DNA of 64,000 bases, taken from the IMG/VR virus record IMGVR_UViG_3300016476_001378. One strand, written 5' to 3'. The notes under the pieces are model-generated. The model did not search any database. It worked only from the letters and a program-made list of their open reading frames with translations, and had not been told where the DNA came from. Every line of letters starts with the position of its first letter. Within the stretch, counting starts at the first letter, position 1. Both the position numbers and the translations under genes were made by a program. Source of the stretch: a virus (lineage: Duplodnaviria > Caudoviricetes). Of this stretch, positions 1 through 64,000 are shown in pieces.

Positions 1-1
1 A

Positions 2-178
2 CCTAGTGCATTTGGGAATCAAATCCCATCTTAACTTGACATGATAGTTAGAGGGCGTACCAACGCAATAGCATAATTCCACTTGTGTGGTAAAATTTTT
101 TACCGCAGGTGGTTTTTGTGCGTAAACACCTGAAACTATAATGTACAAGAAACACCATAGAACAATAGCTTTCTTCAT
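2..178 (-). CDS. Secreted hypothetical protein (5' part; runs off the window edge, not in ORF track)
   Basis: ATG at 178 with GGAGG SD. Translates as MKKAIVLWCFLYIIVSGVYAQKPPAVKNF..., a signal-peptide-like N-terminus (VYA|Q). Open to the edge. Confidence 0.7.
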   Translation of the reverse strand, partial: MKKAIVLWCFLYIIVSGVYAQKPPAVKNFTTQVELCYCVGTPSNYHVKLRWDLIPKCTR

Positions 179-248
179 AACACACCTCCCCAGGTTTATT
201 TTTGTGATGAGAGCTATTGTTTTATTCTGTATTTATAAGGCTTCCTCT

Positions 249-482
249 TTATTTTTCCAGTGGTTTGACTGTGATTAATTCTGCTTCTTCATGCCTCAAT
301 GCAATGAAGAAACCCCTAATTGAAATTTCTAGGGGCCCCTTATTACAACTATGTCTGACTATTTTTACAATTGTATCTTTTGTAAAACCAAGTTCAGAAA
401 GTCTATTTCTAATTTCTCCAGAAACCTGGACTACAGAATAGTCCAAACCTTCTTTCCCGCAGCATAATTGTGTAGTATTCAT
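249..482 (-). CDS. feoA: FeoA-family (SH3-like) protein
   Basis: RLSELGFTKDTIVKIVR...GPLEISIRGFFIALRHEEAELITV matches the FeoA pattern RL..LG...G..V.V....GP....RG..IALR..EA..I.V. Confidence 0.85.
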   Translation of the reverse strand: MNTTQLCCGKEGLDYSVVQVSGEIRNRLSELGFTKDTIVKIVRHSCNKGPLEISIRGFFIALRHEEAELITVKPLEK

Positions 483-511
483 ATTAATATAATTCTGTTT
501 TTAGGTGTGAT

Positions 512-808
512 TTACCACCATAAATTAAACCAAAGTTCTGAAAGAATTTTGATAGCTTTTTTAGCATTTTCTATTCTTGCTATTTGTTCGACAAGGCTTG
601 TCTGTTTGTCATCTTCTAGGTAATAATCTTTCAAAGACTTTAAAATGAAATTTAACTTTTCATCATAAGATTCTGATGTCTCACCATCTGGGTAACCATT
701 TTTTAATTCTATAAACTTCTCTAGCCTTGGTATTAAAAAGACTGCCAACGTATGGTCTAGATTAGCAGTCTTTTTAATATCAAAATTATAATCTAGTTTA
801 TCATTCAT
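512..808 (-). CDS. Conserved phage hypothetical protein
   Basis: LDHTLA..LIPRL..F.....GYP and a C-terminal LWW recall a widespread phage family. Start trimmed to ATG 808 (ATGA overlap with the upstream stop). Confidence 0.6.
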   Translation of the reverse strand: MNDKLDYNFDIKKTANLDHTLAVFLIPRLEKFIELKNGYPDGETSESYDEKLNFILKSLKDYYLEDDKQTSLVEQIARIENAKKAIKILSELWFNLWW

Positions 809-1002
809 GGTATGTCTTGTATCTTTGTGCATTTCTTATAATCAGATTTTTCTTCGTTAAGAATAATAAATTTTTCAAATCCACTGCCACCGCAGCGACC
901 AGCACCTTTGCCCTTACATTCACAAATGCCAATAGGTTTACCATGGCGAATAATCAATTTGTCGCCGTGTTGCTCTTTAAGTTCTTTAATCTTGTCTTCC
1001 AT
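805..1002 (-). CDS. Small Cys-containing hypothetical protein
   Basis: AGGAG SD; overlaps its neighbours in a tightly packed minus-strand run. Confidence 0.55.
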   Translation of the reverse strand: MEDKIKELKEQHGDKLIIRHGKPIGICECKGKGAGRCGGSGFEKFIILNEEKSDYKKCTKIQDIP

Positions 1003-1264
1003 TTATTTTCTCCTTACATAATTTTATGTCAAAATCAATCTCAACCATAATTAAAATATTAGTACATGGCATGCCATAATGATCTAATGAAACAGGATGG
1101 CAAGCTAGAATTGGCTCTTCTTCATCAAAATAAAAGTGAAAATCATAATCAGAGTTGCCAAAAGACAACTCTTCACATGGCATGCTTCTATAAAAGAAAT
1201 CAGCAAACTCTAAATCAAAAGCTAATTGTGCTTGCTCTTTATCAATGTAATCAAATAACATCAA
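986..1264 (-). CDS. Acidic hypothetical protein
   Basis: ORF coupled to both flanking genes. Confidence 0.55.
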   Translation of the reverse strand: MMLFDYIDKEQAQLAFDLEFADFFYRSMPCEELSFGNSDYDFHFYFDEEEPILACHPVSLDHYGMPCTNILIMVEIDFDIKLCKEKINGRQD

Positions 1265-1850
1265 AAAAGCTTTCTAGGTTCACAAATTTATTATTATAAA
1301 AATGATTCTCTCTAAATTCTTGAATGGATTCATAATATTGGAATCTATCATTAAAAAAGATAATTCTTGGCTTTTCGCCCATTTGGGTTAACACTTTATT
1401 AAAAATTAAGCGGCCTGTTCTGCCATTGCCATCAATGAATGGATGTATAACTTCAAACATATTATGGGAAATTAAAGCTATTTCAAGGGGCGAAAGCTTG
1501 CTTTCATTCATTAACTTCTCTGTGTAATAAAACCAAGAATCAGCCATGAGCTCTGACAACAAATAAGATGCAGGGCATGCTTCACCACCAATGTAGACAT
1601 CACAATTTCTATAGCAACCACTGTTGTGGCCGTTCTCAAAAAATGGTATGCCCCGAGTTAATACTCTGTGTATGTCTAATGCTGTGTAAGGCCCGATGTT
1701 CCAATCTTTAGAAAGAACAAATTCCAAAGCGTCCATTTGATTCTGATACATTAAATCGTTAGGATCTGTGCCATCAAATCCAGGCTGTGGATCAATCTTA
1801 TTAGACTCAACTACAAAAAGATGCTCAAAGGTGTTATTTAAAAAATTCAT
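1251..1850 (-). CDS. Fic/Doc family protein
   Basis: Canonical Fic motif HPFIDGNGRTGR; also IHRVLT and SGCYRNCDVYIG. Confidence 0.92.
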   Translation of the reverse strand: MNFLNNTFEHLFVVESNKIDPQPGFDGTDPNDLMYQNQMDALEFVLSKDWNIGPYTALDIHRVLTRGIPFFENGHNSGCYRNCDVYIGGEACPASYLLSELMADSWFYYTEKLMNESKLSPLEIALISHNMFEVIHPFIDGNGRTGRLIFNKVLTQMGEKPRIIFFNDRFQYYESIQEFRENHFYNNKFVNLESFFDVI

Positions 1851-1867
1851 TATTGTCTCCAGAGCTT

Positions 1868-1891
1868 AAAAAGCCCTCTACTATAGAGGGC
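1868..1891 (-). terminator. Intrinsic terminator
   Basis: GCCCTCTA/TAGAGGGC stem, T-run on the minus strand. Confidence 0.65.
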
Positions 1892-1902
1892 CCTTTTTGT
1901 TT

Positions 1903-2307
1903 TTATGATAGATTATCTTTCGCCCGCTGCATCATTGAACTAATAGATTTTAATCGCTCTTCTTGGCGGGCAGATTTGGGCTCTATAATACTTTCTATAG
2001 AATTCATAGACCTTATAATAGAGTCGCTTGTAGATGAAACTAAATCAGCCTCAAAGCTAAATGAAAGAGAAAAGTCATTATCAGGTTCAATTCTAAAATT
2101 AGCCCTCAAGCAATTATTTGAATAAGAAGTTTGACGAATAGAGGCCATCTTTAAAACAAACTCTGCTGTTTCACAAATTTGTGAAATTGAAGGGGCCGAT
2201 AGATCATTGGCTTCATAAAGCTTTTGTATTTTTACAAAAGTACCATTATCCCAACAATCTCTAATAATCTTTTGAATCGCGTTCTCAATAAGGTTTTTAT
2301 CTATCAT
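1903..2307 (-). CDS. Hypothetical protein
   Basis: 134-aa ORF; GATAAT 6 nt before ATG, no SD. Confidence 0.6.
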   Translation of the reverse strand: MIDKNLIENAIQKIIRDCWDNGTFVKIQKLYEANDLSAPSISQICETAEFVLKMASIRQTSYSNNCLRANFRIEPDNDFSLSFSFEADLVSSTSDSIIRSMNSIESIIEPKSARQEERLKSISSMMQRAKDNLS

Positions 2308-2325
2308 GTAAAGATTATCGGTTAT

Positions 2326-2715
2326 TTAAGCTGGTGGGAACACATCATACCTAACCCAAGGATCATAAAAATGCTTTTTCAATTTACAAAATTCTTCATA
2401 GGTATCTAGGTTTTCTCCAGTATAAATTACACCAAGGTCATGTGCATCAGTAAAAACATTTGTCGAATTAAACTTTGTATGGCTCAATTTCGCTTCAATA
2501 ATAGATTTGCCATAATAATCATTCTCTAATTTAGCTGAAACCTTCAAGGTAGCATTGGTATGTAATGCAGTAATAATAAAGCTGAATGTAAGACCGTAAC
2601 GATTTTGTTTTTCAGAATAATCAAGAAACAGAGTTTTATAAGGGGCTTGTGGTTTAAGCAGAATGTTTTTATCTTGTATGACATCTTGAATCAATTGAAT
2701 TAAGTTAGTTTCCAT
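2326..2715 (-). CDS. Hypothetical protein
   Basis: 129-aa ORF, divergent from the GT cluster. Confidence 0.6.
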   Translation of the reverse strand: METNLIQLIQDVIQDKNILLKPQAPYKTLFLDYSEKQNRYGLTFSFIITALHTNATLKVSAKLENDYYGKSIIEAKLSHTKFNSTNVFTDAHDLGVIYTGENLDTYEEFCKLKKHFYDPWVRYDVFPPA

Positions 2716-2738
2716 AATGATGATATTATAAAATTAAA

Positions 2739-3692
2739 ATGAATGATGTTCAAAAAGTTTATCAATTAAAAGAAAGATTTTCTTCTTTAAACCACGCTCT
2801 TTATGGGCCCCCTTTAAAGATTTTAATAACATTCCGCTACGGGTTTGGATTTTTAAGGAATGGGGCAATGAGATGTATCTATAACATCTTTGAAGTCCTT
2901 AAAAGTAGAGGGCATAAAATCACATTAATCTTTGATAATCAATTCAAACATTTTAATGAAGACCCAAGCTCAAATCAAGATTATGATTTGTTTATTGTCA
3001 ATCACGCAGATCATTTTAAATCATTAAATTTAGATACCAAAGGCAAGCCAATTATTCACCTTGTACATTCAGAATTCTTTGAAATAGACAAACCCTTAGT
3101 TGGTTATGAAAACATAAAGTATGTTGCTGTACGCACTGAAATTAAAGATTATTTAATCAATCATTATTCCATAGATGAAAGTTCAATTAGTATTATTCTA
3201 AACCCCATTGATGTAACTAAATTTAACCCACTGATAACAGAAGAAGATAAAGAAATAGTAAAACAAATGGGCCTCAATAATTTTGGTTTATTTGCTGGCA
3301 CATTTATGTATCTAAGAGAAAAACCATCTATTAACTTCGCAATGCTGTGTAAAGCTAAAGGTATAAAATCGGTTTATGTGGGTGAACTTGTCAATGATAA
3401 AAATCGCCAGCTTTTAGAACAACATTTTGATTTAGTTTTGCCATTTAATGATAAAGTTGATTCATTATTCAAAATGGCCCAAATCACAGGCGGGATTCAA
3501 AAAGGCAGAACTTACTGGGAAGGCAAGTTGTGCAAAAAGACAGTTTTTGAATTCATGGTTGATTCAGATGGAGAAATCTATGATCTATTAATTGAAACAG
3601 GTTCAGATGAAGATGCTGAAATAGTAAAAAAGATTGTAGAGCCTACTTTTGTTACAGAATTGATACTTGATTTAGCATTGAACTCTTTATAA
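2739..3692 (+). CDS. Glycosyltransferase-like protein (GT-B/GT4-like)
   Basis: G-A-x(4)-N...LKSRGHKITL, IIHLVHS, YVAV...IK.YL...Y.I...I.IILNPIDVTKF are typical of GT4 N-terminal domains. Confidence 0.6.
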   Translation: MNDVQKVYQLKERFSSLNHALYGPPLKILITFRYGFGFLRNGAMRCIYNIFEVLKSRGHKITLIFDNQFKHFNEDPSSNQDYDLFIVNHADHFKSLNLDTKGKPIIHLVHSEFFEIDKPLVGYENIKYVAVRTEIKDYLINHYSIDESSISIILNPIDVTKFNPLITEEDKEIVKQMGLNNFGLFAGTFMYLREKPSINFAMLCKAKGIKSVYVGELVNDKNRQLLEQHFDLVLPFNDKVDSLFKMAQITGGIQKGRTYWEGKLCKKTVFEFMVDSDGEIYDLLIETGSDEDAEIVKKIVEPTFVTELILDLALNSL

Positions 3693-3718
3693 TTTTAATT
3701 GTTTTGTAGAGGTTACAA

Positions 3719-5566
3719 ATGTACAAAGAACATCAGATTGTAAGCGTGACTCCTGCCGGGAGAAAATATTGCTTAGAGATACTTGCTAATCATCTCTTAA
3801 ATTTGCAAGATATTATAGACGAACATCATTTTTGGGTTAATACAAAATCTGATTCTGACATTCAATACATGAAATCACTTAGTGAATCTTATCCTAATTT
3901 CTTTAAATTAATTTACCATGAAACAGATGATTCTTCTGCTTATAACAACTTAGACATTTATAAATTCTTTAAAAACTATACCGATGAAAACACTGTCTAC
4001 ATAAGATTTGATGATGATATTGTATGGGTTGACAACGAAGATAAATTAAAAGATTTTATTCAATTTAGAATAGATAATCCACAATATTTTTTAATCTTTG
4101 CAAACATCATCAACAATGGCATTTGTAATTACATCCATCAAAGAACAGGGGCCCTAAAAAGATTTAATGAATGCTTTAACCCAAATGATTATTTCTTAAA
4201 AGATGTTGCAAGCCAAGGTAATGATTGGTTCCATAATGAAGCGCTTGGAAGATCCGCTTGGAATAAAAATTATTTTGCGCCAGAATCCATAAATGAGAAT
4301 GGTTTATTTGCTTATAACGCATTGAATTATTCATGGTTTGACGCTGAAGTTAGTAAAGAAGTTCATGATAATTTTATCAATAAAGTAAAAAAGAATGATC
4401 TAGATAAATTTAGATTTGGGATTTGGGAATTATCTGATTTTGAAAGAGTTAGCATTAATTGTATTAGTTGGTTAGGAAGTGAATTTAAAAAATTTGATGG
4501 CATTGTAGGAATAGATGAAGAGAAATGGCTCAGCGTCACAAAACCAACGGAAATTAAAAAAATTAATTGTATCTATGGTAATTTTATTGTTTCACATTAT
4601 GGTTTCGGACACCAGCATGAGCCATTAACTAAAGATGGCTACATTAACAAATACAGTAATTTTAAATATCAAACTATAGAAGAAATGCCTGAATTCCCAA
4701 GGTGTAAAATATCTTCACTTGTAGAAATTCAAGCAATTGATCAAAAAGCTTATCACACAACAACTAAAAAAGATTTAAAAGATTTTACATTTGTCATACC
4801 TATACAAATAGATTCAGAAGAGCGTTCAAATAACTTCTATACATGTATAGGGGCCCTTAATAAAATCTGTGATACAAACATTTTAATTGTTGAACATGAT
4901 AAAGAATCAAAGATTAAAAATCTACCAGCAAATTGTAACCACATTTTTGTCAAACAAGAAAATGATTATTTTGCAAGAAATAAAATTTTAAACTTAGGCT
5001 ACAAAAACTGCAAGACCAAATTTGCTGCTAATTTTGAAGCTGATTGCGTACTATCGCCAAATGGATTATTTGAGGCCGTAGAAGCTTTAAGAGCAGGGCA
5101 TAAATTTGCTATTCCCTATGCTTACTTTGCGCTATTTATGAGTCAGAAAGTTAGTGACCATTTTATCTCAACTTTTGAATTGCCTTTATTCTGGAAAGAT
5201 TATTATGGTATAGAATTTTTATCAGAGTATGGAGAAAACACAAAGGCTCATTGGAAAACTTTTACATTTCACAATGGATTATGTTTCTTGTTTGAATTAG
5301 AGGCTTATAAGAAGTGTGGTTATGAAAATGAATTTATGGTTCAGCATGGCTGGGACGACTATGAGCATTACCTAAGAGTTAAAAAGCTAGGTTATGAGAT
5401 TTACAATTCATCAGGGATGTGTTATCATCTATACCACAGTAGGAAAGCAACAACTAATAATTGGTATGGTAAAAACAATTTATCTCGAAAAGAATTTTTT
5501 AGAATAGCCAACTTATCTGATAAGAAGTTAAAAGAAGAAGTTAAATCTTGGGAGTGGATTAACTAA
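3719..5566 (+). CDS. Two-domain glycosyltransferase (GT-A-like N-terminal domain plus GT2/GT7-like C-terminal domain)
   Basis: N-term VTPAGRK...YIRFDDDIV. C-term TFVIPI...R..N...F.RNKILNLG...EADC...GYENEFM..GWDD.E...R...LG...HLYH. Confidence 0.7.
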   Translation: MYKEHQIVSVTPAGRKYCLEILANHLLNLQDIIDEHHFWVNTKSDSDIQYMKSLSESYPNFFKLIYHETDDSSAYNNLDIYKFFKNYTDENTVYIRFDDDIVWVDNEDKLKDFIQFRIDNPQYFLIFANIINNGICNYIHQRTGALKRFNECFNPNDYFLKDVASQGNDWFHNEALGRSAWNKNYFAPESINENGLFAYNALNYSWFDAEVSKEVHDNFINKVKKNDLDKFRFGIWELSDFERVSINCISWLGSEFKKFDGIVGIDEEKWLSVTKPTEIKKINCIYGNFIVSHYGFGHQHEPLTKDGYINKYSNFKYQTIEEMPEFPRCKISSLVEIQAIDQKAYHTTTKKDLKDFTFVIPIQIDSEERSNNFYTCIGALNKICDTNILIVEHDKESKIKNLPANCNHIFVKQENDYFARNKILNLGYKNCKTKFAANFEADCVLSPNGLFEAVEALRAGHKFAIPYAYFALFMSQKVSDHFISTFELPLFWKDYYGIEFLSEYGENTKAHWKTFTFHNGLCFLFELEAYKKCGYENEFMVQHGWDDYEHYLRVKKLGYEIYNSSGMCYHLYHSRKATTNNWYGKNNLSRKEFFRIANLSDKKLKEEVKSWEWIN

Positions 5567-6377
5567 CTCCCAAATAAGATTCTCCATCTGTGCGATCTAA
5601 GTGTATTAAGAGAGCAACATCCTGGCCCCTATAAATATTATGATTCATAGAATAAAGAGCTTTAATGTTTTTGTTTACATCTTCCCAAATTTCTAGGGGG
5701 CAATCTTCTAAACTAAAATTATAATTTATTTCTATAATTTGGTAATCGTGTTCTAATACACAAAAGTAATTATAAGACAATGTATCAAACAAATTATAAT
5801 CATAATAGAAAATTATTTCTAAAATCCTTTGATTAAAATTGGTAAAATTAAAAAAATCAATAGTGGTTTTCTTCTCATAGATTGGAATTTCGCTCAGCCA
5901 AAAATAAACATTCTTGTAGCGATTTAACTTATAAAAAGACCCATGTTGATTCACAAGCTTCATTGATGCCTCTATAATGTTATGAGAAATTTGCAATGAA
6001 GATCTCCCACCTACAAAAGTCTTTTGATCACAAAAAGACTTACAAGCTTTATAGAATAAATCAACATTAATTATTTTAAAGTCTGCGTCTAGTGGGATAA
6101 TAAAATCATAATCATTAATAAGTTTAGATACAAAATAAATCTTTTTAATTACTGGCATTAAATTCTTTTTAAGAATCAAATCTATTATTTCAGCTTTGAA
6201 ATAATCAGATAAAACAAAATAATTAAAATCTAAAACATAAGTTTTTTGGTATAGATCTTTTTCATAGTGATTTGTGAAAATCACATAAAAGTCTATTTTA
6301 TCTTTTAAAGAATTAATAACATCCACCGCGTAATTAAACTTTGGTGGATGTATTGGTAATAAAACTGCAATTTTCAT
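5559..6377 (-). CDS. Glycosyltransferase-like protein (GT-A, DxD)
   Basis: MKIAVLLPIH...YDFIIPLDADF. Confidence 0.5.
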   Translation of the reverse strand: MKIAVLLPIHPPKFNYAVDVINSLKDKIDFYVIFTNHYEKDLYQKTYVLDFNYFVLSDYFKAEIIDLILKKNLMPVIKKIYFVSKLINDYDFIIPLDADFKIINVDLFYKACKSFCDQKTFVGGRSSLQISHNIIEASMKLVNQHGSFYKLNRYKNVYFWLSEIPIYEKKTTIDFFNFTNFNQRILEIIFYYDYNLFDTLSYNYFCVLEHDYQIIEINYNFSLEDCPLEIWEDVNKNIKALYSMNHNIYRGQDVALLIHLDRTDGESYLGVS

Positions 6378-6413
6378 AAGAATAAAGCCTCACAATTAGC
6401 GAGACTTATAATT

Positions 6414-6689
6414 TTAAGCGCCCGGTGACATTAACATTTGAAGGACAAGAAAAACAACAGCAATTACTGATAAAATAACACCTGTGTTATTACCCTTTTT
6501 GACAAGCTTTTCTGCATCTTCAGCAGAATACTTCGCATCTTTAGTGTTTGGAAGAAATGCCATCCAAATAAGACCTAAGACAGAAGAAGCAAAGAACCAA
6601 TTCCAGAATGTATAACCCTTGGATTCTGCCCACTTGCCAATCGCAACACCAATACCTACCAAAAAGATAAGAACAATTACTAAATTCAT
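6414..6689 (-). CDS. Small membrane protein
   Basis: Three hydrophobic segments; A.SKGY.FW.WF motif; AGGAG SD. Confidence 0.75.
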   Translation of the reverse strand: MNLVIVLIFLVGIGVAIGKWAESKGYTFWNWFFASSVLGLIWMAFLPNTKDAKYSAEDAEKLVKKGNNTGVILSVIAVVFLVLQMLMSPGA

Positions 6690-6761
6690 TTCATTTTCTC
6701 CTTCGCAGTGTGTAACTGCGTTTATTAATTTATTATCGTATGCTTTAAAATAAATAAAACT

Positions 6762-6784
6762 AAAGGGGGCAATTGCCCCCTTTT
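6762..6784. terminator. Intrinsic terminator after amtB
   Basis: AAAGGGGGC-AATT-GCCCCCTTT. Confidence 0.75.
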
Positions 6785-6785
6785 A

Positions 6786-8379
<1,594 letters not shown>

Positions 8380-8533
8380 CTATAATGAGATAATTCTCAG
8401 TTATTTTATGGCTTCAAATGTTAAGAAAAAGCATGATTTCTTTTAGTGTTTTTGCTGGCTTTATTAAATAAAACTACCAACTCCATAGGAAATTCCCTGC
8501 AATTCCATGTATAATTAAAAAGAGGTACAAATT

Positions 8534-9055
8534 ATGATAGAATTGACGTGTGAAGTTTGTGGTAATGTATTTCAGAGACAAAAGGGAGAATATAACAGAA
8601 GCCTTAAAAAGGGCAGAAAATCATATTGCTCTAGAAAATGTTGCGGCAAGGCAGTAATAAATAATATCGGAGACTTTAAAAGCGATTACGATATTTCCCA
8701 GCATGCCGGAAACCGTAATGATAAATATACTTTCTTAAGAGCTGTTTATAGGACTACGAAAAATAGAACTGACAAAAATTTTGACTTAACGCTAAATGAT
8801 TTGTTGCAAATCTGGGAAAATCAAGAAGGTAAATGTATTTATACTGGATGGGATTTAGAAACTATTTCTTGGAAAAAACGTGTGAGAAACCCAAAGCAAA
8901 TCTCCATTGATAGAATAGACTGCAATTTAGGCTACACTAAAGACAATGTTCAATTGGTTTGCTTAATAGCAAATTTAGCAAAAAATAATTTTACAAATGA
9001 ACAATTATTTGATTTTTGTAAATCAGTAATAGAGAATAAAGCCAGAGAAAGTTAA
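8534..9055 (+). CDS. Free-standing HNH/His-Me endonuclease with N-terminal zinc finger
   Basis: CEVCG...YCSRKC N-terminus; QEGKCIYTG...SIDRID...GYTKDNVQLVC..AN.AK. Confidence 0.8.
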   Translation: MIELTCEVCGNVFQRQKGEYNRSLKKGRKSYCSRKCCGKAVINNIGDFKSDYDISQHAGNRNDKYTFLRAVYRTTKNRTDKNFDLTLNDLLQIWENQEGKCIYTGWDLETISWKKRVRNPKQISIDRIDCNLGYTKDNVQLVCLIANLAKNNFTNEQLFDFCKSVIENKARES

Positions 9056-9068
9056 TTTTCTCTGGCTT
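9039..9068. terminator. Bidirectional terminator between endonuclease and tmRNA
   Basis: AAGCCAGAGAAA-N6-TTTCTCTGGCTT perfect 12-bp stem. Confidence 0.8.
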
Positions 9069-9071
9069 ATA

Positions 9072-9447
9072 CGGACCCGGGCGGACTCGAACCGCCGTCT
9101 TACGTGCATCTTAAAAAAGCATCTACAAGCTTAGTATAAATTTTAATTTAATTAAAGAGGCCCCTTTATACTAGGTTCTCATTAACTAGCCCTGCTATAC
9201 TAATTGTTAATCTTAGAGCAGCAAATTAACAATTGTCAGCTATAAATAACGCAGAATTTCAGTCTAGCTGAAAACTTCATTCCACGGCTGAGTTAAATAC
9301 TCAGGCTGCGATCGCATACGCAGAAGCGTTGCGAGCTGTTGCAAAGTTATTGTTTGCATTTATTGTTTTCTTCGGGTTTAACGAGGCCACCGAACACCTC
9401 GACTTGCAGCTTAATCTCCCTGCCCGCAATCTACTCCAATCGAGCCC
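9072..9447 (-). ncRNA. ssrA: tmRNA (one-piece)
   Basis: 5' GGGCTCG pairs with 3' CGGGTCC, including G3-U70. T-arm GGCGG-TTCGAGT-CCGCC. Tag ORF 9357..9301 after AATAAAT reads ANNNFATARNASAYAIAA*. About 376 nt. Confidence 0.95.
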
Positions 9448-9487
9448 TTATAATTGTTATTTTACAATGTTATCGTATGATTTTCTA

Positions 9488-9751
9488 TCAAACAGAAATT
9501 TTCTTTTTGGTCCATCCCAATGCTTCTTCTTCTGATACTGGTCTGCCATATTCTTTAAATAAAGACTTTAGTTCTTTATTGAGCTTAGAACTCTTGGTGC
9601 GAATTTGTGTCTTGGTTAATTCGCCATCGCAGGTTAAATTTTCAGGAGAAAGTTGTGAATAACATCGGAGAATGTCTTCTCTGATAAAATATTCATTCCT
9701 TTTAGTCATTGCTTCCAAGCGCCTCCATAGCAGATAATTCACAATCTTCAA
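9488..9751 (-). CDS. Hypothetical protein
   Basis: LSPENLTCDGEL motif recalled from phage hypothetical proteins; true start probably MTKRN near 9709. Confidence 0.6.
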   Translation of the reverse strand: MKIVNYLLWRRLEAMTKRNEYFIREDILRCYSQLSPENLTCDGELTKTQIRTKSSKLNKELKSLFKEYGRPVSEEEALGWTKKKISV

Positions 9752-10301
9752 CTAAACCTACACTATCAAATTGATGGTGAAATGGCATGGGTTCTCTATC
9801 AAAATTTAGGGCCCCATTAATTACAGTAAGTTTAGCATACTTGTATTCGTAGGACATTGATTCTAGCATACATTCAAGGTTGTTATACTTCTGGTTTAAC
9901 TCATAGAACCAGATGAATGGATAACTGTATCGAGTTGCAAAACTTATTTCCAGCTTGCCTTCTGCTCTATTGATAAACAAATCTTGGTCATCAATGTCAA
10001 AGGTTGTTTGCCAATTGTCAGTTACCCAATCATGGGTATCATTGCTGTTGTAAAAGGGATAAATGTTAGCCTTTACATGTTTATAAGTAAAGCCTGATTC
10101 TGTACGTTTGAAAATAAGAGCATTATCATAATCTGAATGAATAAATTCAGTTTCATAATCGGAGAACTCGGGCGATAAATCTTCAGGCATAGGCATGATA
10201 GTATTGAAAGACATGCGCCCATTATTGATTTGTTCTGACATAAACAAATTAATATCCATGTCAGAACCTGTAAGAGTAAGCTTGTTGATAAATACGTCCA
10301 T
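9702..10301 (-). CDS. DUF1281/YubB-like ferredoxin-fold protein
   Basis: FNTIMPMPEDL...DWVTDNW.T..D...F.T.YS.P..W...L..KY..L. Confidence 0.6.
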   Translation of the reverse strand: MDVFINKLTLTGSDMDINLFMSEQINNGRMSFNTIMPMPEDLSPEFSDYETEFIHSDYDNALIFKRTESGFTYKHVKANIYPFYNSNDTHDWVTDNWQTTFDIDDQDLFINRAEGKLEISFATRYSYPFIWFYELNQKYNNLECMLESMSYEYKYAKLTVINGALNFDREPMPFHHQFDSVGLVEDCELSAMEALGSND

Positions 10302-10352
10302 TATTGTTTCTCCAGTTATTTTGATACTACTATAGGAGATGGATGTAAATTT

Positions 10353-11288
10353 TTAAGATGATTCTAAGAACCTGATAGCTTCTATTGCTGCTTGGCAACC
10401 CATACCAGCTGCTGTAATAGCTTGCCTAAAGTGTCTGTCTGCTACATCACCGCAAGCGAATAGGCCTGGGACAATTGTCTTGGTAGATCCTGCCTCTGTA
10501 TCAATGTAACCGTCTTCAGCTACAACACCCAAGTGCTTCACGAGATTTGACTGTGGTTCATGGCCAATAGCCACAAAGACACCATCAATGTTCATGTTAG
10601 TATCACGAGGCTCCCTGTCCAAGCACCATGTAAGTTGAACACCTGTTACTTTGCCATCCCCAACACCTAGCACTTGTTTCACCACTGCATGCTCAATAAA
10701 TGTGATGTTCTCCGTGTTGCGGGCTCGCTGCAGCATCGTATTGCTGGCGCGGAACTTATCAGAACGATGGATGATGTAAACTTGCTTGCAGAGCTTTGCT
10801 AAGTAGGTAGCTTCTTCCATAGCGGTATCTCCACCACCCACAACAGCGACTTCCTTATTACGGTAAAAGAAGCCGTCACATGTGGCACAAGATGATACAC
10901 CTCTGCCCAACAATTCCTGTTCGCCAAAGACACCAAGCCACTTTGCCGTAGCACCTGTGGCCAAAATCACGGCCTTGTAAGCATTCGTGTCACCATTCTG
11001 GTCGGTAAGCTCGAAGTGTTGTTCTTCCCGCCGTAGTTCTGTAACATCGTGCTGCAAAAAACGTGTATCGAAGCGTTTCGCCTGGGCAGACATAGCTTCC
11101 ATCAGGTCAGGCCCCTGTATACCTTCCGCAAAGCCTGGGAAGTTGTCAACTTCTGTGGTAGTTGTGAGTTGTCCACCTTGCACAAAACCCGTGTAGAGAA
11201 TGGGGTTCAGGCCAGCACGGGCGGCATAGATGGCGGCTGTGTACCCTGCTGGGCCACTACCAATAATAGCAACATTTTCTATTTTCAT
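10353..11288 (-). CDS. trxB: Thioredoxin reductase
   Basis: IIGSGPAGYTAAIY, GGQLTTTTEVDNFPG, SCATCDG, VVGGGDTAMEEA, GLFACGDVAD..FRQAITAAG. Confidence 0.97.
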   Translation of the reverse strand: MKIENVAIIGSGPAGYTAAIYAARAGLNPILYTGFVQGGQLTTTTEVDNFPGFAEGIQGPDLMEAMSAQAKRFDTRFLQHDVTELRREEQHFELTDQNGDTNAYKAVILATGATAKWLGVFGEQELLGRGVSSCATCDGFFYRNKEVAVVGGGDTAMEEATYLAKLCKQVYIIHRSDKFRASNTMLQRARNTENITFIEHAVVKQVLGVGDGKVTGVQLTWCLDREPRDTNMNIDGVFVAIGHEPQSNLVKHLGVVAEDGYIDTEAGSTKTIVPGLFACGDVADRHFRQAITAAGMGCQAAIEAIRFLESS

Positions 11289-11297
11289 TATTACAGC

Positions 11298-11525
11298 CTA
11301 ATTAAAACAATAATACATAACGATGTCAGACAAGATTACACCTCGCTGGCGACAAATGGTGGCAAAAGCAGTTTTAAACTTTAAGCTATCTGGCAGCTCA
11401 TCATATTTAAAACCTTCACTGATAACATAATCTGCCAGACATGAGAGTTCATCATTGGTCAGCGACCGAGTTGGGGCCCCTTCACAAATTTGAGTAAATA
11501 AATCTTTGATGTACAAAATTTCCAT
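11298..11525 (-). CDS. Hypothetical protein
   Basis: 75-aa ORF; CATAAT 5 nt before ATG. Confidence 0.55.
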   Translation of the reverse strand: MEILYIKDLFTQICEGAPTRSLTNDELSCLADYVISEGFKYDELPDSLKFKTAFATICRQRGVILSDIVMYYCFN

Positions 11526-11550
11526 AGTTTATTATGTGTTTAAAAATAAC

Positions 11551-11581
11551 AAAAAGCCCCTTAGAAATTAATCTAAGGGGC
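11551..11581 (-). terminator. Intrinsic terminator
   Basis: GCCCCTTAGA/TCTAAGGGGC stem plus T-run on the minus strand. Confidence 0.7.
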
Positions 11582-11595
11582 CTCTTTTTAATTAA

Positions 11596-11895
11596 CTATG
11601 AACCATCAGGTTCAACTACATCAACTGCATTTATCCATTTTGGTCTTGTTTTCAACGCATGATACAAACAAGCTCTAAAGTCGTATGAGTACTCCATGTC
11701 AATGTCAAGCAAAGAAAAATCTTCTACAGCTCCCCAGATAGGTTGCTTGCCTTGATTTCTAGCTGCTTGCGAAACGTATAAACTCAATCTAACTGTAACT
11801 ACAGGATTATCATCGCAATGGACCAAAGCGCTGATAATTTTCCAATAGTTTCCAGAAATGCCTGATGGTAATTCTTCGTACAATTCAAAAGCCAT
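11596..11895 (-). CDS. Hypothetical phage protein
   Basis: Start trimmed to MAFEL (AAGGA SD); G....YW.I...LYVS..AR..GK.P...Y..LK...W..A.D pattern of small phage proteins. Confidence 0.65.
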   Translation of the reverse strand: MAFELYEELPSGISGNYWKIISALVHCDDNPVVTVRLSLYVSQAARNQGKQPIWGAVEDFSLLDIDMEYSYDFRACLYHALKTRPKWINAVDVVEPDGS

Positions 11896-11896
11896 T

Positions 11897-12532
11897 TTAT
11901 TTTCCTTCTTTTGGAGGCCAAGTGGTCGCCTTGCCTTCTGGCGTAACATGATAAGCATTAAAATCTATGTGCGGATATTCTTGCTGTAATTGTAAAAAAT
12001 GTGCAAGATTAGTTTTACTATCATCATAAAAATGAACTCTTCTAAAGTCATTTTCAGGATTATCTAAGTATTGGCGTAAAACTACATTTTTCTTTTGTGC
12101 TGGTAAATCATCGCCTGGAATGTTACCTGCTCTGTGCAAGTGTATTCCTTGGTCCATAGGAATACCCCAATCTTTAAATGTGTCTAAAACTGGGTCTTTG
12201 CTATCAAAGTCAGATCTCGCAGTGTTGATTATAACTTTGCTTCCAGGATACTTGCTAACATTTTGATGAACAGCTCTCATTTTTCTGAGCATGGGTTCTA
12301 TGGGTGTGCTTTCCTGATTGAATTTTTGGCTATCTCTAAATTCAGAGAAATCAAAATATTCATTGGGGCCCAAATTGTAATTATTAAAGTCTTGATTTGA
12401 AAGAGACTTTAATAATTGTCCAGTTGTTTTATCTTTAACTAGAACATTAGCTGTTGTATGAAAGAGAGTATCATCAATGTCAAAAACATGCAATGATTCT
12501 CCCATTCTGTCTTGAGAATATCTGTACCACAT
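11897..12532 (-). CDS. HAD-superfamily hydrolase with N-terminal MWYRYSQ leader
   Basis: Motif I FDIDDTLF, motif II INTARS, motif III K, motif IV FYDDS..NL. Confidence 0.8.
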   Translation of the reverse strand: MWYRYSQDRMGESLHVFDIDDTLFHTTANVLVKDKTTGQLLKSLSNQDFNNYNLGPNEYFDFSEFRDSQKFNQESTPIEPMLRKMRAVHQNVSKYPGSKVIINTARSDFDSKDPVLDTFKDWGIPMDQGIHLHRAGNIPGDDLPAQKKNVVLRQYLDNPENDFRRVHFYDDSKTNLAHFLQLQQEYPHIDFNAYHVTPEGKATTWPPKEGK

Positions 12533-12559
12533 ACACATTCTATTATAACAGCAAACAAT

Positions 12560-13666
12560 CTAAACCTTGAATAATTCTTTTAGATAAGCAAAACTCAACT
12601 TAGGTCTGTATTCTTTGATTTCAGACCAATTTACACCTTTTTGAAGCATCATACTCTCAACGTATCTTCGGGCGCAAGCTGCGTTATACAGGGCCCTATT
12701 TCGGCATCTTTTAACCTTGCTAGGGTTTACACCGTAGGTATAAATCTTTTGTATTCTGCCCTTCCAGAATAAAGGCAAGTCTTCTAGTAAACATTTATAA
12801 TCTACCCCATTTGGATCAACTGCATAATGGTGTTCAATCATTGGATTTATCCACACTCTATTTTCATGCCTTCTGGAAGCGCAATAATCTATTTCTATCT
12901 CATAATCCCAAAAGCCATAAGGAATCATAATAGGTGGAACATCATTTGTGTCATACATAAAGGATACAAATGTGTAGCCGTCAAAATGTGTACACAATTG
13001 TTTTACAGGCAGAAAGATTTTTGCCACAGGTGATTGGCAGCTTACGTCTAACCAGTCTGCTCTAGGAATAAAAGCATCTCCATAAGAGTAATCAAACCAC
13101 CAGCTCCTAAACAGAGCTTTATTAACAATCATTACACCTTCTGCTCTGCTGGTGTAATAACTGCCAACGCCATTGCTGTGATACTGATAATTAAATCCTG
13201 GGAAGTTCATAATCCAAGAGCAATTATCTTGGAAGTGACTATAGACAGCCCCTTTGTACATTTCATCACATTCTTCTAGGGCCGCTATTAATTTATTTAA
13301 TTGATTATGATTTGCAGCCACATAAGGATGGTCATGATTGCCAGCATACCAAATTAAATCATCTTCTATGTTGTCTAATTTGTTTATAGCTTCTTGCCAT
13401 TGGCTTTGAAAGGCATTTCTTGTTTTATAAAGTTCAGCTTCTGGGAAAATAAGAAGTATTTTTTGATAATATTCTTCTTGGTTTTCAATTTCAGGATCTA
13501 ATTCACAATAAATAATTACTTTAGACCACTGTATAGTTTTGTAACTTTCTAAAGTATAAAGGAAAATTTCTTGTTTAGAATAATTTGGTAAATTATATCT
13601 ATAATTTGGCATACCCAAGGGACTTGGTGAGCCTTCTTGTAAATAAACATTGATAAATAATAGCAT
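12560..13666 (-). CDS. Hypothetical protein, possibly glycosyltransferase-like
   Basis: Start trimmed to MLLFINV; Trp/Tyr-rich, NHDH motif; function uncertain. Confidence 0.55.
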   Translation of the reverse strand: MLLFINVYLQEGSPSPLGMPNYRYNLPNYSKQEIFLYTLESYKTIQWSKVIIYCELDPEIENQEEYYQKILLIFPEAELYKTRNAFQSQWQEAINKLDNIEDDLIWYAGNHDHPYVAANHNQLNKLIAALEECDEMYKGAVYSHFQDNCSWIMNFPGFNYQYHSNGVGSYYTSRAEGVMIVNKALFRSWWFDYSYGDAFIPRADWLDVSCQSPVAKIFLPVKQLCTHFDGYTFVSFMYDTNDVPPIMIPYGFWDYEIEIDYCASRRHENRVWINPMIEHHYAVDPNGVDYKCLLEDLPLFWKGRIQKIYTYGVNPSKVKRCRNRALYNAACARRYVESMMLQKGVNWSEIKEYRPKLSFAYLKELFKV

Positions 13667-13673
13667 TATAATC

Positions 13674-13795
13674 AAAAAGAGGGCGAGTGGGCTTTTACCC
13701 ACGGCGTTTCAAGAGTACCACTCTTTTGAGTTGTGTGACCCGGTATTTCGCCCTCTCCCTTCCTAGTTGGAAGTCCTCAGATTATCAATCCTCGT
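13674..13795 (-). ncRNA. Candidate structured non-coding RNA
   Basis: GC-rich intergenic island. 9-bp closing stem AGAGGGCGA/TCGCCCTCT followed by a T-run, with internal hairpins. Confidence 0.45.
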
Positions 13796-13835
13796 ATTAT
13801 TACTTGTACAGATTTTCAACGCGATTGACAATCTG

Positions 13836-15155
13836 TTATATTATCTGTTCTAATCGCCCAGTTGAATCACCAATTTTTTCTTGTGGGATGCCTATTTTAT
13901 CTGTCATAGATAAAAATAGATTAGTCATTGGTGTACCATTATTAAATTTGTAATCTTTCCCAGATTTGATTTTGCCACCAGCATGACCTGCTACAAGAAT
14001 AGGAAGATCGTCGTGGTTATGTCTATCCCCGTCACAAATACCTGCGCCATAAACAACCATAGAGTTTTCCAACAAAGTTCTATCGCCTTCTTTGATGGAA
14101 TTCATTTTATCTAAAATGTATGCTAATTGTGTTGTATGGAAGGTATTTATTTTTCTCAAAGCTTCGAGCTTTTCTGGATTCCTTTGATGGTGGGACATTT
14201 CATGGTGTCCATCATTTACTCCAATCATTTTGTAAGCTCTATTTGAGCCTTCATTCGCAAACATAAATGTAGCAACTCTGGTGGAGTCTGTTTGAAAAGC
14301 TAGAACCATTAAATCGCCAAGAAGCTTGATGTGTTCTTCATAATCTGATGGAATCCCCTGGAGATTTTTAAGCTGTTTATAATCTGTAGATTCAGAAGTC
14401 ATCTTATTAGAAAATGCTATTCTTCTTTCAATCTCTCTGATACCAGTCATGTATTCATCTAGTTTAGCTTGATCTGTGCGCCCTAATTTTTTATTTAAAA
14501 TCTTAGCATCTTCCATGATAAAATCAAGAATGGATTTATCTTCTTGCATTCTCATAGCCCTTGAGATTGCACTCTCATTGGTATCGCCTTGGAATAGTCT
14601 TTCAAATAACAATTTGGGGTCAACTTCTTTAGCTACAGGTGTGCTTTCTGACCTCCAAGAGATAGAGTTAGAATAAGCACAAGAATAGCCCGAGTCACAG
14701 TCGCCCGCCAACCCACCTCTTTCACAACCAATTTCAATAGAGGCGAATCTTGTTTTGTCACCAATTTCGCGAGCAATGATTTGGTCAATAGAAATGCCAG
14801 ATTTAATATTGGCCCCTGAGGTTTTTCTTGGATGACAGCCTGTAAGCCAAGCAGCAGCAGATCTTGCATGGTCTCCAGGACCATCGCCAAGAGGGAAGGC
14901 ATTCTTTTGTGTCAAGCCTGACAAGACACTAAAATGACTTCTCAAGCTAGATAAAGGCTGTAAAGTAGAAGGCAGTGTTGAATTGCTTGGTATCCAATGT
15001 TCCATGTTGATACCATTTGGAACAAAGATAAATGCTGTTCTAATAGGGGCCTGAGGTGCGGAAGCATAGGCGCTATCAGGCATGATAGATTCCAAGAAAG
15101 GGAGTGCTAAAGTTACACCAAGGCCTTTCAAAACTGTTCTTCTACTTAAATACAT
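13836..15155 (-). CDS. DUF1552 domain protein with Tat-type N-terminus
   Basis: SRRTVLKGLGVTLALPFLES; R.AF..VPNG; GPGDHAR; SIDQ.IA; CDSGYSCAYSNSISW; P...FERLF; LAFQTD.TRV.TF; HHEMSHH; EGDRTLLENS; H.H.DLP. Confidence 0.9.
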   Translation of the reverse strand: MYLSRRTVLKGLGVTLALPFLESIMPDSAYASAPQAPIRTAFIFVPNGINMEHWIPSNSTLPSTLQPLSSLRSHFSVLSGLTQKNAFPLGDGPGDHARSAAAWLTGCHPRKTSGANIKSGISIDQIIAREIGDKTRFASIEIGCERGGLAGDCDSGYSCAYSNSISWRSESTPVAKEVDPKLLFERLFQGDTNESAISRAMRMQEDKSILDFIMEDAKILNKKLGRTDQAKLDEYMTGIREIERRIAFSNKMTSESTDYKQLKNLQGIPSDYEEHIKLLGDLMVLAFQTDSTRVATFMFANEGSNRAYKMIGVNDGHHEMSHHQRNPEKLEALRKINTFHTTQLAYILDKMNSIKEGDRTLLENSMVVYGAGICDGDRHNHDDLPILVAGHAGGKIKSGKDYKFNNGTPMTNLFLSMTDKIGIPQEKIGDSTGRLEQII

Positions 15156-15616
15156 TAGTTCACCTTGAATAAAGTTTCAAACTTTTCTTTTGGTATGACC
15201 ATCAATAAACCATTAGCAACGCAAACATAATCGCCAAATTTTAATGGGATCATGTAAGGACTATTAACTACAACTTTATTGATGCCATAATATCTGACAA
15301 TTGCAGATGGAGTATTTTTCTTAAAGATGCCATGGTTGCCTTCTCTTCGAAGAAAGTTTAAATTATAACTGCTAGTAAATTCTTTGACATTAGTAGTTTT
15401 GTATGTAGTTTTATCTTCCAAAGAACGATTGCTGTAATAAAATTCTTCGGTTGCCTGACCCATTTCATCAAAGATTTGTGTTAGTTTATATTCGCATAAA
15501 TCTTGATACATTTTGCCCTTCTTTTCAATAAGAGGGACAAAATGTTCGCACATCTTAGCGTATGAAATTAATTCTTTGCTACAATAAACTCTAAATAAAG
15601 TTTTTAATTTTTCCAT
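15155..15616 (-). CDS. Hypothetical protein
   Basis: 153-aa ORF with a 1-nt overlap with the DUF1552 gene; GAGG SD. Confidence 0.6.
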   Translation of the reverse strand: MEKLKTLFRVYCSKELISYAKMCEHFVPLIEKKGKMYQDLCEYKLTQIFDEMGQATEEFYYSNRSLEDKTTYKTTNVKEFTSSYNLNFLRREGNHGIFKKNTPSAIVRYYGINKVVVNSPYMIPLKFGDYVCVANGLLMVIPKEKFETLFKVN

Positions 15617-15660
15617 TCCACGCCTCGCTACCCAATGACTTTGTGATAGATCAAATTAGG

Positions 15661-18468
15661 TTAGAATTTAAAGCCAAACTTGGCCGCAGCTGTGTAATTT
15701 GCACTATTGGCTGCAGAACGATTATTGCTGTAAGTTCCTGTCAAACTGAAAGAGAATCTCTCTCCACTATTGTGTGTAAATCCTAAGGAATAAATTTCTA
15801 ATTCTCTAGATGATGAACCTGAGAAAAATTGATTTTTGTATTCGCTAATTAGGTTACTAGTACCAAATCTCCAACCTAACTTTAATCCTGTTTCATTATA
15901 CAGTGGAGAGCCTCCAGCCTTAACAATGACATCAGTTGGTGTCCCCTTTAAATATTCAACACTAGAATAAGTACCTGATAATTCAAGGTTATTAAATCTG
16001 GTAGCAAAGCCGTAACCACGCTTTTCAACCGTACTCAAAGTTCCAGGCTTTATTGGATCGTCAGGGTTTAAGATGTAATTGCCTTGCAAGGCCAATCCCT
16101 TAATTGCATTGACTTGCACCACTGTATTTGTAGTATCACTATTTAACAAAGGATTATTGTCTGTAGATTCTCTCATTTTGACAGAAGAATCAACTTTAAA
16201 TAGTGTTTTATTTGTACCGAAAGCTGCGCGATAATCTCTCACATCAATTCTTTGGGCCCCATTTGATGAAGTTGAAACTGCTGTTTGCAAAGTTGCTGTA
16301 GGCAAATTATAAGAGAATGAATGCTTCACAGATGAAAAAGTTCTGTCATTGATAGTGTTTTCTTGCTGTTCAGTTGTTAAAGTTATGTTCTTTGAAGGAA
16401 CAAGATTAACGCCTAGCCCAGTTTTAGTTTCTACTATATTCCCGTTCTCACTGTTATAGTTATTAACAGAAACTCCAACAGATGTGCCTCGACCCCAAAT
16501 TGGCGTAGAAACACTCACTGCATTATCTTTGACATCATGATTAGTGTTAGCGGTTTGTGTTGAGCTTTGATTTGCAGAAGCAACAACATTTGCAGAACCT
16601 ACTACACTTTGAATCTTAAACTTATCAGCTACACTATTTGTATCAATTTTGTTTTGTGTGGAATCTGTATTTGTTCTTTGAAATTCAAAACCTGGTGAAC
16701 GCTTTTTAGCAGGAGCTGCAAAACTAAATCTTTGTTGGTCAATTTTACCTGTTGTTTTATCAGAGCCAACAAGATCAGAGCTAATTGATTCAAGATTAAA
16801 CAAACCGGGGCCCAATTTTAAAGAAACATTGCCAGAGTCAGACATCACAGTATTGTTTTTGCCATCAGGAGTGTATGTTTCCGTGGTTCCTGTGCGAATT
16901 GTAAGGTTAGCGCCACCAACAAGGGATTTAACCTCTGTAAGCTCGTTAGAAGAGCCCACAAGCACACCCTTGTCATTTCGTTTTATGTTTTCATTTATTG
17001 TAAACTTTGCTACAGGCACAGATTTGGTAGATGGCAAAGAGAACAATAAGTTCTGTTCACTAACATCTTTTCTGTCAGTACCATTGACATTTGAATCAAC
17101 CTTGTTGAAGTTAAAACTAAATTGGGTTTTATTTAAACTCGCAGAAAAAGAACCTTTATCATTGATTGAATTAATAACTGTGTTATTTGTAGTGGTATCA
17201 TTCTCTACGCGCCCAAAATCAACTCCACCAAAACCATGTTTATTACCTTTAAATCCAAGATTATAAACTCTTTGGTCGGTTTGTATTGACCTGCTACCAA
17301 TTTGTGTATTAGTTTGATTTGACGCAAAACCCAATGTGCCACCAGATAATTTAGTATTGTAATTAACAGTATCTGTAACAGTGTCTATTTGGCCTGTTTT
17401 CGGATCTTGTTTGCTGTCAGTGGTACGATTGAATTTCAATTGTGGCAAGCTTGCAGACAAAACATTTTGATTAGTTACAGTTCGTGTTTTATTAGATGTA
17501 ACATCACTAGAAGTTGTTTTGTAGGCTAAATCTAAGGCCCCAAATTTTGAATTTAAATTACCATTCTCGCTACGATTAGAAGAAAATACACCCTTGGCGT
17601 CTGTGCCTTGTTGATCATTGACAGAATAATTTAAAAGGGGCTTATTCCCACCACCAAACTTAAAAGCAGCATTTTGAGTAGTATTTTCTACAGAACTATT
17701 TAAGCTCTTATTATCGTTAAAGTTAAATATTAAACTGCTATCTTTACTCGGGCTAAATTTTCCATTCAGAGAAGACACCTCGGAAGAGTCTGTTGTACCA
17801 AAACTCTTACTGTATGGAGAGAACCCTTTCCCGCCACGTTGGTAGGCTGCATTTAAGCCATTGGTATTATTGCCTGTTGCATAACCTAGCTTAACAGCAC
17901 TTTGATTCGTTAAGTTTGTTTGCCCTGTAACATTTGGGGCTAAATACAATTCACTATTTAAACCACCAGCTCTAGAAGCATAATTTAAAACAGTGGCAGG
18001 TGCTGTATTCATGCTGCTACTTGGGAATGTTGTTAATTGTAGATTCTTCACACCTAGGGCGGCCAATTTAAAAGTCAAAGGAGCTGTTAAAGCTGGATTG
18101 GAGTTCTTAGTAGCAGACTCTGGATAATAACTATAATTAACCTTGACAACTTGTGTTCTTTTGATTAGTTGGTTAAAAGTTATTTCACCCTTTTCTAGAT
18201 TGATAGAGTAATCGCTAGTTCGCAGGGGCAAATCATCAACAGTTACCCAGACAGGATAACCTGGTGCTAAGATGAAGTTTCTCCAAGAAAGAACATAAGG
18301 CCCCTTTTTATCTTGACCTAAAAAACTATCAGCTGTCCGATCAGGCTCTGAAAGATTAGACAAGGTTTTAGGAACCCTATTAATTTGTTGAAATAAGGGG
18401 GTTTGTTGTGCGAAGCTGGTCGCACTCATAAATATTATAATAGTAGTAATTGAAAGTTTAGAAAACAT
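15661..18468 (-). CDS. Large secreted, probable outer-membrane beta-rich protein
   Basis: Signal peptide (SFA|QQ), amphipathic beta-strand periodicity, C-terminal KFGFKF; start trimmed to MFSKL (AGGGGG SD). Confidence 0.7.
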   Translation of the reverse strand: MFSKLSITTIIIFMSATSFAQQTPLFQQINRVPKTLSNLSEPDRTADSFLGQDKKGPYVLSWRNFILAPGYPVWVTVDDLPLRTSDYSINLEKGEITFNQLIKRTQVVKVNYSYYPESATKNSNPALTAPLTFKLAALGVKNLQLTTFPSSSMNTAPATVLNYASRAGGLNSELYLAPNVTGQTNLTNQSAVKLGYATGNNTNGLNAAYQRGGKGFSPYSKSFGTTDSSEVSSLNGKFSPSKDSSLIFNFNDNKSLNSSVENTTQNAAFKFGGGNKPLLNYSVNDQQGTDAKGVFSSNRSENGNLNSKFGALDLAYKTTSSDVTSNKTRTVTNQNVLSASLPQLKFNRTTDSKQDPKTGQIDTVTDTVNYNTKLSGGTLGFASNQTNTQIGSRSIQTDQRVYNLGFKGNKHGFGGVDFGRVENDTTTNNTVINSINDKGSFSASLNKTQFSFNFNKVDSNVNGTDRKDVSEQNLLFSLPSTKSVPVAKFTINENIKRNDKGVLVGSSNELTEVKSLVGGANLTIRTGTTETYTPDGKNNTVMSDSGNVSLKLGPGLFNLESISSDLVGSDKTTGKIDQQRFSFAAPAKKRSPGFEFQRTNTDSTQNKIDTNSVADKFKIQSVVGSANVVASANQSSTQTANTNHDVKDNAVSVSTPIWGRGTSVGVSVNNYNSENGNIVETKTGLGVNLVPSKNITLTTEQQENTINDRTFSSVKHSFSYNLPTATLQTAVSTSSNGAQRIDVRDYRAAFGTNKTLFKVDSSVKMRESTDNNPLLNSDTTNTVVQVNAIKGLALQGNYILNPDDPIKPGTLSTVEKRGYGFATRFNNLELSGTYSSVEYLKGTPTDVIVKAGGSPLYNETGLKLGWRFGTSNLISEYKNQFFSGSSSRELEIYSLGFTHNSGERFSFSLTGTYSNNRSAANSANYTAAAKFGFKF

Positions 18469-18496
18469 GACAAACCCCCTATTAATATTATAGTAC

Positions 18497-18529
18497 AAAA
18501 AAGAGGGGCCCTGTACTAGAGCCCCTCTT
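18497..18529 (-). terminator. Intrinsic terminator after dnaK
   Basis: AAGAGGGGC/GCCCCTCTT stem plus T-run on the minus strand. Confidence 0.7.
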
Positions 18530-18545
18530 AATTCTGAGATAATTA

Positions 18546-20381
<1,836 letters not shown>

Positions 20382-20436
20382 TTACATTAAATAATACAAG
20401 AAAGTTCAGAAATTTTCGTAACTTTGAAACAAAAAT

Positions 20437-20459
20437 AAAAGGGGGATGTTCCCCCTTTT
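20437..20459. terminator. Intrinsic terminator
   Basis: AAAAGGGGGA-TGT-TCCCCCTTTT. Confidence 0.75.
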
Positions 20460-20467
20460 ATTAGAAA

Positions 20468-20824
20468 TTACTTGACTGGAGGTTGAGCTTCGCGATTACC
20501 GCGTCCGCCGCCCTGTCCGCGGCCAGCTGCACCATCTACACCACCACGAGCATCAGCTGCAGGGAGTTCTGCCTTAGCAACAAGCTTAAGGCCATCTGCT
20601 GAATACTGATAAAGGGTGCTGCCACGAAGTACATAAACGTAGCGATCACTTGCTGCTACAGAAGCACTGCCTGCTCCACCACGAAGACCCTGGCCGCCAC
20701 CTTGACCTTGTCCAAAAGCTGGGCGGCCTTCTGGACCACCAAAGCCGCCAGGAACTGGCGCCTGTGCGAAAAGTGCTGTTGCAACAGCCGATACAGCTAC
20801 GACTGAAAGAATCATGCGATTCAT
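20468..20824 (-). CDS. Small secreted Gly-rich protein
   Basis: AAGGAG SD; signal peptide (LFA|QAP); core SVAASDRYVYVLRGSTLYQYS...L......LP between Gly-rich tracts. Confidence 0.8.
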   Translation of the reverse strand: MNRMILSVVAVSAVATALFAQAPVPGGFGGPEGRPAFGQGQGGGQGLRGGAGSASVAASDRYVYVLRGSTLYQYSADGLKLVAKAELPAADARGGVDGAAGRGQGGGRGNREAQPPVK

Positions 20825-20889
20825 GTTTTTAATTCTCCTTGAATTGATTTCAAGATAATTATCTAACAAATTAAACGCATTCAGTACAG

Positions 20890-21390
20890 TTATTTACTTA
20901 CTTTGAAAAATAAATAACAAGAGGCCCCTTCTTTTGTTTGATCTGTCATTAAGGGCTTATCGTAATCGTAGCCACTATCATCTACAAAGCTCTCCATAGA
21001 CTTGAATCCAAGAGCTTCTAGCTTTGGCATAAGATCTTCTTCTGTATTCCAATGAGTTTCTCTAGGTATTACTTTCCTGCCCATCTTGGAAGAAAAACTA
21101 TGTCTATGTGCGGGGTTGAATCTTGAGGGCCACAAGCATTTCTCGTACAAGCTGAAATCTGGAACCACTGCAATAAATGTGCCGCCTGGCTTGAGGATAC
21201 GATAAATGTTCTCAAATAAAAAATTAAAATCATCAAGTTTTTGCAAACATTTATCAACAACGACCATGTCTGCAATCTCATTATTTAATTCGTAAAATTT
21301 ATTGAGTGAATCAAATTTAATATTGATAAAATAATTTTCATCACCACTCTCAAAACTTGTTTCCCCAATATACAAACCTAATTTACTCAT
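20890..21390 (-). CDS. Class I SAM methyltransferase-like protein
   Basis: IYRILKPGGTFIAVVPD...N.AH.HSF; motif I looks degenerate; start trimmed to MSKLG. Confidence 0.6.
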   Translation of the reverse strand: MSKLGLYIGETSFESGDENYFINIKFDSLNKFYELNNEIADMVVVDKCLQKLDDFNFLFENIYRILKPGGTFIAVVPDFSLYEKCLWPSRFNPAHRHSFSSKMGRKVIPRETHWNTEEDLMPKLEALGFKSMESFVDDSGYDYDKPLMTDQTKEGASCYLFFKVSK

Positions 21391-21424
21391 AAAATAACCT
21401 CTCTTCAATTGTACAATTTAGAAT

Positions 21425-22102
21425 ATGGAAAGAACCAGACGCATAGAAAAATTGTTCATTCAGTACACTGATGAGTTAAGTGCAAATAGCGAAACTCTAT
21501 TTTATCAAAAAGAGTTTAATACTTATGAGTACTACAATGAAGAGAATCTCAAAGATTGTATTGAAGCAACAATAACAAATTGCTTTGCAGCTGAGAACTA
21601 TTTAGAACAAGGTTATAAATATTTAAACGAATACTTAAAAATTAACAATTCTTTTGCAATTTTTGGAACTGTCAAAGATGACCCAGAGATTAAAAAATGT
21701 GTTGAAATGATTAGAGACATGCTCCTGAGACTAAGAACTTTAAAATCAGAATTAATTAGTCTTTTTATCATGCAAACAAACTCTTTTTCTTACAAGCCAA
21801 CAAAGATTCCAAATGAAACTTTAAATCTCACTTTGTTATTTAATAATAAATATAAAAACCCAAAGACTCCAGAGATAATGGTTGAGTTTGCTGTGCGATC
21901 TTTAGTAAACACTGAAATGTGTTTATCAGCGCTTGATCACATTATTTCTTATTATTTTGACAAGCATAGTAAGCAGATCTTATGGGCTGATGAAGAAGAT
22001 GCTCCAACTTTAGAAATCAATAATTATGAAGAAAGCGCCGAGGCTTTGCTCGACGCTTTCTTAGATTTTAAATTAAATCATTTTGTATTATTGAATATTT
22101 GA
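21425..22102 (+). CDS. Hypothetical helical protein
   Basis: 225-aa ORF; TACAAT 7 nt before ATG. Confidence 0.6.
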   Translation: MERTRRIEKLFIQYTDELSANSETLFYQKEFNTYEYYNEENLKDCIEATITNCFAAENYLEQGYKYLNEYLKINNSFAIFGTVKDDPEIKKCVEMIRDMLLRLRTLKSELISLFIMQTNSFSYKPTKIPNETLNLTLLFNNKYKNPKTPEIMVEFAVRSLVNTEMCLSALDHIISYYFDKHSKQILWADEEDAPTLEINNYEESAEALLDAFLDFKLNHFVLLNI

Positions 22103-22719
22103 TTTCTATTTCTAAAAACAATATTAGCTTCATTTTGCCAAGCATCATTAGCTTGCACTGCAACAATTTCAAAATTATGTTCAGTTAAGAATTTCATCAT
22201 TGTATCAATCATAACTTGATTTTTATAGAGTGCGTTGTATTTAATAGCAACTTCTACAACGCCTTCTTTAATTTTATGAATGTGTTCACCCATGCCTTTA
22301 AGTACATTCAAATCACTGCCCTGGGTGTCACAATGGAAATAATTAATGCATTCAATGCCATGCTCTTCAATAAAAGCATCTAAACGAATAACATCAACTT
22401 CAATCTGATCTGTGATTTCAAAGTGATGTTTTACAGGCCCCCAATTTGTTTCTAACTTATCTGAATATTCAAACAAACTTGAAGCACAATGATCCCCAGA
22501 CTCATGGGAAACATTGAAATTGGCTTTGCCATTAAAGTCACTTACAGCTGTTTTAAACACAAAAACATTTTGTAAATCTTTAGCTTTTTCAACTATCTTC
22601 TCGTATGATTGAGGAACTGGCTCAAAAGCATAAAGAGTTACTCTGTCAGGATAGTCTATGGCATACTGCAATGTAGAACTACCAACATTAGCCCCTACAT
22701 CAAAAATTATATCTTTCAT
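22078..22719 (-). CDS. FkbM family methyltransferase
   Basis: IFDVGANVG, YAFEP, AVSD, V.V.RLD.F, CDTQGSDLNVLKG. Confidence 0.9.
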   Translation of the reverse strand: MKDIIFDVGANVGSSTLQYAIDYPDRVTLYAFEPVPQSYEKIVEKAKDLQNVFVFKTAVSDFNGKANFNVSHESGDHCASSLFEYSDKLETNWGPVKHHFEITDQIEVDVIRLDAFIEEHGIECINYFHCDTQGSDLNVLKGMGEHIHKIKEGVVEVAIKYNALYKNQVMIDTMMKFLTEHNFEIVAVQANDAWQNEANIVFRNRNQIFNNTK

Positions 22720-22760
22720 AATATATGATTGTACATTTTTGATGTAGAAGCTATAGTTTA

Positions 22761-23114
22761 TTATTTAAGTAAAAGAAGATACTTGGTTTTATTTAAGAGA
22801 CCCAACATTTCATCACGAATGTTTAGGAGATCTGTGTCTTCTTTTTTAAGTTCTTTTGGCAAATCATTGGTAAGATAATCAACAAAAACGTCAATCATGT
22901 CAACTGGCTTGCTGTCAAGGTTTTCTAATTTCATCTTCACGCCACCGCTTGGAACAACGATTCCATTCTTGCCTTGAAAAACTTCAACGAATTCATCAAT
23001 AAGGCCGTCAAGACCTTCATAAGCCTCACCGAAAGCCTTATGTTGAGCATAAGATTCTGTTTGCCAGTGGAACATTCTGAACTGGTTTTGCATTGCTAAT
23101 AAAGAGCCGATCAT
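22761..23114 (-). CDS. Ferritin/Dps-like phage protein (DUF5856-like)
   Basis: HWQTESYAQHKAFG.AYE.LD.LIDEFVE..QG...DTDLLNIRDEMLG.LNK.KYLL.LK. Confidence 0.8.
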   Translation of the reverse strand: MIGSLLAMQNQFRMFHWQTESYAQHKAFGEAYEGLDGLIDEFVEVFQGKNGIVVPSGGVKMKLENLDSKPVDMIDVFVDYLTNDLPKELKKEDTDLLNIRDEMLGLLNKTKYLLLLK

Positions 23115-23204
23115 AATTGTAAATACCTTTTTAAAAGTCGCTATATTTAATATTACAATATGTTTCCACTGGACACCTATTTAAAGAACTGTAAAATAAG
23201 AACT

Positions 23205-23444
23205 ATGATGAATGATCAATTATCACCCGGCGAAACCATTGCTCAGATTATCAAACATAGAAAAATGAGCAATGCCAAACTTGCACAAGAATTAGAGATA
23301 AGCTTAAGTAGGCTAAATAACATTCTTACAAACAAAGAGAAACTGGATGAAGAAATGTTTCATGCACTGCAAATAGTTTTAGGGTTTCATCACAGTTATT
23401 GGAAAAGCTTGCAAGATAATTGGAATAACAAAAGGGGCCATTAG
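23205..23444 (+). CDS. HigA-like XRE HTH protein
   Basis: SPGETI....MS...LA..L.IS...LN.IL..K..L..EM...L..VLG....YW..LQ..W; start trimmed to 23205. Confidence 0.8.
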   Translation: MMNDQLSPGETIAQIIKHRKMSNAKLAQELEISLSRLNNILTNKEKLDEEMFHALQIVLGFHHSYWKSLQDNWNNKRGH

Positions 23445-23452
23445 GCCCCTTT
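23431..23452. terminator. Bidirectional terminator at overlapping convergent stops
   Basis: AAAGGGGCC-ATTA-GGCCCCTTT. Confidence 0.65.
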
Positions 23453-23671
23453 ATTTAAAAAGTTTAACTCTTGATAGAGAAATTCTTCTGGATCAATATT
23501 AAAAATCTCTAGTGTATTGTTGTCAAATGTTTCAAAGTTGAAACTATAGTCGTCGTGCACCACTGTTGCTATTTCTTCTTTATCCAACCTGTCAATGATA
23601 GTTTGCAAAGCTTGCTTTAGTGATTCTTTTGACGAAGCTGAAATAAGAGTGTTAAAATGTATTGTATTCAT
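23441..23671 (-). CDS. Small acidic hypothetical protein
   Basis: 76-aa ORF convergent with the HigA-like gene. Confidence 0.55.
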   Translation of the reverse strand: MNTIHFNTLISASSKESLKQALQTIIDRLDKEEIATVVHDDYSFNFETFDNNTLEIFNIDPEEFLYQELNFLNKGA

Positions 23672-23703
23672 GCTATTATAGCAACAGTAGCGCTTTTTTA
23701 AGA

Positions 23704-24015
23704 TTAAATATTGTCTTGAACAAACTTTTGCAGCTTGTCAATAGTTTGATTGCCAGTAATTCTCTTTACTTCCTCACCATTCTTTACAAGAATAAGGGTT
23801 GGAACTGCTGATACACCAAAGTGATCAACAAACTCGCGAGTTTGGTCAACATCAGCTGCTACTACAACAACATCTGTATTCTCTTCAGAGAACTTTTCCA
23901 ATGTTGGCTTTAGTGCCTTGCAAGGGCCACACCAGGTTGCCCAGAAGTCAAGAAGAACAGGCTTCTCAGACTTCAATACTACTTCTTCAAATGTTTCATT
24001 AGTGACTTCTGTCAT
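23704..24015 (-). CDS. trxA: Thioredoxin
   Basis: PVLLDFWATWCGPCK; V.AVPTL. Confidence 0.97.
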   Translation of the reverse strand: MTEVTNETFEEVVLKSEKPVLLDFWATWCGPCKALKPTLEKFSEENTDVVVVAADVDQTREFVDHFGVSAVPTLILVKNGEEVKRITGNQTIDKLQKFVQDNI

Positions 24016-24053
24016 TTTAAATTACCTCGAAGATATTATTGTCTTTTTAAAAT

Positions 24054-24075
24054 AAAAAAGCCCACCGAAGTGGGC
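24054..24075 (-). terminator. Intrinsic terminator
   Basis: GCCCAC-TTCG-GTGGGC followed by TTTTTT on the minus strand. Confidence 0.8.
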
Positions 24076-24080
24076 CTCTT

Positions 24081-24404
24081 TTATTTAATTCTTTTAATTT
24101 TGAAAACTGGCTTTTCTTCTTCAAATTTAAATTGCTCTACATGAGGTTCCATAGCCAAACTATCATCTACTTTATCTTCGTCTGGGTTCGGAACAATTGG
24201 ATTTAAATCTTCGAGCATTTTTAAATAATTCTGCTGATCAATCTCATGCTGATCTGCATCTTCAAAGGAGCGATCTACATTTAAATCTTTGAATTCATTG
24301 GCAATTCTAATAAAGAGGCTCTGAACAGCATCAGCTTGCTTCAATAAACCTTTATCTTCTAAAGAAATAATTATGTTATCTAATTCTGATAAAATTGAGT
24401 CCAT
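24081..24404 (-). CDS. Acidic hypothetical protein with shared N-terminal helical tag
   Basis: MDSILSELDNIIISLEDKGLLKQADAVQSLFIRIA. Confidence 0.7.
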   Translation of the reverse strand: MDSILSELDNIIISLEDKGLLKQADAVQSLFIRIANEFKDLNVDRSFEDADQHEIDQQNYLKMLEDLNPIVPNPDEDKVDDSLAMEPHVEQFKFEEEKPVFKIKRIK

Positions 24405-24414
24405 TGTTTTGTCC

Positions 24415-25149
24415 TTACTTTAATAAACTTGTGACTGAAGGTGAACTCCAGAATTTGCATGACCAGTATTTAGCTGTTGTTTTGTCCTTGGCTCTTGGGT
24501 CTGTATCACAATTGTGGCGAGCTCTGAAATTCTTTCTTCTATTAGGGTCGTCGCGCTTGATACTAAGGTTTGGATCGCCGAATGTTACTTTTACGATGTT
24601 GCCTTTGTCATTTTTGACATAAACTGCAAATTTTTTGGGGCCGCCTGGTGTTCTAAATGGCTTATTAAGTTTTACATTACCCGGCTTCTTTGCAGCAGTT
24701 CTATGTTTCATTGACATTTTAGTAAAATCAACGCCTGGGAAAAGATTATTAAGCAAGGTTTCTTTTACATGCTGCTTGCATTTGCATTTGCTGTCTTTGC
24801 AAACACAGTGCATACCCTTCATTTGGAGAGTACCTTTGCACTCTGGACAATCAATGTTACCTATACCAACTCTATGAAGAAATTCTTCTATTTCATCCTT
24901 CATGTCGATGGTACAATCGCAGTCATCATCACCACAATTACAGAGGCCATCTTCCATGTCCATCTCACCACCACATTCTGGACATTTAACACCTTCTTTT
25001 TCAAGAAGCTTTAAAATCTTGCCAACCATAGGGTCTTCATCAGACGCAATTCTATTCAAAGAAGCGGTGACTATGTCAGCTTCATTATAAAAACCCATTT
25101 CATCTAATTTGTCTGCGATTGCAGCTAAACGAACTGCTATTTGATACAT
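24415..25149 (-). CDS. Tag plus two zinc ribbons plus basic DUF6321-like domain
   Basis: N-terminal tag; two CPEC...C.C repeats; KLNKPFRTPGGPKKFAVYVKN...VKV.FGDP..SIKRDDP.RR.NFRARHNC...YWSC.FW. Confidence 0.8.
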   Translation of the reverse strand: MYQIAVRLAAIADKLDEMGFYNEADIVTASLNRIASDEDPMVGKILKLLEKEGVKCPECGGEMDMEDGLCNCGDDDCDCTIDMKDEIEEFLHRVGIGNIDCPECKGTLQMKGMHCVCKDSKCKCKQHVKETLLNNLFPGVDFTKMSMKHRTAAKKPGNVKLNKPFRTPGGPKKFAVYVKNDKGNIVKVTFGDPNLSIKRDDPNRRKNFRARHNCDTDPRAKDKTTAKYWSCKFWSSPSVTSLLK

Positions 25150-25176
25150 TGTTTGTCTCCAAAACAGAAGATTCTT

Positions 25177-25716
25177 TTATAAATCTTTAGTTAAATCGTT
25201 TATTAAGTCCTGGGCCTCTAAATTAATTTTATTCCAAAGTTTATCTTTTTCTTCACCCTCTGGAAGTCTTTTTGGATAAACTTTTAAGTCTTGGAGTTTT
25301 TGTTCCCAGACATTAGTTAATGTTTCCACCATAGCCTTTTTAATGCGACCACTAGTCTCTGGGCTTAAATGATTATCTTTTTCACCAATGTGTAAGCTAT
25401 CCAATACATACTGCTTACCAATGTATTCAGGTGAATTATCAATCCAAATGTGAATTTGATAACCAGCATTGACAGCTGCTTCTCTTTTCCACTGACTGCC
25501 CGCAAATACAACTTGTATGTCATTTAAATTGTATTCTTCAGAAAAGGTTTTTAGTGTTTGATAAACTTCTGCTTCCCATTTACCAGTTTTGCTTCTGCCT
25601 GTAACAATTATTACATTGTGGCCAGCTTCTTGAATAGTTTTAAAAATCTTGCCAAAGCAATTAAAATCTGCTGTGATTGTGTCATCGTAATCAACGCCAA
25701 AATTTAAAATAGACAT
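25177..25716 (-). CDS. HAD-superfamily (phage-type) hydrolase
   Basis: GVDYDDTIT, IIVTGRS, K, IWIDNSP. Confidence 0.75.
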   Translation of the reverse strand: MSILNFGVDYDDTITADFNCFGKIFKTIQEAGHNVIIVTGRSKTGKWEAEVYQTLKTFSEEYNLNDIQVVFAGSQWKREAAVNAGYQIHIWIDNSPEYIGKQYVLDSLHIGEKDNHLSPETSGRIKKAMVETLTNVWEQKLQDLKVYPKRLPEGEEKDKLWNKINLEAQDLINDLTKDL

Positions 25717-25771
25717 ACTTACCTCTCTAGATTTTGTACAAATTATTAATAATAAAAGGGGGCTTTAATTT

Positions 25772-26656
25772 ATGAGTGAAAAATGGGGCACAGCCTGTGG
25801 TGTTTGGGGCGATATAATTGTTGGTCTTGGACTTTTTCTTGACCGAGTTGGTAAGGGTAACATTTTATATCTTGGCAACAGTGATGAGATTGTTGAATTT
25901 TTAGAATGCCAGCCTTTTATTAATAAAGTTAAAAAATTACCTTTGCCAGAGGAAGAATGGAAGAGGTATTGGATCTACACAGTTTTTAATTATGACTGGC
26001 AAAAAGATCCAGGCTACAGTATTAGGCCTATCGACCCCTTTTTAAGAATGGGTTACAGAAGTAGCGAAGTAGAAATCACTCATCTACACTATGATGTTTG
26101 TGACCCCAATCATCCAATGTATCAATGGCATGGGGTTAAGCTGCCCCAACACATTGAAGACTGGGCGGATGAAGAAGCCAAGAAGCTACCAGAGAATTTT
26201 TATTTATTTCAGCCCTATAGCTTCAACAGCAACAATCCCCACGATCACTGGCCTATCTGGCCTGAATTATGTAATGCCATTACCACAAGAACTAATAAGA
26301 AGCTGGTATTAATAGGACACAAATGGTATCCAGAGATTGAAAGAAGATCATCAGTGATGTTCAAATCTCCTATGATAGCTGATTACTATAGTAATGTGCC
26401 CAGCATGATGCACATTTTTGCACTTGCAAAAAGATCTGTTGGTGTAATTACAACAAGTAATAGTTTAGCCCACTGGTGCCAAATTGCTGACATACCTTGT
26501 ACGGTAATTTGCAATAGAAAAAGTTCAAGGCCAGACTATATCTTTAGAAGAGTATTAGTCTGGCCCACTTTAAAATTAGTCAACTTTGACGATGATCTAG
26601 AGACTGCTTATAATGCTGTTGGAGAAGGTGTTTTCTCTGCAGAAAAATTTATTTAG
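25772..26656 (+). CDS. GT9 (heptosyltransferase)-like glycosyltransferase
   Basis: GVWGDII, FQPYS.....W..W.EL, LVLIG, VITTSNSLAH...IADIP.TVI. Confidence 0.6.
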   Translation: MSEKWGTACGVWGDIIVGLGLFLDRVGKGNILYLGNSDEIVEFLECQPFINKVKKLPLPEEEWKRYWIYTVFNYDWQKDPGYSIRPIDPFLRMGYRSSEVEITHLHYDVCDPNHPMYQWHGVKLPQHIEDWADEEAKKLPENFYLFQPYSFNSNNPHDHWPIWPELCNAITTRTNKKLVLIGHKWYPEIERRSSVMFKSPMIADYYSNVPSMMHIFALAKRSVGVITTSNSLAHWCQIADIPCTVICNRKSSRPDYIFRRVLVWPTLKLVNFDDDLETAYNAVGEGVFSAEKFI

Positions 26657-27527
26657 AGGCTTCTCTATTTAAGAAACAGCTTCTGTGGTCTGCATTATGG
26701 AGAAGTTCTGCTTCTTTTGTCTTAGGCTCAACAGGCACTCCCCATTCTCTCCTGCCATGGTGTGAGAGAATCAAATGCAAAATGTGTTCTCTCTTATCTT
26801 GTGGAAAATCAGGAATTTTGACAATTTCTTCATGGACCCAAAAAGCACTTGAACAGAGATGGGGAATCAGTTTGCCGCTTTCTGAGATAACATAATCATA
26901 ATTGTCATTGACTTGAATTTCATCAATCTTGCCAATGTCATGCAACAAGGCTGCTGCTATAAGAACATCATAATCAAGTTTATCATAGATCTTTAAATCA
27001 TGCCTGATAAACTTACATACTTCAACTGTGTGGTCTAAGAGACCATGGGTATAAGCATGATGAATGCCTTTTGCTGCTGGCCACATGACAAATTTCTCTC
27101 TTAAGCGGCCTTGGGAACCTAAAAGATTAGCAACCATCAATTGAATAGAAGTATCTGTAATGGTCTCAATAAGTTTATCAAGTGTGGCTACCAATTCTGG
27201 ATAAGGCCTGGATGCTATTTGAAAATAAGGAGATAAATCTTCTGGTGGTGATACTATGTCAACGCTTTGTGCCTTGACATTTACCATGCCCTTAAAAGAC
27301 TCAACCTTGCCCTTGATTCTGACAAACTTATTCTTTTCTAAATCAGTTACAATGTTTTTGCATGCTGCTTCTGGAAAATCAAATAGCATAACAGACATTT
27401 CACCGCTCAGATCTTTGATTATAAGCTTGACCCAATTATTGCCATTGTTATTCTTGTGCTCATAAAAAGAGACGAAAGAAATCATGTCCACTGCATTACC
27501 AGGGGCTAAATCGGCTATACGAACCAT
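26649..27527 (-). CDS. yhaM: YhaM/Cbf1-like 3'-5' exoribonuclease (OB fold plus HD)
   Basis: L...D.SG OB fold; PAAKGIHHAY.HGLLDHT; ALLHDIGK; HLILSHHG..EWG.PV.PKT.EA.LLH.AD. Confidence 0.9.
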   Translation of the reverse strand: MVRIADLAPGNAVDMISFVSFYEHKNNNGNNWVKLIIKDLSGEMSVMLFDFPEAACKNIVTDLEKNKFVRIKGKVESFKGMVNVKAQSVDIVSPPEDLSPYFQIASRPYPELVATLDKLIETITDTSIQLMVANLLGSQGRLREKFVMWPAAKGIHHAYTHGLLDHTVEVCKFIRHDLKIYDKLDYDVLIAAALLHDIGKIDEIQVNDNYDYVISESGKLIPHLCSSAFWVHEEIVKIPDFPQDKREHILHLILSHHGRREWGVPVEPKTKEAELLHNADHRSCFLNREASK

Positions 27528-27540
27528 TTATAGATACTTC

Positions 27541-28023
27541 CTATTTTGTTGTTAATTTCATATTATTATAGGTTGTATATTTAGAAATGAGTATTCCGTC
27601 AAGATGATTAATTTCATGCTGAATAACTCTTGAAGCCAGGCCATGATAGCGTTCTTCAAATTCATTGCCGTATTCGTCTTGGGCATGAACATCAATCCAT
27701 TTGGGGCGAGAAATATTAACAGTTAAACCTGGTAGCGATAAGCAACCTTCCCAGTCTTCTGCAAATTCTTTGGAATGATCATAGATAATAGGATTGACTA
27801 AGATTTTAGGAGGCTTAGGGTATTCCTTGGCAGTTTCTATTGGCATGAATGCTATCATGCGTTTTAATTCTCCAACCTGAGGGGCGGCGATGCCCACACC
27901 ATTGTGCTGGAACATTAAAACTGTCATGTCTTCTGATAATTCCAACAAGCTAAAATCAAAATCAGTCACAGTTTTAGCTACTTTAGATAAAATGGGGTCT
28001 GGTGAATAAACAATAGTCCTCAT
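27541..28023 (-). CDS. def: Peptide deformylase
   Basis: GVGIAAPQVG, EGCLSLPG, QHEINHLDG. Confidence 0.96.
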   Translation of the reverse strand: MRTIVYSPDPILSKVAKTVTDFDFSLLELSEDMTVLMFQHNGVGIAAPQVGELKRMIAFMPIETAKEYPKPPKILVNPIIYDHSKEFAEDWEGCLSLPGLTVNISRPKWIDVHAQDEYGNEFEERYHGLASRVIQHEINHLDGILISKYTTYNNMKLTTK

Positions 28024-28058
28024 AGAATCTTTTTTATAACTCTGTGAGGACTTTCCTG

Positions 28059-28601
28059 TTAAATGGTAATGCCTTGCAATTCTATTTTTTGCTTCATAAG
28101 CTTTTCAGCCTTTTTACAAATAGAACTTACATTTTGATGAGAACATCCAAGGATTTGTGAAATCTCTGCTGTTGAATAACCCTCAATGTATTTCATAACA
28201 ATTATTTCTTTTTGTTTATCTGTTAATGTATTAAGCGCAACCGATAAAATCTGTCTTAATTCAATACTAAGATAATCAAAATCTTCAAAAGCACAATTTG
28301 ACAAGTCTTCCAAATCAATTCTTGTATTGTTATAAGTTTTTACGTGAGCAGGATAATAGATAATTCCAGTTTCTTTGGTAGAAAATTTTCTTACATGGGA
28401 AAGAATCATATTAAAAACATGGGTTGATAATTTTGCGCCCCTATTTTTATCATAAGATCTTACAGCATCTATAATGCCTATTTTTGCTACTTGGTATAAA
28501 TCATCAAACTCATTTCTGCCAGAGTATTGACGGGCAATTTTCTTAGCCATGTTATCAAATTGGACAAGTGCTTCTTTTTCAGCTACATTATTCATTTGCA
28601 T
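28059..28601 (-). CDS. Sigma-70 family RNA polymerase sigma factor (regions 2 and 4 only)
   Basis: DDLYQVAKIGIIDAVRSYD..RGAKLSTH (region 2); LT.KQKEII.MKY.EGYS..EISQILGCS.QNVS (region 4). Confidence 0.9.
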   Translation of the reverse strand: MQMNNVAEKEALVQFDNMAKKIARQYSGRNEFDDLYQVAKIGIIDAVRSYDKNRGAKLSTHVFNMILSHVRKFSTKETGIIYYPAHVKTYNNTRIDLEDLSNCAFEDFDYLSIELRQILSVALNTLTDKQKEIIVMKYIEGYSTAEISQILGCSHQNVSSICKKAEKLMKQKIELQGITI

Positions 28602-29175
28602 AAACCTCTTTGTTTTTTCTTGATTGGTTTTTCCAAATTTCTAAATCAAATTCTGCCATGTCTCTGTTTGATCTTTTTACATAATCTAAAAAGATCTTTT
28701 CAATATTTAAATACATTTTGATTGAAGAAGGAGTAGATTTTGGCACATTTATCCCTAACTCTTGTCTAATAAAATTAAGAATGTGCGTATCTAAAATGGC
28801 ATAATTTTGATTAGGTCTTGTATGGACAATAAAAAACCTACTTGTCTTAGGGCCTATACCATGGAAAGCTTCTAGCTCATCAGTTGAACATGTTTTTAAA
28901 TCTATACCTGATTTGGCTAGTTGGGAAAAAGTGGTTAGGAGTTTTTTATATTGTCCTATCTTAGAAGATTGAAGATTATCTAATAATGAACCTTCTTCAA
29001 GCATAAGATTAATTTTTTGAAAAGGAGAACCATTTGATTTATAAGATAAAAATGTTTCTAAATGCTTAGCCTGTATGTATGCTGTTTTACCTGCCACACA
29101 AGCGCAAAATAAAATAAGCTCTTCAAGCTCATCCTGAGTTCTGTTGTAATTTGTAATATTGTAAGGGTCTACCAT
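28588..29175 (-). CDS. HhH DNA glycosylase-like protein
   Basis: LEAFHGIGPKTSRFF...AILDTHIL...Y..IE..F...DL.IW; start trimmed to MVDPY. Confidence 0.75.
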   Translation of the reverse strand: MVDPYNITNYNRTQDELEELILFCACVAGKTAYIQAKHLETFLSYKSNGSPFQKINLMLEEGSLLDNLQSSKIGQYKKLLTTFSQLAKSGIDLKTCSTDELEAFHGIGPKTSRFFIVHTRPNQNYAILDTHILNFIRQELGINVPKSTPSSIKMYLNIEKIFLDYVKRSNRDMAEFDLEIWKNQSRKNKEVYANE

Positions 29176-29247
29176 GTTATTATTATGGTGCATCGACAGG
29201 TTTATAAGATTATTTTTTATAATGACTCTTATAGGAGGGTGATTCAA

Positions 29248-29631
29248 ATGAACAAAATCGCTAAATCAGTTAAGCCAGACGAAATGGAAGGTGGACACAA
29301 GTCCCCACCTAAAGGATACCCACAAAAGGAAAGCAAGTATGCTGATCCTGTGAACTTTAAGTACCCTATTGACACAGAGAAACACGCTCGCGCAGCTTGG
29401 GCGTACATTCACCAAAAGAGAAACAAGAGCAAGTATTCTACAGAGGAATTTAATTACATCTGCGGAAGAATTAAAGCAGCATTAAAGAAATTTAAAGTTG
29501 AAATTGAAGAAGAACAAAAGAAGAAAGCAAGCATCTTAGAGGGCTTGCACAGAACAGCTTCAAGATTAGAAGATCTTGGTATGTTTAAAGAAGCTGAAGT
29601 TCTCAATGACACTTTTGATAAGTTAATTTAA
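29248..29631 (+). CDS. Basic DUF6582-like domain plus C-terminal helical tag
   Basis: GGAGG SD; YADPVNFKYPIDTEKHARAAW.Y...RIKAA.KKF.VEI; C-terminal ILEGLHRTASRLEDLGMFKEAEVLNDTFDKLI. Confidence 0.75.
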   Translation: MNKIAKSVKPDEMEGGHKSPPKGYPQKESKYADPVNFKYPIDTEKHARAAWAYIHQKRNKSKYSTEEFNYICGRIKAALKKFKVEIEEEQKKKASILEGLHRTASRLEDLGMFKEAEVLNDTFDKLI

Positions 29632-29640
29632 GAGGGTAAT

Positions 29641-30018
29641 ATGAAACAAGTAGTCAGTAGCATTTGTGAAACTATAAATGAACTAGAAAGTAAGAACCTT
29701 TTTAAAGAGTCTGATACACTTAGGGGCATTCTAGTAAAACTTGTTACTGCAGACTTGCGTGATTGGTTTCAAGAAAAGTGGGTTGATGTCCGCCGAAAGA
29801 AAAAAGATGGCGGATATCATCCTTGTGGCAGAGGAGACATAAGTAAAGGCAAAAAGCCAGTATGCACCCCTGCTAATAAAGCTAAAAATCTTTCAAAAAA
29901 AGAACGAACTCAAAGAATGAAAGAAAAAGCTAGAAAAGAACGCGAACCAAATCCAGACAAAAAACCTAATGTAACACAATATTCAGAAGGTGCTGGTGGT
30001 AAATCCAATATATCTTAA
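29641..30018 (+). CDS. Tag plus basic Cys-containing phage domain
   Basis: N-terminal tag, then LRDWFQEKWVDV...PCGR...PVC.PA.KA..LSK.E. Confidence 0.75.
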   Translation: MKQVVSSICETINELESKNLFKESDTLRGILVKLVTADLRDWFQEKWVDVRRKKKDGGYHPCGRGDISKGKKPVCTPANKAKNLSKKERTQRMKEKARKEREPNPDKKPNVTQYSEGAGGKSNIS

Positions 30019-30040
30019 GGGGCCAAATTGGCCCCTTTTT
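30017..30040. terminator. Bidirectional terminator
   Basis: AAGGGGCCAA-A-TTGGCCCCTT between convergent genes. Confidence 0.75.
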
Positions 30041-30647
30041 AAATTAAAAATTCAGAATCTTCTATTTCTGACAGATTATCAAAGAAGTAATCTATAGAAT
30101 CCTGTCCATCAACAAGCATCATGGGTTGATAATGTGGTAAAGTTTTTAGGGCCCATTCTTTATTTTCTAAATGTTGTTTAATAAAAGTTTCAGCCCAAGC
30201 TTTATTCTTAAAAAACCGCATAGAATTTCCCTGATAAAAAGCGCTCATTGTCATGTTAGTACTACCATCCATGCAAATTGGGCTTTTTCTTTTATCTGGA
30301 TCTACTTTTACCATACCTTTCCAATGCCAGAAAGATCTTGTTTTAGAACTATTGGGGCCTGCAGATGTGAGTACAATGGAACTATTTTTAACTTTAGAAA
30401 ATAATTCTTTAATTTGAGGCTTGGCATACACACCTACTGCCTGTGTGTAGTCTAGCAACAGAGATTGTTTATAACCTTTACTATCTAACTCAGCTATTAT
30501 GTTAAAAGCCTCTGGAAGAGTAAATCCAAAGCTGCTAATAAATGAATCAGATGGTATGGCCAAAGTCTCTAAGAATCTTTCTTTTGCAATTTTGCCATCT
30601 TCTGGCAAAAAGTAATTATCTTCTTTTGCGTTACTAATTGTTATCAT
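30039..30647 (-). CDS. Phospholipase D-like (single HKD-type) protein
   Basis: SSFGFT, LLLD.TQ, HWKGMVKVD, DGSTNMT.SA..Q.N. Confidence 0.6.
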   Translation of the reverse strand: MITISNAKEDNYFLPEDGKIAKERFLETLAIPSDSFISSFGFTLPEAFNIIAELDSKGYKQSLLLDYTQAVGVYAKPQIKELFSKVKNSSIVLTSAGPNSSKTRSFWHWKGMVKVDPDKRKSPICMDGSTNMTMSAFYQGNSMRFFKNKAWAETFIKQHLENKEWALKTLPHYQPMMLVDGQDSIDYFFDNLSEIEDSEFLI

Positions 30648-31029
30648 GGCTTACCCACTTTGCAACAATTGAAAATGGTTCTATGCCTGGCTCTAGAATG
30701 CAATTATAACTCATAGAAATAACCCCTGTCATGTCTTCTACAACTAAGAGGCCCTGGGTTTCTTTGATCATACTTTTAGCTTCAGAGGCAAAGGCTTCTA
30801 ATGTCATTTTTGCCAAAGTTAAAAAATTGCCTCTCATTTGAGTTTGCAAATCATTAACATCCATACTGTCATCTATGTTTTGGAAATACATAGCCGTGGG
30901 ATAAACTTCTGTGTATTCTGTGGTCAGGGGTGCTTCAGAATTAACTAAAGTAAAAGTAACAGCGATTTGATCGCCAGAAACTTCGGTGCTGTTTATAGTG
31001 TATGTTATATCAACATTAAAGTCGGCCAT
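30634..31029 (-). CDS. Acidic hypothetical protein
   Basis: AGGAG SD; start trimmed to MADFN. Confidence 0.65.
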   Translation of the reverse strand: MADFNVDITYTINSTEVSGDQIAVTFTLVNSEAPLTTEYTEVYPTAMYFQNIDDSMDVNDLQTQMRGNFLTLAKMTLEAFASEAKSMIKETQGLLVVEDMTGVISMSYNCILEPGIEPFSIVAKWVSHDNN

Positions 31030-31069
31030 TTTTATTCTCCTATTGTTTCTTTTCAAATTATAAAAGAAA

Positions 31070-31091
31070 ATAACCTCCCGAAGGAGGTTAT
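31070..31091 (-). terminator. Intrinsic terminator after ruvB
   Basis: ATAACCTCC-TTCG-GGAGGTTAT plus TTT; overlaps a promoter-like AGG element. Confidence 0.7.
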
Positions 31092-32215
31092 CATTCTACA
31101 TCAAATCGCTCGCCTGGGAACCATCCATGCTGTACCTGAAGTTGTTTGCACAACTTAAGATAAGCAACAGTGGAAGGGGTTGCTATACGTCCTTGACGAG
31201 TAACTTTAACTAGGGCCCCATCTATGATTTCGCCAGTAGTTGGATCTATAATCTCAATGTCTGGTTGACTCAAGAATGGCTCAATCATGTTTATCACATT
31301 TATCTCCTGCTGATTTATCATACCTGCAAGTGACTTAGAACCAATAGCTTTGCCTTTCTCGCTGTTTAACACGTTGAGATACTGGCGGGAACAACGATCC
31401 AAGCCCAAGAATGGATCTAAATCGAGGCCCTTAATGGTTTTCTCAAGGCATTCTAAATTATAGTCTTCTGAAGACAATACAGCCTTGTGAGAGGTGCCAT
31501 CTACATAGTCATGAAGATTCTTTAGTAGATGCATAGCTCTGCGCGGGGTACTTTGGCAAATCTTTGCCATGCTTTCAGTTAGGTCTTTGTCTAAGTCTAC
31601 ATTATATTTCTTCAAAGCAGACTTATTAATCATAAGTGAAAGCTCTTCGATAGTATAAGGCAGAAGCGATGGCTTCCAGCCGAATCGCTCCAAGAAAGGC
31701 TGATTGAGATTTCCAGCGTGAGTAGTCGCGCCTATCACAGTAAAGCGAGGGTATTCGATTCTTCCATGACCTCCACCCTCACGACGAATGTAATAGCAGA
31801 AGTCTTCCATGATAGTGTAAAACAATTCTTGAATCTCTTTTTTCATTGCATGAATTTCATCAATGAAGAGAACCATACCTTCAGTGACTGTTCGTTGCAT
31901 AAGGTGATAAAGATCAAGTTCTGTTTTAATGTTAGCAGCCATACACTCATGGAAATCTACACCAAGTTCGTTGGCAATAATTTTGGCAAGGGTTGTTTTG
32001 CCAGCGCCAGAATAACCCAACAATAAGGTGTGAGTCATAGGGGTCCCTGTTTTTTTAGCAAGATTTACCTTTAAACGCACTTGCTCGCGAATAAAATCTT
32101 GACCGATATAATCATCCAGAAGCAATGGCCTTTGTGCCATGTTGGTATCCACAGCGAATTCTTCGATAGCTGGGGCTGGTGTCTCAAGTTTAAAAATCTT
32201 AAATAGTGCGTTCAT
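31091..32215 (-). CDS. ruvB: Holliday junction branch-migration ATPase RuvB
   Basis: RP..L.DYIGQ, H.LL.G.SGAGKTTLA.IIANEL, VLFIDEIH, FTVIGATT..G.L..P...RFG, TPR.A..LL, IEPFL. Confidence 0.92.
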   Translation of the reverse strand: MNALFKIFKLETPAPAIEEFAVDTNMAQRPLLLDDYIGQDFIREQVRLKVNLAKKTGTPMTHTLLLGYSGAGKTTLAKIIANELGVDFHECMAANIKTELDLYHLMQRTVTEGMVLFIDEIHAMKKEIQELFYTIMEDFCYYIRREGGGHGRIEYPRFTVIGATTHAGNLNQPFLERFGWKPSLLPYTIEELSLMINKSALKKYNVDLDKDLTESMAKICQSTPRRAMHLLKNLHDYVDGTSHKAVLSSEDYNLECLEKTIKGLDLDPFLGLDRCSRQYLNVLNSEKGKAIGSKSLAGMINQQEINVINMIEPFLSQPDIEIIDPTTGEIIDGALVKVTRQGRIATPSTVAYLKLCKQLQVQHGWFPGERFDVE

Positions 32216-32285
32216 TTCATAAATCTCCTTACTATTATAGTACGCCCCCTTTATTTTTAAGATATAATTTAAAGGGGGCTGAGAT

Positions 32286-32528
32286 TTAAAGAATTAGAAT
32301 GTAATTACTACCGACTTCATCGTCGATTACAATTTTAACATCATTAAAAGTAACAGGGTCTTTGCCCACTTCTTCTTCTAATTCTGCGTAAACGCTAGGC
32401 GGGACAATTATGATCTTTGGCTCAGATTCATAAATGTTTTTATAATTAATCAGAGCTTCTTCCAACACCTCACAGATGTAGACAGAAGACAGGCACTCAG
32501 TGGGTTCATCGTTCATTTTTTCCTCCAA
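32286..32528 (-). CDS. Small acidic hypothetical protein
   Basis: 80-aa ORF; true start probably MNDEP after GGAGG. Confidence 0.55.
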   Translation of the reverse strand: MEEKMNDEPTECLSSVYICEVLEEALINYKNIYESEPKIIIVPPSVYAELEEEVGKDPVTFNDVKIVIDDEVGSNYILIL

Positions 32529-32613
32529 CCGGACCAGTTCTGTTAAGTTTATAATAACTATAACAGTATGGTTAGTTTCGAACCTTAACTAAATTTTTCC
32601 TGTATTATTCTTA

Positions 32614-33438
32614 ATGGAGAAAAATGTTATGAGACAATTTTTAGTAATCTTTTGCAGCAGCGTTCAAGAAGCTTTAACAACAGCAGCAGCTCTGCCACCC
32701 TATAAAGATTTACCACGCTTCTATGTGTTAAACTGCGAAAAGCCAAGCTCAGATAATTTAAACTGGTTGCGGCCCGTTGATGATTACATCTGTTTGGGTA
32801 AGGTTACTGAATTAGGTAATCATACTGAGATTTCTATCAGATCTGCTATTCTTTACATTCCAAACTGGTGGCACCTTTTATTCTGCAATGCAAATGATTT
32901 GCCGCCTATTGAAGAAGTAAATGAAGCAAGGCGACAAATTGATTCAAATGTTGGCTTTGTTCAGATGCCAAAAATTTGGGGTATTTCAAAAGAGCACTTA
33001 TTACTTTTTGGCTTAGGGAAAATTTTTGGTTCAGGCACAATTAAAAATGAAGCTGAAGTGCTTGAATCTGAGTTAGATATTGTAAGAGCCCTAAGGGGCG
33101 AGCCTGTAAATATTGAAGCTATCAAAAAAGCATTTGTTGAAGTTGTTTCAACTAATGGCATGATCTTCCAAGGCGCTATGCCTTCTATGGGCAAAGAAGA
33201 AAAAGAATTCATTGATTACATGGTAAAGACATTTAATGTAGTGCCTGAAAACCCTGGGGTGATTTTTATTTCACCTAACACTTCAAATAAGGGTTTTGAA
33301 ATGCTATTAGACCAAATCAGCTCGCAAACCATGATTGCTGTTGTTGATAAAGAAGATAAAGCTTATGAAAAAGAACCTTACATGAAATTTAATTGTGATA
33401 ATGAATTCTTTGTCAAGGTTTATACAAAAGGGGGCTAA
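32614..33438 (+). CDS. Hypothetical protein
   Basis: 274-aa ORF. Confidence 0.65.
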   Translation: MEKNVMRQFLVIFCSSVQEALTTAAALPPYKDLPRFYVLNCEKPSSDNLNWLRPVDDYICLGKVTELGNHTEISIRSAILYIPNWWHLLFCNANDLPPIEEVNEARRQIDSNVGFVQMPKIWGISKEHLLLFGLGKIFGSGTIKNEAEVLESELDIVRALRGEPVNIEAIKKAFVEVVSTNGMIFQGAMPSMGKEEKEFIDYMVKTFNVVPENPGVIFISPNTSNKGFEMLLDQISSQTMIAVVDKEDKAYEKEPYMKFNCDNEFFVKVYTKGG

Positions 33439-33451
33439 AAGCCCCCTTTTT
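33427..33451. terminator. Bidirectional terminator
   Basis: AAAGGGGGC-TAAAA-GCCCCCTTT between convergent genes. Confidence 0.75.
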
Positions 33452-34844
33452 ATTCCGGTTCAGCAGAACCCTCAAAAATTATTCCCTTTGTTTCTGGGAA
33501 TTCTTTAAACCATTTGTGCAAAGCCTCTCTACAATGCTCAGCGTATTTATAATGGGCCCCAATACCTGTTCTTAATTCCATTTCATAGAGGAATTTATCA
33601 GCAGTGGTTGTATGTTCAAAATAATATTTGTGACCCAAGCTGGTAAAGTAAATGTACTCAGGATGCTCTCGCATCATTTCTCTTGCTTGATTAGTTGTTG
33701 ATTTGAAATTCTTATAAAGGCTATAAACATTATCAATCAAATTCAAGTTAGTAGTGTTTTCCTTTGGAATTTGGTCTGTTGAGCCATAAAATCCGATAGG
33801 TAAAAGCGGGCAATATTTAGTGCCTGTTCTATGCCTGTTAAGGTCTCTAATTTCTCCAAAGCTGATACCATACCATGCAAACTTAACAGTAGTCCGGGAG
33901 ACTACGGAACCAAAAGGAGAATACCTATTTGTTCTATGCTGGCAAGCTGTTTTGTATACTTCCTTAGAGCAATTCATGTCTTCTGCCCAAAAATGTGTTT
34001 CTGTTTGATTGTCGTTTAAGATTTCATCAGAATCAATGTTGTCAAGGACAATTTGTCGCTCAAGATTTAAATAATCTTTTAAAGCTTGTGTTGGCTTTGT
34101 ATGCTTTAATAATCTAGGGGCCCCAATTGACATTTGTTCGGCAATTTGTTGACCGATTAAATTCAATTCCTTTAATGGATGTGATTGAAGGTGAGCAGAA
34201 ATACCAGCCCAGGCTCTTGCAGACTGAACCATCATAACGCCAGTGGATGCAGCAAGAGGGATGTAAACTCTTGCACGATCAAAAGCATAATTTCTTCTCA
34301 TGCGGGCTACAGCTTTAATATCTTTATCAGATGTAGATTCTAGAAGCGATTTTGGAATCTTAGTTTCTTCTGGATGCAAATTAGACAACTCTGTCCAAGA
34401 TTCAAGAGCAGATTGGTAATTTTCAAAAGCCTTCTGGTTATAAGCGTTGAATGATTCTCTCAGATGTTCAGGGATGCCGAGCGTTTCAGCGTCAACAAGG
34501 CCAGAAACATCCATCTTAATGTATCTTGTAGAACATTCTTGGCCACCCGCAGTCGGGGACAGTGTCCACAAATAATAAGCAGCAAATTGAGAAACGCCAT
34601 CAATAAAGAGCGCAATAGGGGTCATATCTGCAATGCTTTGATGACCATAGTCGATCATCTTGAAAATGCCATCTACAGATTTGTTTGTGTTGTTAAAATC
34701 AATCTTAGAAGCGATAACATCCAAGCCTTCATTATTTCTGCTATAACGTGCTCCCGTCGCTGCCAAAAGCTCTGGTGTCAAAGCGTAACAACCCAATTCT
34801 TCTGCTCTCTCGGTTGGAGCTATTGATACATACTGAACTTTCAT
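33450..34844 (-). CDS. thyX: FAD-dependent thymidylate synthase, long tandem-domain type
   Basis: ARYSR, YGHQSIADM, QE.STRY, AFD.AR.Y.PLA..T, RDLNRHR, Y.MELRT..GAH..Y. Confidence 0.85.
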   Translation of the reverse strand: MKVQYVSIAPTERAEELGCYALTPELLAATGARYSRNNEGLDVIASKIDFNNTNKSVDGIFKMIDYGHQSIADMTPIALFIDGVSQFAAYYLWTLSPTAGGQECSTRYIKMDVSGLVDAETLGIPEHLRESFNAYNQKAFENYQSALESWTELSNLHPEETKIPKSLLESTSDKDIKAVARMRRNYAFDRARVYIPLAASTGVMMVQSARAWAGISAHLQSHPLKELNLIGQQIAEQMSIGAPRLLKHTKPTQALKDYLNLERQIVLDNIDSDEILNDNQTETHFWAEDMNCSKEVYKTACQHRTNRYSPFGSVVSRTTVKFAWYGISFGEIRDLNRHRTGTKYCPLLPIGFYGSTDQIPKENTTNLNLIDNVYSLYKNFKSTTNQAREMMREHPEYIYFTSLGHKYYFEHTTTADKFLYEMELRTGIGAHYKYAEHCREALHKWFKEFPETKGIIFEGSAEPE

Positions 34845-35003
34845 CTTATCTTTCCCTATTGATGGTTATAAAAAATAAAAATCTGAGTTTTCTTGGACAG
34901 GGCCCCTTATACCTTTAATAGAGGATGTAATCCCAATACTAACTCAGACCACCTTATTATTGTTTGTTTTGGCATAAAACAGCCCTCTGTTTTTTATACA
35001 AGT

Positions 35004-35029
35004 AGGAGGCCCCCAATTTTTTTATGAAT
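35004..35029 (+). promoter_or_regulatory. Sigma-H-like promoter AGGA-N18-GAAT (best example of the recurrent motif)
   Basis: AGGA at 35004, GAAT at 35026; same spacing at about 11 other upstream sites. Confidence 0.65.
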
Positions 35030-35078
35030 AGATATAATAATTTGGGTAAAGAAATTTATCACTTTGGAGCGTGTTTAA

Positions 35079-36089
35079 ATGAGTAGTTCATTTTCCTATT
35101 TAGATAACCAAAACAAGAAGTTCCGAGTTACAGTGAGCGTTCCTCCTTTTGTAGCTTCTACTTCTTCATTTATGGTCACAGTAAATCCCATACCATCTTT
35201 TTGTAGAATAGACAAGATCACTTTGTTGGCATCTGGCATGCCTTCCAGCACAACTATTAACCTTACTGTTTTAAATGACGGAGCTGGCTGGGCAGCTGCA
35301 AGCGGCACATACGCTAAGTTGCCTTTTATTGAAGGTACAAACTCTGCTGTAATGGCCAGTAATATTGCACAATTCCAATGGACATCTGGTATGTATTACA
35401 GAGACGCTTACAGAACCAATTGCCTCCATTTAAACTTCGCAAACAATTCATTTACAGCTGGCGATACATTTACAGTAATTGTAGAGGGTGTACAAACAGC
35501 CCCTTATTCAATTGCTGATTATGACACAACTCCATTTATTGGTGACAACACTTGGAGAATCTTGAGAGTTGACAGCAGCAACAACGTTTATGATCTTACC
35601 CAACAATTAACAAGAAATGGTAATCCTTATGGATTGGGTTCCACTCTTGAAAATTCAGAAAGCTTTACTGCCTTTGGAGCAGCGGGCGATTATTTATACA
35701 TTGGCTCACAAAGAGCATGGTCAAGTGCTATGTTCTTAGTTCCTAGTTATTCACAAAACAGAACTGCTGTAACTTTTGCTAATACCGCAGACGGTTCTAC
35801 ATGGAATACAACCACAAACGTACAAGATAACACATCTAATGGCATGAATACAGTATCAAGCTTGAGCTATTCTGGTGTTATTAAAGTTACTTCTTGGTCA
35901 GCGGCGGCTCCAGTCAAATTAAGCTTTGACCCAATGACAATTGCAGAAAACAACTACAATGATTTTACCCAAAACATTGCAAGGCCTGGTGGATTTTTCT
36001 ATAACCCAGAGCGTTATTGGCTAAGAATGAAGTTTGCGTCTATCACTCCTAGCACATTAAAGCTTGCAGGCATTATGCCTGTAAGATAA
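35079..36089 (+). CDS. Probable virion structural protein (beta-rich)
   Basis: Ser/Thr/Asn-rich; DYLYIGS...DNTS......S.SG.I...RYWLRM pattern; has its own motif promoter and terminator. Confidence 0.6.
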   Translation: MSSSFSYLDNQNKKFRVTVSVPPFVASTSSFMVTVNPIPSFCRIDKITLLASGMPSSTTINLTVLNDGAGWAAASGTYAKLPFIEGTNSAVMASNIAQFQWTSGMYYRDAYRTNCLHLNFANNSFTAGDTFTVIVEGVQTAPYSIADYDTTPFIGDNTWRILRVDSSNNVYDLTQQLTRNGNPYGLGSTLENSESFTAFGAAGDYLYIGSQRAWSSAMFLVPSYSQNRTAVTFANTADGSTWNTTTNVQDNTSNGMNTVSSLSYSGVIKVTSWSAAAPVKLSFDPMTIAENNYNDFTQNIARPGGFFYNPERYWLRMKFASITPSTLKLAGIMPVR

Positions 36090-36105
36090 TCTTCTAGATA
36101 ACAAT

Positions 36106-36133
36106 TAAGGGGGCTGAATCAGCCTCCTTTTTT
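36106..36133 (+). terminator. Intrinsic terminator
   Basis: AAGGGGGCTG-AAT-CAGCCTCCTT plus T-run. Confidence 0.7.
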
Positions 36134-36171
36134 ATTTGTATAATCTTGTTATCTTTGGATTGGATACACGA

Positions 36172-36492
36172 ATGGAAAAATCAAACTTACAAATAGCTTC
36201 CGATGAAATTACAGAAGAGCTTATTAGAATCAAGCAAAACAATTTTGACGCGATAGAAGAATTTACAGCAGAGCAAATTGTTGAATTATTAGATGAAAAT
36301 TTAATTTCTACCGATGTAATTATTGAAAGCTACACTCTTGTCAATCAAATGACCTTTGCAGATTCTGTCAATTATAAAGCTCTTAGCAAATTAGCTCAAA
36401 CAATAGAGCTTGTTCAGCATTGGATTAAAACTCATGTTATTGACGGCGAGGATTTAGATCTTTCTATCCTAGAATCAGATGACGATCTCTAA
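36172..36492 (+). CDS. Acidic hypothetical protein
   Basis: Start trimmed to MEKSN. Confidence 0.6.
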   Translation: MEKSNLQIASDEITEELIRIKQNNFDAIEEFTAEQIVELLDENLISTDVIIESYTLVNQMTFADSVNYKALSKLAQTIELVQHWIKTHVIDGEDLDLSILESDDDL

Positions 36493-36865
36493 ATTAGATT
36501 GGTCCTCCCTAAAAGAAGAGACCAAAAATAAACTTTTATCATTAGCCCCCAAAAAAGATTTAGATAGTTTTTGTTACATAGAAGAAAATCAATCTTTTGC
36601 TGTTATTGAAAATCCAAAAATCACCCGACCCTTGGGTTGTTTAACTTGTTTGGAGGGTGAAAAGGGACAAGATGAGTTTGGAAATATAACTTTAGGGGGC
36701 CTCACTTTATTAAATTACAAAGATTTAATAGATCTGGAGAAATTGCCAGCAACTAGTGAGGCATCTCTAGAAATGGCCCCTAATGTTTGGATCTGTCCTA
36801 ATTGTGAAAGATGGATTTTTGATTATTTGCCTAAATATGATACTATACCAACTCATTGGAGATAA
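36479..36865 (+). CDS. Hypothetical protein with two CxxC pairs
   Basis: CLTC and CPNC. Confidence 0.6.
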   Translation: MTISKLDWSSLKEETKNKLLSLAPKKDLDSFCYIEENQSFAVIENPKITRPLGCLTCLEGEKGQDEFGNITLGGLTLLNYKDLIDLEKLPATSEASLEMAPNVWICPNCERWIFDYLPKYDTIPTHWR

Positions 36866-36867
36866 AA

Positions 36868-37293
36868 ATGTCAGCTTATAAAACCATCAAATGTGCTTTT
36901 AAAGATTTAGATCTTTTAATTAAAGCCCTGGAAGATCTTGGCTTCAAACCTGCTGTTCATAAAGAGGCCCAAAATCTACGCGGTTACATGAATGACACGA
37001 GAGAGCAAAAAGCTGAAATTATTATTCCAAAAGAACAGCTTAATAAAAACTTCACCAAAGCAAGCAATGATTTAGGTTTCGTATGGAATGAAGAGACTGA
37101 ACAATATGACATGATTTGCTCAGAGTATGATGAAAAATTAAAACTTCCTGGCAGAATTAAACAAGCTTATGCGAAAGCTGTAATAGAGGAAGCTTTAGAG
37201 TCTCAATATTTCTCAGTAGAGTCTACGAGCGCTGAAGATCTCAAACAGAGAAAACAAATCAAAGTGCAAATAGTTGGTAAAAAATACATCTAA
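36868..37293 (+). CDS. DUF1257 (Ycf35-like) protein
   Basis: MS...IK....D...L..AL.DLG...LRGY......AEI.I......NDLGF.WN....YD.I...YD.......KQ.YA. Confidence 0.8.
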   Translation: MSAYKTIKCAFKDLDLLIKALEDLGFKPAVHKEAQNLRGYMNDTREQKAEIIIPKEQLNKNFTKASNDLGFVWNEETEQYDMICSEYDEKLKLPGRIKQAYAKAVIEEALESQYFSVESTSAEDLKQRKQIKVQIVGKKYI

Positions 37294-37305
37294 GGAAACT
37301 AAAAA

Positions 37306-37515
37306 ATGCCTAAGCCAATAGATTTAGTTATAGAAATTTCAGAAGATGGTGACATCATTGTTAAAGTTAACGGCACTGAAGGCACAGAGTGTTTGGATGT
37401 CATGGCTTTTTTAGACACTATAGATAGCTTGTTAGTAGAAGAAACTATTTCTACAAAAGACATGCAAACAAAAGATGTCCAAACAGTTGGACAGCAAAAT
37501 GTAAAAAGTAAATGA
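37306..37515 (+). CDS. DUF2997 protein
   Basis: I.I..DG.I...V.G..G..C......L; directly follows DUF1257. Confidence 0.75.
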   Translation: MPKPIDLVIEISEDGDIIVKVNGTEGTECLDVMAFLDTIDSLLVEETISTKDMQTKDVQTVGQQNVKSK

Positions 37516-38447
37516 ATCACAGAGCTTTTAATACATCTTATGTTTCTGATGGCAGCTTTATTAAATTAAGTTCAGAATCTAGATTAGCTGATGAGATTTT
37601 TTATTATCAGCAAATTCAATCATTGCCACAGAAGAATTCTTTTGCTGAATTTAAAAATAATCTTTCCAATGGCATAATTTACGTTTTAGAAATAAAAGAT
37701 TATTCTGATAATTATTGTAATTATTTTGAATTCTTAAATAAAGAAAAATCTTTTGATAAAATAGAAAAATCTTTACACAAGATTCTAGATGAATTAATTT
37801 ACATTCATGCTGCCAAACCCCCTAAATTGTTACCTTCTGGTTTGGAAATTGATTTTAAAGAAATCAATAAATCTATGCTTATAACCAAGACAGAATCTGA
37901 ATTTAACAAACTTGCTATAAATGATGATTTTATGGCCCAATTAATTAATTTTGAGTCATTGGTCATCAATGGTAAAACCTATAGTAATTTCAATACAATT
38001 TGGCCCCAAATTAAACAAATCATCATTGATAAGTATTTAGATTTTGATTTAACTTTAATTCATGGTGATTTTTGTTTTGCAAACATTTTAATCAATGATA
38101 AATTAGATTTAAAATTAATTGATCCAAGGGGCTCTTATTGTTTAAAAGGCATTTATGGCGATCCTGCTTATGATTATGCAAAACTATTACATTCAGCTTC
38201 TGGTGATTATGAATATATAGTTTATGATAAATATCAATTAGATTACAATCAAAATGTTATTAATTATAAGTTTGACATTGATTTTAAAATAGATTTAAAA
38301 TCTTTTTTGAATAAAGATAAAATAGAAAAAGCAGAACTCATACAAGGTCTGCTTTTCATCTCGATGTGTTCGAGGCATTATGATTCTTTAGAACATCAGA
38401 TAATTATGTACTGCCAAGGAATTAAAATTTTAAACAACTGGTTGTGA
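37512..38447 (+). CDS. APH/choline-kinase-like phosphotransferase (capsular-biosynthesis type)
   Basis: HGDFCFANIL, KLIDPRG, YGDPAYDYAKLLHS. Confidence 0.8.
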   Translation: MNHRAFNTSYVSDGSFIKLSSESRLADEIFYYQQIQSLPQKNSFAEFKNNLSNGIIYVLEIKDYSDNYCNYFEFLNKEKSFDKIEKSLHKILDELIYIHAAKPPKLLPSGLEIDFKEINKSMLITKTESEFNKLAINDDFMAQLINFESLVINGKTYSNFNTIWPQIKQIIIDKYLDFDLTLIHGDFCFANILINDKLDLKLIDPRGSYCLKGIYGDPAYDYAKLLHSASGDYEYIVYDKYQLDYNQNVINYKFDIDFKIDLKSFLNKDKIEKAELIQGLLFISMCSRHYDSLEHQIIMYCQGIKILNNWL

Positions 38448-38744
38448 TTCTATCCATTGTTTTAAATCAGATGCCATAACATCAGCCTGAACTTTAGCTT
38501 GTTCTGCTGCCATTTTCGCAGCTTGTGATACTAAATAATTTCTTGTAATTTCCATTACATAATAAGCTATACAATCCTCTACATACATCTCTGGTGTAAC
38601 GGGGTTTGGTATAGTATTGCCAGCTAAATCTTGTACTTCAGCTTGATAAGAAGTATTATAAGGTTGACATTGAATAAATGCATCTACCACCGATTGAGCA
38701 TCAATGTCCCTTACTGGAATGTTAATTGTAAATCCGATCGGCAT
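38430..38744 (-). CDS. Hypothetical protein, paralogue of the next gene's N-terminal domain
   Basis: GFTINIP.R..DA..V..AF...NP.T.E..V. Confidence 0.7.
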   Translation of the reverse strand: MPIGFTINIPVRDIDAQSVVDAFIQCQPYNTSYQAEVQDLAGNTIPNPVTPEMYVEDCIAYYVMEITRNYLVSQAAKMAAEQAKVQADVMASDLKQWIESQPVV

Positions 38745-38749
38745 TGTTT

Positions 38750-39607
38750 TTATCCTTGGGTATCATAAATTGTAATGTCAACGGCTGTAACATTACTCTC
38801 AAGACTATCATCTGAAGCTTTAAATGTAAAACTATCTGTTCCAATAAAATCTTGATTTGGTGTGTAAGTTAAATCAGGAACAGTGCCAGTTAGGGAGCCG
38901 TTTAATGGCTGGCCAATGATTGTGTAATTTAAAGTGGGGCCCACATTGTCTGAACAAGTTAATGTAATATTTGCACTATTGTTTTTATTTAAAGTAATAG
39001 ACTGTGGATGGGCTGTAATTGTTCTATGAACAGTGATATTAATGGTGCCCTCTAAGCTATTCTTAGTTCCATTGTTAGCTTTAAATTTAAATAAATCGGA
39101 GCCATAAAAATCTGGGCTTGGGACATAAACATAATCAGGAGAAACACCCTCTAAGGTGCCATGGGTTGGCTGAGATGTTATTTCAAATGTGAGTGGTAAA
39201 TTATCGGGATCTGTGCCTGTAAGTGTAACGATTAATGAGCTGTTTTTGTTTGTGATAACAGATTGATTGTCGATTGATGGGAAATTTTCAAATACAGCAC
39301 TACCACCAATAGATTCCATTCTTCTATTATCAAACCATTGCCCTACTTCTATTGCCCTTGCTTGTGCAGCTTCATTTGCAGCAGCTCTTGCTGCCAATTC
39401 TTCAGTTTTTACTAAATGCATTTTTACTATGTCAAGCATAAAATTAACACATTTTTGTTGAACAAACTCTTCTTTTGTAATTGGATTATTTACAAATAAG
39501 CCGCCAACTTCAATAGAAGGTACATAACCATAAGAAGCAGCAAAAGCCTCTTTTACATCTTCTGCATCTTCTGTTCTAATTGGAATATTGATGGTAAAAC
39601 CTTGCAT
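38750..39607 (-). CDS. Protein with two Ig-like (Big_9/cadherin-like) repeats
   Basis: DPD..PLTF.I..QP.HGTL.G..P...Y.P..DF.G.D.F.FKA, twice. Confidence 0.8.
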   Translation of the reverse strand: MQGFTINIPIRTEDAEDVKEAFAASYGYVPSIEVGGLFVNNPITKEEFVQQKCVNFMLDIVKMHLVKTEELAARAAANEAAQARAIEVGQWFDNRRMESIGGSAVFENFPSIDNQSVITNKNSSLIVTLTGTDPDNLPLTFEITSQPTHGTLEGVSPDYVYVPSPDFYGSDLFKFKANNGTKNSLEGTINITVHRTITAHPQSITLNKNNSANITLTCSDNVGPTLNYTIIGQPLNGSLTGTVPDLTYTPNQDFIGTDSFTFKASDDSLESNVTAVDITIYDTQG

Positions 39608-39686
39608 TATAAAATCTCACTTTGATTTATTTATAATTAAACATTTCAATTTTTGGGCCAAACTAACCTTTGGCATGAAAATTGCA

Positions 39687-41201
39687 TTAATCAGTTCTTC
39701 TCCTGGAACGGTCTGTATCTTTAAAACCTAAAACCCAACCACGGCTTACTGCTGTACTTGCAGTGGTGTAATTTATATTAAATCCAGGTCTTGTATCAAA
39801 ATTAGAAACGGTACCAACGATTTGGTCAGTACCTGTTGTTTTGCCCACTACTATGGCTGTTGAGGATAGCCTACTCCAAACCTGAGAAGCTGCGGTCCCA
39901 GTGTCAAACATACCATAAGTAAAACAAAATTGATTTGGTTTTGAAAATGTAAACTGAGCATTAGTAATTGCTACTGCAGCGTTTGCGGCAAGGGTCAAAG
40001 AAGTATTACTCGCCACAGAACTAACTGTGCCGATTGTAGCACCTGCAAGATTATAGATAATATCTCCTTGCCTTAAATCACGAAATGTTGTACTTGCACC
40101 AGTTACAGCAGTTGTGCCAGTTGCAGATGTAGCAGTGCCTACACCAATAGTAAGAGGTGACGTAGTTCTTTGAGAGGCGAAAACATTAAAAGATTCACAT
40201 GCTGGGGTCGTGCTAGAAATAGTGTTTGCCGTCGGAGTTCCAACTATTCCACCTATAACAGCTTGAACTCTTGAACCAGTTGTGCCAAAATAATTATATT
40301 GGTCACCTGTAGCTGTTGCAGATGTTAGATCTAGGAGCATGAAATCATTACCACTTTGTCCCTTTAAAGCCATCCACATAAGATTATTGTAAGCAGTAGT
40401 AATTGTATTATTAGTAGTAATTGTAAAACCGGCAGCACCCCATGTCGTCAAATTAAAATCAACCCAAGAAGCAGTAGTGTTAAAAAGACCACCAATAGAG
40501 TTATTATCAGAATAAGTATAATCTGCTCTCGTAGTTCCCGAATCCACTCTAAAGCCTATGGATTTTTGAGTTGATGTTGGAAGCCTCACGGCAGCGCCAA
40601 AACAAATTCTCAGTTCATTGGCTACTCCAGCATTTAAAATAGTACTATTGAAGCCAGCTATAACACAGTCTGGAGCAAAATTTAAAGTAGATACAGAAGC
40701 TGTGCCAGCTGGTGCAGTAGCTATAGCTAACATGCCACAACCAGCAGTCAAATCACTGCCTGTAAAGAATATAAACACACAATCTAAGTTAATGTTAGTT
40801 TGAGGAGTTGAAGCAGCAAACGTTAAAGAAGCTGTATCTGCAGAAAATGATACGGCTGTGCATTCATAATATATCGTACTTCCGGCAGCATTAAATGGTC
40901 GCATAAATCTAGTGTTTGAATTTTGCCTTCGACCTGCAGCAGTAGTAACGTTATCTGTCATGCATTGCCATTGTGTAAATACACCTATAGTAGATGTGCC
41001 ATCCCCAGGAGGACCAGCAAAACCTATACCAAAATTCCTAACAGCTGTTGTTGTATCATAGGCATTTATATTAGCATTGGCCTCCATATAAATTACAATA
41101 CAGGCTTTAGGGGTGCCAAAGTTTGGTTCAGTTCTTACAGTAACAGTACCAACAACAGCTTCACCAGTATAAATTCTTCTATGCACTACGCAAACCTTCA
41201 A
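39687..41201 (-). CDS. Virion/tail-associated structural protein
   Basis: Thr/Gly-rich; TTAVTG.ST.F..L.QG.I.Y...G..IGTVS....TSL.L module shared with the N-terminus of the 3554-aa protein. Confidence 0.7.
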   Translation of the reverse strand: MKVCVVHRRIYTGEAVVGTVTVRTEPNFGTPKACIVIYMEANANINAYDTTTAVRNFGIGFAGPPGDGTSTIGVFTQWQCMTDNVTTAAGRRQNSNTRFMRPFNAAGSTIYYECTAVSFSADTASLTFAASTPQTNINLDCVFIFFTGSDLTAGCGMLAIATAPAGTASVSTLNFAPDCVIAGFNSTILNAGVANELRICFGAAVRLPTSTQKSIGFRVDSGTTRADYTYSDNNSIGGLFNTTASWVDFNLTTWGAAGFTITTNNTITTAYNNLMWMALKGQSGNDFMLLDLTSATATGDQYNYFGTTGSRVQAVIGGIVGTPTANTISSTTPACESFNVFASQRTTSPLTIGVGTATSATGTTAVTGASTTFRDLRQGDIIYNLAGATIGTVSSVASNTSLTLAANAAVAITNAQFTFSKPNQFCFTYGMFDTGTAASQVWSRLSSTAIVVGKTTGTDQIVGTVSNFDTRPGFNINYTTASTAVSRGWVLGFKDTDRSRRRTD

Positions 41202-41202
41202 T

Positions 41203-44200
41203 TTATCTCTCCTCTACAATAAGTTGTACAAAGAAGTTCGCATGGGTAGTGTTTAAGCTTGTAAAGTTCACTCTAAGTTTAGTGCCAGAACTTAATGTTG
41301 TAGTGGAAAAACCTGTTGAAGTAAACTCATAAGTAGAAGCACCAGTGACACTTAAAGCTGAAGATAATAAGTTTGTTGCAGAAAAAGCTGTAGTACCAGT
41401 GTAGTACTCAACTTGAACAGCCGATGTGCCTGAAGATGGAGTCTCAACTCTGACATTTAATTCTCTAGGTACATAATAACTTGGATTGCCTGCATTGTCA
41501 GAATTGTCAGGTAATCTGAGTATAACTGAATCTGCTCCAGTTGTAGCCGGGGTATAACCTGTACAGAATGTAAGAAGGACAGTCTTGTGGGCGCCAGCAA
41601 CTTGATACCACGAAGTTGTGGATGCAGCCATGAATGTGTGTGCTCTATTGATTGATAATAACTCAGCGTTTGCAGAGTCATCTATCGTTGAGCCAGATTG
41701 TGGATAAATATAAATAGGGTTTGTTGACCTATTGACAACTGTTATCATTCTACCCGTTGTTGCGGCTGGGAGAATAACACCATTGAATGGTTCAGTGGTT
41801 GCAGAAGATGAGGTGACTACATTGTAATCACTAGTTAGGGCTGTGGCAGTGCCGGATGTAGTGCCTGCTGCAGTCACAGAAGCAGATGTGGTTACAACTG
41901 CTGCTGATAATGTTTTATTTGTAAGTGTCTGAGTTGCATCAGTGCCAACCATGGTGGTTGTTGCATCTGGAATCGTAATAGTTCTTGTGTTGCCAGCTGT
42001 AATACTCGCTGCATCAAATTTAAATTTCTTAGTGGTTGTAGTTGAGTTCTGGAATGTTACACCTGTATCAGATAAACCTGTGATGCTTGTAAAACCACTA
42101 CTATCAACTGTAAGAACATCTCCACCAGAAGTTGACACAGTGAAGATACTTGCACTCTGTGATGCAGCTCCAACTACCTTTAATGGGCTTGTAGACGCAC
42201 CTTGTGCTGTGATTGTAAGATGTGTACCAGTTGCTGAATAAACAAGGGCTGGTGCAGATGCAGTAGTTGTGACACCTGAGTAATAAGCCAATTGGTTTGC
42301 AGTACCAGAACTAACTGTACCACCGCCACCACCGCCTGTAGCATCATTTGCCCATGCCAAAGTAATATCTGAACCAGAAACAGCCGAGACGGATAAAATC
42401 TGACTTGTAGATGGAGCAGTTGTTGGCAGTGTATAGTTAAAGTCACTTGTTTGTGCTCCAGCCTTAAAGAATGAAGCGTTTGTTCCTGCGCCAGCACCAG
42501 AATAAGCATAAAGGCCCAGGCCCTTAGTAGTGTCCAAAGCCATTCTGTTGGTAAAGGACGCAGTTGTACTGGTTGTGCTTGAACTCTTCCAAACTAATGC
42601 ATGACTAGGAGTAGCTGCAGTTGTTTGCAATTCCTCTCTAAATTTTGCATAATAACTAGCACCAGCGGTCCAGAATCTACCTGCAAAATCTACTGCAGGG
42701 GAATAATGGTTTGGTATAGAGGTACTTGGTGCAGTATTATTTGCTAATTCCAACGCAGCAGTTGATGTAGTTTGAATGCTAGTAGATGCAGTCAATGTCA
42801 AAAGCGCAGTAGTATAATTATAAGCAAAGTACGAAGTACCAGCAAACGTTGTACCACCACTGTTGTACTGGACATTAGTATCTGAACCACCTGGTACAGC
42901 ACTAGAGCCAACGCCAGATGAAGCAATTGTAATTGTGCCTGCACCATGTGTAATTGTAATGTTGGAACCTTGAACTAATTGCTTGTACTCTAAGGCAGAA
43001 CCACCACTGTTCATGCCAAGGATGTAGTTTCCAGTACCACCTGATGTTAAACCTGTTCCACCATTTGCAAGACCTAATGTCTGAGACCATTGAGGTGCTG
43101 AACCTGTAGAGGTGAGGAAATAACCAGACGTCGCTGCTATGCCTAACTTAGTAAGAGCAGTAGTTGAAGATGTAGAATTGTAATATAAAATGTCGCCATT
43201 AGAATAAGTTGATTGCCCAGTTCCACCATCTGCAAGAGCTACGTCTGTCCCACCTGCTCTATAAACATAAGAGCCCCCAATTGTTACTGCTGTTGGTATG
43301 TCAGTAGAGACAGATGGTACACCAGAACCATTTGTTACTAAAACACCAGAGACAGTAGTTGCCAGTGTTGCAAGAGCACTACCAGTATAATAAATGAGGC
43401 CATTAGTAGTTGCGAATGATGAAGTTGCTGTACCACCATTTGTCAATCCAAGAATGCCAGAAACAGCATTACTTGAGCCTAAACTAATTGCACCCCAAGA
43501 TGGAGCACCAGTTCCACCACCAGATTTTAAAACTTGATCTGTAGAACCAGCAGCAGTTACAAGAACTGATGTAGCAGCATTGCCATAAAGAACGCCATAC
43601 TGGGTAAAGGTTGTAGTTCCCAAGCCACCATTAGCAAGTGGTAATGTTCCTGTTACCATGCTTGTCAAATTAACTTGGGCAAAACTTGGAGCACTGGCAC
43701 CACCGCCAACCAGGACTGTAGTTGTTGCACCTGTTCCTAATGTTGCAAGTTTTGAGTTGGCATTATCAAAATAAACAATGGCATTAGATGTAGTTAATGA
43801 TGTTGTTCCAATACCACCTCTGCCGATAGCTAAACTACCTGTCCAACCCAGAGCATGAGTGTTTGTGCCAGTATTAGTTGTAATTGTTACGTTTGTATCA
43901 TTTGAGAATGTCTGCGAAGCACCTGTTGCAGAGTTCAATGATGTAATACCACCACCAGATGTGCCTAACTGGTCTGTTGCCCATGACAGGGTAACAACAC
44001 CTGTGGTAGAAGGTGCAGAGGCAGATAATAATTGGCCAGAACCTGGAGCGCCTGAAGGCCAAACATAAGTGTAAGATGTAGTAATTGCATCTGGGGCTTT
44101 AAATGCAATGTATTCAGATCCATTTGCTGCTAATTCTGAGAATCTTAATTCAAATGTGTTGCCCGCAGATGCTCCATGTGGCCCCAAATTGATGTTTGTT

Positions 44201-47200
44201 GTGCCCAGTGTTACTAAACTAGTGCCTGAGTTATTTTGAACATCAATGTAGTTGCCAGTTTGTGACGAAGAACCGCGAATTACAAGACCCTTGCCAGATG
44301 CTGTGCCTGTCAATATTCTCAAAGCGGCTGCTTCAGTTAAGGTTGCATTAGTTCCAGCTGTTGGTGCACCATCAATTTGGAATGTTGCAGCATTTGTTAC
44401 TGTACTAGCACCTGAGAAGGCATAGGTGGCAGGAGCAATTCTGAATGTTCTAAGTGTTGCAATAGCACCTGTTGCAAAAGTTTTAGTTTGACCAAAGTTG
44501 AAATAAACATCACTGTATTCTGTAGCAGTATTAAGTGCTGTATGTGCTGCGCCTGTTACTAAAAGTGCTGTTGCGGGTGTTGTAGCAGATGTTGCCAATG
44601 ATGTAAATGTCGCTCCACCAAATGCACCTACGGAGCCTAGTACTGTACCTGCAGATGTTGAATAAATCTGGAAAAGATCTGCAGTCTGTGATGTGGCGCC
44701 GACTAATCTTAAAGGAGATGTGGCAGCACCCTGGGCAGTAATTGTAAGATGCTGGTTTGACGCAGAGTAAGCCAGAGCTGTAGCGGTTGTTACTGCGCCT
44801 GTTGTAGTTGCACCACTTGTTAAAATTGTGTTTGTAGTAAATGATGATGTTCCTGTGCCACCATTTGTGACTCCAAGAATGCCTGTTACAGCGTTGGAAC
44901 TTCCAAGCGGCAGAGCAGCAAAAGCAGGGGCCCCAGTTGTTCTTGCAAGCAATGGAGCATCGGTAGAGCCTGCACCTGTTGAAGCATACTGGGATGTTGA
45001 TGTAGCAAAGATCACGCCCCATTGAGTTGGTGCTGTAGATGTGCCTGTTCCACCATAGCCGACAGCTATTGTAGTTCCATTCCATGTGCCAGAATTGATT
45101 ATGCCTGTACTACTTATGTTAAATACAGTACCACCAGAAGTAGCAACTGTAAATAAATCTGCTGTTTGGCTAGTTGCTCCAACAAGTTTTAATGGGTTGT
45201 TTCCAACTGCCTGAGCAGTAATTGTAAGATGAGATGTAGTTGTTGCAGTGGAATAAACCATACTTGCAGCAGATGCTGTAGTAGTTGTGCCAGAATAATA
45301 AGCTATTTGGTTTGCTGTACCAGATCCAACAGTACCTGAGCCACCTGATGTTGCGTTAATTGTAATAGAACCATTTCCATTGGTGATAGAAATGTTAGTA
45401 CCAGCCGTTAATGTTGCCTTAGTTAGCGTGTTGCCTGAAGAGTTACCAATTAAAAGTTGGCCATCTGTGTATGTTGTTTGGCCTGTGCCGCCATTTGTAA
45501 CTGCAAGAGTACCAGAAACAGCATTGCTTGAGCCTAAACTAATTGCGCCCCAGGAAGGCGCGCCAGATCCACCGCCAGACTTCAATACCTGATCAGTAGA
45601 ACCAGCAGCAGTATAAGCCAAAGCTGTTGTAGATAAACCGTAAGTTACACCATACTGTGTAGGTGCAGTGGATGTGCCTGTACCACCTCTGCCAACAGCT
45701 AATGTGCCCGACCAGCCTAAAGTATGTGTTGATGTTACAGAGCTGATTGTTACGTTTGTATCATTTGCAAATGATTGTGAAGCAGCACTTAAGCCGTTAA
45801 GTGATGTAATGCCACCACCGGATGTACCCAATTGGTCTGTTGCCCAAGACAATGTAACAACACCACTAACAGGCGCAGAAGCAGATAATAATTGACCAGC
45901 AGATGGAGCACCAGAGGGCCAAACATAGGTGTAATTTGTGGTAACAGAATCAGGCCCCTTAAATCCAATGTAATTGGAACCATTGGCGGCCAATTCCATG
46001 AATCTTAATTCATAGGTGCTGCCAGCAGTAGTGCCGTATGGGTATAGAGCAAGGTCAGTATTGTCAAATCTTGCTCTTTCAACAAGTGTTGTAGTACCCG
46101 TGTCATTAGTTTTAATTGATAAGGCGCCAACATAAGTTGTACTTCCAGCATCTGAAAGAATACCATCTAATCCAATGGTATTTACAACTGTACCACCTGC
46201 ATGCTCTTGCCTATAAGAAATTCTAGCACCAATACCTGCAGCAGCAGTTCCTGATGTTGATCTTTCAATATTAAGAACATCTGTAACAGTGTTAGTGGTA
46301 GCATCTTCAATTCTTTTTGCGCTTAAAGGAAACCCTTCTGTTGCACTATTGACATTAAAACCAACTCCAGTTGATTCATCACAGCCAAATCCAAAGTATC
46401 CAAATCCGTCATATCCTCTACCAATGGACCAGAAATATCTATCTGCTGTATTGTTACCATTGGTTCTAAAACCTGTTCGCAAACCTCTTTGTCCAGCGTA
46501 ACCGCCAGTGATGGTCATGTTGCCGCCGTTAGCAACATAGAACAAATCGTCTTGGTTTGAAGATGTACCTAGGATTTGGAGTTTAGCACCAACACCACTA
46601 CCAGTGGATGCGACATTAATTAAACTTGTGCCAGAAGAGTTTTGAACATCAAATAGGTTTGCAGATTGTGATGCAATGCCTTTTAAGAGGAGAGGTGTAT
46701 TACCTACAGCTTGCGATGTAATAGTCAAATGCGCAGTTGTTGTTGCACTAGAATAAATTAATGCGGCAGCACCACCGAATGAGCTACTGTTATTAAACTG
46801 AATTTGCCCATTAGAGCCACCTGGAGATGCTGCTACAGTTCCCCAAGAAGCGCTGGTGCCATCTGTGGTTAAGTACTTACCACCATTGCCTGTTTGGGCA
46901 GGCAATAATGCGTTGATGGCGCTTGTGGCTGTTGTTGACCCCGTACCGCCGTTGGAAATTGGTAGAGTTCCTGTTATAGCATTAGTTGAGCTTAAATTAA
47001 TGGCCCCCCAAGAAGGTGCTCCTGATCCACCACCAGATTTTAATACTTGATCTGTTGAACCAGCCGCAGTTACAAGAACTGATGTTGCGGCGTTGCCATA
47101 AAGTATACCATACTGAGTAAATGTGGTTGTTCCTAAACCACCATTGCCCAGTGGCAATGTACCAGTGACCATATTTGTCAAGTTGACTTGAGCAAAACTT

Positions 47201-50200
47201 GGGGCACTAGCTCCGCCGCCAACTAAAACTGTAGTTGTAGCACCTGTGGCCAAAGAGGTAAATCTACTGTTACCATTATCAAAATAAATGAGGCCATTGT
47301 TATTAGCATACGATGTAGTGCCTGTGCCGCCTTTGTTTAAAGCGATTGTACTTGCACTCCAAGTACCTGTTGTGACAGTTCCCAGTGTATCTATAGAAGT
47401 TTGGCCTACATAAGTTGCAGAAATTTGTATAGTATCTGTGTTGACTGTAATACCTGTCCCAGCTCCAATGTCAATGGTATTACCAGTTTTTGTGAGACCT
47501 GCGCCTGCTGTAATCTGTCCTGCACCAGAGAATTGAGTGAAGTTGATAGCATCAGAACCAATAGCGATTAATGTCGTATGTGTATCAGTGGTACAAACCC
47601 AAGCAGAATCTGCATAAAGCGAACCTGTTTGCACGAACGTAAACGTACCGCCCTCTAATTCAATATTGTCATCTGTATCAGTTGCTCTTGTAAGCTTCCA
47701 CTTAGAGCCAACTCCACCAACAGAAGTGACAGTATAAATACCATTCATTACATTGGTGCCACCAGTAGGTGTTGTGGTCACACCATTGATGTTGTATGTG
47801 GTTGTAGAAGCACCTGACGCGACGAGAACTCTATCGCCAACTATCAAACTTTGACTATCAAAGTATGTTGTAGACAGTGCTTCATTATTTACAGATTCAA
47901 TGTAAGAACCAGACGCCGAAGAGCCACTTGTTGTACTAGGGGCTTGAGTTTGGAAGTATAATACTGATGTACCAATCGCCGCGAGTCCAGAAGTCGCCTT
48001 TACAGACTCATGAAGGTCCAAACCTTGCTGGAATGAGTCAACATAGTATTTTGTTGCAGCATCTTGTGGCTGCGTGGGTTCACCAACATTTTGTATTCTG
48101 TTGCCAGCAAAACTAATTGTACTATTGGTTGTATTAGATGTATTGCCAATAGTAATTGCCGTTGTAGATGTAGCTACTCCACCAGTTCCAATATTTATAG
48201 TTTTTGTCTGGCCAGAAGACAAAACGCCTGTCGCAAAATTAAATGTTGCAGTAGAAGTAGTCCCAAACACAGTTCCTGTGGTCGCCGCTGCAAATGCAGT
48301 TACTGTTGTTGGCTCTGCAAGGAATGCCACTGTACCAGTGGTGCCTGTAAAGTTTGTGGCATTGGTAAATGTCACAGTAGTGTTTCTGATTGTTGTGGTG
48401 CCAGTTGAAGAACCTATAGTCAATGCTGTAGCAGAACCAAAGATCGTTGCTGTGGTGGCTGCTCCAAACACAGCAAGCGAAGCAGGATTGGCAGCTGAGA
48501 AAACAGTGGCTAAACCAGATGAACCACTAATAACAGTTGCATTCGGGAACGAAACTGTTGTGTTGCTGATTGTTGCAGTTCCAGTTGAAGAACCGAGACT
48601 TAAAGCAGTGGCGGCACCAAAGATTGTTGCTGTTGTAGCGGCTCCAAACACAGCCAAAGAGGCTGGGTTAGCGGCTGAAAAGACTGTAGCAAGACCAGTA
48701 GAACCACTAATGACAGTTGCATTGGGGAATGAAACTGTAGTATTGCTGATTGTTGCAGTTCCAGTCGAAGAACCCAAGCTTAAAGTTGTTGCTGAAGTTG
48801 CGCTAAACGTAGTAGCATTATTTGCCGTAAATGACGAACTTAAAACAGCAACTGTACCACTTACTGCAGTTGTGCCTATGTTTGATGTTGCCATGTTGAC
48901 AGTGAATGTGCCTGTAGAAGCACCCACATTAACATTCGAAGCGCCAGCACCTGTGCCACCAGTTCCTATGTTGACCGTCTTTGCGTTGGCCCCATTATTA
49001 CCAGATGCTAAATTTAATGTAGAAGCAGCAGTTGTGTTAGACAATGTAAGTGATGTGGATTCACCAAACATTGTAATAGCAGCTGTAGTTCCTGTAATGG
49101 ATGTTACATTTGGCAACGCCAATGTTGCATTTCTTACGGTTGCAGTGCCTGAAGTAGTTCCTAATGTTAAAGCTGTTGCAGAGCCAAAAATTGTTGCTGT
49201 AGTAGCCGCCCCAAACACAGCAAGAGATGCTGGGTTTGCAGAAGAAAAGACAGTTGCGAGACCGGATGAGCCATTAATTGTTGTAGCATTAGGGAAATCT
49301 ATAGTGGCATTTCTAATGGTACCTGTACCCGATGTTGCACCTAAAGTAAGAGTTGCAGCAGAACCAAAAATTGTTGCTGTAGTAGCGGCTCCAAATACTG
49401 CGAGAGATGCAGGATTGGCTGCCGAAAAGACTGTGGCCAAACCAGAAGAGCCACTGATGGTAGTAGCATTAGGGAAATCTATAGTAGCGTTTCTAATCGT
49501 ACCAGTACCAGATGTTGCACCTAATGTTAAAGTTGTTGCTGCTCCAAAAATTGTTGCAGTAGTAGCGGCCCCAAAAACTGCCAAAGAGGCAGGGTTGGCT
49601 GCTGAAAAAACTGTTGCCAGGCCAGATGAACCGCTAATTGTTGTAGCATTAGAGAAATCTATAGTGGCATTTCTAATAGTGCCTGTACCCGATGTTGCTC
49701 CCAGTGTAAGGGTTGTAGCAGAGCCAAAAATTGTTGCTGTTGTGGCCGCGCCAAATACTGCAAGAGAAGCGGGGTTAGCTGCTGAAAAGACAGTTGCAAG
49801 ACCAGTAGAACCACTAATGGTTGTAGCATTAGGGAAATCTATAGTAGCATTTCTAATCGTACCAGTACCAGATGTGGCCCCCAAAGTAAGGGTAGTAGCA
49901 GAACCAAATACGGTTGCTGAGGTAGCACTGCCGAGGAATGTGACAGTTCCAGATGTTCCTGTAAATGAAGTAGCGTTAGGGAAAGCAACAGTGGTATTAT
50001 TAATTGTTGCCGTGCCTGTTGAAGAACCAAGCCCCAAAGAAGTGGCACCACCACCTATATTAAGTGTGGTCACATTGGCATTTAATACATTTAAGGAGGC
50101 CGTGGCTGATGTAATGTCACCAGAAATAGCCAGTGCAGAAATGTTTGTAGTTGCTAAATAAGATGTACCCTGTACACCTATACCACCTGTAACTTTTAAT

Positions 50201-51867
50201 GCACCAGAAGTTGTAGCTGCGGCATTTGTGGAGTTTGTAATTGTGACAATGCCAGCTGAATCTACTGTGACTAATGCTGCAGCACTTGAACTTTGAATTT
50301 TAAGTAAATCACCAGTTTGAGCGCCTGCGCCACTAGCTTTTAACAAAAGGGGAGTATTACCTACAGCCTGGGCTGTAATTGTTAAATGAGATGTTGTCGT
50401 AGCAGTGGAATAATCTAAAGCAGTAGCATCGTCTACAACTGTGCCTGCTCCAGCGTAGTATGCAATTTTGCCATCTGCGCCTGTGCTGACAGTACCTGAG
50501 CCACCTGATGTAGCATTGATAGTAATGGAACCATTGCCATTGGTAATTGAAATATTGGTTCCAGCTGTTAATGTGGCCTTGGTTAATGTATTGCCTGAAG
50601 AGTTGCCAATTAAAAGTTGACCATCAGTGTATGTTGTTTGACCTGTGCCACCGCTCGATACAGGCAATGTGCCAACACTAACGACGCCAGTGGAAGCATA
50701 CAATGCACCAGAAGCAGATCCAAGAGTTAAAGAGCCAGGAATTGTAACAGTTCCATCGGAGGCTATTTTGAATCTATCTGTGAATGAAGGCGTAGCAGAA
50801 TAAGATGTTGCTACAGCAGATTTCCAAATTAAAGTTCCAGCAACTGACGCTCCTGATGTAGGCTGAACTTCTGATCTGAATCTAACAATATTAGAAGTTG
50901 CTGTAGAAGTGTTCCATGCGGAACCATTCATTTCAAAGCCTGGAGAATAATTAACTGTTTGACCACTCGTCGCTAAATTGTAATTATAGAGTTCCAGAGC
51001 GTAAGATGATGTGGTACCGTTAGTCAATAACTTGCCAATAGAAACTACACTATTATTAAAATATGCTATAGAATCATTGGCTGTAGAGTTTATAGTTAAT
51101 GGATAATACCAAGATGGTGTCCCAGTGTCTATAGATGACGCGAGTACAAATTCTGTTTGTGGGCTAGTGCCAGGATTGACAGCCATGCCAAGACGCATTC
51201 TTGCATCATTGGAGGCAGCAGTTACAGTTGTGTTCCAAACTTTGCCCTTAAATTCCATCCAAGATGGAAATTGATATTGACCACCGCTTGTTGCCAACGA
51301 AGTATTAACAATTTGGAGGCCACTTGATTCGGTCGAACTGATACCACTCTTGTCAATAACAACATTTGGTACAGTAGTGGATGTATTTGTAAAATCACCA
51401 GCTGATGCAAAAAGTGACCATCTATAAGAAGATGTTCCTAAATTTGCGCCAGTGGTTGCAGGGTAAATAGGTGTAGCAGAATCAGAAAAAACTAATCTAT
51501 CTGTACCTGTAGATGGAGTTATTCTGAAAGAAATAGCAGTATAGGAACCAGATGCATTAGTTGTCAATGACAACGATGTATCATTGGTAATTGTGCTAAC
51601 GGTTCCTATACTTGTGCCTTGTGCGGTGTATAAAATAGCACCTTGGGCGAGTTGTGTAGTAAAGGCTGTACCGCTGCCTGTGACAGCTGTTGTAGCCGCA
51701 CCAGTAGTTATAGTACCTGATGGGGCAGCGGTATAACCTAAAGAATAACCAACAACCTTAATTAAATCAGAACCATTGCCAGATATAGCAATTGATTGCG
51801 CTGTAGTTTGACTATCATTCCAATAAATTTGACCTGTCAGCGGATCAATAATAATATCTACGGCCAT
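41203..51867 (-). CDS. Giant tail-fibre-like protein (3554 aa)
   Basis: Many GTL.(L/V).NGGTG repeats, 60-aa tandem repeats, DAATK.YVD...QGLD..GDRVLV..NGIY..LTRATD domain; very T/S/G/A-rich. Confidence 0.85.
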   Translation of the reverse strand: MAVDIIIDPLTGQIYWNDSQTTAQSIAISGNGSDLIKVVGYSLGYTAAPSGTITTGAATTAVTGSGTAFTTQLAQGAILYTAQGTSIGTVSTITNDTSLSLTTNASGSYTAISFRITPSTGTDRLVFSDSATPIYPATTGANLGTSSYRWSLFASAGDFTNTSTTVPNVVIDKSGISSTESSGLQIVNTSLATSGGQYQFPSWMEFKGKVWNTTVTAASNDARMRLGMAVNPGTSPQTEFVLASSIDTGTPSWYYPLTINSTANDSIAYFNNSVVSIGKLLTNGTTSSYALELYNYNLATSGQTVNYSPGFEMNGSAWNTSTATSNIVRFRSEVQPTSGASVAGTLIWKSAVATSYSATPSFTDRFKIASDGTVTIPGSLTLGSASGALYASTGVVSVGTLPVSSGGTGQTTYTDGQLLIGNSSGNTLTKATLTAGTNISITNGNGSITINATSGGSGTVSTGADGKIAYYAGAGTVVDDATALDYSTATTTSHLTITAQAVGNTPLLLKASGAGAQTGDLLKIQSSSAAALVTVDSAGIVTITNSTNAAATTSGALKVTGGIGVQGTSYLATTNISALAISGDITSATASLNVLNANVTTLNIGGGATSLGLGSSTGTATINNTTVAFPNATSFTGTSGTVTFLGSATSATVFGSATTLTLGATSGTGTIRNATIDFPNATTISGSTGLATVFSAANPASLAVFGAATTATIFGSATTLTLGATSGTGTIRNATIDFSNATTISGSSGLATVFSAANPASLAVFGAATTATIFGAATTLTLGATSGTGTIRNATIDFPNATTISGSSGLATVFSAANPASLAVFGAATTATIFGSAATLTLGATSGTGTIRNATIDFPNATTINGSSGLATVFSSANPASLAVFGAATTATIFGSATALTLGTTSGTATVRNATLALPNVTSITGTTAAITMFGESTSLTLSNTTAASTLNLASGNNGANAKTVNIGTGGTGAGASNVNVGASTGTFTVNMATSNIGTTAVSGTVAVLSSSFTANNATTFSATSATTLSLGSSTGTATISNTTVSFPNATVISGSTGLATVFSAANPASLAVFGAATTATIFGAATALSLGSSTGTATISNTTVSFPNATVISGSSGLATVFSAANPASLAVFGAATTATIFGSATALTIGSSTGTTTIRNTTVTFTNATNFTGTTGTVAFLAEPTTVTAFAAATTGTVFGTTSTATFNFATGVLSSGQTKTINIGTGGVATSTTAITIGNTSNTTNSTISFAGNRIQNVGEPTQPQDAATKYYVDSFQQGLDLHESVKATSGLAAIGTSVLYFQTQAPSTTSGSSASGSYIESVNNEALSTTYFDSQSLIVGDRVLVASGASTTTYNINGVTTTPTGGTNVMNGIYTVTSVGGVGSKWKLTRATDTDDNIELEGGTFTFVQTGSLYADSAWVCTTDTHTTLIAIGSDAINFTQFSGAGQITAGAGLTKTGNTIDIGAGTGITVNTDTIQISATYVGQTSIDTLGTVTTGTWSASTIALNKGGTGTTSYANNNGLIYFDNGNSRFTSLATGATTTVLVGGGASAPSFAQVNLTNMVTGTLPLGNGGLGTTTFTQYGILYGNAATSVLVTAAGSTDQVLKSGGGSGAPSWGAINLSSTNAITGTLPISNGGTGSTTATSAINALLPAQTGNGGKYLTTDGTSASWGTVAASPGGSNGQIQFNNSSSFGGAAALIYSSATTTAHLTITSQAVGNTPLLLKGIASQSANLFDVQNSSGTSLINVASTGSGVGAKLQILGTSSNQDDLFYVANGGNMTITGGYAGQRGLRTGFRTNGNNTADRYFWSIGRGYDGFGYFGFGCDESTGVGFNVNSATEGFPLSAKRIEDATTNTVTDVLNIERSTSGTAAAGIGARISYRQEHAGGTVVNTIGLDGILSDAGSTTYVGALSIKTNDTGTTTLVERARFDNTDLALYPYGTTAGSTYELRFMELAANGSNYIGFKGPDSVTTNYTYVWPSGAPSAGQLLSASAPVSGVVTLSWATDQLGTSGGGITSLNGLSAASQSFANDTNVTISSVTSTHTLGWSGTLAVGRGGTGTSTAPTQYGVTYGLSTTALAYTAAGSTDQVLKSGGGSGAPSWGAISLGSSNAVSGTLAVTNGGTGQTTYTDGQLLIGNSSGNTLTKATLTAGTNISITNGNGSITINATSGGSGTVGSGTANQIAYYSGTTTTASAASMVYSTATTTSHLTITAQAVGNNPLKLVGATSQTADLFTVATSGGTVFNISSTGIINSGTWNGTTIAVGYGGTGTSTAPTQWGVIFATSTSQYASTGAGSTDAPLLARTTGAPAFAALPLGSSNAVTGILGVTNGGTGTSSFTTNTILTSGATTTGAVTTATALAYSASNQHLTITAQGAATSPLRLVGATSQTADLFQIYSTSAGTVLGSVGAFGGATFTSLATSATTPATALLVTGAAHTALNTATEYSDVYFNFGQTKTFATGAIATLRTFRIAPATYAFSGASTVTNAATFQIDGAPTAGTNATLTEAAALRILTGTASGKGLVIRGSSSQTGNYIDVQNNSGTSLVTLGTTNINLGPHGASAGNTFELRFSELAANGSEYIAFKAPDAITTSYTYVWPSGAPGSGQLLSASAPSTTGVVTLSWATDQLGTSGGGITSLNSATGASQTFSNDTNVTITTNTGTNTHALGWTGSLAIGRGGIGTTSLTTSNAIVYFDNANSKLATLGTGATTTVLVGGGASAPSFAQVNLTSMVTGTLPLANGGLGTTTFTQYGVLYGNAATSVLVTAAGSTDQVLKSGGGTGAPSWGAISLGSSNAVSGILGLTNGGTATSSFATTNGLIYYTGSALATLATTVSGVLVTNGSGVPSVSTDIPTAVTIGGSYVYRAGGTDVALADGGTGQSTYSNGDILYYNSTSSTTALTKLGIAATSGYFLTSTGSAPQWSQTLGLANGGTGLTSGGTGNYILGMNSGGSALEYKQLVQGSNITITHGAGTITIASSGVGSSAVPGGSDTNVQYNSGGTTFAGTSYFAYNYTTALLTLTASTSIQTTSTAALELANNTAPSTSIPNHYSPAVDFAGRFWTAGASYYAKFREELQTTAATPSHALVWKSSSTTSTTASFTNRMALDTTKGLGLYAYSGAGAGTNASFFKAGAQTSDFNYTLPTTAPSTSQILSVSAVSGSDITLAWANDATGGGGGGTVSSGTANQLAYYSGVTTTASAPALVYSATGTHLTITAQGASTSPLKVVGAASQSASIFTVSTSGGDVLTVDSSGFTSITGLSDTGVTFQNSTTTTKKFKFDAASITAGNTRTITIPDATTTMVGTDATQTLTNKTLSAAVVTTSASVTAAGTTSGTATALTSDYNVVTSSSATTEPFNGVILPAATTGRMITVVNRSTNPIYIYPQSGSTIDDSANAELLSINRAHTFMAASTTSWYQVAGAHKTVLLTFCTGYTPATTGADSVILRLPDNSDNAGNPSYYVPRELNVRVETPSSGTSAVQVEYYTGTTAFSATNLLSSALSVTGASTYEFTSTGFSTTTLSSGTKLRVNFTSLNTTHANFFVQLIVEER
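49195..49915 (-). repeat. Four tandem 180-bp (60-aa) repeats
   Basis: The segment AG(G/A)GAAATCTATAGT recurs at 49291, 49471, 49651 and 49831. Confidence 0.9.
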
Positions 51868-51869
51868 TC

Positions 51870-52127
51870 TTATTCCTTAACTAAAATTGATTCTGTGTAT
51901 TCCAGTAATTTTTCAATTATTGCTATCCTGATATCGCTTGAATTTTTACCTAGACTTGCGAAATCATCTCCACTTATTGTAAAGAGATTTTTCTCAATAA
52001 CATTTTTATTATAGTCCAGGAATGCGAAATACATTCGTATTCCTGTTTCTATATTAATGTTGCCTTCTTCTAGTTGTATCCAAGCGATATTCGGATTCGC
52101 TTCTCTAAATATTCTAAACACATGCAT
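51870..52127 (-). CDS. Small protein between fibre genes (possible assembly factor)
   Basis: 85 aa, coupled to both fibre genes. Confidence 0.6.
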   Translation of the reverse strand: MHVFRIFREANPNIAWIQLEEGNINIETGIRMYFAFLDYNKNVIEKNLFTISGDDFASLGKNSSDIRIAIIEKLLEYTESILVKE

Positions 52128-55100
52128 TACTGTTCGATTTCTAAAGGAGCATCGAGTCTTGAACCATGGATGATATAATCAACCTTGATAGACTTGAACT
52201 TCTTTACAAGGGCATTGCTTGACAATTCAATTATAAAGTAATTTTCTGTCTTTTCTACAATATGTACTGCATAATTACCCCAAGGTGTCAATTGAATTGT
52301 GTAATTTTCACCAACAAGTTTATGCCAATACTCTGGTAATTCGACGACAAGCTTGCCCTTACCTTCTACAGTACCTCTATGGTAGACACCATGTTCTGGG
52401 CCTTCAAGAACACCGTAGACAAGTCTCATACCTGGCTTAGTTGGGTGTTCAATATCAAAGCTCTTGGTTGTAGCTCTCAAGTTACCATTTGCATCAATAG
52501 AGAACTTATCTACCCCATTTAACTGGCCAACAATGATCTTGCCAGAAGTAGCACCTGATGGCACATTGATGTTAACAGCAGTGCCAGATGTCAATGATGA
52601 AGGGTTAACATAAAGCGCAGCAGCTGAACCTGTGCCAGTAGTAGTACCAGGTATCCATGTAAGCAATGAACCTGTCGCTAAAGCAGTTGTGCTAGAAGCA
52701 TAAACCAATGCATTAGCAGTAAACGAACTGTTCGATCCAGTACCACCATTGGTAGAAGCAAGAGTTCCACTTACGTCTGTGCCAAGAGCGACTTGTGAGA
52801 ATGTAACATTAGTGCCGTCTGTTCTAAGTACTCTATTTGCAGTTACGCCAGATGCCCATGACGGAACACCAGAAGAGTTGGAGACAAGAGCGGATGATGC
52901 ACTTGTTGCCAAACCACCAACTGTATCAGTTGCAGAAGCATAAAGAATGGTTCCTGCTGTATAGGTGGTAGCCATTGTGGCTGTTGACCATACTGGATAG
53001 TTACCTGTGCCAGTACCTGTCGATACAAGATGTTTATTGGCTGCTGCAGGAGCGACTGATAACAAACCTGTTGCTGCAGTTGAGCCAGCATAAACCACTC
53101 CGCCGAAGTTGTATGATGAGGTTCCTGTACCACCAGCGCCTACGGCAAGAGTTCCCGTTACAGCATTAGTAGAGCTAAGGTTAATTGCACCGAAGCTTAC
53201 GTTTGTGCCATTGTATCTAAGAACTGTGTCCACTGTAGATGCAGTAATGTCGGCAACGTTTCCTGTACCAGTGTCTGTTTTACCAATAACAGAGAATCCA
53301 GCACTTTGTCTCAACATCGCATTGGTTACTTTGTTCGTTCCAATTGCAGTTGTACCAGTACCATTGATTGTTACGTCACCAGTAACTGTTGTCCAAGCAA
53401 CTGCAGTACCGGTTGTAGCAGACAATAATAACTGTCCAGATGTTGCGGCACCCGTAGTTACAAGTTTGCTACCATCATAATAAGCAAGACCATTTGTTGT
53501 TGCGAATGATGAAGTTCCTGTACCGCCATTGCCAACTGGAAGAGTACCAGAAATAGCAGCAGCCTGGTCCAGAGCAACTGTACCCCAAGTTGGCGCACCT
53601 GAAACACCAGCTACGAATACCTTGTATTGTGTCGACGTACTTGTTAATGTAACTGTGCCAGTGCCATTACCAACAAGCACAGCATTAGATGTTAATGACG
53701 AGGTTCCTGTACCACCATTTCCTACAGGCAAGATGCTTGAACCAACTGCGTTTGAAGACGCAAGGTTGATTGAGCCAAAGGAAGGAGCACCTGTGCCAGC
53801 ACCGGACTTCAACACTTGATCAGCAGAACCTGTTGCCGTTACAAGGATTGATGTACCAGCATTGCCATAAAGAACACCATACTGCGTAAATGAAGTGGTC
53901 CCCAAACCGCCATTTGCGAGCGGAAGAGTTCCAGTAACCATGGTTCCTAAGTTAACTTGAGCGTATGTTGGCAAGTTACCAGCACCTGCACCAACAAGAA
54001 CTGTAGTTGCTGCACCAGTTGTTAATGTTGAAAGTCTAGTGTTGCCATTGTCAAAATAAATGAGGCCATTATTGCTTCCATAAGTAGTAGTGCCTGTACC
54101 ACCTCTAGCAAGCGCTATAGTACTTGCAGTCCAAGTACCTGTAGTAATAGTACCGAGTGTGGTGATGGAAGTTTGACCCACATAAGTAGAGGCAATGTCA
54201 ATTGCATCAGCGCTTACAGAAATTCTATTTGCTGTACCAACAGCATCAATTGTATTCCCGTTCTTTGTAAGACCATCGCCAGCATTGATCTGTCCTGCAC
54301 CAGAGAATTGAGTAAAGTTGATAGCAGCAGAGCCAATAGCAATTAATGTTGTATGTGTGTCAGTGGTACAAACCCAAGCAGAATCTGCATAAAGCGAACC
54401 TGCTTGCACGAACGTAAACGTACCACCCTCCAACTCAATATTGTCATCTGTGTCTGTTGCTCTTGTAAGTTTCCATTTTGAACCAGCACCACCAACGGAA
54501 GTAACAGTATAAATACCATTCATTACATTGGTACCACCAGTAGGTGCTGTAGTTACACCATTGATGTTATATGTAGTTGTGGAAGCGCCAGATGCAACAA
54601 GAACTCTATCACCAACTATCAAACTTTGACTATCAAAGTATGTTGTAGACAGTGCTTCATTATTTACAGATTCAATGTAAGAACCAGACGCCGAAGAGCC
54701 ACTTGTTGTACTAGGAGCTTGAGTCTGGAAATACAATACAGATGTGCCGATTGGTGCCAAGCCTGAAGTCGCCTTTACAGACTCGTGAAGATCTAATCCC
54801 TGCTGGAATGAATCAACATAGTATTTTGTTGCAGCATCTTGTGGCTGTGTAGGTTCACCAACGCTTTGAATTCTGTTTCCATTGAAGCTTATAGTACTAT
54901 TTGAAGTATTAAGAGCAGCACCAATGTAAATAACAGTAGTTGATGTCGCTACCGCATTGCTACCGATGTTAATTGTTCTGGTATTACCAGAACCAAGAGT
55001 ACCCGCACCAAAGTTAATTGTAGAGGTTGCGGTGGTGCCAAACATTGTGCCTGTAGTGGCACCTGCAAATGCAGTTACTGTTGTTGGTTCTGCGAGGAAT

Positions 55101-57307
55101 GCCACTGTTCCAGTTGTACCTGTAAAAGCTGTGGCATTGGTAAATGTTACAGTGGTATTCCTGATTGTCGTGGTGCCAGTAGCTGCGCCAAGAGTCAATC
55201 CAGTTGCACCACCAAATGCAGTTGCTGTCGATGGCTCTGCCAAGAATGCTACTGTGCCAGATGTACCAGTGAAGTTTGTAGCATTGGTAAATGTTACAGT
55301 GGTATTTCTAATTGTTGTAGTGCCAGTAGCAGCACCCATAGTTAATGCCGTGCCTGAGCCAAAGATCGTTGCTGTTGTAGCAGCACCAAATACAGCAAGT
55401 GAAGATGGGTTAGCAGATGAGAAAACTGTTGCGAGACCAGAAGATCCACTGATGGTTGTAGCATTAGGGAAGTCTATGGTAGCATTTCTAATTGTGCCAG
55501 TACCAGATGTCGCACCCATGGTAAGAGCTGTCGCCGCACCAAAGGCGTTTACAGTTGTAGCCCCAGTATTAAATAATGTTAAACTTGTTGTACCAGTTGC
55601 AATAGTCGGATTGCCAATTGTCAAAGTACCTGTTGAAGAGCCAAGTCCCAAAGTTGCTGCTGCACCAAAGATTGTTGCAGTAGTAGCAGCACCAAATACA
55701 GCAAGAGATGATGGGTTAGCAGACGCAAAAACTGTGGCAAGTCCAGTAGAACCACTAATGGTTGTAGCATTAGGGAAATCTATGGTCGCATTTCTAATTG
55801 TGCCAGTGCCTGATGTAGCACCCATGGTCAAAGAAGAAGCTGAGCCAAAGATTGTTGCAGTAGTGGCAGATCCAAATACAGCAAGCGAAGATGGATTGGC
55901 AGATGCGAAAACTGTGGCAAGGCCAGTAGAACCACTAATGGTTGTAGCATTAGGGAAATCTATAGTAGCATTTCTAATCGTGCCAGTGCCAGATGTCGCA
56001 CCCATGGTAAGAGCTGTTGCTGCACCAAAAGCGTTTACGGTGGTAGCACCAGTGTTAAACAGTGTTAAACTTGTAGTACCAGTTGCAATAGTAGGGTTGC
56101 CAATTGTCAAAGTACCTGTTGAAGAACCGATACCCAAAGTGGACGCAGCGCCAAATGCAGCAATAGTTGAAGCACCTGTGTTAAACAATGTTAAATTTGT
56201 AGTACCAGTTGCAATAGTCGGGTTACCAATTGTTAAAGTGCCTGTTGAAGAACCGATTCCTAAAGTCGCTGCTGCGCCAAATGCTGTAACCGATGTAGAT
56301 GCACCAAAGAATGTTATTGCAGATGCTGTACCTGTAAAACTTGTAGCATTTGTAAATGTTACAGTAGTATTACCAACTGTAAGTGTGCCAGTGGATGCGC
56401 CTATATTAATACTGGTAGCTGCCTGGCCCATATTTAATGTAGTAGCATTAGCATTGAAAACTGAAGCAGTTCCAGCGCCAGTAGTTATGTCCAAGCCATT
56501 AACAGCAAGGTCGCCAGCAATGGTCAAATTACCATTGGTGCCATTGAGCACAGGAGAATATGTTGCATCGCCTGTATAAACGATTCTATTTGTAGTGCCA
56601 TCACCAACATCAGAAATAAATAATGGGTACAATGTACTATCAGAATTATTTGCTGAAGCTGTGATCTGGTTGGCTGAAGTTACGTCAGTGGTATAGGCAA
56701 TTTGCTTAGCATTTGTACCGTCACCAACAGAAAGTCTAGTTGAGCCTGGAACCCAAGAAAGCACACCTGCACTAGTAGAAGCTGAAACTGTATTAGTTCC
56801 AAAGTTCATGTAGTCGGTATCAATAGTACCTGTAAATGGGTGAATCCAAATCTTTGCAACTGAGTTGGTAGTTGAGCCACCATAAGTACCCGCTGGTGCA
56901 AGGTTTAAAGTGCCATTATAACCACCAAATGCAAGAACTGGATTGTTTGCATCATCAGAATAGTTAAAAAGAGTAGATCTTCTTGTTGTACCTGTTGCAT
57001 CAGTAATATTATCTGTTGGAACTGTAGCTGGTTCAATCCAATAGAAGTTAATTTGAGAGGCTGCAGAAGCAGTTGTTCCACCAAAGCCAGGTATGATTAA
57101 AATGTCTTTATTACCACCTGATGTTGGTGCAGTGCCAGAAGCGGCAAAAGCTGTGAAGCCCTGATCACTAAAAGCCTGTACAGGCTCGCTTTGTGCTTCA
57201 ACTTGTGGTTGGCTATCAATTGGCTCATCTGTCAGATCGACGGCCATGTTTTTTTCTTTAAGTTTTGCCAGAACTTTTTCGCTAAAATTATCGGGTGTGT
57301 TTGCCAT
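52127..57307 (-). CDS. Long tail-fibre-like protein (1726 aa)
   Basis: Shares the 60-aa repeats and the QGLD domain with the 3554-aa protein; C-terminal ATTKSFDIEHP...L.YG.LEGPE.GVY.RG..LPEYW..LV domain typical of phage fibres. Confidence 0.85.
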   Translation of the reverse strand: MANTPDNFSEKVLAKLKEKNMAVDLTDEPIDSQPQVEAQSEPVQAFSDQGFTAFAASGTAPTSGGNKDILIIPGFGGTTASAASQINFYWIEPATVPTDNITDATGTTRRSTLFNYSDDANNPVLAFGGYNGTLNLAPAGTYGGSTTNSVAKIWIHPFTGTIDTDYMNFGTNTVSASTSAGVLSWVPGSTRLSVGDGTNAKQIAYTTDVTSANQITASANNSDSTLYPLFISDVGDGTTNRIVYTGDATYSPVLNGTNGNLTIAGDLAVNGLDITTGAGTASVFNANATTLNMGQAATSINIGASTGTLTVGNTTVTFTNATSFTGTASAITFFGASTSVTAFGAAATLGIGSSTGTLTIGNPTIATGTTNLTLFNTGASTIAAFGAASTLGIGSSTGTLTIGNPTIATGTTSLTLFNTGATTVNAFGAATALTMGATSGTGTIRNATIDFPNATTISGSTGLATVFASANPSSLAVFGSATTATIFGSASSLTMGATSGTGTIRNATIDFPNATTISGSTGLATVFASANPSSLAVFGAATTATIFGAAATLGLGSSTGTLTIGNPTIATGTTSLTLFNTGATTVNAFGAATALTMGATSGTGTIRNATIDFPNATTISGSSGLATVFSSANPSSLAVFGAATTATIFGSGTALTMGAATGTTTIRNTTVTFTNATNFTGTSGTVAFLAEPSTATAFGGATGLTLGAATGTTTIRNTTVTFTNATAFTGTTGTVAFLAEPTTVTAFAGATTGTMFGTTATSTINFGAGTLGSGNTRTINIGSNAVATSTTVIYIGAALNTSNSTISFNGNRIQSVGEPTQPQDAATKYYVDSFQQGLDLHESVKATSGLAPIGTSVLYFQTQAPSTTSGSSASGSYIESVNNEALSTTYFDSQSLIVGDRVLVASGASTTTYNINGVTTAPTGGTNVMNGIYTVTSVGGAGSKWKLTRATDTDDNIELEGGTFTFVQAGSLYADSAWVCTTDTHTTLIAIGSAAINFTQFSGAGQINAGDGLTKNGNTIDAVGTANRISVSADAIDIASTYVGQTSITTLGTITTGTWTASTIALARGGTGTTTYGSNNGLIYFDNGNTRLSTLTTGAATTVLVGAGAGNLPTYAQVNLGTMVTGTLPLANGGLGTTSFTQYGVLYGNAGTSILVTATGSADQVLKSGAGTGAPSFGSINLASSNAVGSSILPVGNGGTGTSSLTSNAVLVGNGTGTVTLTSTSTQYKVFVAGVSGAPTWGTVALDQAAAISGTLPVGNGGTGTSSFATTNGLAYYDGSKLVTTGAATSGQLLLSATTGTAVAWTTVTGDVTINGTGTTAIGTNKVTNAMLRQSAGFSVIGKTDTGTGNVADITASTVDTVLRYNGTNVSFGAINLSSTNAVTGTLAVGAGGTGTSSYNFGGVVYAGSTAATGLLSVAPAAANKHLVSTGTGTGNYPVWSTATMATTYTAGTILYASATDTVGGLATSASSALVSNSSGVPSWASGVTANRVLRTDGTNVTFSQVALGTDVSGTLASTNGGTGSNSSFTANALVYASSTTALATGSLLTWIPGTTTGTGSAAALYVNPSSLTSGTAVNINVPSGATSGKIIVGQLNGVDKFSIDANGNLRATTKSFDIEHPTKPGMRLVYGVLEGPEHGVYHRGTVEGKGKLVVELPEYWHKLVGENYTIQLTPWGNYAVHIVEKTENYFIIELSSNALVKKFKSIKVDYIIHGSRLDAPLEIEQ

Positions 57308-57333
57308 ATTAAAACAGACTCCTAGGAAAATTT

Positions 57334-58293
57334 TTAAGAGCTTTTATACTCTGTTTGTAGTGGAGCATCTCGTCTGCTTCCAAAGACTTCAAAGCTGAAT
57401 TCTATGAATTTTCTTCTTGAGAAAATTCCTCCACACCTTCTGACTACAAATCCTTTTTGTGACTGCGAGTGAACAAAAATAGGATAGTTGCCATACGATG
57501 TTAGGGAAATAGTATACTCTGCAACTAATTCGTCCCAGTACTCTGGTAGTTCGACAAAAACATCGCCATGACCAGAAATTTTACCCCTATGATAAACACC
57601 ATTTTCGGGGCCCTCAAGACAACCATAGACTAATCTATAACCTTCTTTTGTAGGGTGAGGGATATCGAAACTTTTAGAAGTTGCGCGTAAAACACCATTT
57701 ATAAAAATTGTATTGCTATCTGGCTGCGAGATGATAGAATCTGCTAAAGTATTACTATCAGACCAAATTGGAATGTAATCAGTTGTTCCTGATCCATCGA
57801 CTACACCTGAGGCTCCAGCAACACCCTTGGAGCCTACATATCTATAACCACTAATTTTAAACCCAGTGGCAGTTGAGTGGGTATTTTGAAAATTTAAAAT
57901 ACCTGTTTGATAATCAAAAATCCATCCTGAAGAATCTGTTAACGGAATTAAATTATCATCTTGATCATAAAGATTGATTGCATAAGTGGATGTTGGGTCC
58001 CCATCAAATTTATCAGAAATCCAATCTTTTAATCTATTACCAAGTCCATCGGTTGCATACCAAGATTGCGATCCTGCCACAGTTGTATCAGGAGTCAAAT
58101 CTAATAAAGTATGAACTTCTACGATAGAAGTTGTTGATACTGGGGGCGTTCCTGGTATGTTTTGTGCCCAAATTTCTGAGGCGTGGACATTGATGGTATA
58201 ATCACCAATCTCTTCATACGCTCTCTTTGTCGAGGACGTTACTCTTTTATTAAATAATTTTTTAAAGGTAAAATCAGTTTGCGTCCAAGACAT
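57334..58293 (-). CDS. Virion structural protein with the same C-terminal KSFDI.HP domain
   Basis: W.FDY..GIL.F...I.GYRYVG.KG; ATSKSFDIPHPTK...CLEGPENGVYHRG; start trimmed to MSWTQ. Confidence 0.75.
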   Translation of the reverse strand: MSWTQTDFTFKKLFNKRVTSSTKRAYEEIGDYTINVHASEIWAQNIPGTPPVSTTSIVEVHTLLDLTPDTTVAGSQSWYATDGLGNRLKDWISDKFDGDPTSTYAINLYDQDDNLIPLTDSSGWIFDYQTGILNFQNTHSTATGFKISGYRYVGSKGVAGASGVVDGSGTTDYIPIWSDSNTLADSIISQPDSNTIFINGVLRATSKSFDIPHPTKEGYRLVYGCLEGPENGVYHRGKISGHGDVFVELPEYWDELVAEYTISLTSYGNYPIFVHSQSQKGFVVRRCGGIFSRRKFIEFSFEVFGSRRDAPLQTEYKSS

Positions 58294-58294
58294 T

Positions 58295-60880
58295 TTAAGC
58301 CCCCACCGCACTCGTTATTTGAGTTATTGTTTTGGTGTTATCTCTAAAAATTATAATAATTCTATACTTACCATAATTTGGGCTTACTCCGCTACTTTGA
58401 GTATTCTGGACTCCAAACGAGAAAGTCAAACTACTACCAGATGCTGATACTCTTGCCCCATAAAGATTATTAGTTCCGCCCCTAAATGAACCAATAGGCA
58501 CTGTTGCAAAATTGGCCCCTAAATCATAATAAAGTTCTGTTGTAGGATTATTTAAATCATAAATTTGGGCCAATATATTTACTGAACCAGTTCCAACAGC
58601 AGAAATATCACTCGCAACATTTGATAGTCCAGAAATGGTTAAAAGAATGCTACTTGCAAAAGAATTAAAGAAGAATCGTTGATATTCCTGATCGCCTGTG
58701 AAAGTTAATCTTGGAGAAGTATTATAAGGCAGGGTTGAAGGGGAATCATAATCTGCAGCAATGGGGTATGTCAAAGTTCCGTTTCTGACTTGCAGATAGC
58801 CATTTGCCATGCCTGTTTGTGAATTAAAGGAGCTACTTGTGTCTGTCTGCAATCTGTAGCTCTCATCTCTAAAATATTCAACTGTGTTAGTTGCTGGCGC
58901 TGAGGTATACGTGTTGATACTCCTTATAATAGATGCTGAACTTGATGCAGTTCCAGCAGAGCCTATGTATTCACCATGTGCTTTAAATAAGGCTACAGAT
59001 AAACTTCTTGTGTTTGTATATTGGCTTGGATTATCCAATGTAATTGTTACAGCATTTGCCCCTGTTTTATCAAATTCTGCATTATAAGCTGGAACTGTGC
59101 CTGGATTCAAAACTAAATTATTCATTCCAGTGCCATAAGCTATTGCTACAGATGTTGCATGATAACATCTATCAAAAATTCCAGATGCCGCTTTAAAAGA
59201 CAACGTGAATGTAGAATCTTTGCCATAGTACTTGATGCCTGATAACCAAACATCTACAGGCGACAACTCTGTTATTGTTGGAGAAACGCTAAAAGATGGA
59301 GTTGGCGAGGAATTTGAAGCTGTGTCTCTCCAAAAGCCTGCGACATTTGTTTCACCAGAAAGTGTATGGTCAAAAGAATGACCTTCCCAGCCCTCATTTG
59401 CTTGGGTGTAGCTAATGTGTCCGTATGCTTTTTCCCAAAGTGTATTATAAACATCAATAGAATCTATGGTGAGAGTGCCAGAGGTTCCTGGAAGACCTGT
59501 GGCAGTCAAGTCATAAGTGGCGTTTGTGGTAGATGTTACGGAAGATGATATATGGTTGTATTTGTAAACTTTATGTGTAGCCACACCATAAGTAGCTTGC
59601 GTGTTGGCTTTCCCAGCATAGAATGTTGAAGAATTATTGGCTGTATCTAATCTAAGGGCCCCTGTTAAAAAATATCTGTTTGATATGGTGTCACCAGCAT
59701 TGTATGTACCTGATGAAGTTTGATACCATGAATTTGTTAAACCAGAAGAAAGTTTAACAGTATAGAAATTTGGTGAAGAGGTTAAAACAAGAGCTGTTCC
59801 TGTTAATAAGTTTGGCTTTTGCGGAGCGATTAATTTTAATAATTCATTAATATCATCCATCGCATCTGCAACGGCTGTGGATGAAGTCCATGTATCAAAG
59901 TAACCATCGGTGTATGTTGTGTCTGTTGGGCTGCCAATTGAGCCACCTAAATTTTCGCCCCAAGTTGGTTGATTTGTAGTTGGATCAACTTTTAAAATTT
60001 GTTCAGGAGAACCAACGGGCAAAACGCTCCAAGTAGAAGTAGAACCATTGTAATAAATAATAGAACCATCTGCTTGGGATGAATCTGTTAATTTGGAAAC
60101 ATCAAATGTTTGTGAGCTTGCAAAAGTAACAGCTTGACCAAATCCAGTGGTTCCATTAAATGTATGGTTGCCAGACCAAGTATAATTAGCAGCTAAATCA
60201 ACGGTTAAAGTTAATTGACCTGTAGAAACAAAAGAGCCGCCTGTTACACCATTGACCTTGATGCCACCGCCACCCTTAACACCTAGGTTGCCTAAGCTTA
60301 ATTCGGTCCAACCAGAAGATGTGTAAAGCTTCATTACATTTAGATCATCTCTAAATATAATGTCACCAGTTTGTCCTACAGGGTCAGCTCCTGTGAAGCG
60401 GCCCAATCTTAAACTAGCATTATTTAATGCAAGATTGCCTGTAAGAGTGCCACCCGCGAGCTTTAAATAAAGGCTATTTGCCTCTGTGAGTGTGAGTGCC
60501 CCTACTTGCGCTACATCAACCCATGCAGCGCCATTAAAAATCTTTAATGTAGAAGAAACAGTATTAAAATAGAGGCCACCAGTAGCAGTAGAAGCTGGGT
60601 CTGCAGAAGCAGCATTAAGAACTAAACCAACATTTCCAGAAGTGGGAAGAAACTTAATGTCGCCAGTAACCACACCACCTGTTTTTAGTAAATATAAACT
60701 GGTATTTACACTAAAGTCAATAGTGCTTGGGCCAGGCGTGATAGTAATAGTGCCATTAGCAGAGCTGAATGTAATGTCGTTGATTAAAACATCACTTCCA
60801 ACTCTTAAGGAAGTGACGAGATTTTGTCCAACTGCACCAGCAGCTACTTTTCTAGGGGATACTATGTAAAAAGACGACAT
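58295..60880 (-). CDS. Virion structural/fibre protein (861 aa)
   Basis: YLLKTGG..TG and YLKLAGGTLTG fibre motifs; IGSPTDTTYTDG.F...ADA.D.INE.L; E.F.DE.YRL. Confidence 0.75.
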   Translation of the reverse strand: MSSFYIVSPRKVAAGAVGQNLVTSLRVGSDVLINDITFSSANGTITITPGPSTIDFSVNTSLYLLKTGGVVTGDIKFLPTSGNVGLVLNAASADPASTATGGLYFNTVSSTLKIFNGAAWVDVAQVGALTLTEANSLYLKLAGGTLTGNLALNNASLRLGRFTGADPVGQTGDIIFRDDLNVMKLYTSSGWTELSLGNLGVKGGGGIKVNGVTGGSFVSTGQLTLTVDLAANYTWSGNHTFNGTTGFGQAVTFASSQTFDVSKLTDSSQADGSIIYYNGSTSTWSVLPVGSPEQILKVDPTTNQPTWGENLGGSIGSPTDTTYTDGYFDTWTSSTAVADAMDDINELLKLIAPQKPNLLTGTALVLTSSPNFYTVKLSSGLTNSWYQTSSGTYNAGDTISNRYFLTGALRLDTANNSSTFYAGKANTQATYGVATHKVYKYNHISSSVTSTTNATYDLTATGLPGTSGTLTIDSIDVYNTLWEKAYGHISYTQANEGWEGHSFDHTLSGETNVAGFWRDTASNSSPTPSFSVSPTITELSPVDVWLSGIKYYGKDSTFTLSFKAASGIFDRCYHATSVAIAYGTGMNNLVLNPGTVPAYNAEFDKTGANAVTITLDNPSQYTNTRSLSVALFKAHGEYIGSAGTASSSASIIRSINTYTSAPATNTVEYFRDESYRLQTDTSSSFNSQTGMANGYLQVRNGTLTYPIAADYDSPSTLPYNTSPRLTFTGDQEYQRFFFNSFASSILLTISGLSNVASDISAVGTGSVNILAQIYDLNNPTTELYYDLGANFATVPIGSFRGGTNNLYGARVSASGSSLTFSFGVQNTQSSGVSPNYGKYRIIIIFRDNTKTITQITSAVGA

Positions 60881-60902
60881 CTATTTTAATCCATTTTATT
60901 TT

Positions 60903-62927
60903 TTACAATAAGTCAATAAGCAAGAAGGCAGACCAATAATTACTACCACCCGTTCTCACACATTCCAATTGTAACATTTCACCTGTGGTAACAACAACTT
61001 CGTTAAAATTCTCAAATGATTCGGATTCTTTGTTAATGTTTACTAAACCTTGATCAATTAAAACTTTGTTTCCACAATAAAGTTTGAATACCGCGTTTTG
61101 CTCTGTTGGCGCTTCATCAAACAATATCTCTAATCTTCTAATCTTCCAATTCACTTGAGCCAACGCACCTTGGGTTGTTAAATGTGGCACAGGAACTTTC
61201 ATTCTTATTTTTCTGTTATCAACTACCTCAGAGCCTGCAGCTAATGTCAAATAATGTGAAGGAATGTACTCTGATTTTGACTCTTTTTCAGTAAGAATAA
61301 TTCTTTTCTGCCCAGAGTTGAAAATTAGATGGTTTCCGTCAAACCAAATTTCACCACCTGTGAGTTCTGAAACAGATGGTGTGGGTTGAAATTTAATAGG
61401 GGCCTTTTTAGTTTCTGATAAAATTAATTGTGCTTTGTTTGCCAAAGTAACATCAGATACAAATGTATGATTGCCCTGCCAGAATGGATTAAAGTTAATG
61501 CTCTGGTCAAGATTGATAGATGTAATGCCTTCATTCTGCTGAATAACAACACCAGAGTTTTCATTGGTTTCTAAGTCTACAAGGATGTTTTTCCAAGTTG
61601 GGTTACTTCCTGGCCCCTGCGACATTAAGACTTGGCCAGACATGCCTTGCTCAAACGAAGCGAGTGATTGGTCATGCCCCTTTATAATGATCTGTCCAGG
61701 CGCAAAATCAATCAAATTAGCCCCTGTGCCACCATTTTCAATACCAACTACACCTCGGACATTCTGAGCGGTTCCAGTGATGTCTGAGGTAAGAAACGCT
61801 AAAGCTTTGCGCTGCCTTGATGTAGTTACAAATAAATAATTGCCATCAAACTCTACACCACCCTCAATTGCCTTTTCAATAAGGGGTAATCTTTGGAATC
61901 TAAGAGGGGGAAGAACAGGGCTCTTGCCAAGAGTAATAGGAAAATCAAAATGACCATCAAAACCAGATCTGTCAATTGGAGAATAAACAGGGACACCATT
62001 TTTAACCTGGAGATAGAATCCTTCGCAATTTTGTGTCGAAAGGGTCACTAAATTGTTATCAGAATCGGCATAAAGAATATCGCCCTTGTCATAAGCAGCA
62101 ATTCCAGTACCGCCCTGCGAAAGTGGCATTACACCCTTCAAACTATCTACAGAAAGCTGGCCATTAATTAAGCCAGATTCATTAACTGAGAAAACAGTTT
62201 TACCCGCTAATTCTACACTAAAATTAGGCTGCTTAACATTTAAGATAATTGCAGCAGAACTAGAAGACAAATCATTCTCTTTAAGCTTGGCATGATTTAA
62301 ACCAATTATTAATTGCTTCTCTCTGCTCTCAAAGCTCAAACCAGCTGCAAGGTTATTATCTCTTAGTTTGAAAACAGGATTGAATTCCTCAAATGTAGCT
62401 TGATTCCCATTGACATAAATGGTCTTAATACCTTGCATAAATTCTTTAGAAAATGATGCAAAATCTACCCAAGTCAAAGTTTTATTTTCAGCTAGTAAAA
62501 CTTTTCTTTCTTTAGGTATTGGCAAGAGATCTAATACTTCTTTGCCTGTGTTGATAAGGATGCCTTCTGTTGGGAATAAAGACCAGCCTGTACCACCTTT
62601 ACTAACAGGTAAAACACCCTCGGCTTGGTTCAAACTAACAGGGGCCCAATTTACTCCTCTGGAGGTAAATGTTAAAACGTAGTTATTTTTAGTGGGCTTT
62701 AAAACTTGCCAAGAAACACCATTGGAAACAATTAAAGAGCCTAAAGTGAAATTTTCATGACCTAAATTATTGATTGGAAAAGTTTGGTTTGCTGCGAAAG
62801 TTACAGCCTTTGCAAAGTTGTTTGTGCCTGTCCAAATGTTGTCGCCAGAGAAGTCTAAGCACAACTTGTTGTTATGTAAAATAATTCCATTACCCAGATT
62901 TTCTTCTTGCATTGGTAAATCAGCCAT
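60903..62927 (-). CDS. Fibre-like structural protein (674 aa)
   Basis: GVLPVSKGGTG, GVMPLSQGGTG, GVVGIENGGTG repeats; W.G.(H/N).F...VTFA..QTF shared with the 861-aa protein. Confidence 0.7.
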   Translation of the reverse strand: MADLPMQEENLGNGIILHNNKLCLDFSGDNIWTGTNNFAKAVTFAANQTFPINNLGHENFTLGSLIVSNGVSWQVLKPTKNNYVLTFTSRGVNWAPVSLNQAEGVLPVSKGGTGWSLFPTEGILINTGKEVLDLLPIPKERKVLLAENKTLTWVDFASFSKEFMQGIKTIYVNGNQATFEEFNPVFKLRDNNLAAGLSFESREKQLIIGLNHAKLKENDLSSSSAAIILNVKQPNFSVELAGKTVFSVNESGLINGQLSVDSLKGVMPLSQGGTGIAAYDKGDILYADSDNNLVTLSTQNCEGFYLQVKNGVPVYSPIDRSGFDGHFDFPITLGKSPVLPPLRFQRLPLIEKAIEGGVEFDGNYLFVTTSRQRKALAFLTSDITGTAQNVRGVVGIENGGTGANLIDFAPGQIIIKGHDQSLASFEQGMSGQVLMSQGPGSNPTWKNILVDLETNENSGVVIQQNEGITSINLDQSINFNPFWQGNHTFVSDVTLANKAQLILSETKKAPIKFQPTPSVSELTGGEIWFDGNHLIFNSGQKRIILTEKESKSEYIPSHYLTLAAGSEVVDNRKIRMKVPVPHLTTQGALAQVNWKIRRLEILFDEAPTEQNAVFKLYCGNKVLIDQGLVNINKESESFENFNEVVVTTGEMLQLECVRTGGSNYWSAFLLIDLL

Positions 62928-62964
62928 TCTAAGTTCCCGAGGCCCCTTTTATTTAAATACAATT

Positions 62965-63023
62965 TTACAGTTTTTCATAGCGCAACCCTGCCGCATAAAG
63001 GAATAACTGATAAGAATCTATAA
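62965..63023. promoter_or_regulatory. Back-to-back AGG-N19-TAA promoter-like motifs
   Basis: Minus 62989..62965 and plus 62999..63023, both with exact spacing, facing divergent structural operons. Confidence 0.6.
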
Positions 63024-63034
63024 GATGTACTGTG

Positions 63035-63290
63035 TGAAGGGATCAATCACCAAGGTATAGACAAGGTGCTGAGGTTGATATTCTTGAATTCAAAAAATTG
63101 AAAACTGAATTTAAATGACAATCTAAGACAATTGATTGGAGTTAACAATTTAGTTGTTAATGTCGCTGGGAATGTAACGACTAGGTGTAAATCCTTAGAT
63201 GCTCTGTTTTGCATGGGCAATCAGAGAGCATTCACAAAAATAAGACTTCTTCTCCTAAGAAGTCACGACAGATAGAAATTTTAAGGAGAT
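63035..63290 (+). ncRNA. Candidate structured 5' leader or ncRNA
   Basis: Series of about 7 hairpins, a T-loop-like GG-TGTAAAT-CC, and a last loop CTCCT complementary to the SD. Confidence 0.5.
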
Positions 63291-63297
63291 AATTATA

Positions 63298-64000
63298 ATG
63301 CCAAGTTATCCATCTAACTTTATCAACGGTGCAGCTCCTGGTGTTCAGTCCAAGAACAACGTTAGCGACCGCATTGAACTTCGCATTGGTAACCAGACCA
63401 CAGTCGCATCCGCAGCAACTTACACAGTTAGAGTTGCTACAACTGCTAACATTACCCTTAGCAACACACAAACTATTGACACTGTAAGTGTTGTAGCTAC
63501 AGACAGAGTTCTTGTTAAGAATCAGAACACTGCATCAGAAAACGGCATCTACGTCTGTGTAAGTGGTGGTGCATGGACAAGAGCTACCGACTTTAACGAG
63601 AATTCCGAAGTTCTTCAGAACTCCAGAGTTTATGTTACAGCTGGCTCCGCAAACATTGCTAAGCAGTTCTACCTTTCAACCGACGAGCCAATCGTTGTTG
63701 GTACAACCGATCTTACATTCACTGCTTCCCCAACTGCAGTTTCTTACCCAAGTGCTGCACATTATCCAACTGATGCTAACGTTGGTGTTGCTGACATCAC
63801 CAATGCAACAGACACATTAGGCAACTTCGCAACTGTCCTTGCACACTTGAACAAGGAAATCACAGCTTACAACACAGCTTATGCTGCTCTTGATGCAGTT
63901 GGAAGCTATGCTGAAGCTAATGAAAGAAGTTTCTTGGCCAATATGGATTCAAACAAGATCAACAGATTGAAGTATCAGATGTTACTCGATGCTTACAGAC
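63298..64000 (+). CDS. Virion structural protein (partial; runs off the edge, not in ORF track)
   Basis: AAGGAG SD; MPSYPSNFINGAAPG...VRVATTANITLSNTQTIDTV...DRVLVKNQNTASENGIY...WTRATD; open to the edge. Confidence 0.85.
   Translation, partial: MPSYPSNFINGAAPGVQSKNNVSDRIELRIGNQTTVASAATYTVRVATTANITLSNTQTIDTVSVVATDRVLVKNQNTASENGIYVCVSGGAWTRATDFNENSEVLQNSRVYVTAGSANIAKQFYLSTDEPIVVGTTDLTFTASPTAVSYPSAAHYPTDANVGVADITNATDTLGNFATVLAHLNKEITAYNTAYAALDAVGSYAEANERSFLANMDSNKINRLKYQMLLDAYR

Follow-up and report, generated by a model that had tools for sequence, protein, structure and literature searches.

A candidate phage-specific promoter class with sigma-70-family geometry, and a phage sigma factor that may read it, in a clade of uncultured phages

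The window analysed here is a stretch of 64,000 nucleotides from an uncultured phage (Caudoviricetes; IMG/VR record IMGVR_UViG_3300016476_001378) with a G+C content of ~37 %. It encodes a tmRNA, peptide deformylase, ThyX, DnaK, very large fibre-type proteins and a 180-aa protein of the sigma-70 family. Megablast of the window against the phage collection gave no nucleotide match, and single window proteins found no match in IMG/VR. Relatives were obtained through homologues of the sigma factor, of a 336-aa protein, of a 674-aa protein and of DnaK. They represent about seven lineages with conserved synteny, at 38-97 % protein identity to the window; W below denotes the window, and L001, L006, L008, L010, L012, L018, L020, L021 and L023 denote relatives. 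The moraphage paper (PMC12619734) was considered as a description of this clade and set aside, as nothing links it to this phage.

Scattered through the window is a motif composed of AGG, a spacer and KAA (K is T or G). The original prediction had placed it, with 19 nucleotides between the two elements and two variants, at twelve positions, and all twelve carry the sequences as claimed. The site at 35004..35028 (+) precedes the gene of the 336-aa beta-sandwich protein (35079) and reads AGG-N19-(G/T)AAT in all 14 loci compared, with the spacer scrambled and KAA 45-57 nt 5' of the ATG. A raw match at 34890-34914, on the ThyX side, lies within a structured RNA and was rejected as a promoter. Upstream of a 76-aa gene (ATG 32516), at 32577..32601 (-), eight of eight loci carry ATACAGG-N19-KAA. 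The site at 28034..28057 (-), upstream of the peptide deformylase-HD genes, has a spacer of N18, is kept in six of seven loci and obtains the top PWM score within the window. N19 spacing is found in W, L006 and L008 (3/3) at 25187..25211 (-), 37-42 nt 5' of the ATG of a 244-aa gene (25149). At 29198..29222 (+), 5' of a 127-aa gene (ATG 29248) and a 125-aa gene, the spacing is N19 in W and L010 and N18 in L006.

Further sites lie before structural or virion-type genes. One at 62965..62989 (-) heads a giant structural operon that runs from 62927 down to 39687; AGG-N19-TAA stands there in W, L020 and L021, 36-37 nt 5' of the ATG in all three loci, whose proteins are 38-45 % identical. In the opposite direction, 62999..63023 (+) carries the N19 motif in the same three loci (3/3), 270-291 nt 5' of the ATG of the virion gene 63298, whose proteins are likewise 38-45 % identical. 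This site, labelled P1, lies just upstream of the long leader of that gene; a further AGG-N19-KAA within the leader (63064..63088, +), which W, L020 and L021 all keep at 202-225 nt 5' of the ATG, is a possible P2. The site at 39645..39669 (-), upstream of a Big_9/cadherin-like 285-aa gene (39607), is kept with a different spacer in one close relative, L010, and was the top match on held-out flanks for a PWM trained elsewhere.

The remaining sites vary more in form. At 23153..23178 (-), upstream of the DUF5856-methyltransferase genes, the variant AGG-N20-TAATATTA occurs in W, L001 and L006 and not in L008 (2/3). The site at 12543..12567 (-) precedes a HAD-family gene, with KAA 10 nt 5' of its second ATG (M-W-Y); its one orthologue, in L023, has AGG-N18-TAA 10 nt 5' of the ATG. 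A candidate at 31052..31076 (-), 5' of a 131-aa / PLD-like operon, is fused to a terminator: the 3' arm of a CCTCC..GGAGG stem supplies its AGG, and KAA follows at N18-19 in seven of eight loci, 20-36 nt 5' of the ATG. The AGG of an unverified candidate at 18488..18512 (-), 5' of a 945-aa gene, also sits in a terminator stem, with KAA within TATAAT; the 937-aa orthologue in L023 has AGG-N18-TAA at another position, 10 nt 5' of its ATG. The match at 222..246 (-) precedes a small gene running off the window; the pattern is present, and the relatives compared offered no orthologue of the gene. The CGG variant at 32530..32554 (+) was rejected, being absent from L006, L012, L008 and L018; the 274-aa gene has a conserved CCTGTAWWAT box instead. 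Conservation backs ten of the twelve predicted sites and adds two (28034-28057 (-) and 63064-63088 (+)).

'Structural regulon' would be too narrow a name for the genes behind these sites: besides the giant fibre-type operon, which has PHROG tail-fibre and virion matches, and the virion-type genes, they include the non-structural deformylase-HD, HAD and DUF5856-methyltransferase genes. That the HAD, DUF5856 and PLD-operon products are virion cargo, as the original prediction proposed, is a conjecture. The 336-aa protein was considered as a major capsid protein and rejected, its AlphaFold model being poor (pLDDT 62) and all-beta. It found no match in PHROG or Pfam and only generic beta-sandwich matches with Foldseek.

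Counted over the whole window, AGG-N19-KAA is not enriched: there are 53 matches, compared with 70.9 +/- 8.4 in shuffled sequences. The whole-window count is an insensitive test for this motif. The comparison with shuffled background, which the original prediction had named among its checks, turns positive where promoters would lie, as nine of 65 genes have a sense match within 100 nt upstream of the start, against 3.1 in shuffles and two in antisense. In a pool of upstream regions from four lineages (the window and three diverged relatives), 18 regions carried the motif at N=19 and ~7 did so at any one of the remaining gaps between 8 and 31, a peak that is sharp at N=19 only. Conservation is specific to the gap as well. 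With g set at 19, three orthologue groups have AGG-Ng-KAA in all of their lineages; no group does at any other g from 8 to 27. Composition-matched scrambles (AGG, GAG or GGA combined with KAA, AKA or AAK, at gaps 12-26) reached 0-1 groups in all 134 other cells, against three; most of the cells scoring one lie one or two registers off the motif, and these were taken as shifts of the motif itself.

Dyad discovery in the window only was dominated by terminators and ribosome-binding sites, and in an unsupervised dyad ranking AGG-N19-TAA and AGG-N20-AAA came directly behind the dyads related to these two. The motif holds ~14 bits, too little information for PWM scanning to serve as a genome-wide predictor: two of the eight best matches on held-out flanks lay upstream of genes. 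Because it predicts so poorly genome-wide, other determinants must exist. ACAGG was rejected as a discriminating core, because Thr-Gly codons make it frequent within genes.

Across 12 orthologue groups we collected 53 conserved sites, all oriented toward a gene, of which 36 are non-redundant. Relatives at only 38-70 % protein identity keep the fixed spacing of the motif while the spacer itself is scrambled. The non-redundant sites give the consensus R-n-AGG-W-W-t, then K-A-A-W, with N19 in 27 sites, N18 in seven and N20 in two. A purine stands two bases 5' of AGG in 33/36 sites and A/T follows at +1 in 32/36; K is T in 27/36 (75 %) and G in 9/36. Read as hexamers, the motif becomes nnnAGG (-35), 17 bp and nnKAAw (-10), which is the canonical geometry of sigma-70-family promoters. 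The two short boxes, the almost unvarying interval between the hexamers (17 +/- 1 bp), and the orientation toward and position upstream of transcription-unit starts (nine sense versus two antisense) are all features of bipartite promoters of that family.

At three genes KAA stands 9-10 nt 5' of the ATG: the deformylase gene (six loci), the HAD gene (second ATG in the window, and L023) and the 937-aa gene of L023. Transcription would therefore start ~10 nt after KAA and yield leaderless mRNAs at these genes; for the deformylase and HAD genes, the spacing implies as much. In sigma-70-family promoters transcription begins 6-9 nt after the -10 hexamer, and the spacing at the three genes agrees with this indirectly. 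A second class of promoters consists of a conserved -10 box only, 6-8 nt 5' of the ATG, of the form (A)CTATAAT, ACSATAAT or the palindromic TTGTACAA. The AGG motif is missing before 2739, 21408/21425 and 25772, in support of the original prediction, and -10-only boxes are found there instead. Such boxes, TATAAT or TGTACAAT, precede other genes as well, including the Ogg-sigma operon, which is without the AGG motif. Together the two classes suggest a cascade, in which host-type promoters would express the sigma factor and the sigma factor would then activate the AGG class.

The 180-aa protein (28059..28601, -) is the candidate reader of the motif, and its assignment as a phage sigma factor holds: it is a true sigma-70-family protein with regions 2 and 4 only. 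The Pfam matches all exceed their cut-offs (Sigma70_r2, PF04542, 34.9 bits against 24; Sigma70_r4, PF04545, 41.2 against 24.1; Sigma70_r4_2, PF08281, 46.1 against 25.7), as does the NCBIfam model TIGR02937 for the sigma70-ECF superfamily (76.7 bits against 42.9). The best NCBIfam models are SigB/F/G (region 2), FliA/WhiG (region 4), sigma70-ECF and SigK; the 25 highest-scoring models do not include SigH, and the protein is not a sigma-H orthologue. The lineage is phage-specific: in cellular genomes of 185,579 species it was not found, with matches at the level of region 2 only, mostly in Bacillota. A search of IMG/VR with the sigma alignment returned distant sigmas only, and SPO1-like phages gave weak tblastn matches (~24 % identity).

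Two segments are invariant among 15 orthologues with ~50 % overall identity, the helix C-S-H-Q-N-x-S in region 4.2 and L-S-T-H in region 2, as expected if the target is conserved. An invariant recognition helix fits a conserved phage-specific target, short of proof. All loci retrieved by way of the sigma gene have it in syntenic position, and so do those loci retrieved by way of the 336-aa protein whose stretch reaches this position. Loci L020 and L021 do not extend that far. The motif, in turn, is present in every relative fetched through either gene. Since both occur throughout the relatives whose stretch reaches that far, their co-occurrence cannot discriminate.

The interpretation that we favour, and consider reasonably probable, is that AGG-N18/19-(T/G)AA defines a class of promoters of sigma-70-family geometry, specific to the phage, with the 180-aa sigma as its best candidate reader. 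Such a promoter would consist of a -35 box R-n-AGG, a spacer of 17 bp (sometimes 16) and a -10 hexamer nnKAAw, and a clade of uncultured phages, apparently freshwater jumbo phages, shares the class. A start ~10 nt after KAA would give the deformylase and HAD genes leaderless mRNAs and other genes leaders of 20-290 nt. The reader would most likely be host core RNA polymerase with a non-housekeeping sigma, for which the phage's own protein is the best candidate. From its -10-only host-type promoter this sigma may be made first and then switch on the AGG class, which would cover several accessory genes and, besides the giant structural operon, two further genes of virion type. That the motif acts as a promoter is well supported; we infer that the 180-aa sigma is the reader and that the class is late. 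Of the late-promoter reading in the original prediction, what endures is thus a promoter class in its own right, oriented, fixed in geometry and phylogenetically footprinted, with members that are not all structural.

A resemblance to promoters of Bacillus sigma-H (Spo0H) had been pointed out at the outset. Sigma-H promoters have a spacer of 11-12 nt. Their consensus is RNAGGAWWW at -35 and RNNGAATWW at -10 (PMC8510167). The phage sites share the purine two bases before AGG, the A/T that follows and the interval between AGG and the -10 core. Consensus and spacer together equal AGG-N18/19-GAAT, so that the likeness holds in both sequence and geometry, and some sites match GAAT exactly, the 35004 site among them, as had been claimed. 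Unlike in sigma-H promoters, the core is TAA in 75 % of the phage sites and G is found in 9/36 only; the candidate sigma is no sigma-H orthologue, and the setting is a phage. The resemblance is one of working, not of family membership.

This likeness is also what favours the alternative that the promoter class is real and another sigma reads it, either a second phage sigma encoded elsewhere or a host alternative sigma of sigma-H-like specificity. The consensus fits the sigma-H type, and the 180-aa protein scores highest with the SigB/F/G and FliA models rather than SigH. Counter to this, the 180-aa sigma is syntenic in the loci that reach its position, its recognition helix is invariant, and the prevailing T at K departs from the G of sigma-H -10 boxes. 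We regard this alternative as unlikely, if still worth serious attention.

A second alternative is activator dependence, in which a phage factor would bind AGG while the host housekeeping sigma reads a weak nnKAAw, in the manner of sigma appropriation by T4 MotA/AsiA. Several KAA boxes do lie inside TATAA(T)-like hexamers (12543, 29198 and 18488), and the information content of the -10 element is low. Yet the fixed 17 bp between hexamers is typical of direct contact by sigma region 4, the G-containing boxes (nnGAAT) are without the TA of host-type boxes, and a non-exhaustive look through the window turned up neither a MotA-like nor an AsiA-like gene; we consider the arrangement improbable. That the motif is an effect of chance and composition, with AGG supplied by terminator stems and ribosome-binding sites and TAA by AT-rich intergenic DNA, would agree with the flat whole-window count, the stem-borne AGG at 31052 and 18488 and the raw match in structured RNA, but it is hardly credible against a peak sharp only at N=19, cross-lineage conservation confined to this pattern and gap, and occurrence in 14/14 and 8/8 loci with scrambled spacers.

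Returning to a phage-specific class read by the phage's own sigma, the nearest system in logic is that of the Bacillus phage SPO1. SPO1 middle and late promoters follow the consensus AGGAGA-N17/18-TTTNTTT. In that phage a cascade of phage sigmas, gp28 and gp34, directs host core polymerase to middle and late promoters (PMC13401047). A small phage sigma, a non-host -35 box with AGG and the logic of a temporal cascade are shared with what we propose for this phage; the -10 box differs, and homology is at the level of the sigma family only. Late promoters of the T4 type offer a further comparison. They are of the form TATAAATA, without a -35 element, and it is gp55 that reads them, together with gp33 and the sliding clamp. 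As in T4, a phage-specific signal stands before structural genes, and some KAA elements lie in TATAAATA-like strings (222-246 and the 39645 region). Unlike in T4, what is conserved here is a -35-like AGG whose distance is fixed, and the architecture of gp55 is unrelated to that of the 180-aa sigma.

A bolder version, which we advance tentatively and lean slightly against, is that sigma-H-like specificity arose by convergence in a phage-only lineage of minimal sigmas, which consist of regions 2 and 4 and have a C-S-H-Q-N recognition helix without precedent. This lineage would run a late programme throughout a clade of freshwater jumbo phages that are widespread, leaderless mRNAs and promoters within terminator stems included. 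If the 180-aa sigma does read the motif, the two would make a compact orthogonal sigma/promoter pair, and sigma-H-like specificity would have arisen in an unrelated sigma. The phages of this clade are uncultured, and for most of their genes a known function is lacking; once validated, the AGG and -10-only classes would allow genes to be sorted by expression class from sequence alone. Within the window, the motif would also fix several true start codons, M-W-Y in the HAD gene for example, and mark the point where the virion gene's long leader RNA begins.

The intergenic region between thyX and the gene of the 336-aa beta-sandwich protein carries conserved elements on both strands. On the thyX strand lies a structured RNA (34865-34960, minus), a hairpin of several stems in which 11 of the 21 predicted pairs show compensatory changes. 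A run of T comes after this RNA, 20-40 nt ahead of the thyX start. Comparison with Rfam returned no matching family. The RNA might serve as a leader, of the attenuator type or resembling a riboswitch, or it might be a small RNA. On the plus strand, the leader of the 336-aa gene (35029-35078), like that of its orthologues, contains a conserved AATTAATTT box 8-9 nt downstream of GAAT. The box is followed by a small hairpin ahead of the ribosome-binding site, and both are retained in most loci.

Divergent gene pairs are separated by a conserved palindromic TTGTACAA box (21409-21424 and 25717-25771) that lies 6-8 nt from the start codon on each side. In intergenic DNA, TGTACA is enriched about 7-fold and TTGTACA about 12-fold. 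The box looks like a bidirectional promoter of the -10-only class, which lacks the AGG box, giving rise to leaderless mRNAs. Three lineages keep the inverted repeat AAAGTTACGAAAATTTCGCAACTTT (around 20390-20420, minus strand) ahead of the phage DnaK gene (20336). This repeat may be an operator; it does not resemble CIRCE.

For the HAD-family accessory gene, the promoter geometry points to the second ATG (M-W-Y...; 12530-12538, minus strand), which suggests that this codon, rather than the first, is the true start.

The 112-aa and 425-aa ORFs (6786-8355, minus strand) correspond to genes annotated as P-II and ammonium-transporter homologues in a syntenic relative, L023. This correspondence suggests that the phage has auxiliary nitrogen-metabolism genes. 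The phage also encodes a one-piece tmRNA (9072-9447, minus strand; Rfam RF00023, 123 bits), the tag of which is ANNNFATARNASAYAIAA.

Follow-up and report, generated by a model that had tools for sequence, protein, structure and literature searches.

The question raised by this locus is why four otherwise unrelated proteins of a large phage carry the same short helical segment, and what that segment, here called the tag, would do for them. The original prediction placed it in four open reading frames of the window (the whole 64,000-nucleotide stretch analysed), and all four are present, with a similarity that profile HMMs confirm. Gene A (24081-24404, minus strand) encodes 107 amino acids, with the tag at residues 1-37 (24294-24404, minus strand; independent HMM E 8.6e-10; aligned with the other copies) and an acidic tail that, judging from the open reading frame and the AF2 model, is probably disordered: helices at residues 2-17 and 21-41 have pLDDT 78-89 and the remainder 47-58. 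Gene A has no family match in Pfam, PHROG, or NCBIfam. Gene B (24415-25149, minus strand; 244 amino acids) has the tag at residues 1-37 (25039-25149, minus strand; independent HMMs E 1.3e-6 and 3.6e-8), followed by an acidic, cysteine-rich zinc-ribbon region (residues 51-108 give weak zinc-ribbon matches in a family profile search) and a basic C-terminal domain; its cargo domain (residues 147-232; 24454-24711, minus strand) is phrog_7595 (E 4e-14). Gene C (29248-29631, plus strand; 127 amino acids) has a GGAGG-type ribosome-binding site before its start at 29248, a DUF6582 domain at residues 28-89 (E 2.9e-21), as had been proposed, and a C-terminal tag formed by the final 34 residues (29527-29628, plus strand; independent HMM E 2e-6). 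Gene D (29641-30018, plus strand; 125 amino acids) has the most divergent of the four tags at residues 1-37 (29641-29751, plus strand; independent HMMs E 2.5e-5 and 7e-5), then a basic cargo domain that is phrog_23735 (residues 38-106, E 3.5e-13) with a weak match to DUF5872. A DUF6321-like cargo had also been proposed, and family searches gave no DUF6321 match at E≤1. Neighbours of the tagged genes in the window encode a thioredoxin, a deformylase, a sigma factor, a glycosylase, and RuvB.

Protein identity among the four window copies is only 14-32%. Leave-one-out HMMs regained A, C, and D (E 1e-4, 3e-3, and 0.03) and missed B (E 1.5). With HMMs that contain no window sequence, built either from copies on other contigs alone or from metagenome representatives alone, A-D were the top four among the 1,227 six-frame ORFs of the window (E 9e-10 to 7e-5); the next-ranked frame reached only 0.67. 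The predicted profile similarity is thus significant in the window, and relatives carry copies too. At the nucleotide level the window copies are 42-49% identical and their third-codon positions are near random, which excludes a DNA repeat as the origin of the tag and indicates that selection works on the protein. Four related phage contigs of 166-379 kb (G001-G004) have 7-10 copies each at E≤1e-5, nine further contigs have 3-10 each, and a profile search of 1.84 billion proteins matched 1,583 metagenomic protein clusters. No cultured carrier was found among GenBank phages, no copy was found in phage G, and the tag was absent from cellular genomes in an exact-word scan. The source of the window is itself an uncultured freshwater giant phage.

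Structure prediction makes the tag a helix-turn-helix of 36 residues, with a disordered linker behind it. In AF2 models the two helices have pLDDT 78-94 and the linker after them falls below 50; conservation ends sharply at tag positions 34-36. Both helices have wide hydrophobic faces. Several polar positions on the surface are 83-95% conserved, and this pattern of residues suggests that the conserved polar surface is a binding face. The tag starts within about 12 residues of the protein start in 119 of the 132 top full-length copies, most lying at residues 4-39, and N-terminal placement holds overall for about 85-90% of tags, with a conserved Met-Asn-Lys before the tag at the extreme N-terminus in 69 copies; some copies are internal or C-terminal. 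One tag per protein is usual, and rarely there are two or three, 100-250 residues apart. Several subtypes occur together in one genome, including a C-terminal subtype on two proteins of about 1,000 amino acids, next to which lie arrays of small proteins with N-terminal tags. For the large C-terminally tagged proteins, searches of Pfam, PHROG, and the PDB gave no match. As modelled, the tag would be a self-folding module joined by a flexible linker to unrelated proteins.

No Pfam, PHROG, or NCBIfam family matches the tag. A profile search against all PDB chains at E≤10 gave no match and no scaffolding protein, Foldseek returned nothing for the AF2 model, and the only matches in the ESM Atlas were unnamed viral clusters. 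Matches to HP1451_C and Amphi-Trp are weak and below the cut-offs of those families. The nearest sequence neighbour is a single repeat unit of the TPR_10/12 type: TPR_10 has the best Pfam score (E 0.04; 14.4 bits, the cut-off being 27.5), and hhalign gives 97.7% probability against TPR units, a test that is partly circular because the target units were themselves chosen by the tag HMM. Like the kinesin-light-chain-type units of TPR_10 and TPR_12, the tag is a predicted helix-turn-helix in the same register, with about 11 of 22 consensus positions in common; unlike them, it is solitary, forming no tandem superhelix of three or more units, and it diverges after position 27.

That the tag is portable across unrelated proteins, as originally predicted, is strongly supported; its partners number in the hundreds, and the same cargo is found tagged in some relatives and untagged in others. 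For example, orthologues of the D cargo with 74% identity are tagged in G004 and untagged in G001-G003. Seven genes in a tandem array have tags that are 52% identical, but their proteins are otherwise unrelated. The B cargo, phrog_7595, occurs at more than 600 IMG/VR loci and is untagged in many small aquatic phages, with tblastn matches in phages of Pelagibacter, Roseobacter, Flavobacterium, and Methylophilales and in spindle viruses of Nitrosopumilaceae. The cargo was expected to be mostly basic, which describes three of the four window proteins and fails for the family, where the non-tag parts have a median pI of 5.4 and only 25% exceed pI 9. In two tagged proteins a GH108 muramidase follows a membrane or SAR-like segment, with the tag on the cytoplasmic side; in others PG_binding_1 follows a hydrophobic segment. 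One tagged protein has a weak match to Phage_T7_Capsid (E 1e-4).

Two sequence signals had been taken to accompany the tag. The motif AGG-N19-KAA, said to precede all four genes, lies upstream of B and C only, at differing distances, and upstream of 8 of the 70 window genes; as a shared promoter it was rejected as unspecific. The motif [K/R]-x-[A/S], said to mark the domain borders, was counted 20 times in the four proteins, where about 12 would be expected; some of these lie inside the tags and folded domains, and D is without it at the tag end. In this loose form it is too frequent to mark borders and was dropped. Across the family, the tag end itself is more constrained: it reads [KR]-x-[AS] with a hydrophobic middle residue in 134 of 138 copies (97%), Q follows directly in 45% of the 138, and the strict form [KR]-x-A-[S/A/Q] is present in 47 (34%). 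Q is one of the two residues most enriched at P1' of this candidate site. The non-tag parts of tagged proteins have no enrichment of the strict motif, and most internal and C-terminal tags are without a candidate site on the cargo side. Tag position 36 is E or D in about 51% of copies, without conforming to an L/I-x-E site, and positions 34-36 read A-x-E in about a quarter to a third. Structural constraint by itself could account for the conservation of K/R32 and A34 of the tag.

The strict motif also recurs in head proteins of the relatives. Their head genes were found only via Portal_Mu and phage G proteins; none was detected by the Peptidase_S77, Peptidase_S78, Terminase_6C, Gp23, or Phage_capsid profiles, and the PF03420 (Peptidase_S77) search, whose positive control likewise matched nothing, gave no match in G001-G004. 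In G004, G002, and G003, [KR]-x-A-[S/A/Q] exceeds its frequency in shuffled sequences 4-7 fold (z 4-6) in the portal, a giant gp19-like protein, and an acidic scaffold-like protein, and is enriched only in those three head proteins; control regions have 0-1.9 per 1,000 amino acids. Gp19 of phage G is annotated as a head maturation protease (10.1101/2024.12.16.628780). The gp19-like and scaffold-like proteins have no match in Pfam, PHROG, or the PDB, and no tag was found in the scaffold-like protein. The head module holds only a minority of the tagged genes; in G004, the head and structural block (112-163 kb) and its surroundings contain only two of about ten.

Taken as an address, the tag, resembling one TPR_10/12-type unit, would bring many phage proteins to one binding partner, and very probably it does dock varied cargo onto some common partner. 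The likeliest destination would be the interior of the assembling prohead, where a maturation protease of the phage G type may cut at the conserved K/R-hydrophobic-Ala that closes the second helix and so release the cargo. Loading into the head followed by cleavage is plausible, and the whole statement, docking with prohead destination and release by cleavage, is put forward tentatively, at somewhat less than an even chance. The near-constant tag end and the enrichment of the strict motif in head proteins favour it; the presence of that motif in only 34% of tags, the mostly missing sites at internal and C-terminal copies, the lack of enrichment in the cargo parts, the several coexisting subtypes, and the location of most tagged genes count against it. 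The most specific form of the proposal is rather doubtful: that in huge phages like phage G a TPR-derived hairpin docks at least ten unrelated proteins per genome in the prohead, that these are released by a protease of undescribed specificity for K/R-x-Ala-(Ser/Gln/Ala), and that the tagged arrays are a fast-evolving arsenal of injected proteins.

Several known systems resemble parts of this proposal. Encapsulin cargo-loading peptides and PKS/NRPS docking domains are short terminal peptides, at either end, that bring diverse cargo to one partner; their sequences and structures differ from those of the tag and the likeness is one of analogy only. The capsid targeting sequence (CTS) of T4 is a peptide of about 10 residues on unrelated, often small and variable proteins, encoded, as most tagged proteins are, away from the main cluster of head genes. 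It has no folded structure, is always N-terminal, and is cleaved after Glu (L/I-x-E) by the gp21 (Peptidase_S77) protease. The tag is like the CTS of IPI-III and Alt in being a short, mostly N-terminal peptide on unrelated proteins with a conserved candidate protease motif after it, but it is a folded 36-residue hairpin, found also at internal and C-terminal positions, its candidate site is K/R-x-A, and its packaging is conjectural. The CTS of T4 internal proteins is named in PMC9026906 and PMC10052503. In P22, the C-terminal helix-turn-helix of the scaffolding protein, 36 residues long, loads fused cargo into procapsids (PMC9962691). This coat-binding domain (residues 268-303) shares with the tag its length, its two helices with a short turn, and its portability; however, the PDB profile search found no sequence similarity between them, and in P22 one scaffolding protein alone has the domain, at its C-terminus, whereas the tag is spread over many genes. 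In giant phages, many head and ejection proteins carry an N-terminal propeptide that is cleaved off at one short, fixed motif (PMC10052503). The substrates of SPN3US gp245 combine such a propeptide with A-x-E, which some tags also read at positions 34-36, but the SPN3US propeptides are dissimilar in sequence to one another whereas the tags are alike.

The tagged lysins bear directly on the destination: being signal-anchored, they would be expected to be exported rather than packaged, which argues against head loading. Their cytoplasmic-side tags fit a docking or oligomerisation module that has no link to the virion, in which hairpins pair with each other, in the manner of stacked TPR units or of the paired docking domains of assembly-line enzymes, or bind a cytoplasmic or membrane-proximal hub and so build infection-stage complexes. 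Such a module would also make use of the wide hydrophobic helix faces and of the resemblance to a TPR unit, which normally stacks on its neighbours, and it is consistent with the two or three tags on some proteins, the non-structural gene neighbourhoods, and the distinct subtypes within one genome, including the C-terminal subtype on the two large proteins near the arrays. However, no TPR-array receptor (TPR_12) was found in the four genomes, AF2 shows no rigid arrangement in a two-tag protein (pTM 0.39), and the match between the tag-end motif and one enriched in head proteins is left unexplained. Docking away from the virion is possible but rather unlikely.

The position of the tag at the extreme N-terminus, after Met-Asn-Lys in many copies, and the occurrence of cargo with or without it would also suit a handle for quality control or timing, read by a chaperone or protease such as the phage-encoded Hsp70 conserved in this clade and controlling folding, stability, or release, including that of the signal-anchored lysins. 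An Hsp70 is encoded in the window at 18546-20336 and in six of the eight contigs searched, all six of those at least 36% complete having a match. This co-occurrence may reflect shared ancestry only, a folded amphipathic hairpin is atypical as an Hsp70 client motif, and the phage Hsp70 is without the EEVD-type tail for TPR binding. Such a handle is improbable.

Much less probable again is mimicry of a TPR unit, with the tag serving as a decoy or cap for host TPR proteins such as STAND/NB-ARC-TPR immune sensors. Among the best 150 of 1.84 billion proteins the sole non-tag ones are NB-ARC/TPR_10/12 repeat proteins, and the consensus sequences agree at about half of 22 positions, but that similarity may come from descent or convergence, and mimicry leaves unexplained the fusion to so many partners and the ten or more copies per genome. 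That the likeness is functionless, either chance resemblance among amphipathic helices or the side effect of a DNA cassette present in several copies, could appeal to the low identity of the window copies and to the failure of B in the leave-one-out test, but it is in practice already refuted by the independent HMMs with their clean gap before the next match, the 1,583 matching clusters, and the selection on protein seen in the third-codon positions. The upstream motif, being unspecific, also speaks against it.

Under the preferred reading, in which the tag docks varied cargo onto a common partner, perhaps in the prohead, the consequences reach beyond the four genes. Huge phages have hundreds of genes annotated without function, and a single tag, on at least ten proteins per genome and in about 1,600 clusters overall, would sort a large share of them into one class of proteins destined for the same place. 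If that place is the head, the tag would list the proteins injected with the DNA and would offer a compact natural handle by which foreign proteins could be packed into very large capsids. If it is another hub, the tag would mark an undescribed infection-stage complex.

Four ORFs in the window carry the shared segment of about 36 residues, here called the tag, and their remaining regions are mutually unrelated. ORF A (24081-24404, minus strand, 107 aa) has an N-terminal tag and an acidic tail, and ORF B (24415-25149, minus strand, 244 aa) has an N-terminal tag followed by zinc ribbons and a basic phrog_7595 domain. ORF C (29248-29631, plus strand, 127 aa), whose start codon has a good ribosome-binding site upstream, has a DUF6582 domain (E 2.9e-21) and a C-terminal tag (29527-29628); ORF D (29641-30018, plus strand, 125 aa) combines an N-terminal tag with a basic phrog_23735 domain. 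B abuts A and C abuts D, giving two small operons. The original prediction had described these tag-sharing ORFs from the sequence, and they are confirmed as described and much extended here. Leave-one-out profiles made from the window copies recovered A, C, and D (E 1e-4 to 0.03) and did not recover B, so that the window-internal evidence for similarity, taken alone, is only moderate. The decisive test uses profiles containing no window sequence, one built on 32 copies taken from related contigs, the other on 109 representatives from metagenomes: with both, A, B, C, and D are the top four among 1,227 six-frame window ORFs (E 9e-10 to 7e-5), and the fifth-ranked ORF has an E-value of 0.67 or worse. 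DNA identity among tag copies is 42-49% with third-codon positions near random, so the conservation is at the protein level, and a DNA cassette as its source was rejected.

The neighbors of these four genes are non-structural (thioredoxin, HD/OB-fold nuclease, peptide deformylase, a sigma-70-type factor, Ogg-type glycosylase, and RuvB). Elsewhere in the window are a phage-encoded tmRNA gene (9072-9447, minus strand; ARAGORN), with a tag peptide ending in AYAIAA, and a full-length Hsp70/DnaK (18546-20336, minus strand; Pfam E 7e-251), which is found in six of eight related contigs, including all that are at least 73% complete. The ammonium transporter Amt (6786-8063, minus strand; E 6e-120) and an HXXSHH/DUF1552 protein next to a 945-aa ORF (13836-15155, minus strand; E 5e-105) have no homologue in the related contig G004 and are of cellular type, unusual in a phage. 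Two giant ORFs, of 3,554 aa (41203-51867, minus strand) and 1,726 aa (52127-57307, minus strand; no Pfam match), have partial counterparts among the G004 proteins at 263-273 kb and probably encode tail or fibre proteins.

The largest tag subfamily has the consensus RQIxASLNKIANELDNxGLYKEANxxTxVMxKLAQE, and the information content of the alignment drops sharply beyond positions 34-36. AlphaFold2 models the tag as a helix, a three-residue turn, and a second helix (pLDDT 88-94 in a two-tag protein and 78-89 in A), followed by a linker with pLDDT below 50. The polar surface positions N8, N12, D15, E22, and T27 are 83-95% conserved, which exceeds the needs of a bare hairpin and suggests a binding face. 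No significant match to the tag was found in Pfam, PHROGs, NCBIfam, or PDB sequences, nor with the tag model in Foldseek, and neither the family libraries nor the literature searched contain the module. The only non-tag proteins among the top 150 matches are NB-ARC proteins with 42-residue TPR_10/12 repeats, every one of which aligns to tag positions 3-27. Profile-profile comparison gives a probability of 97.7% against TPR repeat units that were themselves chosen by the tag profile, and the best direct Pfam match is TPR_10 (E 0.04). The tag is best read as TPR-like but solitary, lying outside the repeat family as defined; it is probably derived from a TPR unit.

Among the 132 top copies with a full-length tag, 119 have it at the protein N-terminus, 69 of these with an exact Met-Asn-Lys preceding it, and in a minority it is internal, C-terminal, or multiple. 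A distinct C-terminal subtype occurs on two proteins of about 1,000 aa and is kept in three contigs. The two proteins are encoded next to each other (about 1,000 and 910 aa; L163:8141-13853 in G002; L159/L160 in G012; L157:15652-18666 with L158:1-1463 in G013, where the second ORF spans L157 into L158), neither matches a known family, and the pair adjoins arrays of small N-terminally tagged genes.

The tag has been encountered only in related huge-phage contigs, whereas the cargo domains of both B and D are widespread without it; the basic C-terminal domain of B (24454-24711, minus strand) forms a gene of its own in phages of Pelagibacter, Roseobacter, Flavobacterium, and Methylophilales and even in Nitrosopumilaceae spindle-shaped viruses. 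IMG/VR records of 166, 316, 358, and 379 kb, the last rated complete, have 10, 14, 18, and 13 tag matches at E<=1 (7-10 each at E<=1e-5), and nine more contigs have 3-10 apiece, often in tandem islands, with ten on one 30-kb fragment. Searched with the tag profile, 1.84 billion representative proteins yielded 1,583 clusters at E<=1e-3, of which 199 reach E<=1e-10; tag-matching proteins are named "hypothetical protein" by their sources throughout, and no carrier was found in searches of cultured phages, including phage G. Among the tag partners are GH108 muramidases and PG_binding_1 domains preceded by a hydrophobic segment, as well as zinc ribbons, FHA, AP2, and DUF5872, and the majority are sequences without any match. 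One DUF5872-like tagged gene (L004:5533-7062 in G002; protein P0012) is split by an insert of about 330 aa that begins with Cys, ends with His-Asn, weakly matches Hint and intein families, and is probably an intein. The cargo had been predicted to be mostly basic; this holds in the window only, since across the family acidic sequences make up half of the non-tag parts and basic ones only a quarter. Within one array of seven genes, tag identity is 52%, and outside the tag the proteins are unrelated. The D cargo orthologue is tagged in the window and G004 and untagged in three relatives, and the GH108 lysin carries the tag in two of five cases, so the tag is an optional add-on, gained and lost. 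The untagged D orthologue in G001 (L001:9938-10327) retains a remnant of where the second tag helix begins (F-T-K-E-A-D) directly ahead of the cargo domain, which suggests decay of the tag there.

The head genes of the relatives are of phage G type (major capsid protein 48% identical, portal 29%), and a gp19-like domain lies inside a protein of about 1,400 aa; gp19 of phage G has been called a head maturation protease (preprint 10.1101/2024.12.16.628780). Genome-wide in G004, the six proteins with the largest excess of [KR]-x-A-[S/A/Q] (the strict motif) all lie at 125-139 kb (L124), including the portal (8 sites observed, 2 expected), the gp19-like protein (15 and 5), and an acidic scaffold-like protein (7 and 2). 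The pattern is the same in G002 (130-139 kb, L165-L166) and G003 (42-55 kb, L167-L168). The excess is 4-7 fold (z 4-6) only in these three proteins and a few neighbors, S and Q both show about 5.5-fold enrichment after [KR]-x-A, and the density in control regions is 0-1.9 sites per 1,000 residues. The strict motif is a candidate cleavage code of the maturation protease. Of 138 tag copies, 134 have [KR]-x-[AS] at their end, 34% fit the strict motif, and Q comes next in 45%; the G004 head operon contains one tagged gene.

The motif in head proteins and at tag ends gives circumstantial support to the original prediction, by which the tag would load cargo into the head and be cleaved there. The P22 scaffolding protein, in which a 36-residue helix-turn-helix loads cargo (PMC9962691), is a precedent for an element of this kind. 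Against head loading, structural reasons alone could account for conservation of the motif residues in the tag, two thirds of tags lack the strict motif, and the cargo-side site is mostly absent from internal and C-terminal copies. No strict-motif enrichment was found in the cargo parts of tagged proteins, most tagged genes have non-structural surroundings, and several tag subtypes coexist within one genome. Tagged muramidases have a positively charged stretch followed by a membrane or SAR-like segment, which predicts that they are exported across the membrane and not packaged. Taken together, these points make docking to a hub, or pairing between hairpins, a serious rival. Head loading with cleavage is tentatively kept as the leading single mechanism. 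The segment is very likely a portable docking tag that binds a common partner.
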